From an archaeon (GTDB lineage Archaea; Iainarchaeota; Iainarchaeia; Iainarchaeales; 0-14-0-20-34-12), in NCBI GenBank assembly GCA_038046645.1, contig JBBSVU010000011.1, forward strand, positions 7,778 through 42,888: a stretch of DNA of 35,111 bases, given 5' to 3'. Under the pieces are notes generated by a model that did no database searches, had not been told where the DNA came from, and saw nothing but the letters and a program-made list of their open reading frames with translations. Position 1 is the stretch's first letter; the number at the start of each line of letters is the position of its first letter. A program made the position numbers and the translations under genes. Below are positions 1-35,111 of this stretch, piece by piece.

Positions 1-593
1 TCAGAATGCGGGTTCCTGAAGAAAAATGCCTGCAATTGTGTCTCATTATGCGGCCTTCTCTGCTGAGAAGCCTTTTCAAAATCAATTATCACAGGCTTAT
101 TTTTATTTTTTGAGATTAAAATATTTGAGCCTTTACCAGCAAGCTGCCCATGATCTACTCTTGCCTTATCCAGTCTTCTTGCTTGCTTAAATAAATGATT
201 AATGATTTTTTTCAATTCCTTTTTTTCTGAAATTTTTCCAAATCCCTTCCCTGAAATTTTACCTAATTCTTTATTTTTGGGAATTTTCCCAAGCACAAAT
301 TCTGCAAAAGTTATTCCATCAATGAATTCCATTAGGATTATTCTTCTTTCAAGGTCAAATGCATAGAGTTTTGGCCCTACTTTTACTGAATTTGCAACCT
401 TTAAATTCTGAATCTCCTTTTCAACCATGTTCCTCCTTGGGGAATCGGATTTCTCAATCTTCAAGGCAAATTTCCTGCCATTTTTTTCAGCCAAATATAC
501 TTCAGAACTGTATCCTTTTGCGATTTTGCCCATCAATTCAAGATCTTCCTTTTGCAGAAACTCACCAATCCTTTTTTGCAAATCTTCATGCAT
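1..593 (-). CDS. Archaeal Ser/Thr protein kinase (Bud32/RIO-like superfamily), truncated by window edge
   Basis: Manual translation from ATG 593: MHEDLQKRIG...KIAKGYSSEVY...FALKIEK...GPKLY...ILMEFIDG...DHGQLAG..SNILI...VIIDFEKA. Gly-rich loop, invariant Lys, catalytic-loop and DFE motifs present; GGGGG RBS upstream; absent from ORF track. Confidence 0.85.
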   Translation of the reverse strand, partial: MHEDLQKRIGEFLQKEDLELMGKIAKGYSSEVYLAEKNGRKFALKIEKSDSPRRNMVEKEIQNLKVANSVKVGPKLYAFDLERRIILMEFIDGITFAEFVLGKIPKNKELGKISGKGFGKISEKKELKKIINHLFKQARRLDKARVDHGQLAGKGSNILISKNKNKPVIIDFEKASQQRRPHNETQLQAFFFRNPHS

Positions 594-732
594 GTTTAAT
601 CCCCCTTTTTTGATGTATTTTATTTGCCTAAAACGTATTTATATGGTTATCAATATGCCTTAAACAGGCCTTTTGCCGCATATTAGTGGGTTTTTATAAA
701 CCGACCAATTCCTTTTTAAATTTAATTTCAGC

Positions 733-798
733 TTTATATAGTATAATTACTTATTTTATAAATAAATATTGTGATTGAAAATTCTGTTTATAGGAGGT
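733..798 (+). promoter_or_regulatory. TATA box (TTTATATA 733-740) and Shine-Dalgarno (AGGAGGT 792-798) of thermosome gene
   Basis: Motif match and position upstream of ATG 806. Confidence 0.6.
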
Positions 799-805
799 AG
801 ATATA

Positions 806-2461
806 ATGGCAGATCAAAGACAACAACCTGTAATCTTTCTTTCCGAAGGGACAAGAAGGACTAGGGGGAGAGACGCACAGCAGGTAAATATAATGATTGC
901 AAAGGCAGTAGCTGATGCAGTAAAATCTACTTTAGGCCCAAAAGGAATGGACAAGATGATAGTAGATGAATTAGGTGATATAACAATTAGTAATGATGGT
1001 GCAACCATATTGCAGGAAATGAGCATTGAGCATCCAATTGGAAAAATGATGGTTGAGATAGCAAAAACACAAGATGCCGAAGTAGGGGATGGAACAACAA
1101 CAGCAGTTGTTTTAGCAGGAGAATTGCTTGATAAAGCAGGAAAGCTGCTTGAAGACAGCATTCATCCAACAGTTGTTGTAAAAGGCTACAAAATGGCTGC
1201 AACAAAAAGCAATGAAATCCTTGATAAAATTTCAGACAAGATTGACAGGAATGACCGCAAGGAATTGAGGCAAATAGCCTTAACCACTATGACCGGAAAA
1301 AGTGCAGAAACAGAAGTAACTCTGGCAGATTTGTGCGTTGATGCGGTTATGCAGGTTGTAGAAGAGCAAGGAAATACTTTAACAATTGATAAAGATCATA
1401 TAAAGATTGAAAAGAAAGAAGGCGGCTTATTGAAAGACAGTGAATTAATCAAAGGAGTGGTAATTGACAAGGAGGTTGTGCATTCAGGTATGCCAAAAAA
1501 AGTGGAGAATGCCAAGATTGCTTTGGTTGATGCTGCTTTGGAGATTAAAGAGACAGAAACAGATGCTGAAATTTCAATAAATGACCCTTCACAGTTGCAG
1601 GCTTTTATTGAAAAAGAAGAAAGCATGTTAAAGGACATGGTTGAAAAGGTGAAGAAAAGCGGAGCAAATGTTTTATTCACGCAGAAAGGCATTGATGATT
1701 TGGCGCAGCATTTCCTGGCAAAGGCAGGAATCTTAGCAGTGCGCAGAATCAAAAAATCTGATATGGATCAATTGGCAAGAGCAACAGGTGCTTCCATAAT
1801 TACAAGATTGGATGATTTATCCAAAGAAGATTTGGGCTATGCAAAGATTGTCCAAGAGAAGAAGATTGCGAATGAAGCAATGGTGTTTGTTGAAGGTTGC
1901 AAGAACCCAAAAGCCGTAACCTTATTCCTAAGAGGAGGGTCAGAACACATAATTGATGAAGTAGAAAGAGCAGTAAATGATGCTATTGGCACTATTTCAG
2001 CAGCAATCAAGGATGGAAGAATTGTTACTGGCGGCGGAAGCGTTGAAATGGAACTCTCAGTGCAATTAAGGGATTATGCAAAGAAGATTGGCGGAAGAGA
2101 GCAATTAGCAATAGAAGCATTTGCTGATGCTTTGGAAATATTCCCAAAAACTTTGGCAGAAACTGCAGGAATGGATCCAATTGATACTCTTGTTGAATTA
2201 AGGGCAAGGCATTCAGACAGCAAGGCAGATAGTAAATACCTTGGTGTCAATGTCTTCAAATCAAAGATTACTGATATGAGAAAAGAACAAGTAATAGAGC
2301 CTTTAAAGGTAAAATACCAAGCAATTAATTCAGCATCAGAGGTAGCTGAAATGATATTGAGAATTGATGATATCATTGCAGGCTCAAGCAAAGGCCATAT
2401 GCCACCAGGAGGAATGCCTCCAGGTATGGGTGGAATGGGCGGAATGGAAGGCATGGAATAA
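806..2461 (+). CDS. thsA: Thermosome (group II chaperonin) subunit
   Basis: [30 protein letters not shown] motifs; GGM-repeat C-terminal tail. Confidence 0.98.
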
Positions 2462-2482
2462 AATCCAAATTGATGTAATTAA

Positions 2483-2520
2483 AAGGTTGCAAAATGCAAC
2501 CTTCTATTTTATTTTTTTGT
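2483..2520 (+). terminator. Hairpin plus T-tract terminator
   Basis: AAGGTTGCA-aaa-TGCAACCTT 9-bp stem followed by T-rich run after ths stop. Confidence 0.65.
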
Positions 2521-2631
2521 CCATAAATTCTAATTTTTTATTTTTATTCTAATAAATTACCCATTTTCCTGCAAATTTGCTTTTAGAAAAGATTAAAAAT
2601 AACCATTTCCTCTTAATACTGAGGTGGTTTA

Positions 2632-3306
2632 TTGATTGACTTGTTACAGGGCCTAGGAGATACCTTATGGCTGTCATTAAAGAAATTAGGTCAGTCTTTC
2701 GTTGAGTTAGTTCCTAATTTAGTAGGGGCAATCATCATTGTTCTTATTGGTTGGATTATTGGAAAGGTGATAAAGAAGATAATTGTTACCTTGATCCAGC
2801 AGACCAAGATTGATGAATGGGTTGAAGAGCAGAATCTGACTGCAGCCATAGGAGGGCAGAAGATTTCAAATATTGTTGGAAGCTTCCTCAAATGGTATAT
2901 TATTGCAATATTCTTAATACAGGCAGTTACTGCATTCCAGCTCACTGTTTTGCAGGAATTCCTGACAGTGCTTGCATACTATATTCCACAGATTATTGTA
3001 GCATTGCTGATTTTAGTAATAGGTCTTTTGATCGGCCGCTATGTAAGGAATATTGTTGACGCAACAACCTATTTCCATAAAAGAACAATAGGGATTATTG
3101 CAGAGGTAATAATCATCTACGTAGCAATTGTTCTTGGATTAGATACAATTCAAGGAGTAGATGTGACAATATTATTAGACGCATTCAGAATCTCATTGCT
3201 GGCATTTACCTTGACGATTGCAATCATTGTTGGAATAACATTAGGATTTGCATTCAAGGATGATGCTAAGGATTTAATCTCAGAAATCAGGAAAAAGGCA
3301 AAATAA
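2632..3306 (+). CDS. Membrane protein with repeated conserved-TM-helix units (MscS-associated/CmpX-like)
   Basis: Two PxL/IxxAxxIL/VxIGxxIG helices (VPNLVGAIIIVLIGWIIG; IPQIIVALLILVIGLLIG); GAGGTGG RBS, TTG start. Confidence 0.8.
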   Translation: MIDLLQGLGDTLWLSLKKLGQSFVELVPNLVGAIIIVLIGWIIGKVIKKIIVTLIQQTKIDEWVEEQNLTAAIGGQKISNIVGSFLKWYIIAIFLIQAVTAFQLTVLQEFLTVLAYYIPQIIVALLILVIGLLIGRYVRNIVDATTYFHKRTIGIIAEVIIIYVAIVLGLDTIQGVDVTILLDAFRISLLAFTLTIAIIVGITLGFAFKDDAKDLISEIRKKAK

Positions 3307-3340
3307 AGGGTTAATCCCTTTATTTTTTTCTTTTTTTATT
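3304..3340 (+). terminator. Hairpin plus T-tract terminator
   Basis: TAAAGGG-ttaat-CCCTTTA then long T runs. Confidence 0.6.
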
Positions 3341-3489
3341 CTTAATTATCTATTTAAATATTATTACATAGTTCTCTATATACTATTGCCAAATGTTTCT
3401 TTTAGGCCTTAAAGAAATAGTTTTCTTTTGGATTCCAGAGTTTTCTTTTGGACTCTAAAAGACTTTTCTTTTCTAACGAAAAGGATTTT

Positions 3490-3563
3490 GGGCGTGTAGC
3501 TCAGTCTGGTAGAGCAATGGTCTTATACGCCATCGGTCAGCGGTTCAAATCCGCTCATGCCCA
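3490..3563 (+). tRNA. tRNA-Ile, anticodon UAU
   Basis: Cloverleaf: acceptor GGGCGTG/CATGCCC, discriminator A; D stem GCTC/GAGC; anticodon stem ATGGT/GCCAT with loop CT-TAT-AC; T arm AGCGG-TTCAAAT-CCGCT; no encoded CCA, no intron. Confidence 0.92.
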
Positions 3564-3571
3564 AACCAAGC

Positions 3572-3600
3572 CTTTCTTTTCTTTAAAAAAGAAAAGAAAG
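3572..3600. terminator. 13-bp hairpin downstream of tRNA-Ile(UAU)
   Basis: CTTTCTTTTCTTT-aaa-AAAGAAAAGAAAG. Confidence 0.45.
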
Positions 3601-3649
3601 TCTAGGTATTATCCCAAGAAAAGAAACTAAAAATAAAAAACGATGTAAT

Positions 3650-4093
3650 ATGGCTAGAAGACCTTTAAGTTTTGGAAGACGCAGGGTTGTAAAAAGTTTA
3701 AAAAGCCCTACAATTCCGCAACTAAAGCTGCCTAAAACATTATTTGGAAAAGTATTCCCAAGGCCTTTGGAATTGCCTTTTGCGAGAAAAGGAGAACCAA
3801 ATGAAGGAACCTTGCAACATTTGGCACAGTGTAAGGCAGAATTTGAAAGGGCAAGAGACAAAAATGATTTTAGGGAAATGCATTTTTGGAAAGGCCGTTT
3901 TGATATTTCAATCAAGAGATTTTTGGGGAATGTGCCAGAAGGTTTTGGGACTGAAGCCTTTGAAAGTTATTGTAGAACTCAGGTTCGTAGTGCTTCTATC
4001 CAGTCTGATGTTGCTGAGTCAAGGGAATGGGAAGATTTAAGGAATCTTTCTGAGGAATACCGAAAGCAGTTTTTGTTAAAAAAGAAGAATTAG
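3650..4093 (+). CDS. Hypothetical basic protein
   Basis: 147-aa ORF, R/K/P-rich N-terminus, no recognisable domain. Confidence 0.7.
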   Translation: MARRPLSFGRRRVVKSLKSPTIPQLKLPKTLFGKVFPRPLELPFARKGEPNEGTLQHLAQCKAEFERARDKNDFREMHFWKGRFDISIKRFLGNVPEGFGTEAFESYCRTQVRSASIQSDVAESREWEDLRNLSEEYRKQFLLKKKN

Positions 4094-4115
4094 CTAATAT
4101 TATTTTTGATGTTTT

Positions 4116-4361
4116 ATGCCAAATCCAAGAATTCCTAGGAGAACAGGCACTAAGCCTAAGAGAAGAGAAACATTAATCTCAAAAATAAGCTCTCCAGATA
4201 CTCCTGAATTTTGGGAAAAAGGGGCAAGTAAGTTGGCAGAAAAAGGCTTGACCGAAGCTGCTGCTGCAAGCAGAGCTATAGCAGAAAAATTAAGAAGTCA
4301 AGGAGAAAACCGTGGAGTAAAATTTAATGCCTTGAAAATAAGGAGAAAACCAAAATCTTAA
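4116..4361 (+). CDS. Hypothetical small basic protein
   Basis: 81-aa ORF filling the gap to ileS; starts MPNPRIPRR. Confidence 0.65.
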   Translation: MPNPRIPRRTGTKPKRRETLISKISSPDTPEFWEKGASKLAEKGLTEAAAASRAIAEKLRSQGENRGVKFNALKIRRKPKS

Positions 4362-4403
4362 TGATTGGGTTATTAATATTAAAAAAATATTTTTGTGATT
4401 TTT

Positions 4404-7271
4404 ATGACAGGAACACTGCAGGAATACACGCTTGAAAAAGAAAAAGAGATACTTGAATTCTGGAAAAAGAATAAAATTCCGGAAAAGGTTGAAGAGCTGT
4501 CTTCCAAAAACAAGAAAACGTTCTATTTCATGGACGGTCCTCCATATGCAACAGGCCATATACATATGGGCACTGCTTTAAACAAAATTCTGAAGGATGT
4601 TGCTATACGTTCAAAAAGAATGCAAGGCCAAAATGTTTTCTGCAGGGCAGGATATGATACACACGGATTGCCGATTGAGCACAAGGTTGAGAAGGAATTA
4701 GGCATAAAGAATAAGCAGGAAATTGAAGAATATGGTGTGCAGAAATTTGTTGATGCCTGCAGGAAATTTGCAACAGAGCATATAGACACAATGAATGCTG
4801 AATTCTTAAATTTAGGCGCTTGGCTAGATTTCAAAAACCCTTATCTAACACTTACAAATGAATATATTGAAGCAATCTGGTGGACATTCAAAAAAGCAGA
4901 GGAAAAAGGCCTTTTATTCTTAGGAAAATATCCTATTCATGCATGCCCAAGATGTGCAACTGCTGTCGCATATAATGAAATCGAATACATTAAGCAGACA
5001 GACACAGCGGTTTATGTCAAATTCCCTGTGAAAGGAAAAGAAAATACTTTTTTATTAATCTGGACCACTACGCCATGGACGTTAATTGATAATGCTGGTG
5101 TAATGATTCACCCAAAATATGAGTATGCAGAAGTAAAGATGAGCAATGGCGAAAAATGGATTCTTGCAAAAGAGCTTGTTGAACCAATAATGAAGATTCT
5201 GGAAGCAGGTTATGCGATTGAGAAAATTTATGTTGGAAAGGAATTGGAAGGCTGGACATATGAAAATCCTTTGTCAAAGAATATAAAGATTCCAAAAGAA
5301 GAATTGAAAGAGGCCTACAGGGTTGTTCTCTCAGATAGGTATGTTACTTTGGAAGAAGGAACTGGTTTAGTGCATGTTGGTTCAGGCCATGGAAAAGAAG
5401 ACTATGATGTTGCTGTAAAAACAGGGCTGCCGATAATTTGCACAATCGGTTTGGATGGAAAAATGGATCAGAGAGCAGGGAAATATGCAAATGGAATAGC
5501 CAGAATAATTGACAAGGAAATTGTAAAGGATTTGGAAGAAATGGGAATGCTTATTTACAAGCACCATTATACGCATGATTATCCAGTATGCTGGCGTTGT
5601 AAAACTCCATTATTAATGATTTCATCTGAACAATGGTTCTTTAAGATTGAAGACATAAGAAATAAACTGATTGAAGAAAATAAAGGTGTTTATTGGGTTC
5701 CTGCCTGGATGAAAGACCGCATGAATAATTGGCTAGAATCTTTGGGAAATTGGCCTATCTCGAGGGAAAGATACTGGGGCACTCCTTTGCCTATTTGGGT
5801 TTGTGAGGATGAAAAATGCAAATCCCGCAAGGTTCTTGGTTCTGTTGAAGAATTGAAAAAAGAATCAGGATTGAAAGACATTAAAGATTTGCACAAGCCG
5901 TTTATTGATTCTGTTTTCCTGAAGTGCAAATGCGGAAGCAGGATGAAAAGAATCCCGCATGTGATGGATGTCTGGTTTGATTCCGGCGTAAGTTCCTGGG
6001 GCGCTTTGGATTACCCAAAAAGAAAGGATTTGTTTGAAAAATTCTGGCCTGCTGATTTGAATATTGAAGGCACAGATCAAGTAAGGGGCTGGTGGAATTC
6101 GGAAATAATTACCTCAATGATATGCTTTGACAAAAAACCGTTCAAGGCAATTGCTGTGCATGGCATGGTCTTAGATATTGGCAAGAAAAAGATGTCAAAA
6201 AGCCTTGGCAATATTATACAGCCGAGTGAGGTTATTGAAAAATATAACCGTGATTACCTTAGGTATTATTTAGTTAAGTATTCAAAAGGCGAGGATTTAA
6301 CATTTGACTGGGAAATTTTCAAGGATATAAAAAGATTTTTCAATATTCTCTGGAATAGCATAAACTTTGCCTCAATTTACCTTGATTTGGAATTCACTGA
6401 AAAATTGCCAAAGAAATTAATGCCAGAAGACCGCTGGATTCTCAGCAGGTTAAATTCATTAATTCTAGAGACAGAAAAAAATTATAATAATTATACTTAT
6501 TACCAGATAATTTCAGCAGTAGAAAGCTTTGTGCTTGATGATTTCAGCAGAACCTACATTAAGCTCATAAGGGACAGGACTTCTTCTGACAAAGAAAATG
6601 TAAGCATTATGTTCAACCATATTGTTTCTGCACTTCTGAGGCTGCTTGCGCCTGTTGCACCGCACATAACAGAGTATGTCTACCAGGGATATGGAAAAAA
6701 AGCAAAAGGCCATAAGGAAAGCATTCATTTGTACAATCTTCCTGTTGCGGATAAATCCTTGATTGATGAAAATCTCGATAAGGAAATGAATCTTGTAAGA
6801 GAAATTTCCCAAAATGTTTTAAGCATGAGGAATGAGAATAATTTGCGTTTAAGATGGGTTTTGAAATCATTAGCAATTGAAAGCAATGATTCATTAATCC
6901 CAAACCTGAAAGATGTTCTGGCTAGCATGACTAATGTGAAAAAGGTTTATGAAGTAAAAACAAAGCCAGCAGGAAATTTCATCATGAAGGAACTTCCCAT
7001 GGCTAAAATTTATCTTGATAAGGATGCTGACGCTTCTTTGAAGGAAGAATGGGAACTGCGTGAACTGATAAGGAAGATACAGGACAAAAGGTCTGATTTG
7101 AAATTAAACCCAAATGATACTGTAAAGCTTTTGATAAGCTGCGATGATGCAAAATTCCTGGATAAATTCAAAAAAGACATTGAAAAAGAAACCAGTTCAA
7201 AAATTACGCTAAAAAATGGCCAGCTTGAAAAGTTGCTGGAAAGGTCATTCTATTTTTCAATTGAAAAATAA
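4404..7271 (+). CDS. ileS: Isoleucine--tRNA ligase
   Basis: DGPPYATGHIHMGT (HIGH equivalent), GYDTHGLPIE, WTTTPWT, ISRERYWGTP, DVWFDSG, EGTDQVRGW, KMSKS; likely start ATG 4404. Confidence 0.97.
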   Translation: MTGTLQEYTLEKEKEILEFWKKNKIPEKVEELSSKNKKTFYFMDGPPYATGHIHMGTALNKILKDVAIRSKRMQGQNVFCRAGYDTHGLPIEHKVEKELGIKNKQEIEEYGVQKFVDACRKFATEHIDTMNAEFLNLGAWLDFKNPYLTLTNEYIEAIWWTFKKAEEKGLLFLGKYPIHACPRCATAVAYNEIEYIKQTDTAVYVKFPVKGKENTFLLIWTTTPWTLIDNAGVMIHPKYEYAEVKMSNGEKWILAKELVEPIMKILEAGYAIEKIYVGKELEGWTYENPLSKNIKIPKEELKEAYRVVLSDRYVTLEEGTGLVHVGSGHGKEDYDVAVKTGLPIICTIGLDGKMDQRAGKYANGIARIIDKEIVKDLEEMGMLIYKHHYTHDYPVCWRCKTPLLMISSEQWFFKIEDIRNKLIEENKGVYWVPAWMKDRMNNWLESLGNWPISRERYWGTPLPIWVCEDEKCKSRKVLGSVEELKKESGLKDIKDLHKPFIDSVFLKCKCGSRMKRIPHVMDVWFDSGVSSWGALDYPKRKDLFEKFWPADLNIEGTDQVRGWWNSEIITSMICFDKKPFKAIAVHGMVLDIGKKKMSKSLGNIIQPSEVIEKYNRDYLRYYLVKYSKGEDLTFDWEIFKDIKRFFNILWNSINFASIYLDLEFTEKLPKKLMPEDRWILSRLNSLILETEKNYNNYTYYQIISAVESFVLDDFSRTYIKLIRDRTSSDKENVSIMFNHIVSALLRLLAPVAPHITEYVYQGYGKKAKGHKESIHLYNLPVADKSLIDENLDKEMNLVREISQNVLSMRNENNLRLRWVLKSLAIESNDSLIPNLKDVLASMTNVKKVYEVKTKPAGNFIMKELPMAKIYLDKDADASLKEEWELRELIRKIQDKRSDLKLNPNDTVKLLISCDDAKFLDKFKKDIEKETSSKITLKNGQLEKLLERSFYFSIEK

Positions 7272-7283
7272 TTTTCGAAAATT

Positions 7284-7330
7284 AAAAAAAAGAAATAGGC
7301 CAGCGCCTTTGCTGGCATGCTTTATTTTAT
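7284..7330. terminator. Possible bidirectional terminator between convergent genes
   Basis: A-tract, GCCAGC...GCTGGC hairpin (7299-7316), T-rich tract. Confidence 0.5.
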
Positions 7331-7338
7331 AATGCTGT

Positions 7339-7899
7339 TTATTGTACTCTTAAAATTGCTGCGTACTGTGCATTAACTCCGTCATTGTCTGTGTCTTGGT
7401 CTACGACGTGATACAATGCATACTTTGAGCCGCACATTTCAAACACATCAAACTTAGGTGTTTTTCCGTGGAAATTATAGTTTATGAGATTGGCTAAGTA
7501 TGGCTGTGATACTGATTTTTTGAAGAATGCCGTGCCTGACTTCAAAACCTTATTGTTTGCCGATAATGTTTCGTAATAAAAGCTAGCATTATCATTAAAG
7601 GTGCCGTTATCTTTCATATCTGTTAATTTAATTGTGCATCTGACTGCCCCATTTGATGCAATAGACAAAGCTTTAGTATTGAAAGTGTATGTAGCTTGCC
7701 CTTCTTTCTTTATAACTAAGCCATTCCATGCTGAAACAGCATTTGCTGAATTGCATGCACCTTCTTTATAACTTGCTTGAAGTGTCCAGAAACCATTTGC
7801 ATTATATTTGCCCCATTTTTCCATGCCGCAAGCATATGCTGTTGGCAAAAGCAGTGCTAATGCTAGTGTAATGAAAATTACCAATAATTTTTTGTTCAT
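7339..7899 (-). CDS. Secreted hypothetical protein
   Basis: Sec signal peptide MNKKLLVIFITLALALLLPTAYA; GGGGGG RBS before ATG 7899. Confidence 0.8.
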   Translation of the reverse strand: MNKKLLVIFITLALALLLPTAYACGMEKWGKYNANGFWTLQASYKEGACNSANAVSAWNGLVIKKEGQATYTFNTKALSIASNGAVRCTIKLTDMKDNGTFNDNASFYYETLSANNKVLKSGTAFFKKSVSQPYLANLINYNFHGKTPKFDVFEMCGSKYALYHVVDQDTDNDGVNAQYAAILRVQ

Positions 7900-8091
7900 T
7901 GAAACCCCCCTTAATTTTATATGGAAAATAACCCAAGGATATCTTTTTAAATATACTTTTTCACTCAAAAAAGTTATTTCCTATTTTTATTGCTAGAGTT
8001 AATCTTTAACTTTGAAGTAGCTTATTTTTAGCTATCCTGCAAAATCAATTTGGATAAATCAATTTGGATTTTTGATCCTTTGCCAATTAGC

Positions 8092-8242
8092 CAATTACCA
8101 GAATCTTTTTATTGCAATTACCAGAATCTTTTGATTGCAATTACCAGAATCTTTTGATTGCAATTACCAGAATCTTTTTATTGCAATTACCAGAATCTTT
8201 TGATTGCAATTACAAAAATCTTTTTATTGCAATTACTAGAAT
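8092..8242. repeat. Tandem array, about 6.5 copies of 23-bp unit CAATTACCAGAATCTTTT(G/T)ATTG
   Basis: Units start at 8092, 8115, 8138, 8161, 8184, 8207 and 8230 (partial); no spacers. Confidence 0.97.
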
Positions 8243-8377
8243 AATAAATGCCAAGCAAAGGCCTACTATAAAATAAGGGCTTAATTTTGGGCCTGCCACC
8301 TCTGCATCAAAGAATCTCATTATTCCTATTTCGCTTGTCGGGCTTGAAACCCTGTTGCCTCTATTTAGTTTTACCAA
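8210..8377 (-). CDS. secG: Preprotein translocase subunit Sec61-beta (archaeal SecG), 55 aa
   Basis: Manual translation MVKLNRGNRVSSPTSEIGIMRFFDAEVAGPKLSPYFIVGLCLAFIILVIAIKRFL; GxMRFF...KLSP motif plus C-terminal TM helix; AGGTGG RBS, TTG start. Confidence 0.88.
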   Translation of the reverse strand: MVKLNRGNRVSSPTSEIGIMRFFDAEVAGPKLSPYFIVGLCLAFIILVIAIKRFL

Positions 8378-8522
8378 GTCATCCACCTTTTGTTATAATA
8401 CTTAACTATTTATACACCATTTATTATAAATCTTTATATAATCATGCTTTTTATTCCTATTTACAGGGAAAAAAGTTGATGATAATAAGAAAATAATTGC
8501 AGAAAGCAAAGAATGTGATAAA

Positions 8523-9557
8523 ATGCCTGTGATTCATGAAGGCCCTGTTGGCATAAACATTGATGCAAAATTAATAATTAAGATAATGACAGTGGTTTTT
8601 TTAGCATCCTCGCTTTTATTTGTGCTTACATGGACTAATACATTCCATTGCAAATCAATCCCTGGCTGGTGCGATGTTTATTATTCCCTTAAAAATGCGA
8701 TTTTCTATGGGGACTTAGGCATAAAGTCCCAGCCTAAAGTAGCGATTGTTTATGGTGAAGACGGTTTAGGTGATCCCTATGCTTTGCAAACAGTTATTTC
8801 TGATATTGCAAAGATAAAAGGGCAAAAGCCTGATATGCTTAATTTGAAATTTTTAAGTTTAGGAAACCTCAAACAATATGATTTGGTAATAGTGGACCAT
8901 GCAAGAACAATATCCACTGAACAGATAAGCATGTTTATCACATATGCCAACCAGGGTGGCAAATTAGTCTGGACCGGGGATGCAGGAACACAATTGCCAA
9001 AGAATGAAAATCCAGAGCAATACCTGCTTTATATGGATGAAACCACAAAAGACCAAAGCGCTCCGCACACAGCAATAAACCCATGGGCAAGAAAGCTTGG
9101 CACAAAGATGATTCTTCTTAATGAATTGATCTCTGTGAATTATCAGGGAAATTACTGTAACTTTAAGCCATGCCCGCTTGCATTGAATTGTGACGGCAAG
9201 CTTGTTGCAATAAATAAAAAACATCCTTTGGTTTATGGCCTAAGCCCGATATTGGAATTCTGCTTTGTTGGGCAAAATAATTTTTCTTTAGTATCCATAA
9301 TTGGAAAAAACCCGAGCACAGTTGTTTTGAGCGCAGAAATGGGTTCAAATATATTTGATGAATCGCAAAATAATTACGGAAATATTCTGCCGTTAATTGT
9401 CCTTACATCCAAATCAAGCATTTTGAATATGAACATAGGGGAAAATGTTGCATATTATGCACTTCCTCCGGAATATTATGCTTACAATCTGCTTGATGAC
9501 AAGCACAAATATTATTCCTTAATTGAGAATCTTTATTATGGAATGCTATTTGGTTAA
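8523..9557 (+). CDS. Membrane-anchored protein with class I GATase-like (DUF4350/ThuA-like) domain
   Basis: N-terminal TM helix; YDLVIVD...YANQGGKLVWTGDAG...HPLVYGL. Confidence 0.7.
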   Translation: MPVIHEGPVGINIDAKLIIKIMTVVFLASSLLFVLTWTNTFHCKSIPGWCDVYYSLKNAIFYGDLGIKSQPKVAIVYGEDGLGDPYALQTVISDIAKIKGQKPDMLNLKFLSLGNLKQYDLVIVDHARTISTEQISMFITYANQGGKLVWTGDAGTQLPKNENPEQYLLYMDETTKDQSAPHTAINPWARKLGTKMILLNELISVNYQGNYCNFKPCPLALNCDGKLVAINKKHPLVYGLSPILEFCFVGQNNFSLVSIIGKNPSTVVLSAEMGSNIFDESQNNYGNILPLIVLTSKSSILNMNIGENVAYYALPPEYYAYNLLDDKHKYYSLIENLYYGMLFG

Positions 9558-9744
9558 TAGCTAAAATAATTTTATCCTAAAACCTTGGCATAAGGCAGGG
9601 AAACATATTTAAAGGGGAAAAGTATTTAGATAATATTAATACTTTAACATAATCGGTTTTCTGCTGTTTGCAGGCAACCAAAACGTATAAAAACAAATAA
9701 TTGCATAAATTAACATATTAATTATAAATAATTAAAAAGGTGAT

Positions 9745-10590
9745 TTGGTGGCATATCCTGAAGATGAAGGCGGAGCAGATGTTGGTGCATCCTATAATTA
9801 TGCACCCTCAAGATTAGGTCGTAATTTAGAAGGCGTAATTCCATTGATTCTTATTGTTGTAATTGCAGCAGTAGCTGGAGGCTATTTAGGCTTATGGGAT
9901 ATTCCATTTGTTTTCCAGCACAGTGCTACCAAAATGCTTATTATAGGCCAGCCTAGTTTAGAAACAATGGCTGTATTTGACCAATCAAAGGATTTGGTAA
10001 AATATGTTACCAAGAGTTCAGAAAGCATGAAATTGAATCCTAAAGAATATATTGCACAGTATGATATTGTTTGGTTAGACCAATCCAATATTCAGCCTGA
10101 AGGCGCAAAATATATTCCAAGGCAATTAGGTGAAGCCTTAACTGAATACGTAAAGAAAGGCGGAAAATTAGTCACAGTTATGGACAGCGGCATATTTAGA
10201 AAAGGAGACATTAGCATTGTTGGATGGGAAGGAACATTCCAAAGCGATGTAGTTCCAGCAAAATGTGAAGCCGATTATGTTGGGAATCCAAGTTGCATAA
10301 ATGCAATCTTCGTGCCACAAGCAGAGATTTGGTCTGCAGACCCAGACCACCCAATTATGAAAGGCATTACAGTTGTGCCGGCAATACCAACTATGCCTAA
10401 GCTCTCATTAACTACTTTTAATGTTACGCCTAATGGCTATGAGATAGCATATATACAATCAACTGCAACACCAGAATCTTATCCAGGACTTATAGAAAAA
10501 AGATTATTGTTGGGAAAAAGCATATATATCAATTATAACCCAGGCATAATCCCACCAATATTGCAAAATATCTTAGTATACTTAAGATAA
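9745..10590 (+). CDS. Membrane-anchored GATase-like-domain protein, paralogue of upstream gene
   Basis: N-terminal TM helix; YDIVWLD...YVKKGGKLVTVMDSG...HPIMKGI; AGGTGA RBS. Confidence 0.7.
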   Translation: MVAYPEDEGGADVGASYNYAPSRLGRNLEGVIPLILIVVIAAVAGGYLGLWDIPFVFQHSATKMLIIGQPSLETMAVFDQSKDLVKYVTKSSESMKLNPKEYIAQYDIVWLDQSNIQPEGAKYIPRQLGEALTEYVKKGGKLVTVMDSGIFRKGDISIVGWEGTFQSDVVPAKCEADYVGNPSCINAIFVPQAEIWSADPDHPIMKGITVVPAIPTMPKLSLTTFNVTPNGYEIAYIQSTATPESYPGLIEKRLLLGKSIYINYNPGIIPPILQNILVYLR

Positions 10591-10664
10591 CCAGAAGTGT
10601 CTTAAACACTAAAATGGTTATGCTTAGAAAAACAAAAACGTACGTCTAATTGGAGGTGTACACA

Positions 10665-10943
10665 ATGACAGAAGGTACAGATAATACAGTATATGTAGGT
10701 AAAAAAGGTACAATGGCTTATGTATTGGCTGTTGTAACACAAATGAATCAAGGGGCTAATGAAGTATTTATAAAAGCCAGAGGGAAAGCAATCAGCAGGG
10801 CTGTAGATGTTGCCGAGATTGTGAAAAACAAATTCTCAAGCGAGGCAAAGATAGAATCAATTATCACCAGCACTGAAGAGGTTGAATCCGACGAAGGCAA
10901 GCCAGTAAAGGTATCAGCAATTGAAATAAAGATTTCAAAGTAA
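10665..10943 (+). CDS. albA: DNA/RNA-binding protein Alba
   Basis: [47 protein letters not shown] before ATG 10665. Confidence 0.97.
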
Positions 10944-11139
10944 TCTTTGATTAATTCTGATATATCCTTTTTTCTTTTTTTTCTTATTTTTGTTTTCTTA
11001 ACTTTCAGCATATTTTTGTATCTTTTTTCTTATTTTTTATTTTTATGCAATTCATTTGCCATTTAGCTAAAATTTATTTTTGTACTATTTTTAGCATGTA
11101 CCAAAATCCCTTTATAAATCAAAGCCGAATGTTTATTGT

Positions 11140-11440
11140 GGAAAGGTAATGTTTTTCATTTCCCTCACAAAAATTGAAAATTGAAACTTACAGTTTCATC
11201 TCTCATCGCCTTTCCCTCTTTTTTATTTTTTCTGCCTAATTTTAAATCTAAAAATGTAAACTCAGGAGTTTATTCAAAATAAACCAAATTTATATTAATC
11301 ACTTTAATCAGGATTATTTTAATGCCAAAAGGCAAAATAATTTCGTAAAATTGTTTTTTGGCATTAGGTAATGAGAGTTGGAACAAAACGCAGATTAGGC
11401 AGCCATCTTAATCCATAAAATTCCTTAGTATGGTTGCCTG
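11140..11440 (+). ncRNA. Candidate structured non-coding RNA(s), family unassigned
   Basis: TATA-like TTTATAAA 11111-11118; several local hairpins and long-range complementary segments; no sizeable ORF. Confidence 0.25.
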
Positions 11441-11441
11441 A

Positions 11442-12236
11442 TCATTCTTTTATCCCGGTCATTACAAAGAAAGCGCCCCTCCTTCCCAACATCCAGCTTA
11501 ATTCTGAAAGCTCTGCAATCTTCCCTATGCTTGGCTTTGAACTAATAAATTTTATTTTATTATTGCTGAACCAGCCTTTTACCTCCCTGACTGAATGGTA
11601 GGATTCGTGCGGATGCGCATATTTATCCGCTAACCAAATAATGCCTTGCTTAGGCATTTTTCCCAAGAAGAATAATTTTCTTGCTAACTGCATGCGTTTT
11701 TCAAAGTTCTCGCCAGCTAAAATATTTACTATCTTCCTTTTTATCCTGTGCCTTGCCCTTCCTATCCTGTTGTACAATCCAATGCTAATCATTCCCTTAT
11801 CTTTCACTAATTTAACCAAATGCTCAAATCCTTTTTTTGGATTTGCAGTATGGTGCAAAACCCCATATGAAATCACAATATCAAATTTTGCCCCTTCCTT
11901 AGATAATGCAGGATTCAAAACATCACTTTGCATCAAATGCCAATTTTTAATATCAAATTTCTTTTTTAATTCCTGCGCTTTTTTCAGGGAATTCATGCTT
12001 ATATCAAGCCCTACAACATTTGCGCCGCACAACGCTAAAGAAGCGCCTAATTCACCTGTGCCGCATCCTGCTTCAAGTATATATTTCCCTTTAAAATAAT
12101 CCAGATTCTTCAGACCAATGGCATTTTTTACCCAATTTGCATATGTTTCCATACCCTTTTTCCTTGTTACATTTCTGCTGGGATAAGGGTATTTTTCATA
12201 AAGGCTTCTTACTTTTTTTAATATGTCATCTGCCAT
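11442..12236 (-). CDS. Class I SAM-dependent methyltransferase
   Basis: ILEAGCGTG motif I, GLDIS, FDIVISYGVLHH. Confidence 0.9.
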   Translation of the reverse strand: MADDILKKVRSLYEKYPYPSRNVTRKKGMETYANWVKNAIGLKNLDYFKGKYILEAGCGTGELGASLALCGANVVGLDISMNSLKKAQELKKKFDIKNWHLMQSDVLNPALSKEGAKFDIVISYGVLHHTANPKKGFEHLVKLVKDKGMISIGLYNRIGRARHRIKRKIVNILAGENFEKRMQLARKLFFLGKMPKQGIIWLADKYAHPHESYHSVREVKGWFSNNKIKFISSKPSIGKIAELSELSWMLGRRGAFFVMTGIKE

Positions 12237-12377
12237 TTTACCACAAATTGCCCTGTTCTTGATTTGACCTTTGTATGGAATTATTTAAATAACTGATTGG
12301 CTAATTAATTAATGATTATATAATTATGATATTATAAAATCTAATTGATAAAATAGTTAAATATTTGAAGTGGTTTT

Positions 12378-13253
12378 ATGAAGCTTACAAAAAGGATGAA
12401 GGTTAATTATGGTCTTGCGCAGATGCTGAAAGGCGGTGTAATAATGGATGTAACCTCAGCAGCACAGGCAAGGATAGCTGAGAAAGCAGGTGCTGTTGCT
12501 GTCATGGCTCTTGAAAGGGTTCCAGCAGATATTAGGAAGCAGGGAGGCATAGCCAGAATGGCTGATCCTGTAAGGATTAAGGAGATTATGGCTTCTGTTA
12601 CAATCCCTGTAATGGCTAAGGTAAGGATAGGCCATTTTGCTGAAGCACAAATACTGCAGGAATTAGGCGTTGATTTTATTGATGAATCCGAGGTATTAAC
12701 ACCTGCGGATAGTCGTTACCATATTGCTAAGCTTGCATTTGATGTTCCTTTTGTGTGTGGTGCAACTTGTTTAGGCGAGGCTTTGAGAAGGATAAAGGAA
12801 GGTGCATCCATGATAAGGACAAAAGGCGAAGCAGGAACAGGCAATATTATTGAGGCAGTAAGGCATATTCGCGTGATAAATGAAGAGATTGCTTTATTGA
12901 AAACAAATAAAAAATTGCAGAAATCATTTTCAATTAAGGAACGCGTTCCTTTAGATTTGGTAAAAGAAGTTGCTAAAAATCAAAGATTGCCCGTAGTTAA
13001 TTTTGCTGCAGGCGGGATAGCAACCCCTGCTGATGCATCTTTAGTTATGCAATTAGGTGTTGAAGGCGTCTTTGTTGGTTCAGGTGTCTTTAAATCTTCA
13101 GACCCTGATAAAAGGGCTGCAGCTATTGTTGAGGCTACAACTAATTTCAAGAATTCAAAAATACTTGCAAGGGTTTCTTTTTGTTTGGGAGAACCAATGC
13201 AGGGCATAGACATAAAAGATTTAGATATAAAGTATGCTGAAAGAGGATGGTAA
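12378..13253 (+). CDS. pdxS: Pyridoxal 5'-phosphate synthase lyase subunit
   Basis: [52 protein letters not shown]-terminus. Confidence 0.98.
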
Positions 13254-13825
13254 TCCTGCTTAAGATTGGGGTGCTTGCCCTGCAGGGCAGCTTTGCAGAG
13301 CATGTTGCAGCATTGGAAAAATGCAAGGTTACTGCTGTAGAAGTGCGGCTTCCTTCGGATTTAGAAGGCCTTTCTGGATTGATTATTCCAGGCGGAGAAT
13401 CCACAACAATAAGGAATCTTCTGCAATTTTCCGGTTTGGACCAAGCAATTATCAAAGCAAAGAATTTAGGCATGAAATTTTTTGGCACATGTGCAGGCAC
13501 AATCCTTCTCGCCAAAACAATAAAAGAGGAATCTAATTTTACCTTTGGCTTTATCGACGTTTCTGTTTCAAGGAATGCATATGGCCGACAAATATATTCA
13601 TTCGATAAAAATGTTTTGATAAAAGGCATTGGAAATTTTGAGGCTGTTTTCATAAGGGCGCCAAAGATAATATCTGCAGGAGACAGTGTCAAAATCCTCG
13701 CAAGGGACGGCAAGGATATTGTTATGGCTGAAAATGATTCATGCTTAATTGCAACATTCCATCCAGAGCTTACCCCTGATTTAAGGGTACATAAATATTT
13801 TATTAATAAAATTATGAATGGCTGA
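13247..13825 (+). CDS. pdxT: PLP synthase glutaminase subunit
   Basis: GVLALQG, PGGESTT, GTCAG, RNAYGRQ, FIRAP, FHPEL; true start may be a few codons downstream. Confidence 0.97.
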
Positions 13826-13981
13826 TTAATGAAAAAAATTATTAATAAAAAAGGTTTGAAAGATACTAATTAGTTAAATAAGAACAGTTAACTTAGAATT
13901 ATTTATTGGTGTCTTGTTTTACAAATAGTTAAATTAAAGAACTGCCTTTCCCTTAGAAAAGGCCTTTGCTAAAAAACAACA

Positions 13982-14980
13982 TTACTTTCTTAAGAAATCG
14001 AGTATAAAGTTGCCTCTCTTTTCCTGTGTTTGTGATCCTGATTCTTTATAGGCCCACTTGCCCTTATTCTTAAGCTCTACTGCTCTTGCTAATTCCTTAC
14101 TATCGCTTGCAAATAACATATCATCCTCACCTCTTCCATCAACTCTTTGCAATAATAACAATATTAAAGCAATAACTATAATAACTGCTCCTATTATTCC
14201 TAGCCAGAAAGGATTTAAAATACCTGAAGCTGTTGAAGCCAAGCCAGCCCATGCAGGTTTATTCATTTCTTCAAGCTCCTGCTTTTGCACATTTAAATCC
14301 TGCTTTACTGAAGTGATATTATTTATCAGGCCTTCAATCTCCTTGCTTGTTTTTGAGTCTGTGCTGCTTAATTTTTTTGCTTCCAAATCAAGCAATTCAA
14401 CATTTTTTGATATATTTTCAAGCTGCTTGCTTAGTGATTCTATTGCTCCTTGTTTGTCTTTCAATGTTGATTGCAATTCGCCAATTGTTTTATTGATGTT
14501 TTCTGTTGTTGTTGAAAAATCATTCAGCTTTTTCTCAAGCTGTGTGTTTAATTCCTTTAATTTATTCAATTCAAATGTCATTTCATTCCTGAATGAATCA
14601 GATAACGGATTAAAAACAGAAAATTGCTTTGAAACAGTGTTCTGCAACGCATCGCTCTTGAAACTATCTGCCTTAATAACATAAGTTCCGGCATTTAGGC
14701 CGACCATTGCAATTACTGCAAAGGTATTTGATGTATTATATGCCTTGATTACCTGCCCTGAAAGAGAGTCAAAGTTTATTATCTTGCCTTCAGCAACATA
14801 AATTTTTGCAATCTGCTGGTCATTTAAATAAACAATTGCTTTGTCAATTGTTGAATCTAAATTTAAATTAAAACTCCATGCTGTGTTTGCGCTTATCGAA
14901 TCTGAACCCTGGATTTCTGCAGCATATGTTGCATTCACTAAAAAAATTCCTAAAATTAAGAATGCGAGAATTCTTTTCAT
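13982..14980 (-). CDS. Surface protein: signal peptide, beta-rich domain, coiled-coil stalk, C-terminal TM helix and cytoplasmic tail
   Basis: MKRILAFLILGIFLVNATYA signal; heptad-like region; FWLGIIGAVIIVIALILLLL. Confidence 0.8.
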   Translation of the reverse strand: MKRILAFLILGIFLVNATYAAEIQGSDSISANTAWSFNLNLDSTIDKAIVYLNDQQIAKIYVAEGKIINFDSLSGQVIKAYNTSNTFAVIAMVGLNAGTYVIKADSFKSDALQNTVSKQFSVFNPLSDSFRNEMTFELNKLKELNTQLEKKLNDFSTTTENINKTIGELQSTLKDKQGAIESLSKQLENISKNVELLDLEAKKLSSTDSKTSKEIEGLINNITSVKQDLNVQKQELEEMNKPAWAGLASTASGILNPFWLGIIGAVIIVIALILLLLQRVDGRGEDDMLFASDSKELARAVELKNKGKWAYKESGSQTQEKRGNFILDFLRK

Positions 14981-15078
14981 TGTTTTACACCCCGAATAAC
15001 CCCTAATTATGCTACCATTTAGGTTAAAATTGTTTAAAAATAATGTGGTTGACTATGTTTGTATCTGTTTTGTGATTT

Positions 15079-15150
15079 GGAGGTGTGGTCTATTGGCATG
15101 ACGTCGCTTTCACAGAGCGAAGGTAAGCGGTCCGATTCCGCTCACCTCCA
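15079..15150 (+). tRNA. tRNA-Val, anticodon CAC
   Basis: Acceptor GGAGGTG/CACCTCC+A; anticodon stem TCGCT/AGCGA, loop TT-CAC-AG; T stem AGCGG/CCGCT with loop TCCGATT. Confidence 0.9.
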
Positions 15151-15165
15151 AAATTTTCAATTAGT

Positions 15166-16464
15166 TTATTTCACAAATGCGCTAGCCGTTACACCGGCAT
15201 CCCAAGACAAGCGAGGCCTTATCTTAATCATCCACAATTTTTCAGAATTGTCATCTAAAACAAGGGCATATCCCTTATCCTTTGGCATTTCTTGGAAATA
15301 TTTATCAAAGTCCTGATGCAAATAGCTAGGCCTTAATGTAGCTATTGCCCCAATATCATCCTGTGCTGTCATCCTGTGGCTGATAAATAAATCACATTGT
15401 GAAATGCAATCCGGATGCAATCTGTTTGGCCTTTGTGTAGCCAATACAAGACTTAAGCCTGGCTGCCTTCCAACCCTGACCCATTCTAATAATACTTTCA
15501 AAGCAATATTATCCTCATCCTTTGGCATGAACATGTGTGCTTCATCTATTAGCATCCAAATGATAGGCATTGAACTTTCTTTTCTCTCTCCCCTAATTAA
15601 TTTTGCTTCTTCCTCTTTCCTGTAAAGCATTCTTTCTTCAAATAATTTCTTTCCAATCATTCCAACAATAATATCCTTTGTGCCTTCCATCCCAATTGCC
15701 TGCCTGTAAGCAGAAACATCAATTATATTTATTGTCCCAGGCTTTACTATGTCCTTAATTTTTGTGCCTGTTTTTTCAATCAAGCCCCAGCCTTTTGCCG
15801 CTTTTAATCTATTTATCAATGCTTCCTTTGCCAGCTTATCCGCATCCTGGTCTGCTTTCACTGCCCCAATTAATTCATCAATTCCATAGTATGTGCCCAT
15901 TTTTTCAGAAACATCATCCACAATCCTGCTTAATAAAACGCCTTCAGCATCCTTCCAGGTCAATTTGAAAAGAGCCATCCATTCCAAGCCAGATAATTCA
16001 GATGCTTTTATCGTAAATGCCCCATCAGTAGGGATGCCATTCTGCTTGTAAAAATCCTCCTTGCCTTTCGGGACAAAAACACGGGCATCAGCAATTGCCT
16101 CTGGCTTTAAATCCCATTCAGCCAATGCTTTCTCATCCTTTTTGTTTGGGAATTTCAACCCCCAGAAGATTCCAACCAAGTCAATTGCAATTACAGAAAT
16201 CCTATTTCTTATTTCTGGTGGCAATTGCGCAAAGCTTTCAAGCAAAACACAAAGCGAGAATGATTTTCCACCACCGCGCTTGCCGCATATGAGCATCACA
16301 TGCGGGCTTGCTAAATCAACCATTACCTTTCTTCCCAAAACAGGATTTTCGCCAGAAGACATCACAACCTTCCCTAAATAGCCTGTCCCTTCCTTTCCGT
16401 ATTTTTCAATCCCTTTCTGGCTTCTCCCAATTACAACTTCATCCTTGCTTAATTCTATGACCAT
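15166..16464 (-). CDS. HerA/FtsK-superfamily (DUF87) ATPase
   Basis: Walker A GKRGGGKS, Walker B MLIDEAH, RVGRQPG (Arg finger), ATQRP. Confidence 0.9.
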   Translation of the reverse strand: MVIELSKDEVVIGRSQKGIEKYGKEGTGYLGKVVMSSGENPVLGRKVMVDLASPHVMLICGKRGGGKSFSLCVLLESFAQLPPEIRNRISVIAIDLVGIFWGLKFPNKKDEKALAEWDLKPEAIADARVFVPKGKEDFYKQNGIPTDGAFTIKASELSGLEWMALFKLTWKDAEGVLLSRIVDDVSEKMGTYYGIDELIGAVKADQDADKLAKEALINRLKAAKGWGLIEKTGTKIKDIVKPGTINIIDVSAYRQAIGMEGTKDIIVGMIGKKLFEERMLYRKEEEAKLIRGERKESSMPIIWMLIDEAHMFMPKDEDNIALKVLLEWVRVGRQPGLSLVLATQRPNRLHPDCISQCDLFISHRMTAQDDIGAIATLRPSYLHQDFDKYFQEMPKDKGYALVLDDNSEKLWMIKIRPRLSWDAGVTASAFVK

Positions 16465-16521
16465 GAATTAGATTAGTCTTAACTTATTTAAATAACTTCT
16501 TTTCACAGTTAGATAGAAACA

Positions 16522-17322
16522 ATGCTGGAATTAATTTTTTTTATAAAATTTATTGTTGCTGTTGCAGTTGTTCTTGTACTTGCTTTTTTGGCAGAAAAGG
16601 TTAGCCCTAGGTTTGCAGGCATAATTTCAGGAACCCCTACAGGCACGGCAATAACACTTTTTTTCTATGGTTTGGAGATAAGTCCCGAATTTGCTTCCAA
16701 TAGTGCAATCTTTAATCTAGCAGGGCTTCTGGCAATGTTGACCTTTTTTTACTTATATTATATTTCTTCAAAAATAATCGGGCGGGAAAGCATTTTAGTT
16801 TCCTCAGTTTTTGCAATCATTGGTTATTCTATTGTAACCCTTATTTTGCAAAATATCAAATTTGACCAAATAACTGCTGCGTTGGTAGCCATTATTAGTG
16901 TTCCTGTGTTTATGTATCTATTTAGGAAAATACCCGATAGTAAAGTTGAAAAAAGAATAAAATTAAGCAATACGATATTATTCATCCGTGCGCTGGCTGC
17001 CGGAACCATAATATTGGCAATTACCACACTAGCTAAATTTGTTGGGCCAACCTGGGCAGGGCTTTTTTCTGCATTTCCAACAACTGTTTTTCAAATGATA
17101 ATCCTTGTCCAATATACTTATGGAATTAAGCCAGTCAATACTATAATAAAAAATTTTCCAATAGGTCTTCCTTCCTTGATTTTATACAGTTTAACTGTTT
17201 ATATGGCATATCCAGTAATAGGAATATTTTTTGGTACTTTGCTTGCATATCTTGCAGCAATTATCTGCCTTATCCTCTGCCTTTTTATTGAAAAAAAGAG
17301 CACTAATAAAGCTAGTAATTAG
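16522..17322 (+). CDS. Integral membrane protein with internal duplication
   Basis: About 8 hydrophobic segments; repeated motif SPRFAGIISGTP / GPTWAGLFSAFP. Confidence 0.75.
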   Translation: MLELIFFIKFIVAVAVVLVLAFLAEKVSPRFAGIISGTPTGTAITLFFYGLEISPEFASNSAIFNLAGLLAMLTFFYLYYISSKIIGRESILVSSVFAIIGYSIVTLILQNIKFDQITAALVAIISVPVFMYLFRKIPDSKVEKRIKLSNTILFIRALAAGTIILAITTLAKFVGPTWAGLFSAFPTTVFQMIILVQYTYGIKPVNTIIKNFPIGLPSLILYSLTVYMAYPVIGIFFGTLLAYLAAIICLILCLFIEKKSTNKASN

Positions 17323-17420
17323 CCCAAAATAGCATTAAACAGCAAACCGACAAGTACAAGTGAAACAGCCAAATTCCAATACGAAAAGCCTTTAAAATAT
17401 GCATTATCTTATATGATTAC

Positions 17421-19529
17421 ATGGTTTCCAAGCCAAATATAAAATATCTTTTTGAGCCAAGAAGCATTGCAATTATTGGTGCTTCGCATGATAAAGAAAA
17501 GATAGGGTATACAATTCTGGAAAATATTGTTGCATCTAATTATGCAGGCAAAATTTATCCAATAAATCCAAAAGGCGGAGTTTTGCATAGCCTAAAAGTT
17601 TTCAAAAGCCTTGATGAGATAACTGAGGATATTGATTTAGCCGTAATTGTTATCCCTGCAAAATTTGTGTTTGATGAAATCAAAAAATGTGCAAAAAGGC
17701 ATGTTAAATTTGCACTTATTATATCATCTGGATTTTCTGAAGTAGGAAGTTCTGATGCTGAAAAGAAAATTGTTGAATTTGCCAAATCGCACGGGATGAG
17801 GATTCTTGGCCCAAATATCTTTGGATTGTTTTCTGCAAAATCCTCTTTGAATGCGACATTTGGCCCGAAAAACATCAAGAAAGGGAATATTGCTATCATA
17901 ACACAAAGCGGAGCTTTAGGGATTGCTATGATTGGCAAGACAGCATTTGAGAATGTTGGCCTTTCATCGATTGTTTCCGTGGGGAATAAATCAGATATTG
18001 ATGAAGCAGATTTGCTTGAATATTTCATGCACGATTCTGAGACAAAATCTATTTTGATTTATATTGAAGGCGTAAAAAACGGCGAGAAATTTTCAAAGGT
18101 TTTAAAAGAGGTCACAAAAAATAAGCCGGTTGTTGTGGTAAAAGCCGGCCGTTCTAAAAAAGGTGTGCAGGCTGTAGCTTCCCATACTGGTGCATTATCT
18201 GGTTCGGATGATGTTTTTAATGGGGTTATGAAGCAATGCAGAACCTTAAGGGCAGATACCTTAAAAGAGGCCTTGGACTGGTCTGAGTTTTTTGTTTATT
18301 CTCCCCACCCTAAAGCGCCAAACACTTTAATTCTCACTAATGGTGGGGGAATAGGTGTTTTAGCGACAGATGCTGCTGAAAAATATGGTGTAACCTTATA
18401 TGATAATCTGGAAGATTTGAAAAAAACATTTGCAAAGGATATGCCTTATTTTGGTTCAGTAAAAAATCCTGTTGATTTGACTGGGCAGGCAAATCCTTTC
18501 CATTATAATGCAGCACTTAATTCTGCACTGAAAAATAAAAATATTCATGCAGTTATAGCCTTATATTGTGAAACTGCAGTTTTTGATACTGATTCATTTG
18601 CAAAAATAATACTTGAAAATTATTCTAAGTTCCGTGAGGCAAGAAAACCAATTGTATTTTGCTTATTCGGGGGAGAAAAAACAGAAAAATGCCTCGCCTG
18701 CCTGAGGAAAAAAGTGCCTGTTTTCTCTGAACCATATGATGCTGTCTCTTGCATAGGTGCACAGTATGCTTATTACAAATATTTATTAGAAAAATTTGAT
18801 AAAATAGATACTGCAAAGATTAATTCTAGATTTATTGATAAAATAATAAAAAATGCACAAAAGGAAAAAAGGCAATTTTTGTTCTCAAAGGAAGGGCAGC
18901 AGATAATAAATAGCGTAAATATTAAGCAGCCAAAATGCTTTGTCGCGCGAAATGAAAGACAAGCGGTTGAATTTGCAGATAAAATAGGCTATCCTGTAGC
19001 CCTAAAGATTGTTTCAAAGGACATATTGCATAAGAGCGATGCTGGCGGTGTTTTTTTAAATGTGAAAAAGAAGCAGGAAGTTATTGATGCTTATCATTCA
19101 ATCATAAAAAATGTTAAAAAATTCAAGAAAAATGCAAAGATTGACGGAATTGAAATATGTGAGATGGTTCCAAAGGGAACAGAATTAATTATTGGTGCAA
19201 GGCAGGATCCGATATTCGGCCCTGTTGTTATGTGCGGTTTGGGTGGAATCTATGTTGAATTAATGAAGGACTTTTCCTTCAGGTCTGCATTTTTAAACCG
19301 CAAGGAAGCGCTTTCCATGTTGCATGAATTAAGGTCTTACCCTCTTTTATTGGGGGTAAGGGGCGAGAAAGGTAAGGACATTAAAAGCATTATTGATTCA
19401 ATAATTAAAATTGCAACAATAATCAGGAAACACAAGGATATTACTGACTTGGAGATAAATCCTTTGACAGCCTATGCAAGAGGAGTAAAAGCAGTTGATG
19501 TAAGGATTCTAATTTCCAACCAAAAGTAA
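17421..19529 (+). CDS. acdAB: Acetate--CoA ligase (ADP-forming), fused alpha-beta
   Basis: CoA-binding IAIIGAS, GPN, TQSGA, phospho-His SHTG, NPVDLTG, ATP-grasp HKSDAGGV, EINPL. Confidence 0.93.
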   Translation: MVSKPNIKYLFEPRSIAIIGASHDKEKIGYTILENIVASNYAGKIYPINPKGGVLHSLKVFKSLDEITEDIDLAVIVIPAKFVFDEIKKCAKRHVKFALIISSGFSEVGSSDAEKKIVEFAKSHGMRILGPNIFGLFSAKSSLNATFGPKNIKKGNIAIITQSGALGIAMIGKTAFENVGLSSIVSVGNKSDIDEADLLEYFMHDSETKSILIYIEGVKNGEKFSKVLKEVTKNKPVVVVKAGRSKKGVQAVASHTGALSGSDDVFNGVMKQCRTLRADTLKEALDWSEFFVYSPHPKAPNTLILTNGGGIGVLATDAAEKYGVTLYDNLEDLKKTFAKDMPYFGSVKNPVDLTGQANPFHYNAALNSALKNKNIHAVIALYCETAVFDTDSFAKIILENYSKFREARKPIVFCLFGGEKTEKCLACLRKKVPVFSEPYDAVSCIGAQYAYYKYLLEKFDKIDTAKINSRFIDKIIKNAQKEKRQFLFSKEGQQIINSVNIKQPKCFVARNERQAVEFADKIGYPVALKIVSKDILHKSDAGGVFLNVKKKQEVIDAYHSIIKNVKKFKKNAKIDGIEICEMVPKGTELIIGARQDPIFGPVVMCGLGGIYVELMKDFSFRSAFLNRKEALSMLHELRSYPLLLGVRGEKGKDIKSIIDSIIKIATIIRKHKDITDLEINPLTAYARGVKAVDVRILISNQK

Positions 19530-19597
19530 TTAAAAACCAATAATTCTTCTTAGATTATACAAGTTTAATTCTGATTATCTTATCCGGAGGTTTTTTT

Positions 19598-20182
19598 ATG
19601 AAGAATACAATCCAAAATCTTGCAAAAGCCTTTATTGGTGAAAGCCAGGCAAGGAACCGATACACTTATTATTCCAAAATCGCAAAAAAAGAAGGCTATG
19701 AACAGATTGGTGAAATATTCCAGTTAACAGCAGACCAGGAAAAAGAACATGCTTCATGGCTTATGAAGATGATAAATGAATTGAAAAAGAAAACCTCAGA
19801 TAATTTGAATGAGATTAAGGTAGAGGTTTCTGTCCCAACAATTGTTGCAACAACTGTTGAGAATCTTAAAGCAGCAATAGCTGGTGAAAACTATGAATAC
19901 TCAAAGATGTATCCCGAATTTGCTTCTGTTGCTGATAAGGAAGGCCTGAATGATATAGGCAAAAGGTTCAGGGCAATAGCTGTTGCTGAAAAACACCATG
20001 AAGAGCGCTATAAAAAATTGCTTGAGCAGCTTGAGAAAGGCACTTTGTTCAAGAAAAAGGATGCTGTTTGGTGGGTTTGCAGGGAATGTGGCTATGTGCA
20101 TTTTGGCAAAGAACCACCAGAAAAATGCCCTTCGTGTGATCATGAAAAAGGGTTTTATCAATTAAAATGTGAGGAATACTAA
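19598..20182 (+). CDS. rbr: Rubrerythrin
   Basis: AFIGESQARNRY, EKEHA, GENYE, EKHH; C-terminal rubredoxin CRECG...CPSC. Confidence 0.97.
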   Translation: MKNTIQNLAKAFIGESQARNRYTYYSKIAKKEGYEQIGEIFQLTADQEKEHASWLMKMINELKKKTSDNLNEIKVEVSVPTIVATTVENLKAAIAGENYEYSKMYPEFASVADKEGLNDIGKRFRAIAVAEKHHEERYKKLLEQLEKGTLFKKKDAVWWVCRECGYVHFGKEPPEKCPSCDHEKGFYQLKCEEY

Positions 20183-20218
20183 TTTGTATTCCTAAAGGTA
20201 ATGTTAAGAGGTGAAATT

Positions 20219-20596
20219 ATGGTTGAAAAAAATGAAATTTACAAATGTTCTGTTTGCGGAAATATTGTTGAAATACTGCATGTTGGCGGCGGAAATTTAG
20301 TTTGCTGTGGAAAGCCAATGGATTTACTGAAAGAGAATACTGTTGATGCTTCTTTGGAGAAACATGTGCCTGTTATAGAAAAAACAGCCACAGGGTTTAA
20401 AGTTAAAATTGGTTCAATCCCGCACCCAATGGAAGAAAAGCATTACATTGAATTCATTGAAATTATTGCAGACGGCATTGTTTATAAAAAATTCCTGAAT
20501 CCAGGGGAAAAACCTGAAGCAGAATTCTGCATCAGTGCAAAACAAGTAACTGCAAGGGAATATTGCAATCTGCACGGTTTATGGAAATCCCAATAA
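20219..20596 (+). CDS. dfx: Desulfoferrodoxin (2Fe superoxide reductase)
   Basis: YKCSVCGN...[32 protein letters not shown] before ATG 20219. Confidence 0.97.
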
Positions 20597-20635
20597 GGAT
20601 TTCCTATCCTTTCTATTTTTGCTTGTGCATGCCAT

Positions 20636-21277
20636 ATGGATGATTTAAAATTATTGAAGCATATTCAGGAACTTAAGGATTCTGATATTAGGCAGAAAAT
20701 TGACAGAAGAATCTTAGAATTTAAATCGCTCGGGGAGAAATCAAATGCCTTATTGTTCTCCGAACTCTGCTTCTGCATCCTTACTGCAAATTTCAATGCC
20801 GAAAAAACCATCAGGGTTCAAAAAGAAATAAAGCCAAGCGGATTTTTGGCCCTTTCAGAAGGGAAATTAGCCAAAAAACTGAAAAAACTAGGGCACAGAT
20901 ACCCAAACACGAGGGCAAAATATATTGTTGAAGCAAGGAAATTTGCCCGAAATCTTGGACAGCTAATTAAATCCCAAAAAACAGATAGTGAAGCAAGGGA
21001 TTTCTTCGCAAAAAATGTGAAAGGCCTGGGATACAAAGAATCAAGCCATTTTTTGCGGAATATCGGTTTTGAGAATTTAGCAATAATTGATTTCCATATT
21101 GTTGACCTGCTTGCACGCTTCCATTTAATTAAAAAACCAGAATCAAAAGCACTAAACAAGAAGCGCTATCTGGAAATAGAATCCATATTGCAGAGGATTG
21201 CAAAAACATGCGGATTGAACCTAGCGGAACTTGATTTGTATTTGTGGTTTATGGAAACAGGGAAATTGCTGAAATAG
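20636..21277 (+). CDS. ogg: N-glycosylase/DNA lyase (8-oxoguanine DNA glycosylase)
   Basis: ELCFCILTAN, HhH KGLGYKESSHFLRNIG, AIIDFH, ELDLYLW. Confidence 0.92.
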   Translation: MDDLKLLKHIQELKDSDIRQKIDRRILEFKSLGEKSNALLFSELCFCILTANFNAEKTIRVQKEIKPSGFLALSEGKLAKKLKKLGHRYPNTRAKYIVEARKFARNLGQLIKSQKTDSEARDFFAKNVKGLGYKESSHFLRNIGFENLAIIDFHIVDLLARFHLIKKPESKALNKKRYLEIESILQRIAKTCGLNLAELDLYLWFMETGKLLK

Positions 21278-21502
21278 CCTTATTAATTATGTTAACTGTC
21301 GGATATTTATGAAAAATGGCTTGAAATGTGTATTTTGCCCCTTAGGCAATGTTTTAAAAAGTTCCATCTGCTATATTAATAGAAATGTTAATGTTTTTTA
21401 ACATTTTTTGAAAGCTTTCAGTAAGGAAATTGATGTTATTCTTTTTCTTTAATCATTTTATTGATTATTGTTAGCTTTTTTTATTTAAAGGGGTGACATG
21501 CA

Positions 21503-21658
21503 ATGGCTGATGACCAATTCAGTAGAAAGTTATTCAAAGTAACTTGTGCTGATTGCGGGCAAGAAACTGAAGTTCCATTTGAACCAGATGGCACTAGGCC
21601 GGTTTACTGCAAAGACTGCTATCAAAAGCACAAAAAACCACGTAGAGATAGATACTAA
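21503..21658 (+). CDS. CxxC-x17-CxxC zinc-ribbon small protein, 51 aa
   Basis: Manual translation MADDQFSRKLFKVTCADCGQETEVPFEPDGTRPVYCKDCYQKHKKPRRDRY; GGGGTGA RBS. Confidence 0.92.
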   Translation: MADDQFSRKLFKVTCADCGQETEVPFEPDGTRPVYCKDCYQKHKKPRRDRY

Positions 21659-21725
21659 CTAATAGATACTAATTCTGACAATTAGTTTTCAAATCTTTAC
21701 AAATTTTTTTATTTTATATTATTTT

Positions 21726-22103
21726 TTATTTTATAATTTTTTCCAAACTTATTTTTTGCATTATCTCTTTAGGTATTTTTCTTAACCCGTATTTTGTCAT
21801 TTTTTTATTTTTAACCATCTTTTTTACTCTAACTATGTTGTGCGGAGACCAAACACTTTTAGCCCTTCTTGGGCTGAACCTTACAATATGTTTTTCTTTC
21901 CCCAAACTTTTCAGTATTCCATCAATCCAGCCATAACACAGGGCTTCTTCAACTGCACCCGTGTACAGAATTCCCTTTCCCAAATGTTTCTTGTAAAAAA
22001 GCAGCCATAATTCCTTCTTTTTATTGTGGTTTTTCCTCAACCATTTTCTGAATTCATTCCTTGAATTAAAATAAATTGTTTCCCCTATTTCCATTTGCTC
22101 CAC
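21726..22103 (-). CDS. YdeI/OmpD-associated family protein (N-terminal domain only)
   Basis: FRKWLRKNH, AVEEALCYGWIDG, RFSPRRAKSVWS. Confidence 0.88.
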   Translation of the reverse strand: MEQMEIGETIYFNSRNEFRKWLRKNHNKKKELWLLFYKKHLGKGILYTGAVEEALCYGWIDGILKSLGKEKHIVRFSPRRAKSVWSPHNIVRVKKMVKNKKMTKYGLRKIPKEIMQKISLEKIIK

Positions 22104-22127
22104 TCTTTTTCAATAAATTAATTTTGG

Positions 22128-22241
22128 TTACCGATGAACATTAGTGTACTGGTCCCACTCATCTACAGGTATGACTTTTGTTAATGATTCAATTATGCTT
22201 AACACAATTGCTCTTTTCCATAACTTTCGAATTCTTTGCAT
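22128..22241 (-). CDS. Possible 37-aa leaderless small protein
   Basis: MQRIRKLWKRAIVLSIIESLTKVIPVDEWDQYTNVHR, ends just upstream of the YdeI-family gene; TTTAAG box upstream. Confidence 0.25.
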   Translation of the reverse strand: MQRIRKLWKRAIVLSIIESLTKVIPVDEWDQYTNVHR

Positions 22242-22326
22242 ATATACTTTTATGTTATTAAACCTTAAATGTATTTGGAATTAAACTTAGCATTAATATA
22301 AATAGTTTATGCAATTTATTTTTTAT

Positions 22327-22827
22327 ATGGGTAAAAACAGCAGGCGCAAAGCCGAAAGGCGTAAACAGCCAGAACGCAAGGTTCCACAAGAAGTAGCCAG
22401 GCGTGTTTCGTTATTGAATCAGGAAGTGCAAAGATTAACTGCTGAACTGCCTGTTCTTCAAAGAAGGGTAGCTCAAGCCCAGGAGATTCTTAGGTTAAAG
22501 GCTAAGCGGCCAGAAGGGCCCTCTAAAGTGGATTTCGGAGAGTTTATTACTGCTAATATTAGATTTTATACTGCTGCTGTAAGGCAGATGGAAGCTGGTG
22601 ATAAGCTATTTGCTCTGCATCAACAATATGGCGGCCATGTTGGTTTGAGCCAATTTACTGAGCACAATCAACAGATGATTGAATCAAGAAGAAGTATTTT
22701 GAGTTTATTCCAGGGATTGCACATGAGTTTTGATAATTCTGACTATAACGTATTTCTAACTAAATTAAATCAAACATTGCCTGTTATCACAGGATTAATG
22801 AGAAATCCAAACCAACTTGTCCACTAA
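22327..22827 (+). CDS. Hypothetical helical protein with basic N-terminus
   Basis: Probable start MGKNSRRKAERRK; coiled-coil-like segment. Confidence 0.7.
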   Translation: MGKNSRRKAERRKQPERKVPQEVARRVSLLNQEVQRLTAELPVLQRRVAQAQEILRLKAKRPEGPSKVDFGEFITANIRFYTAAVRQMEAGDKLFALHQQYGGHVGLSQFTEHNQQMIESRRSILSLFQGLHMSFDNSDYNVFLTKLNQTLPVITGLMRNPNQLVH

Positions 22828-22857
22828 TTAGGAATTTACTTAATGCTAACTAGCAGA

Positions 22858-23826
22858 TTATTGAAACGCAGTAGGGTGCTTGAAAAAAGCCCTTGCATAC
22901 ATTGCTTCTGCCTTTATTCCTGCAAATGCCTTTGCCCTATTTGCTACTTTTGCAGCATATGCTTTTCCTGCCTGCCTTTTCTCTTTTTTAGTGAAATATC
23001 CTGTAAGCCCTTTGTTGTAAGAACCTCTTGCTGCTTGCAATTGATTGTCATATCCTACAATGCCACGTTTAGCAGCCATATTCATTAAATATCTTAAGTA
23101 GCCAATGCCTGCATCAAGATTGCATAAAGGATCAAATGTATTCCACTTTCTATCATTTGAAAATCTTCTTAAGCCTAACCGCATTATCTCTTCTTCAGCC
23201 AAAGGGGTAATCTGCATTAACCCTAAATCATTGTTTCTGCCAACAGCTTTTTCATTAAAAGTGCTTTCCTGCATTATTTGCCCCAACACATCTTCAGGCT
23301 TAATGCCATGCGCTGCAGCAAATTCAGAAGCAATGAATTGCAATACTAATATTCTTTCAGCAGAAACTTTTGCTTTCCTGTCTCTTGGTGCTTTTGTTTG
23401 TGCAAGCAGTCTTTCATATGCCGGAATTCTGCCTTCTATATCTTCTGGCCTAATATTGCTCAAAGGTTTATATTTTAATTTCGGCAGTTTGATTCTCTTA
23501 AATTCTTCTTTTGCTTTGCGTGCAGCTTCCTTGCTATTTCTAAATACTTCTTTGCGCTCAATTTGATTTTGCATTCTTAGCTTTCTGCTAGAAACAGTGT
23601 TTCCTTGATCAGTAAATCTGCCTTGTTTAGCTGCATTGTTTGCATTTCCTGAATTTATTGCAGCAGTTGTTTGTGCCTGCCTTGCTTCAGGGGTTAATGC
23701 CTTGCCAATAAAATAACCCGCAGGAAGCATTGCAGCAGCACCTATTGCCCCTACAAGCGCTATTCTTCTAAGTTTTCTTGAATGTCTTAGTGCTTCTATC
23801 AAACTAGGTCTTCTTCTTGTCGGCAT
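22858..23826 (-). CDS. Membrane-anchored lytic transglycosylase (SLT/GH23 domain)
   Basis: IMQESTF (catalytic Glu), GLMQI, FDPxxNLDAGIGYL, SYNKG; basic N-terminus followed by a hydrophobic helix. Confidence 0.9.
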   Translation of the reverse strand: MPTRRRPSLIEALRHSRKLRRIALVGAIGAAAMLPAGYFIGKALTPEARQAQTTAAINSGNANNAAKQGRFTDQGNTVSSRKLRMQNQIERKEVFRNSKEAARKAKEEFKRIKLPKLKYKPLSNIRPEDIEGRIPAYERLLAQTKAPRDRKAKVSAERILVLQFIASEFAAAHGIKPEDVLGQIMQESTFNEKAVGRNNDLGLMQITPLAEEEIMRLGLRRFSNDRKWNTFDPLCNLDAGIGYLRYLMNMAAKRGIVGYDNQLQAARGSYNKGLTGYFTKKEKRQAGKAYAAKVANRAKAFAGIKAEAMYARAFFKHPTAFQ

Positions 23827-23910
23827 AAATTATTTTTTACAGAAAGTGTTTTAACCAGCTTTATTAGCTTTAAAATCAGATTTTGAAGATTGAAACCGAA
23901 AGGTATATAA

Positions 23911-23960
23911 ATATCATGATATATTATGATAGTATATGACTAATCATGACATCGCTGTCA
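23911..23960. promoter_or_regulatory. Operator-like array: four ATGA(T/C) at exact 10-bp period
   Basis: ATATCATGAT ATATTATGAT AGTATATGAC TAATCATGAC directly after TATA-like TATATAAA; 12-bp palindrome at 23911-23922. Confidence 0.55.
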
Positions 23961-24463
23961 GTGGCAAAATGAATAATGAACAATTGTCAGAACTCCTTAA
24001 AAAGGTTGCTCCGCAGTACAGCGAGCTTTCCCTGGATGTCTCTGATGTTGCGAAATTTGCCAATGATCCTGTATTTTTGGCTATGCTGATGTTCCAGCTC
24101 ACAAAAGAGAGGGAAAGAACAAACCAGTTGCTTGAGAGGCTGGAAGAGAAGTTTGACAAAATAATGCTCATACTTAAAACAAAGGGAATAGAGTCTTCCA
24201 CTCTAAACACACAGAACACACAGCAGAGTTTTGAAGTCCTGCCGGAACAGGATGAAAAAATTTTGCATTTAGCAGAACTAAAAAAAAGAATAACCTGTGA
24301 AGAGGTCCAAGTAGAGTTAGGCTACAAGGGTCATAATGGTGCTTCACAGCGTTTAAATAAGCTTATGAAGGAGGGACATTTGAAGAAGGTTAAAGCAGGA
24401 AGAAAAGTCTATTTTGTTCTTGCTTGTGATGCTGATTCTACCGAGAATCAAATCCCCCAATAA
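23936..24463 (+). CDS. Coiled-coil plus C-terminal winged-helix protein
   Basis: ERERTNQLLERLEEKFDKI coil; QDEKIL...ITCEEVQVELGY...ASQRLNKLMKEGHLKKVKAGRKVYF wHTH pattern; start may be ATG 23969. Confidence 0.8.
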   Translation: MTNHDIAVSGKMNNEQLSELLKKVAPQYSELSLDVSDVAKFANDPVFLAMLMFQLTKERERTNQLLERLEEKFDKIMLILKTKGIESSTLNTQNTQQSFEVLPEQDEKILHLAELKKRITCEEVQVELGYKGHNGASQRLNKLMKEGHLKKVKAGRKVYFVLACDADSTENQIPQ

Positions 24464-24708
24464 CCTTCCACTCCCAACCAACAAATGTCCCTTCCTCCTT
24501 TGCCTTAACCCCTTTTCTTTCTCTTTAATCTATTTTTTTGAAATTAATATTAATTATTTTGAAAGAGAAAGAAAATTCGTTAACGGTCAAAAGAAAGAGA
24601 AAACTAATCTAAAAAATTTAATTTTTGCAGCCTTACGTCAAGAACAAGAAATAAAATAAAAATAAGAAAGGGGCTTTTAACCCCAAGGTCTGCTAATGAT
24701 GTAACTAT

Positions 24709-25074
24709 TTACTTAGCTGCATCAACAGTTTTACCCATTACGTAGATAGCCTTCAAAGCCAAGATTATGGCTGCTGGGGCTACGAACACTACAATCTGGT
24801 TTATTATGCCCTGTAGATAAGTTCCTAATGGATTAAGAACCGCATCTAATGGCAATAATGTAACGTTCCCTACTGACATTAAAGCTATTGTGGCTACTAA
24901 AAATGGGATTAATTCTTTATCGGATACATTCAGGAATCCTACGATTAAACCTAGGACTACTAACAAAAGGGTTACATACCCCATATACCCTGCTACTAAA
25001 GAACCTCCGACTGCTGCTACTATTGCTAATAGCACACCTAAAATAAAGGCTATACTTCCTAACTGTTCACTCAC
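24709..25074 (-). CDS. Small 4-TM membrane protein
   Basis: Four hydrophobic segments; strong GGAGGTG RBS, GTG start. Confidence 0.8.
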   Translation of the reverse strand: MSEQLGSIAFILGVLLAIVAAVGGSLVAGYMGYVTLLLVVLGLIVGFLNVSDKELIPFLVATIALMSVGNVTLLPLDAVLNPLGTYLQGIINQIVVFVAPAAIILALKAIYVMGKTVDAAK

Positions 25075-25198
25075 AGTTACACCTCCATGTATACTTTTAA
25101 TAATAATTAACCATCTATTTAAAGCTATCTGTCTATGCTTTTTTCGACTATTGACTACATTTGCTATATATTATATATTGTAAAAGTAACTGCTTAAA

Positions 25199-25759
25199 TT
25201 AGATTTTTGGGTTAATCTGCTTTCTTGTTTCTGGCTTTGAATAATCAAATGTATCCTGTTTTTTGAGTATAAAATGGCATTCCTTTTCGTTATTCAATGA
25301 GCATTTTGTCTCAACACAATCAATGTCATCATCAAACACATTTGAAAAAATAGCTGCTAACATTCCTCTTATTATATGGTCTGCATTCTCAGTTGGGGTT
25401 TTTATGATTGCAGTAAAAGGATTGTCAATTAATGCAACAATTGCTTGTTTTTCTTTATGATTTACATTTATTACCTGCAGCAGCCCCCAGCCTGAATAAG
25501 AAAGATATTCAATCCAGAATGACAGTAATTCTTCCTTGTTTCTGAATTCAATCTGCGAACTTTTCTTTATTTGTACTTTTATATTTTCTTTTATATCATA
25601 GTAAAGCTTTCTGCAGAATTCCTCATCCTTAGAGGCAATCAACGAGGCAAAAACAGCCAAAGGGCTTATTATGAATGGTTCATTTGCCATATAAAAATTA
25701 TTGTGGATAAATTTCAGATTGTTTGTAAAAATAAATTTATCAAAGAATCTATTCAGCAT
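25199..25759 (-). CDS. V4R (4-vinyl reductase) domain protein
   Basis: SGWG, RGMLAAIFS, CVETKC...ECHF. Confidence 0.85.
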   Translation of the reverse strand: MLNRFFDKFIFTNNLKFIHNNFYMANEPFIISPLAVFASLIASKDEEFCRKLYYDIKENIKVQIKKSSQIEFRNKEELLSFWIEYLSYSGWGLLQVINVNHKEKQAIVALIDNPFTAIIKTPTENADHIIRGMLAAIFSNVFDDDIDCVETKCSLNNEKECHFILKKQDTFDYSKPETRKQINPKI

Positions 25760-26030
25760 TTTGATTCCCCTTCAAAATTTGGTGTATGGTTCTGTATTTT
25801 TCAACATCAATCGGCCAGACAATTAGTGAATTCCCAACCCTTTTGCTTAACAATAAATGTTTTTCAATAAGTTTTTTCAGGTAATAAGAATATTTTGTTG
25901 AGGCTTTTCTCTTCTCTTCCCTTGATTTTGTATTCTCTTTCATGTGCTCTGCAATCTCCAAAGCAGAAATAGGCCAATATTCTTTAATTATTTCAAGAAT
26001 AACAGTTTCTCTATCAATTATCGCTGGCAT
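25749..26030 (-). CDS. Winged-helix DNA-binding protein
   Basis: ILEIIKEYWPISALEIA...YYLKKLIEKHLLLSKRVGN; overlaps V4R gene start. Confidence 0.75.
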   Translation of the reverse strand: MPAIIDRETVILEIIKEYWPISALEIAEHMKENTKSREEKRKASTKYSYYLKKLIEKHLLLSKRVGNSLIVWPIDVEKYRTIHQILKGNQNAE

Positions 26031-26099
26031 GCCAATATCATATATACCTTAATCTAACTTATATTTAAATATTTGCCAGAAATAGTCTGGCATGCCAGA
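26025..26099. promoter_or_regulatory. Repeated palindromic operator TGGCATGCCA flanking a TATA box
   Basis: 26025-26034 (over start codon); TCTGGCATGCCAGA 26086-26099; half-site TGCCAGA 26074-26080; ATATTTAAATAT 26061-26072. Confidence 0.6.
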
Positions 26100-26179
26100 T
26101 TTTAGGATTTGTAATTGCCTATTTAGGTGATTTGAACTTAAGTAAAATAAAAAACAGTTAGATAGGGCTTTTCTTTAGT

Positions 26180-26668
26180 TTATTCTTTTACTAAGGGTTC
26201 TTCATATTCTTGACCATGTGCGATTCCCAAGTAAAATCTTCTTTTTATTTTGTATTCTTTTGCAATCCTGTCAAACAATTCAGGTGCTTTTTTCCTTTGA
26301 AGCCCAAAATATCTAGGGCCTTTCCCATCTTGGCTTCTTACCTCAAAAACTAGTTCATCATATGTGCTTTCAGAAATAAGTTTGCCAAAAGTAACTGCTA
26401 AATTAGCTACTTTTACTAGGTCTTCTTTTCTCACTCTTAACACAGCGCGTATTTTTTTCCCAACCTCTGTGTTTGCTGGAAGTTCTATTGGTGTACTTTG
26501 GTTAAACCTATTTCTATAATCCGAATAAGTAATTTTATGCCCTTCGGAATAAGTTCCAAACCTGTTTCTGCTTAAAACCCTCTTAATCAAGCTTCTTTTT
26601 GCAGGCCCTTTATTCTCGCCCCTTGGCTTTTGTACTGGTTTTCTTGCAACAGGTTTTTTTATAGGCAT
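26180..26668 (-). CDS. Hypothetical basic protein
   Basis: Starts MPIKKPVARKPVQKPR; AGGTGG RBS. Confidence 0.75.
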   Translation of the reverse strand: MPIKKPVARKPVQKPRGENKGPAKRSLIKRVLSRNRFGTYSEGHKITYSDYRNRFNQSTPIELPANTEVGKKIRAVLRVRKEDLVKVANLAVTFGKLISESTYDELVFEVRSQDGKGPRYFGLQRKKAPELFDRIAKEYKIKRRFYLGIAHGQEYEEPLVKE

Positions 26669-26775
26669 TCAATTCCACCTTTTGTCTAATTCTAACTATA
26701 ATTATGACTATGCGGATTTAACTTAATAAATCTATGCAGTATGTAAAAAAATAATTATTCGCAAATATTGCTTTT

Positions 26776-27213
26776 TCACATTTCCTCAAGCACAATCATT
26801 GAAACTGTTTTGTCAATGCCGTCAATGCTTCTCAAATCTTTTGTGATAAAAGTATCCAAATCCCTTATGCTTGCACACCTTATTTTTACCAGCAAATCTG
26901 TCTGCCCTGTCACAATATCCACAGAATCCACGCAGCTGAATTTTTTTATGTGCTTTGCAATCTCTTGCTGTGTAATTTTTCTCCCAGCAAGCTGCTGGTT
27001 GACAGTAACCATAATATATGCTGCCAACGCCAATCCTAATTTTTCATTATCTACTTGAATAGTATATTTCTTAATCAATTTTTCTTTATGCATCCTTTTG
27101 ATTCTGTTATGCACAGTTGTCAAGGGTATATGCGTTTTTTTGGAAATTTCCCTGTGCGATAAAGATGAATCTTCCTTCAATGCCCGTATAATTAACCTGT
27201 CTTTTTCATCCAT
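26776..27213 (-). CDS. Lrp/AsnC family transcriptional regulator
   Basis: MDEKDRLII...TTVHNRIKRM...IKKYT HTH; VTGQTDLLVK RAM domain. Confidence 0.95.
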   Translation of the reverse strand: MDEKDRLIIRALKEDSSLSHREISKKTHIPLTTVHNRIKRMHKEKLIKKYTIQVDNEKLGLALAAYIMVTVNQQLAGRKITQQEIAKHIKKFSCVDSVDIVTGQTDLLVKIRCASIRDLDTFITKDLRSIDGIDKTVSMIVLEEM

Positions 27214-27252
27214 TCCTCTCACCCAATTATAGCTATTCTAATTATGCTAATA

Positions 27253-27319
27253 TGGAACAAATGTTCCAAAATTTATTTAAATATAGCTATTTTTAGTAAA
27301 ATTTTCCATTTTTTTGGAA
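27253..27319. promoter_or_regulatory. Putative Lrp operator palindromes between divergent regulator and asnA
   Basis: TGGAACA-aa-TGTTCCA 27253-27268; TTCCA...TGGAA 27304-27319. Confidence 0.5.
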
Positions 27320-27383
27320 TTATCTTTATATATGCGATTTAGTCTTATTTAGTATTAACTAAATCTAACTGAATGGTGAAAGC

Positions 27384-28304
27384 ATGGAAAGGGTAATACA
27401 GCATATTTTGAGCAAGGAAATGAAAGATGTTTTGACAGTCCAAACAACCGCATTGAAAGCAATCCATGATTATATGTGGAAGCATGATATATTGCAATTA
27501 ATGCCGGTTATGCTTTCCTCAGTAACAGACCCATTGTGCCACAGCGTATATGACTCATCAATATCCTATGGCGGGCAAAAGCTTGAACTAACAAAAAGCA
27601 TGATTTTGCACAAGCAATTATCAATGATGCGCGGTGATTTGAAAGGAATTTATATCATATCGCCGAACATCCGTCTTGAAAAAGAGCATTTGGGTGAAAC
27701 CGGAAGGCATCTGTTAGAATTTAGCCAGGTAGATATTGAACTAAGAGATGCAAAATACAAGGATTTTATGAGATTTACTGAAGGATTATATTCACATATC
27801 TTCAAATTTGTGAGAAAGGAATGCAAAGAAGAGCTTTCTGCTTTTGGAAGAAAAATCAAAGTCCCAAAAAAACCATTTAAGATTTATGAATCGGCAATGG
27901 AATTAAAGAAGGAATATGGCCCTTCCTTTGACCTAGAGCTTTCAAAAAAAGAAAAGGATTTGTTTTGGGTGATGGACCATTACCGTGAATTTTATGATAG
28001 GGAAGACCCTGTAACTAAGAGGCACGTGAATTATGATTTAATGTATCCTGAAGGTTTTGGTGAAGCACTGTCAGGAGGGGAAAGGGAAACAGACCATAAA
28101 ACAATACTCAGAAAAATGGGTGAAAGAAAAACCGATATCAGCAAATATAAGCCATATGTTGAAATCTCAAAAAGAGGCTTGTTGAAACCTACTGCTGGCG
28201 GCGGTTTTGGGGTAGAACGTTTAGTAAGATTCCTAACAGGAAAAAAACACATAAAGGATGTTTCATTATTCCCAAGGGTTCCAGGGGAAGAAATAATTGT
28301 TTAA
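27384..28304 (+). CDS. asnA: Archaeal asparagine synthetase A (AsnRS-like, lacking anticodon-binding domain)
   Basis: SSVTDPL, LTKSMILHKQ, SPNIRLE, RHLLEFSQVDIE, EALSGGERE, GGGFGVERL. Confidence 0.93.
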   Translation: MERVIQHILSKEMKDVLTVQTTALKAIHDYMWKHDILQLMPVMLSSVTDPLCHSVYDSSISYGGQKLELTKSMILHKQLSMMRGDLKGIYIISPNIRLEKEHLGETGRHLLEFSQVDIELRDAKYKDFMRFTEGLYSHIFKFVRKECKEELSAFGRKIKVPKKPFKIYESAMELKKEYGPSFDLELSKKEKDLFWVMDHYREFYDREDPVTKRHVNYDLMYPEGFGEALSGGERETDHKTILRKMGERKTDISKYKPYVEISKRGLLKPTAGGGFGVERLVRFLTGKKHIKDVSLFPRVPGEEIIV

Positions 28305-28341
28305 ATCCTTCCACTTCTTTTATTCTGTTATTGGTGATATT

Positions 28342-28860
28342 TTGGCTGTCAAAAAAATACTGCTGTTAGGCAACAAAATTTTGCGTAAAAAAAGCAAAAA
28401 AGTTTCTCTGCAGCAAATCGATAAAAAACTTATTGCTGATTTGAAAGACACCCTGCTTGATTTTAGGAAAAAAGAAGGCTTAGGCAGGGGAATAGCTGCT
28501 CCGCAAATAGGCATAACCAAAAGAATGCTCTGTATAATCACCAAAGAATTTTCAGGAATTATGATTAATCCGAAAATTGTGAAAAAAAGCAAGAAAAAAA
28601 TTAAAGTTTGGGACAGCTGCTTTAGCTTAAAAGCCGCGATTTTCTGCAAGGTTTTAAGACATAAGGAAATTGAGGTTGAATTTTTTGATGAAAAAGGAAA
28701 AAAGCAGAAAATTGCCGCAAAGGATGCCTTGTCTGAATTATTGCAGCATGAAATCGACCATTTGGGCGGAATAATGTGCACCGACTTAATCAAATCAACA
28801 AAAGACATCATCATGCGAGAGGAATGGGAAAAGAAGGGCAAACCGTTTTTGGCTGATTGA
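28342..28860 (+). CDS. def: Peptide deformylase-like protein
   Basis: GRGIAAPQIG, variant DSCFS, QHEIDHL; GGTGA RBS before TTG 28342. Confidence 0.88.
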   Translation: MAVKKILLLGNKILRKKSKKVSLQQIDKKLIADLKDTLLDFRKKEGLGRGIAAPQIGITKRMLCIITKEFSGIMINPKIVKKSKKKIKVWDSCFSLKAAIFCKVLRHKEIEVEFFDEKGKKQKIAAKDALSELLQHEIDHLGGIMCTDLIKSTKDIIMREEWEKKGKPFLAD

Positions 28861-28944
28861 TTCCATTAATTTTTCACAAAACCTTTTTTGGTAAAATAGT
28901 TAAAAACAAAGGTTTTATATACTTTTCAGACAATTCATACTAGT

Positions 28945-29211
28945 GTGAATAATATGAATAAATTGAAAACAGTAGAAATAGGATCCAGAGGACAACTTGT
29001 GATACCCCAAGAATTTAGGAGAGATTTGGGAATAGAAGACAAAGAGACATTAGTTATAATTGAATCAAATAATCAACTTATAATATCAAAACAGCAGGAT
29101 GTAATGCAAAAGCTTCAGAACAAAGAACAGTATGAACTTCTTTCAGAAAAAGCGTTAGGCAAGGTTTGGAATAACAAAAAGGATGATGTCTGGGAAAAAT
29201 ATTTAAGGTGA
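28945..29211 (+). CDS. AbrB/MazE-family antitoxin
   Basis: IGSRGQLVIPQEFRRDLGI; stop overlaps toxin start (GTGA). Confidence 0.88.
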   Translation: MNNMNKLKTVEIGSRGQLVIPQEFRRDLGIEDKETLVIIESNNQLIISKQQDVMQKLQNKEQYELLSEKALGKVWNNKKDDVWEKYLR

Positions 29212-29546
29212 TTTCTGTGAAACAAAAAAGTGTCATTCTGACAAGATTTCCATTTACTAATCTTAGAGATTATAAAATAAGGCCGGCAGTTATAGTTTCT
29301 AATGAAAAATACAACAAAAGCCACAGCGATTTTATTATTTGCCCAATCACTACCAAACAAACTATGGCTGACTTCGAAATTCTCATAGATAAGGGAAATT
29401 TTTCAGGTTATCTTGAAGAAATAAGCTTTATCAGAACTGATGTTATTGCCACGATAGATAAAGAATTGAGCATTAAAGAAATTGGTCAAATATCTGAATC
29501 ATTATTTGAGAAATTATTAATTAAATTACAAAAAAATTGGCAATAA
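29208..29546 (+). CDS. PemK/MazF-family toxin
   Basis: FPFTN...KIRPAVIVSN...ICPITT. Confidence 0.9.
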   Translation: MISVKQKSVILTRFPFTNLRDYKIRPAVIVSNEKYNKSHSDFIICPITTKQTMADFEILIDKGNFSGYLEEISFIRTDVIATIDKELSIKEIGQISESLFEKLLIKLQKNWQ

Positions 29547-29618
29547 TAGCCAACTTTAGAATGATTAAGTAATTTAAATGAATTCTATTATATTAGAGTA
29601 AACTAATCAGGTATTTTT

Positions 29619-30911
29619 ATGGAACTCACAAAAATTGCAAGCATCTTTGAAAAAGCCAAAGGTTCTTTTTACACAAGAGGCTGGGTAAAAAGGAAAAGGG
29701 AATTGAAAAATAAAATGTTTATCCTTTTGAGGGATGAAACAGATGAATTGCAATGCGTTCTTGACCGCGATAAGGCAGACAAAAAACTTGCAGATATTGT
29801 TGAGAAAGCAACTATGGAATCAAGTGTTGAATTAAAAGGCGCATTAAGAAAGGATGAAAGAGCACCAAATGGCTTTGAATTGGATATTGAAGATTTGAAA
29901 ATAGTCGGATTGGCTGACACATTCCCTATCGGCAGGGATTTAAGCGAGGAATTTTTGCTTGATGTCAGGCATTTGTGGATAAGAAGCTCAAAAATCTCAA
30001 ATGCATTGAAAGTAAGGGCAACTGTTTTTGAAGCATTTCGCGAATTCATGAAAGAAAATAATTTTACTGAAACTTCAGGCCCAATGTTTGTTTCAGGCTC
30101 TGTTGAAGGCGGCTCTACATTATTCAAAGTTCCTTATTTCGACAAAACTGTTTACCTTACACAAAGCTCCCAATTTTATATGGAAGTAATGATGTTTGCA
30201 TTGGGAAATTGTTATACAATAGCGCCAAGTTTTCGTGCTGAAAAATCAAGGACTCCTAGGCATTTAACCGAATTCTGGCATGCTGAGGCAGAGATGCCTT
30301 GGGCAGGTTTAGAGGATATAATTGATTTGGAAGAGCGCATGCTGAAACACATGGTTGAAAAAGTTGTAATTGACCGAGAAAAAGAATTAATTGGGTTAGG
30401 AAGGGATCCAAAAACATTAGAGCCCAGCATAAAAAAGAAATATCACCGCATGACTTATGAGGAAGCGGTAAAAGAAATTTCAAAGAAATTTTCTTATGTT
30501 AAATCAGGCTATGATTTAGGTGAAAAAGAGGAAAGAGAATTTACTAAAGATTTGGACAGGCCAATAATTCTGACACATTACCCTACTTCATTAAAGCCAT
30601 TTTATCACAGGTTAGATCCAAAAGATCCAACGCATGTTTTGTGCAACGATATTCTTGCACCAGAAGGTTATGGTGAAATAATAGGATCAGGGGAAAGATG
30701 CTGGAATGCAAATGAATTAATTGATAGAATTAAAAAAGATAAATTGCCTTTAGAGCCTTATCAATGGTATATTGATTTACGAAGATTTGGTTCTGTACCA
30801 CATGCAGGCTTTGGCATGGGCTTGGAAAGATTTGCTGCCTGGCTTTGCAAAGCTCAAACAATTAGGGATGTTGTTCCTATTCCAAGGACTATTACAAGGA
30901 CTTATCCTTAA
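29619..30911 (+). CDS. asnS: Asparagine--tRNA ligase
   Basis: OB fold RGWV...LRD; EGGSTLF, YLTQSSQ, SFRAEKSRTPRHLTEFW, GEIIG, PHAGFGMGLER. Confidence 0.95.
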   Translation: MELTKIASIFEKAKGSFYTRGWVKRKRELKNKMFILLRDETDELQCVLDRDKADKKLADIVEKATMESSVELKGALRKDERAPNGFELDIEDLKIVGLADTFPIGRDLSEEFLLDVRHLWIRSSKISNALKVRATVFEAFREFMKENNFTETSGPMFVSGSVEGGSTLFKVPYFDKTVYLTQSSQFYMEVMMFALGNCYTIAPSFRAEKSRTPRHLTEFWHAEAEMPWAGLEDIIDLEERMLKHMVEKVVIDREKELIGLGRDPKTLEPSIKKKYHRMTYEEAVKEISKKFSYVKSGYDLGEKEEREFTKDLDRPIILTHYPTSLKPFYHRLDPKDPTHVLCNDILAPEGYGEIIGSGERCWNANELIDRIKKDKLPLEPYQWYIDLRRFGSVPHAGFGMGLERFAAWLCKAQTIRDVVPIPRTITRTYP

Positions 30912-30917
30912 ATTTAA

Positions 30918-31958
30918 TTATGGCATTCTTCTTGATGTTCTTGGCCTAACTGCCTTTATTGGAACAGCCCTTCTAGTTCTCGTAATTGTTTGCACTTTTA
31001 CAGGTTTATTTTTGAAAGCTTTATCTAAAGCGGCAGCCAATGCACTTGATATCTTCTTGAGTTGCATTACGGTTCCCTTGCCTTTTGCATATTCCCTATT
31101 ATCTGCAGAAGCCCAATCTTCAGTATAAGTATCATAAAATCTTGTTGCAGCTAACATAGTTCCTCTAAAAGAACTAATATTAGTAGGTCTAGCTCCAGCT
31201 GGTAAATGGTTTCTTAAATATGGGATAGTGAGATAACTATTCAATCTGTTTCTGACCGCAATTACTGCAAGCTCATCAATTCCAAATCTTCTTGCAATAG
31301 TCTGGGCCTTTGTTGCCCTAAAAACTTCCGCAGTTACTTTCATGAATAATTCTTTGTTTGCAATTTCTTGGCCATTATGGACAGATTCCCTAATAAAACC
31401 TATTAATGCTTCGTATCTTTGTTTTGGAGTAACTGCATTTTCCTGCCTTTTTTCCCTTGCTTTTCTTAAATCTTCAGAAGATATTGGAATAGGGCGCATT
31501 TTTAGCTTGCCATGGCTTTTTGGCTTTTGAGCATCATAAGTTACACCAGCTTCTTTTAGTGCTGTTGCTAATTCACCAGAGTGAACACCATTACTTTTAG
31601 CCAGTTCCATAACAGTTGATCCCCCTAATCCACCCTGCCTTTTTATTCTTGCTGCAAGATTTTCAAGTTTTAACCTATTCCTAAATTTTGGGTTTCTGGA
31701 AAGAAATGCATCAGCTAATTCTTTTGGAGATTTTTTTTCTGTTATTAGCCCATATAGCGGAAATGCTTCATGAAGTGCATCTAAAACACGTTTCTGCTCT
31801 TGGCCTAATTGTTGAGATAATGCTTGGCTGTGTGCAATATAATTAATTTCTGTAGCAGGCATTCTTTGCAAGTTTGCTTCAAGTAATCCTTGAACCTTTC
31901 TTATAAATTCATAAGTTATTACTGGTGCTCTTTTTTCTTGTGCCATATTTATTCCCAT
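30918..31958 (-). CDS. Hypothetical basic protein
   Basis: 346-aa ORF, R/K/P-rich C-terminus, no recognisable family; start may be 31946. Confidence 0.75.
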   Translation of the reverse strand: MGINMAQEKRAPVITYEFIRKVQGLLEANLQRMPATEINYIAHSQALSQQLGQEQKRVLDALHEAFPLYGLITEKKSPKELADAFLSRNPKFRNRLKLENLAARIKRQGGLGGSTVMELAKSNGVHSGELATALKEAGVTYDAQKPKSHGKLKMRPIPISSEDLRKAREKRQENAVTPKQRYEALIGFIRESVHNGQEIANKELFMKVTAEVFRATKAQTIARRFGIDELAVIAVRNRLNSYLTIPYLRNHLPAGARPTNISSFRGTMLAATRFYDTYTEDWASADNREYAKGKGTVMQLKKISSALAAALDKAFKNKPVKVQTITRTRRAVPIKAVRPRTSRRMP

Positions 31959-32000
31959 ATTAGCTTGTAAAGCTTAATATGTGTTATTTATCTATTATAG

Positions 32001-33938
32001 TTATTTATCTGCAGGCTTATATTTAAGTATTTTATTTATTATTGATTCTCCAATCGCCTTAGGCATATCAACTGCTTTTGCCACACATTTTGCTTCTGCA
32101 GTGCCAGGGCTTTGGCAGCTATATTGCAGGAAGGGCCACATTGCCCAAGCAGGAATATATTTGCCAAATATTTGGTCTTTTGTGCAATCATCATCTGAAA
32201 AGCATTTTGGCGTAATGCATTGCCCATTAGAGCAAACATGCCCCAAAGCATCAGAACAATCATAGTGTTCTTTATTCTCCATTACTTGCATTTCCCCACA
32301 AAATGAATTCTTTGTGCCTGCAACATAACAAATTGAATATTGCAAATCCCCAAATACTGTATTACCGTTACAAGTAGGATTGACCCAAGATTGCGGGCAG
32401 TCAGCCATGCTGAAACATTCTACATCTTCAATCTCAGCTTTAACCTTGCAGCCTGCTTTATAATTTTCCTCATAGCACACTTCGTCAGGATCACAAGCTT
32501 CAATTTCTTTTTCTATAATTGATCCTTGGCATGACGAACCATATTCTCCTGGGTTCAAACAGGAATAATCAATGTGCTGTTGATAAACATTAGAGACATT
32601 AACCTCTTCACAGTATAAATTCCCATAATAATTATCCGCAGGACAATCGGCATCTGAATAGCATCCAACAGATTCACATTTATTCTCAATGCATTTTTCT
32701 CCTGCCCCGCAGTCTGCCTCAGTATTGCAAAATCCTTCTAGTAAGACACACTTTGAATCAATGCAATCATGGAAAGGCCCGCAATCATCCGAGAAAGCAC
32801 AAGCAGTTGCCTTGCATTTCCCAGTATCACAGACAGCATTTTCCCCGCAATCTGAATCCTTAGTGCATTTTGATGGCTGGCATTCCCCGACAATGCATGT
32901 TTCATCAATAGAACATTTGTCCATTAATTGCCCGCTTACAAAATCTACTGAGCAGTATGCTTGCACAGTACCTGCTTTTTCACAAGTATGTTTTGCAACA
33001 GTAGCATATGCATCGTTTTGATTGCAAAATTTCGTTCCAATAACATCCTCACAGTCAGAATCCTTGCTGCATGCAATATTTTTACATTCACCATTCTCAC
33101 AGGTTTCATCAGTTTTGCAGTTCTGCACTAATTCAGTATTGGCTGAATTTGAGCAATTGGCAAATATTGTCCCTGGGCTATTGCAAAAATAGTTTTTGGT
33201 TTGGTGGTAAACATTTCCATTTAAACAATAAGGCTCACCAATTACATCTGTCCCGCAGTCTGGATTTTTATTACAGGCAACAGATTTACATTGGCCATTA
33301 TCGCAGGCCTCATTTTGGGCACATTCTACTTTAAGTTTATCCTGGTTTGATGATGAACAAGAAGCATTTGCTGTCCCAGGATTATTGCATAGATATGTTT
33401 TAAATTGCTGGAAAACATCATTATTTGAGCAAAAAAGATTGCCAAAATAGTCATCAGTTCCACAATCAGCATTCTTTGTGCATGTGATTTGGATATTCTG
33501 GCATGAGCCATTGGAGCATGTTTGGTTTTGTGAGCATTCCTGCGTTAATTTAGTGTCTGTTGAGAATGTGCAATTTGCCAATGGAGTTCCAGGGTTTAAA
33601 CAAAGATAATTCTTAAATTGCTGGTAAACATTTCCGTTGTAACAATAAGGATCTGTTGCACTGTCAATTCCGCAGTCTGAGTTTTGGGTGCAAGCAAAAT
33701 CGCCGCTTGGGTAAAAATTACCTTTCTTATACTGGTTTGAATGAACATAGGCTTCGCTGTTCTTTTTGAACATTTCTTTATTTGAAATGATTTTATCCTT
33801 GGAATTATTTGAAGTAATCTTGTCCCTAAAATTTCTTGAAGAAAAAGAATTGTCTAATGCATATACTGAAATTATTGAAACTAATAATATAAATAATACA
33901 AATAGAACCGAATATTTGCTGCTTAATCTAAAACCCAT
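32001..33938 (-). CDS. Secreted cysteine-rich repeat protein
   Basis: Signal peptide; repeated C-x4-DC...C...NVYQ...YxCxNPGT..AxC units; AGGAGG RBS. Confidence 0.88.
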   Translation of the reverse strand: MGFRLSSKYSVLFVLFILLVSIISVYALDNSFSSRNFRDKITSNNSKDKIISNKEMFKKNSEAYVHSNQYKKGNFYPSGDFACTQNSDCGIDSATDPYCYNGNVYQQFKNYLCLNPGTPLANCTFSTDTKLTQECSQNQTCSNGSCQNIQITCTKNADCGTDDYFGNLFCSNNDVFQQFKTYLCNNPGTANASCSSSNQDKLKVECAQNEACDNGQCKSVACNKNPDCGTDVIGEPYCLNGNVYHQTKNYFCNSPGTIFANCSNSANTELVQNCKTDETCENGECKNIACSKDSDCEDVIGTKFCNQNDAYATVAKHTCEKAGTVQAYCSVDFVSGQLMDKCSIDETCIVGECQPSKCTKDSDCGENAVCDTGKCKATACAFSDDCGPFHDCIDSKCVLLEGFCNTEADCGAGEKCIENKCESVGCYSDADCPADNYYGNLYCEEVNVSNVYQQHIDYSCLNPGEYGSSCQGSIIEKEIEACDPDEVCYEENYKAGCKVKAEIEDVECFSMADCPQSWVNPTCNGNTVFGDLQYSICYVAGTKNSFCGEMQVMENKEHYDCSDALGHVCSNGQCITPKCFSDDDCTKDQIFGKYIPAWAMWPFLQYSCQSPGTAEAKCVAKAVDMPKAIGESIINKILKYKPADK

Positions 33939-34129
33939 ACTACCCCTCCTTTATAGTAATTTAATAAAGGGAAAAGGTTAATAATGTTATTTTAGTTGGG
34001 GTTAATTGCCAGAATTCGCATCTGCTTAGTTAGCAGTAAATTTTTTTTTCCTTTAGCAGTTTGATAGCAATTTTTTCTCTTTTGACCGTAAACGAAAAAG
34101 TTTTTTCTTTTCCATTTCAAGCGAAGCTT

Positions 34130-34418
34130 GAAAGGACCTGTAAAATTCTTTTGAATTTTACATGGTGAACCCAAGTCAATGTGTTAAACTTATATTAATA
34201 AATCTCTTCTAATATAAGCTATTTTATTATTAATACTTCTTTAACACATTGAAGGGCCTTTTCTTTTTTTAGGCTCTGTAGAAATGATATATAAAGCCCG
34301 AAATTTTCAGGAAAAATAAGCCTGAACTGAACTCTGCTTGGCAAAACAAGGAAAGCCAGTTTATAAGGCTGGATGATTTCTACAGCGCCCTTTTTTTAGG
34401 AAAAAAGAAAAGGGGCTT
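34130..34418. repeat. Cluster of nested inverted repeats
   Basis: TGTAAAATTC/GAATTTTACA; TCAATGTGTTAA/TTAACACATTGA; CTGTAGAAAT/ATTTCTACAG with outer CCTTTTCTTTTTT/AAAAAAGAAAAGG arms. Confidence 0.7.
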
Positions 34419-34421
34419 GTT

Positions 34422-34496
34422 TGGGCATGGGCGGATTTGAACCGCCGACCGCACGATTATCAGTCGTGTGCTCCAACCAGGCTGAGCTACACGCCC
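34422..34496 (-). tRNA. tRNA-Ile, anticodon GAU
   Basis: Acceptor GGGCGTG/CATGCCC+A; anticodon stem CACGA/TCGTG, loop CT-GAT-AA; T arm GGCGG-TTCAAAT-CCGCC. Confidence 0.96.
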
Positions 34497-34614
34497 AAAA
34501 TCCTTTTCTTTTGGGAAAAGAAAAGGCTTTTAGAACCCAAAAGAAAACTTTTCTTTAACCGTAAAAAGAATTTGGCAATTAATATAACACAACTGCAGGA
34601 TAATATTCAACCTT

Positions 34615-35111
34615 ATGAGCGGGAAATCTGCCTCTTTTAAGTGGCAGATGAAAGTTCACATTCAGGGGAAATCTACTCCCCCCTATTCTTTATAAAGCAT
34701 GAAACCTTTTTTAACTTATGCTGCTCACATACAAATTCAGGATGTACCCATCAAAAGAACAAGAACAAAAACTATTTTTTGTTTTGGATAAATGCCGTTT
34801 TACATACAACAAACTGCTTGAAATATTAAACAAGCAAGAGAAAATAAACCAATCAGAAATCCAATCTTCCATTCCAGAACTAAAAGAACAATATCCCGAA
34901 CTAAATGAAATATATTCAAAAACACTGCAATATGAATCATATCGTTTATTCTCAAACCTAAGGACATTATCCAGATTAAAGAAGAACGGAAACACAGTAG
35001 GAAAGCTAAGATTCAAGGGAAAAGACTGGTTCAAGACCTTTACTTACAACCAGTCAGGCTTTGTTCTTGAGATAAAGAACAAGAAATATAACAAACTATA
35101 TCTCTCAAAGA
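34615..35111 (+). mobile_element. IS200/IS605-family (IS1341-like) element, partial
   Basis: End-like hairpins at 34626-34649 and 34665-34681 followed by tnpB; no tnpA in window. Confidence 0.65.
34718..35111 (+). CDS. tnpB: RNA-guided endonuclease TnpB, N-terminal part (runs off window)
   Basis: Manual translation MLLTYKFRMYPSKEQEQKL...CRFTYNKLL...LKEQYPELNEIYSKTLQ...VGKLRFKG...FTYNQSGF...LYLSK; leaderless after TTTATAAA 34689-34696. Confidence 0.92.
   Translation, partial: MLLTYKFRMYPSKEQEQKLFFVLDKCRFTYNKLLEILNKQEKINQSEIQSSIPELKEQYPELNEIYSKTLQYESYRLFSNLRTLSRLKKNGNTVGKLRFKGKDWFKTFTYNQSGFVLEIKNKKYNKLYLSK

Follow-up and report, generated by a model that had tools for sequence, protein, structure and literature searches.

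A promoter and leader cassette stands upstream of both isoleucine tRNA genes in the 35,111-nt stretch of archaeal DNA analysed here (the window) and was most likely copied between these genes, probably with the outer arms of the tRNA carried along, in the ancestor of the genus, a reading to which we give a probability of roughly 70%. The tRNAs themselves, tRNA-Ile(UAU) and tRNA-Ile(GAU), are old, functionally distinct isoleucine isoacceptors. The window belongs to the tiny, 89% complete genome of a groundwater archaeon (G000), which was compared with a congener (G001, the two together forming the genus sample), with a genome of the same family (G002) and with relatives of the order, which carry the labels Diapherotrites and Iainarchaeum.

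The core of both leaders is a repeat in which a first pyrimidine tract (Y1) is followed by a spacer of about 11 nt, a second pyrimidine tract (Y2) of which Y1 is the mirror, a 3-nt loop and a purine tract (R). At the UAU locus, tRNA-Ile(UAU) (3490..3563, + strand; ARAGORN; Rfam RF00005, 70.6 bits) is preceded on the same strand by a promoter-like block, ATCTATTTAAATATTATTACATAGTT (3348..3373), with a TATA-like box at 3350-3360 that may act as its promoter, and about 30 nt downstream of this box by the block ATTGCCAAAT (3385..3394), a putative transcription start region. The leader continues with a small distal pyrimidine/purine hairpin (GTTTCTTTT ... AAAGAAAT; 3395..3418), a 20-nt tandem duplication (3419..3458) with the Y1 tract TTTTCTTTT in each unit (3421-3429 and 3441-3449), and the remainder of the element (3450..3489), made up of the spacer GGACTCTAAAAGA (3450-3462), Y2 CTTTTCTTTTC (3463-3473), the loop TAAC, R GAAAAGG (3478-3484) and the tail ATTTT. 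The RNA of this leader (3385-3489) folds with -28.2 kcal/mol (z -3.3). With Y1 duplicated and R shortened to 7 nt this copy is degenerate, whereas its ortholog in the congener has a single copy of the 20-nt unit and an intact 10-bp hairpin.

At the GAU locus, tRNA-Ile(GAU) (34422..34496, - strand; ARAGORN; Rfam, 67.5 bits) is preceded by a leader element (34502..34547, -) composed of Y1 TTTTCTTTT (34547-34539), the spacer GGGTTCTAAAAG (34538-34527), Y2 (34526-34516), the loop CCC and R AAAAGAAAAGG (34512-34502), with the tail ATTTT (34501-34497, -) between R and the tRNA. The repeat scan gave this element an 11-bp Y2/R stem and a 9-nt Y1, ending 4 nt before the tRNA start called by ARAGORN and 5 nt before that of Rfam (34496). 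Further 5' (34570..34608, -) lie ATTGCCAAAT (34579-34570) and the TATA-like GAATATTAT (34608-34600). Blocks of the ATCTATTTAAATATTATTACATAGTT type were also found 5' of both the UAU and the GAU gene in the congener, and a diverged version stands at GAU in the studied genome.

The non-coding flanks of the two loci are homologous, as the original prediction had claimed. All the shared blocks that it listed were found in place, namely ATTGCCAAAT, AGTTTTCTTTTGG, CTAAAAG(A/C)CTTTTCTTTT and GAAAAGGATTTT, the third of these matching twice within the window against 0.03 matches expected by chance, and the extra copy of AGTTTTCTTTTGGA that it had noticed (3419 and 3439) is the 20-nt tandem duplication. 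When the 150 nt upstream of each Ile gene were compared by local alignment, the proximal leaders were identical at 46 of 51 ungapped columns (score 70), against a mean of 19.6 (sd 3.3, maximum 37) for 500 dinucleotide-shuffled leaders, and the homology extended past the repeat up to the TATA-like promoter block. Among the regions 5' of the 43 ARAGORN tRNA calls of the genome (short ones and those with N runs being skipped), the best non-self match of each Ile leader was the other Ile leader (68 versus at most 32). The likeness of the trailers stood up less well, being weak: the UAU gene is followed by a complete antisense element (3572..3626, -; Y1 3626-3616, spacer 3615-3601, Y2 3600-3588, loop 3587-3585, R 3584-3572) whose hairpin folds with -17.9 kcal/mol (z -5.1), and the GAU gene by a degenerate pyrimidine/purine hairpin (~34388..34416, -; -11.8 kcal/mol, z -2.4).

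As the GAU gene lies ~600 nt from the contig end, beside a multi-copy TnpB repeat, the likeness might have come from a collapsed or misjoined repeat in the assembly. The 5' part of this TnpB-family gene (34718..35110, +; NF040570, E 7e-10, below the curated cut-off) runs to the contig end, divergent from tRNA-Ile(GAU), and over the last depth bin (34455-35111) the depth of the contig climbs to 35-55 from a level of ~10, with loose ends at 34718. Against such an artefact, whose probability we consider vanishingly small, contigs of the runs X5 (34109-34798) and X7 (34305-34787), from two other studies, showed 0 differences at GAU, and the congener has both leader types with their locus-specific spacers. 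A 31-kb inversion mediated by the two loci, also suggested originally, found no support: the contigs of 4 runs have neither a joint nor a loose end at the GAU tRNA, and the UAU gene has the same neighbours, msc and ileS, in both genomes of the genus.

The acceptor stems of the two tRNAs are identical (14/14), one T-stem pair covaries and the anticodon stems differ with pairing preserved, all as first described. The identical acceptor stems, together with the near-identical T arms and leaders, would suit the first of the original suggestions, in which one tRNA-Ile gene was recently duplicated along with its flanks and the second isoacceptor then arose as its anticodon arm was rewritten. A precedent has been proposed in Korarchaeum cryptofilum (PMC6000648), whose UAU tRNA, by that account, finds its best match in the organism's own GAU tRNA. 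The notion of a rewritten stem did not survive comparison with 30 UAU and 26 GAU genes of the order, in which each arm is the conserved form of its own isoacceptor (UAU, WTGGT/CTTATAC/RCCAW; GAU, CNCGA/CTGATAA/TCGNG across the sampled genomes). Of 8 columns that are diagnostic of class, six fall within the anticodon arm, and both genomes of the genus show the proper class state there. Had the arm been rewritten, about 8 class-specific positions would each have had to be restored precisely. The anticodon arms are thus older than the leader. The locus itself also speaks against duplication, since it is orthologous by synteny in the congener and in the family relative: tRNA-Ile(UAU) is flanked by msc upstream and ileS downstream in both genomes of the genus, and msc is also kept in G002. 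In the window, ileS (isoleucyl-tRNA synthetase; 4395..7271, +; TIGR00392, 853 bits against a cut-off of 621) begins 831 nt downstream of the tRNA on the same strand.

tRNA-Ile(UAU) was found in all of the best 30 loci taken from 59 matching relatives in the order, with ileS directly 3' in 25 of them. No TiaS was detected with the TiaS_FLD profile in 41 genomes (0/41; 4 archaeal controls were positive), which argues that UAU has been needed throughout the lineage. With the conserved arms and the synteny, this makes a recent origin by duplication very unlikely. GAU reads AUU and AUC, and UAU reads AUA in this lineage without detected TiaS. A UAU anticodon without TiaS has been reported in ARMAN archaea (PMC3239211), and decoding of AUA by tRNA-Ile(UAU) without TiaS or TilS in Mycoplasma mobile (PMC3575796) and in Korarchaeum and Nanoarchaeum (PMC6000648). 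The combination of UAU and undetected TiaS found here differs from the ARMAN, Mycoplasma mobile, Korarchaeum and Nanoarchaeum cases in being order-wide and in the linkage of the gene to ileS.

The leader, by comparison, is young. The cassette stands at both Ile genes of the studied genome and its congener and at neither Ile gene of the family relative, so the shared leader is genus-specific, and the spacers GGACTCTAAAAGAC at UAU and GGGTTCTAAAAGCC at GAU are each kept at their locus in both species. The GAU gene of the genus is no longer in its usual neighbourhood, that of tRNA-Gln(UUG), found in 15 of 26 GAU loci (24 of them outside the genus), G002 among them. Outside the anticodon arm, the UAU and GAU tRNAs are identical at 53 of 58 positions in the studied genome and 51 of 58 in the congener, compared with 41 of 58 in the family relative and 41-48 of 58 in 12 of the 14 other genomes having both genes; just 0.5% of 210 cross-genome pairs (mean identity 0.78, sd 0.057) reached 53/58. 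Flank homology and the likeness of the tRNA bodies together lend support to copying between isoacceptor loci, which had been among the original suggestions. The body likeness could also reflect a shared IleRS constraint, since GGGCGYG is common in both isoacceptor classes and one relative (G019) has identical acceptor stems too, yet unrelated Ile leaders. The direction of copying would hang on one diagnostic column, 5' of the D-loop, at which the GAU genes of the genus have the UAU-type C.

As we reconstruct it, the shared unit is an upstream cassette of ~150 nt comprising the TATA-like promoter block, ATTGCCAAAT and the leader with its triplex-repeat core; transcription may start from the TATA-like box, and RNase P would remove the leader. 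Copying from one Ile locus to the other would predate the split of the two species. Gene conversion could have done it, or else the copying of a small segment; the tRNA 5' halves, being identical, probably served as the seed, and the acceptor, D-stem and T-arm parts of the tRNA were probably carried along. The copies would then have diverged separately, the UAU copy of the studied genome gaining the 20-nt duplication and losing part of R.

A mobile promoter-leader cassette of the TAAAAG-spacer subfamily could instead have reached each Ile gene separately, the body likeness being coincidence or IleRS constraint. A member of the same subfamily, with a similar promoter-like block, precedes tRNA-Thr(CGU) in the congener and not in the studied genome, indicating that the cassette may move alone, without Ile-Ile conversion. 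Elements of the wider repeat family also come and go: the congener has a second, unrelated element inserted between the old element and the tRNA at GAU, as well as a 144-nt intron in tRNA-Ile(UAU) that the studied genome lacks; an element occupies 29 of 43 anchored orthologous places in both species, often with another code and spacer; and the GGCAACYTASA spacer type is patchy, occurring in 10 of 151 genomes and 5 of 66 genera. The identical acceptor stems of G019 without related leaders fit this alternative too. We nevertheless hold separate insertion to be rather unlikely, as the leader part in the studied genome matches the other Ile locus only, the tRNA bodies fall in the top 0.5% of cross-genome likeness, and the family has no linked transposase, the adjacent TnpB being a multi-copy repeat in its own right, with its start at 34718.

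A functional Ile-tRNA leader element had also been suggested; the shared leader would then be a dedicated cis-regulator of Ile-tRNA expression, one that might for example couple the supply of tRNA-Ile to IleRS or isoleucine. Its presence at both Ile genes of two species with spacers conserved per locus, the similar leader hairpins before both Ile genes of another relative (G013) and the linkage of UAU to ileS would fit such a role. However, a Y-loop-R leader hairpin is rare at Ile genes, with 2 of 30 genomes having one at UAU, to which the studied genome adds its degenerate copy, and 4 of 26 having one at GAU, and the leader is missing at the Ile genes of the family relative; the cassette stands before tRNA-Thr in the congener; the UAU copy of the studied genome is decaying; and the same architecture precedes 7 other tRNAs of that genome. 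A dedicated regulator is therefore extremely improbable. The concern that the leader might be a generic dispersed repeat was borne out for its architecture and not for its exact sequence, which in the studied genome is confined to the Ile genes.

The repeat scan found 43 copies of the Y1-Y2-R repeat in the studied genome, with a 3-nt hairpin loop in 39 of them and a Y1-Y2 spacer of 8-18 nt (mode 11). Y2 and R would pair as a hairpin, and as Y1 mirrors Y2, Y1 could lie parallel to R as a third strand (T.A-T / C+.G-C); this mirror layout is, at the level of sequence, the signature of a pyrimidine-motif triple helix, into which the repeats are predicted to fold. Of 53 hairpins of the Y-loop-R type, 42 have a mirror Y1 of at least 9 nt, compared with an average of 0.9 and at most 5 in shuffled sequences. 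The 43 copies have 29 distinct Y1 sequences. The Y1 tracts contain 434 T and 96 C (82% T), the C being isolated only, and the count of 0 CC dinucleotides against 16 expected fits an avoidance of adjacent C+ triplets. Mirror-symmetric flanks (counted by eye) were present in 39 of 41 matches to the GGCAACYTASA spacer type in 10 genomes, and the reversed-pattern control gave 0 matches. As the Ile code TTTTCTTTT is itself mirror-symmetric and the spacer CTAAAAG is able to pair with Y1, the two Ile copies alone cannot separate a triplex from alternative hairpins. Across the family, the Thr(CGU) copy of the congener differs from the Ile copies in all three strands (CT in Y1, CT in Y2, AG in R) and the Gln(CUG) trailers of the two species differ by one T.A-T to C.G-C change, and this three-way covariation is difficult to account for unless a triple helix is involved. 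Permutation gave no significant sign that spacer and tail form a closing helix, the observed mean being reached 478 times in 2000, and TGCCAAA occurs within 60 nt upstream of 5 of the 43 elements, against ~0.7 expected.

Three-tract motifs on one strand, a hairpin with a Hoogsteen-symmetric tract, are described in bacteria as intrastrand triplex motifs (PIT elements / BoxC / TMECO; ITxF classes I-IV; Holder et al. 2015, PMC4666352), and like the archaeal repeat they are dispersed, intergenic and multi-copy. In the archaeal family, too, the third tract is the parallel complement (mirror) of the hairpin purine arm, the UAU leader being degenerate; its Hoogsteen - pyrimidine - purine tract order on the element strand corresponds to ITxF class IV, and that of the complement to class II (PMC4666352). 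Membership of the TMECO or BoxC consensus was rejected: TMECO, as characterised there, is G/C-rich, of class II and with short loops, and the T-rich archaeal tracts bear no likeness to the G/C-rich consensus (PMC4666352). The Y1-Y2 spacer also exceeds the loops of 1-6 nt used in the ITxF search (PMC4666352). Unlike ITxF motifs, archaeal copies abut tRNA exon ends with fixed polarity; the main text of PMC4666352 makes no mention of tRNA and names archaea only as database content. Our literature search found no paper describing a triplex repeat family in archaea.

Leader orientation is seen in eight of the 43 copies and in the degenerate copy at UAU, and in 8/8 of the former R ends 4-6 nt before the tRNA. 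MALAT1 and MEN-beta have a 3'-end triple helix that is followed by a tRNA-like substrate of RNase P. The archaeal leaders resemble them in their pyrimidine - pyrimidine - purine order with an RNase P substrate directly after, the purine tract standing just upstream of that substrate in all eight, and the upstream RNA would likewise carry the purine tract at its 3' end once RNase P had cut. They differ in that a 4-6 nt tail would persist after cleavage and in how few copies are leader-oriented; an ENE-type clamp (a stem with a U-rich internal loop) was rejected, the archaeal repeat being a simple Y1-Y2-R fold-back. A search of 41 genomes of the order, the studied one included, detected RNase P RNA in 31, though not in the studied genome, which is 89% complete and in which Rpp30 is present. 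A bolder reading, which we regard as decidedly doubtful, is that the leader cassette at the two Ile and 7 other tRNAs forms a U.A-U / C+.G-C triplex of 9-16 layers in the pre-tRNA, stopping 4-6 nt short of the site cut by RNase P, that the cleaved upstream RNA would have a triplex-locked 3' end, and that the module, passed by conversion among the flanks of tRNA exons, would be raw material of the long tRNA introns of this lineage. If true, archaea would have their own counterpart of the MALAT1/mascRNA arrangement.

Copies of the family have been gained, lost and replaced inside a single genus, be it at the 5' or 3' ends of tRNAs or in their introns, and the presence, absence and replacement of copies between the two species would fit either mobility or conversion. 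Transposition of archaeal tRNA introns, with introns resembling split-tRNA leaders, has been described (Fujishima and co-workers, cited in PMC3239211); as reported there, related short sequences likewise recur in introns and flanks and vary between close relatives, but what defines them is BHB motifs and likeness of sequence, compared with three-tract symmetry for the triplex repeat. Our best guess is that the repeat is a self-folding RNA or single-strand module spreading among tRNA exon flanks, tolerated or mildly useful. The apparent paradox of flanks that look better conserved than an anticodon stem is resolved, the isoacceptors being old and their flanks most likely copied recently. Small archaeal genomes can thus swap promoter-leader cassettes from one tRNA gene to another. 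The finding also provides a clear-cut example, open to dating, of a repeat family whose three tracts covary. Turnover of the family bears on the origin of archaeal tRNA introns and leaders, and its members offer short natural sequences suited to the biophysics of long T.A-T-rich triplexes.

Three tRNA genes were the only matches when the window (C11:7778-42888 of the source genome, G000; 1.17 Mb, 35% G+C, 25 contigs, 89% complete) was searched at Rfam gathering thresholds: tRNA-Ile(UAU) at 3490-3563 and tRNA-Val(CAC) at 15079-15150 on the forward strand, and tRNA-Ile(GAU) at 34422-34496 on the reverse strand. The nearest named relatives by IleRS are MAGs labelled Candidatus Diapherotrites or Iainarchaeum. 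The two tRNA-Ile loci had been predicted to be homologous, leaders included, and this was borne out by local alignment of the 150 nt upstream of each gene, with identity at 46/51 ungapped columns; the alignment scored 70, against 19.6 ± 3.3 (maximum 37) in 500 dinucleotide shuffles. Among the upstream regions of ARAGORN tRNA calls in G000, the top non-self match of each Ile leader was the other Ile leader (68 vs at most 32), and each Ile leader holds one of the two occurrences of TCTAAAAGMCTTTTCTTT in the window (0.03 expected). The extra duplication claimed for the UAU leader was found as a 20-nt tandem repeat at 3419-3458. Misassembly was ruled out as the source of the likeness at the GAU locus, as far as contigs can show, by contigs from sequencing runs of two other studies (X5 and X7), which span this locus with zero differences. 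The original prediction also held that the repeats could mediate a 31-kb inversion, which found no support, as no joint at the GAU tRNA was seen in contigs of four DNA runs over 15112-35111, a weak check that covers the GAU end only and uses contigs, which drop rare variants. Contig depth in the last bin (34455-35111) is about 4-5 times that before it, and the 5' part of a TnpB-family gene (34718-35110) lies here at the contig end; other TnpB copies have different upstream DNA, leaving loose ends at 34718, and the assembly break is probably due to a multi-copy IS element.

The Ile leaders belong to a family of elements found beside many tRNAs of G000, both 5' and 3', with a common plan of a pyrimidine tract (Y1), about 11 nt of spacer, another pyrimidine tract (Y2), a loop of 3 nt and a purine tract (R). 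R is complementary to Y2, and Y1 is the mirror image of Y2 rather than a direct copy, so that Y1, read 5' to 3', is the parallel complement of R; such parallel complementarity is what a pyrimidine-motif (T.A-T / C+.G-C) third strand would require. A genome scan found 61 Y-loop-R hairpins with a stem of at least 8, 53 of them with a stem of at least 9. A mirror Y1 of at least 9 nt lies within 45 nt on one side at 42 of these 53 (mean 0.9 and maximum 5 with shuffled flanks), with a mean match on the opposite side of 3.7 nt. Of the 53, 35 had a longer mirror than direct match for Y1, 17 had matches of equal length, and 1 had the longer direct match; this direct-repeat control is weak because the tracts are locally mirror-symmetric. 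With copies defined by a Y1 of at least 8 nt and a spacer of 7-18 nt, 29 different Y1 sequences were present among 43 copies, and therefore the three tracts covary. C makes up 96 of the 530 nt of Y1 tracts and the CC dinucleotide is absent (0 vs 16 expected), which fits with avoidance of adjacent protonated C. Across 151 genomes of the order, the GGCAACYTASA spacer type gave 41 matches in 10 genomes, with mirror-symmetric 6-nt flanks at 39 of the 41 (counted by eye), and the reversed pattern, used as a control, gave 0 matches.

A longest-helix test gave no significant support for a helix that closes the spacer onto the tail following R (mean 3.26 vs 3.16 for permuted pairs, with 478/2000 permutations as high); a position-specific spacer/tail pattern, ACC/GGT, GCC/GGC or CAAG/CTTG, was seen by eye only. 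No description of such triplex-type elements in archaea was found in a search of the literature outside subscription journals. By the classification of Holder et al. 2015 (PMC4666352), which deals with bacterial G/C-rich motifs and has tRNA absent from its main text, the element strand considered here falls in 'class IV' and the complementary strand in 'class II'.

The polarity of the elements relative to tRNAs is strict in G000 when the 43 copies are sorted by ARAGORN tRNA position. All 8 copies directly 5' of a tRNA are sense, with the R end 4-6 nt from the gene, and all 11 directly 3' are antisense; predicted introns hold a further 10 (9 antisense, 1 sense), and the intron copies that were read through have the hairpin end toward the nearest exon. 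The remaining 14 are more than 150 nt from any ARAGORN tRNA. Of these 14, two fall in an apparent intron-bearing tRNA-Arg(CCU) missed by ARAGORN (G000 C14:22560-22760), the intron of about 140 nt having an antisense element beside the 5' exon and a sense element beside the 3' exon, and a tRNA-Trp on contig C5 looks similar. Neither side of tRNA-Val(CAC) carries a triplex-type element, therefore not every tRNA is flanked by the family. A second conserved motif, (G)TTCAGGGGAAATCTACTCYYCC, was observed directly upstream of the TATA-like boxes of protein genes, often immediately after a triplex-type element and with a related GCGGGAAATCTGC hairpin close by; sites lie in the window at about 34640-34690 (minus strand) and elsewhere in G000 at C6:8312, C6:27752, C6:121511, C17:26667 and C14:about 33170. 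One of these protein genes has a start that, by eye, resembles RadA.

As a member of this family the GAU leader is complete, with Y1 TTTTCTTTT, a 12-nt spacer, an 11-bp hairpin and a tail 5 nt long up to the Rfam tRNA start, or 4 nt up to the ARAGORN start. The UAU leader is a decayed copy with a duplicated Y1 unit, the loop TAAC and R shortened to GAAAAGG. Both have an unusual spacer (…TCTAAAAG.C) absent from all other G000 copies. Ordinary folding predicts alternative hairpins for the Ile leaders because the Ile code is mirror-symmetric and the spacer is able to pair with Y1; the case for a triplex would thus be made by the whole family, the two Ile copies by themselves being insufficient. 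The homology of the Ile loci extends past the repeat into a TATA-like block: ATCTATTTAAATATTAYTRCATAGTT (TATA-like) followed by ATTGCCAAAT lies upstream of UAU in G000 and of GAU in G001, a genome of the same genus, the G001 UAU locus has the TATA-like block with ATTGCCAAAT missing, and the G000 GAU locus has a diverged TATA-like block followed by ATTGCCAAAT.

The tRNAs themselves tell of an older pair of isoacceptors. tRNA-Ile(UAU) was present in 30/30 best-hit loci of relatives within the order, and alignment of 26 GAU and 30 UAU genes gave two clean classes. Eight columns were class-diagnostic (a state held by at least 75% in each class, the genus of G000 and G001 excluded), 6 of them in the anticodon arm, where G000 and G001 have the proper class state. 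ATGGT/GCCAT and CACGA/TCGTG, which had been taken for a rewritten anticodon stem, are therefore the arms that each class conserves. The TiaS_FLD domain (PF08489) was found in 0/41 genomes of the order (G000-G040), with four archaeal controls positive, which fits with a standing need for a UAU tRNA; tRNA-Ile(UAU) without TiaS, the same pair of traits, is described for ARMAN archaea in PMC3239211.

The UAU locus is orthologous across relatives. The order msc - tRNA-Ile(UAU) - ileS is conserved in G001 (89% and 94% amino-acid identity), msc is also retained in G002, a genome of the same family, and ileS lies downstream of the tRNA on the same strand in 25/30 loci of the order (6-893 nt apart), an arrangement in which the two may be co-transcribed. 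Among 80 IleRS loci, an ARAGORN tRNA-Ile(UAU) upstream of IleRS was observed in 17, all within L146-L180 (the window pair spans 3490-7271); 14 are labelled Diapherotrites, Iainarchaeum or plain 'archaeon' and three (L150, L153, L157) 'uncultured archaeon', and none of those among the 80 that are labelled Woese-, Pace- or Nanoarchaeota or bacteria had it. A different leader hairpin, also conserved, precedes tRNA-Ile in several relatives (L003, L021, L023, L024, L025, L052); its internal ...ATCGAG / GAAGAT... motif resembles tandem sheared G.A pairs (K-turn-like).

The shared leader, by its distribution, is young. It is present at both Ile genes of G001 and at neither of G002, and a Y-loop-R leader hairpin was found before UAU in 2/30 genomes (the degenerate copy of G000 comes in addition) and before GAU in 4/26. 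The tRNA bodies of the genus are also unusually alike, UAU and GAU being identical outside the anticodon arm at 53/58 positions in G000 and 51/58 in G001, against 41-48 of 58 in 12/13 other genomes with both genes (41 in G002); the exception, G019, has 53/58, with unrelated leaders. Of 210 cross-genome UAU/GAU pairs, just 0.5% are at least as alike as the pair in G000. In addition, the GAU gene of the genus lies outside its usual neighbourhood: tRNA-Gln(UUG) lies within 1.5 kb of GAU in 15/26 loci (24 of the 26 outside the genus), G002 included, but not in G000 or G001, whose GAU flanks are dissimilar from each other. In relatives' loci L039-L060 this divergent tRNA-Gln(UUG) is the usual neighbour of GAU, 627 nt apart in G002.

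The most likely history, we propose, is that a promoter-leader cassette was copied from one Ile locus to the other in the genus ancestor, that the outer parts of the tRNA probably moved along with it, and that the class-specific centre, from D-loop to anticodon arm, would have stayed or been restored; the simplest route would be gene conversion, with the identical 5' halves of the tRNAs as its seed. Both species have locus-specific spacers, GGACTCTAAAAGAC at UAU and GGGTTCTAAAAGCC at GAU, and therefore such copying would predate the species split, with no homogenisation since. Only one diagnostic column lies 5' of the D-loop; there, GAU genes in this genus have the UAU-type C, a hint from a single column that copying went from UAU to GAU. 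As the main rival, a mobile cassette may have inserted independently at each Ile gene. In G001, tRNA-Thr(CGU) is preceded by the same cassette subfamily together with a promoter-like block that is similar. Elements have also clearly been gained, lost or replaced within the genus: the G001 GAU gene has an additional proximal element, and the G001 UAU gene (L002 / L032, G001:C57 about 17230-17540) has a 144-nt intron after the anticodon, the G000 ortholog being intronless. This intron contains a pyrimidine/purine hairpin, and intron presence varies within the genus. Different elements also occupy many anchored orthologous places: 29/43 have an element in both species, the two often differing in code and spacer type (anchors 80-100% identical, some doubtful, as the Glu(CUC) anchor matched a Glu(UUC) gene, and the Leu(CAA) and Phe anchors lead to one G001 element), which suggests rapid replacement. 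Relative to the Ile copies, the G001 tRNA-Thr(CGU) copy is distinguished by CT in Y1, CT in Y2 and AG in R, and the Gln(CUG) trailer has one T.A-T to C.G-C change between G000 and G001; both changes are coordinated across the three tracts.

As both Ile loci have a TATA-like box 25-30 nt upstream of ATTGCCAAAT, we infer that the leader would be transcribed and then removed by RNase P. RNase P RNA (RF00373) was found in 31/41 genomes searched, including G001 and G002, and the search of G000 gave no match, though this genome encodes Rpp30; because both relatives have the RNA, we read this as incompleteness, the G000 gene being probably unassembled or divergent. The G001 (372 nt) and G002 (423 nt) matches exceed the 288-position model. 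The orientation of the leader, with R just before the cleavage site, is reminiscent of MALAT1/mascRNA, but this cannot be a general role because most copies are oppositely oriented to the tRNA. A true RNA-level role in processing or stability seems rather unlikely, and we hold a DNA-level role, as a single-strand triplex in transcription or replication, to be just as doubtful. With a probability of about 0.5, the cassette would be a self-folding flank module, spread by conversion and of little or mild benefit to its host.

Follow-up and report, generated by a model that had tools for sequence, protein, structure and literature searches.

The window analysed here is a stretch of 35,111 nucleotides from an Iainarchaeota/Diapherotrites (DPANN) archaeon whose genome assembly comprises 1.17 Mb in 25 contigs and is 89.2% complete. 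DNA of the window was found in groundwater and aquifer metagenome runs from several studies. ARAGORN identifies three tRNA genes in it and calls the one studied here, tRNA-Ile(tat), at 3489-3564; Rfam model RF00005 matches it with 70.6 bits (gathering score 29, E 1.1e-13, model positions 1-71). We place the gene, which has neither an intron nor an encoded CCA, at 3490..3563 on the plus strand. It is full-length against the Rfam model, with no non-standard pairs flagged, and the intact cloverleaf with anticodon TAT that had been described from the sequence alone is thus present.

Read directly from the sequence, the anticodon (U34 A35 U36) occupies 3524..3526 of the plus strand, within the loop C32 U33 U34 A35 U36 A37 C38. 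C38 and G39 lie at 3528..3529 on the same strand, and G39 pairs with U31 at 3521, giving an anticodon stem AUGGU/GCCAU that includes a U31-G39 wobble. Both C38 and the wobble had been pointed out in the sequence-only reading, and both are there. The discriminator base is A73. A second isoleucine tRNA of the window, tRNA-Ile(GAU), the reader of AUU and AUC, is encoded at 34422..34496 on the minus strand (ARAGORN; Rfam 67.5 bits with alignment), and it and tRNA-Ile(UAU) share one acceptor stem, GGGCGUG/CAUGCCC.

Nine nucleotides past the 3' end of tRNA-Ile(UAU) lies a perfect 13-bp, T-rich pyrimidine/purine hairpin (3572..3600, plus strand; CTTTCTTTTCTTT / AAAGAAAAGAAAG), and ttttcttttgga is repeated upstream of the tRNA at 3421-3470. 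Contigs of other samples vary by 1-2 nt at 3584/3587 of the hairpin. Relatives have similar hairpins after the tRNA, and such hairpins also occur inside a 144-nt intron of the tRNA gene at L001, the closest related locus. The window hairpin is possibly a 3' processing or termination signal. Two small, basic, lineage-specific reading frames from the ORF list come next on the plus strand: orf147 (147 aa, 3650-4093) and orf81 (81 aa, 4116-4361). They match no Pfam or PHROGs family, and the sole relative detected is a weak 36-aa match (E 3e-5) at the same place in L001.

Beyond these frames, ileS, encoding isoleucyl-tRNA synthetase (IleRS), occupies 4395..7271 of the plus strand (Pfam tRNA-synt_1, E 2e-121; Anticodon_1; DUF5915). 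Its first ATG, at 4405, is 842 nt past the 3' end of the tRNA on the same strand, in agreement with the co-oriented tRNA 840 bp upstream of ileS that the sequence-only reading had reported.

Conservation of the tRNA gene

We rule out that tRNA-Ile(UAU) is a pseudogene. In one cloverleaf alignment of 36 distinct intron-less relatives, the CTTATA loop is unchanged in all 36 and compensatory changes occur at 12 of the 21 stem pairs; the gene has evolved under structural constraint. A sequencing error at the anticodon, a concern raised together with the original proposal, is excluded as well: the TAT 5' half recurs in 140 of the 151 phylum genomes that we sampled, and over 3352-4178 the window agrees at every position with a contig of 827 nt from another sample, the two being only partly independent because that contig belongs to the same study as possible source samples. 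A 163-nt contig from an RNA library covers 3944-4106 only, outside the tRNA, and at tRNA-Ile(UAU) the DNA runs X8 and X10 gave nothing beyond short look-alike pieces.

Introns of 20-144 nt interrupt 8 of the 44 distinct Iainarchaeota UAU tRNAs, and 35 of the 44 are intron-less. At L001:1999-2218, in a locus whose IleRS is 86% identical to that of the window, tRNA-Ile(UAU) contains a hairpin-rich intron of 144 nt at 37/38 that the window gene does not have. An intron has thus recently been gained or lost between close relatives.

Demand for an AUA reader in the host is high. Across the genome (697 ORFs with a minimum length of 200 aa), ATA accounts for 31.4 per 1000 codons and for 36.8% of those specifying isoleucine. 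The frequent ATA codons noticed in the window are confirmed by the 15 Pfam-supported genes within it (27.9 per 1000), and ileS itself contains 22. The ATA positions of IleRS align to V, L, I or F in 29 bacterial homologues, with M outside the six commonest residues, which, given the poor conservation of ATA sites, is weak evidence.

TiaS and CAU tRNAs in the host and a closed relative

The usual archaeal route to AUA uses a tRNA-Ile2 with a CAU anticodon, in which TiaS converts C34 to agmatidine. A profile search for TiaS_FLD (PF08489) in the host's own genome (89.2% complete) gave no match, and 4 of 4 control archaea were positive. With two full-length TiaS proteins of relatives as queries, tblastn found no credible match in the own genome (best E 0.009) or in G001, a closed relative of 1,241,428 bp in one contig that is 99% complete (best E 0.44). 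The sole sub-threshold tblastn match in the own genome, at C14:77464-77871 (E 0.009), takes in the OB-fold and zinc-ribbon part only, and probably represents an unrelated OB/zinc-ribbon protein.

Automated counts of CAU tRNAs are unreliable in these genomes, since intron-split Met tRNAs are misnamed and the counts come to zero Met tRNA. Run with introns allowed, ARAGORN reports no CAU tRNA in either the own genome or G001, an artefact of misplaced introns; it names the initiator Ser(cga) and the elongator Ala(ggc) (in the own genome) or Ser(gga). Our census combines ARAGORN with custom structural scans and is blind to split or permuted genes and to any gene interrupted in its acceptor stem, D arm or T arm by an intron. 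A strict scan for an intact CAU stem-loop returned nothing tRNA-like. Two loosened scans were very noisy, and from them we kept only candidates whose arms were tRNA-like on reading.

Exactly two CAU tRNAs were found in the own genome, both of them intron-split. The initiator tRNA-Met (C6:16069-16158, minus strand) is marked by A1-U72 and a GGG/CCC anticodon stem, and an intron of 15 nt interrupts it at 37/38. The elongator tRNA-Met (C1:79755-79867, minus strand; acceptor GCCGGGG...CCTCGGC-A) is interrupted twice, at 31/32 by a 20-nt intron and at 37/38 by one of 18 nt. Its exon borders follow from the spliced arm, TTCGA-CTCATAA-TCGAA, which is identical to that of the intron-less elongator Met tRNAs of relatives; an MFE fold of the corresponding two-intron precursor from G001 gave neither a tRNA shape nor a clear BHB. 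The two Met tRNA genes of G001 are at 981849-981978 and 714151-714277.

In the own genome, ARAGORN and the structural scans revealed neither a third CAU tRNA nor a third Ile-like one, and G001, which has the UAU tRNA, yielded no TiaS and no third CAU tRNA. The CAU tRNAs of both genomes are therefore two only, the initiator and elongator Met species, with no Ile-like CAU tRNA among them. The own assembly is incomplete, with some ten expected tRNAs missing from it, so absence of TiaS and Ile2(CAU) there does not by itself amount to proof, and the case rests on the relatives.

Mutual exclusion of the two systems across the phylum

Our phylum sample contained 151 genomes, 55 of them high-quality. 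TiaS (TiaS_FLD, PF08489) was detected in two, G057 and G132, from two families of the host's class other than its own, and in none of the 55 high-quality genomes. A pattern for the 5' half of the UAU tRNA, ending in CTTATA, matched 140 of the 151 genomes, including 54 of the 55 high-quality ones; the reversed pattern, used as a control, had no matches. The loss of TiaS suggested for this organism is borne out: the enzyme was not found in the own genome, in closed G001 or in 149 of the 151 phylum genomes. The opposite arrangement that the sequence-only reading had weighed, with tiaS and tRNA-Ile2(CAU) present and the UAU gene absent from relatives, is not the one that prevails.

The two TiaS-positive genomes also stand apart in their CAU tRNAs. 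An elongator-type CAU pattern, ending in CTCATA, matches 47 of the 151 genomes; 45 of these have a single match, and only G057 and G132 have two. Each of the latter carries an elongator-type tRNA-Met (GCCG...CGGC-A) alongside a second CAU tRNA with the loop CUCAUAA and an acceptor stem that is Ile-like, GGGCCUA...UAGGCCC-A; judged by these features, the second looks just as a tRNA-Ile2(CAU) is expected to look. The UAU pattern had no match in G057 or G132, and no UAU tRNA was among the 49 tRNAs that ARAGORN identified in their loci (the best 30 of 74 Rfam matches).

Not one of the 151 genomes combines TiaS with the UAU pattern. Nine TiaS-negative genomes are also without the UAU pattern, probably through incompleteness or variant D arms. 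Across the phylum, TiaS with Ile2(CAU) on one side and the UAU tRNA on the other are mutually exclusive, genome by genome. We regard this exclusion as the strongest support for agmatidine-independent reading of AUA, which had been proposed for a single organism and which we can now uphold as a trait of the phylum.

The isoleucyl-tRNA synthetase and its linkage to the tRNA

The best solved relatives of the window IleRS are IleRS chains, and the closest loci, labelled Candidatus Iainarchaeum or Diapherotrites, reach 86% identity. A Pfam search of the window enzyme did not find the type-1 zinc-binding C-terminal domain; DUF5915 is there instead. Its C-terminal alignment to solved IleRS2 is too weak for placing the position-34 pocket. 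The idea that IleRS type switches with decoding strategy was dropped, the IleRS of TiaS-positive genomes being 44% identical to the window enzyme over nearly the full length. PMC13752280 classes the Diapherotrites enzyme as IleRS2 and describes the expression and assay of one such IleRS, which makes charging experiments look feasible.

Of the 35 closest IleRS loci, 22 have a co-oriented UAU tRNA upstream, 16 of them recovered by plain ARAGORN and 6, L001 included, with introns of 43-144 nt, and the spacer is often only about 80-250 nt. This sample was chosen through ileS, and the 13 loci without a UAU tRNA include one holding just 159 nt upstream. When loci were instead sampled by the tRNA (n = 30), ileS lay within the available downstream sequence (up to 1.5 kb) in 10; 4 of the 20 ileS-negative loci have only about 1.1 kb or less downstream. 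Closed G001 also has the UAU tRNA upstream of ileS and co-oriented with it. The genes for a thermosome, an MscS-like channel, orf344 and orf281 are conserved around the tRNA-ileS pair as well. We interpret the linkage as synteny that some families have inherited, not as an operon.

Position 38 of the anticodon loop

We surveyed 52 Iainarchaeota loci, which reduce to 44 distinct spliced sequences, 43 of them parsed by script. C38 occurs with U31-A39 in 33 distinct sequences and with U31-G39 in six, the latter including the window (L085) and its closest relative L001; A38 occurs with U31-G39 in four. The one sequence that the script did not parse has C38 and A39 by eye. C38 is thus near-fixed (39 of 43 parsed, plus the one by eye, or 40 of 44; 35 of 36 in the alignment of intron-less UAU tRNAs). 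The U31-G39 wobble does not share in this: it is present in 10 of the 43 parsed sequences and is not conserved. A38 together with A39 was not seen among the 43.

In the own genome C38 is unusual, being present in 2 of 25 intron-less tRNAs. Position 38 is A in the Ile2(CAU) of the TiaS-positive relatives and in every elongator tRNA-Met that we observed.

A wider scan, with one genome per species, for tRNAs that combine a UAU anticodon with an Ile-like D arm gave at least 120 stretches, 80 of which were listed, and the counts that follow describe those 80 and are not frequencies. The matches listed come mostly from CPR/Patescibacteria and also from Planctomycetes, Chloroflexota and Streptomyces (one on a plasmid); the archaea among them are Woese-, Pace-, Nano-, Aenigmat- and Undinarchaeota and one member of the Thermoplasmata. 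Of 20 archaeal loci among the matches listed, 18 could be parsed. Fifteen are credible tRNAs with A38, most of which contain an intron and many of which have U31-G39; a further A38 call, L220, is not tRNA-like, and two loci with C38 resemble Iainarchaeota sequences. The 57 bacterial stem-loops among the matches listed divide into 28 with C38, mostly from CPR, and 27 with A38. These comparisons mark C38 as a signature of the lineage, with recurrence in CPR bacteria, and show that UAU decoding can do without it.

A model for AUA decoding and its alternatives

We consider it very probable that tRNA-Ile(UAU) is the sole AUA reader of the host, that it works without TiaS or agmatidine, and that it is charged by the IleRS encoded downstream. 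The anticodon U34-A35-U36 would pair with AUA by Watson-Crick geometry, and direct reading of this kind would make the TiaS/agmatidine route superfluous, in line with its absence. Expression of the tRNA and its charging by the downstream-encoded IleRS are predicted, with an indirect indication in the acceptor stem and A73, both shared with tRNA-Ile(GAU). Keeping U34 off AUG would need something further, for which the candidates are an Elp3-type modification of U34 or the lineage-specific C32/C38 loop. Elp3 has been linked to xm5U-type modification of U34. The own genome encodes an Elp3 (TIGR01211, 612.7 bits against a cut-off of 350), and an xm5U-type modification of U34 in the window tRNA is a possible candidate.

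Could the UAU tRNA instead be an extra or back-up AUA reader, with tiaS and tRNA-Ile2(CAU) hidden in the unassembled 11% of the genome? The completeness of 89.2% and the many tRNAs missing from the assembly leave room for such a pair, and bacteria in which LAU and UAU tRNAs coexist have been described (PMC3575796). Against redundancy, however, closed G001 has the UAU tRNA at 99% completeness and neither TiaS nor a third CAU tRNA, TiaS occurs in 0 of 55 high-quality genomes, and in 0 of 151 does it accompany the UAU pattern; we give redundancy almost no credence. A separate proposal would turn the tRNA and ileS into a functional unit, co-transcribed or co-regulated, that couples the AUA reader to the supply of IleRS. 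The co-oriented arrangement in 22 of 35 loci and in G001, often with short gaps, is what such a unit would produce. Yet the tRNA-sampled loci have ileS nearby in just 10 of 30 (allowing for the 4 of 20 negatives with short flanks), and the thermosome, the MscS-like channel, orf344 and orf281 are conserved too, as synteny would have it. In the window itself two unrelated ORFs and a T-rich hairpin separate the genes, and an AT-rich stretch lies immediately 5' of ileS. A functional unit of this kind therefore seems unlikely to us, if less so than redundancy.

A further suggestion, in essence that of the sequence-only reading, concerns fidelity: C32/C38 may replace the strong C32-A38 pair of tRNA-Ile2(CAU), and the weaker binding in the A site would penalise U34-G pairing on AUG. 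The near-fixation of C38 in the phylum, its scarcity among the other tRNAs of the host, the A38 of both Ile2(CAU) and elongator Met tRNAs, and its recurrence in 28 of the 57 bacterial UAU tRNAs among the matches listed, mostly CPR, all fit this suggestion. So does the view, taken from PMC4238358, that the 32-38 pair tunes A-site selection, stronger pairs lowering near-cognate fidelity and pair strength affecting near-cognate rejection. But A38 serves in 15 credible UAU tRNAs of other archaea among the matches listed, in four Iainarchaeota sequences and in 27 of the 57 bacterial ones, so C38 is dispensable, and inheritance alone could explain near-fixation within one phylum. Under the theory of PMC4238358, a weak anticodon made of A and U only should even go with a strong pair at 32-38, not with a weak one. 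A fidelity role is a reasonable candidate, which we rate as rather doubtful. We are similarly tentative, and inclined against it, about a broader version in which loss of TiaS in the phylum went together with a change from A38 to C38 in the UAU tRNA, and convergent C32/C38 in CPR marks a setting that reads AUA and rejects AUG. If that version were true, the phylum would be a natural before-and-after pair for the loss of an essential modification enzyme.

Comparison with known systems

The genetic code has a classic weak point where AUA (Ile) must be distinguished from AUG (Met), for which agmatidine is the solution in most archaea. The UAU strategy that we favour for the host is already known from ARMAN, Nanoarchaeum and Korarchaeum, and within DPANN it is ordinary. 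Fujishima et al. 2011 describe ARMAN-2, -4 and -5 as having tRNA-Ile(UAU) and lacking TiaS and tRNA-Ile(CAU) (PMC3239211). The likeness to the host extends to a small genome of DPANN affiliation and to intron-rich tRNAs, including introns at non-canonical positions (PMC3239211). The UAU gene of ARMAN-2 carries a 25-nt intron at 37/38 (same paper), unlike the intron-less window gene. Iainarchaeota differ from ARMAN in being another phylum, in their near-fixed C38, and in that two families of the class have TiaS and Ile2(CAU), which puts both states among relatives.

According to PMC8450103 and PMC6000648, tRNA-Ile3(UAU) replaces tRNA-Ile2(CAU) in N. equitans and K. cryptofilum, and these were the only UAU cases among 167 archaeal genomes surveyed in 2018. 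Those are single species from surveys of cultured or complete genomes, whereas 140 of 151 sampled genomes are concerned here. The word rare that the sequence-only reading applied to the tRNA accordingly suits the older literature only: UAU tRNAs are the usual state in this phylum, and they are common among other DPANN archaea and in CPR.

Mycoplasma mobile is the bacterial UAU case that has been studied, with TilS lost (Taniguchi et al. 2013; PMC3575796). In both cases the enzyme that modifies C34 is gone (TilS there, TiaS here) and a UAU tRNA reads AUA, and both organisms face the same two problems, namely that IleRS must accept U34 and that AUG must stay unread (PMC3575796). The M. mobile enzyme is adapted through Arg865 in a type-1 zinc-binding domain, according to the same paper, and that domain was not found in the window IleRS. 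As far as domain content tells, the window enzyme is not of the M. mobile type.

A natural comparison on the side of archaeal chemistry is a mutant haloarchaeal tRNA-Ile(UAU) that carries 5-cyanomethyl-U34, described in PMC3895270. It too is an archaeal UAU tRNA-Ile, with a U34 of the xm5U type, a chemistry for which the Elp3 of the own genome is a candidate. That tRNA, in contrast, is a laboratory mutant in a lineage that contains TiaS; the Iainarchaeota state is natural and phylum-wide.

Eukaryotic UAU genes often contain an intron at 37/38, and pseudouridylation of their tRNA-Ile(UAU) depends on the intron; among Iainarchaeota 8 of 44 have such an intron, and the window gene has none. Since 35 of the 44 distinct relatives are intron-less like the window gene, an intron-dependent modification is not general here. 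In the eukaryotic cytoplasmic tRNA, positions 34 and 36 are pseudouridine (PMC6000648).

We found no report on UAU decoding in Iainarchaeota or Diapherotrites in a literature search that covered subscription journals poorly. Two findings are new in this work: the two systems exclude each other genome by genome, and they differ at position 38, from A38 in one to C38 in the other. A whole DPANN phylum joins the lineages that use a plain UAU tRNA, and with an old system (TiaS and Ile2(CAU), A38) and a new one (UAU, C38) in one class it offers a clean comparative system, suited to asking what else changes once a modification enzyme is lost.

Other genes of the window

Elsewhere in the window, a 306-aa class-II aminoacyl-tRNA synthetase core without an anticodon-binding domain (27384-28304) overlaps the start of a peptide deformylase gene (28297-28860). 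A protein with an SLT lytic-transglycosylase domain is encoded near this pair, at 22858-23826. Peptide deformylase is typically a bacterial enzyme, and both it and the SLT lytic-transglycosylase protein are unusual for an archaeon.
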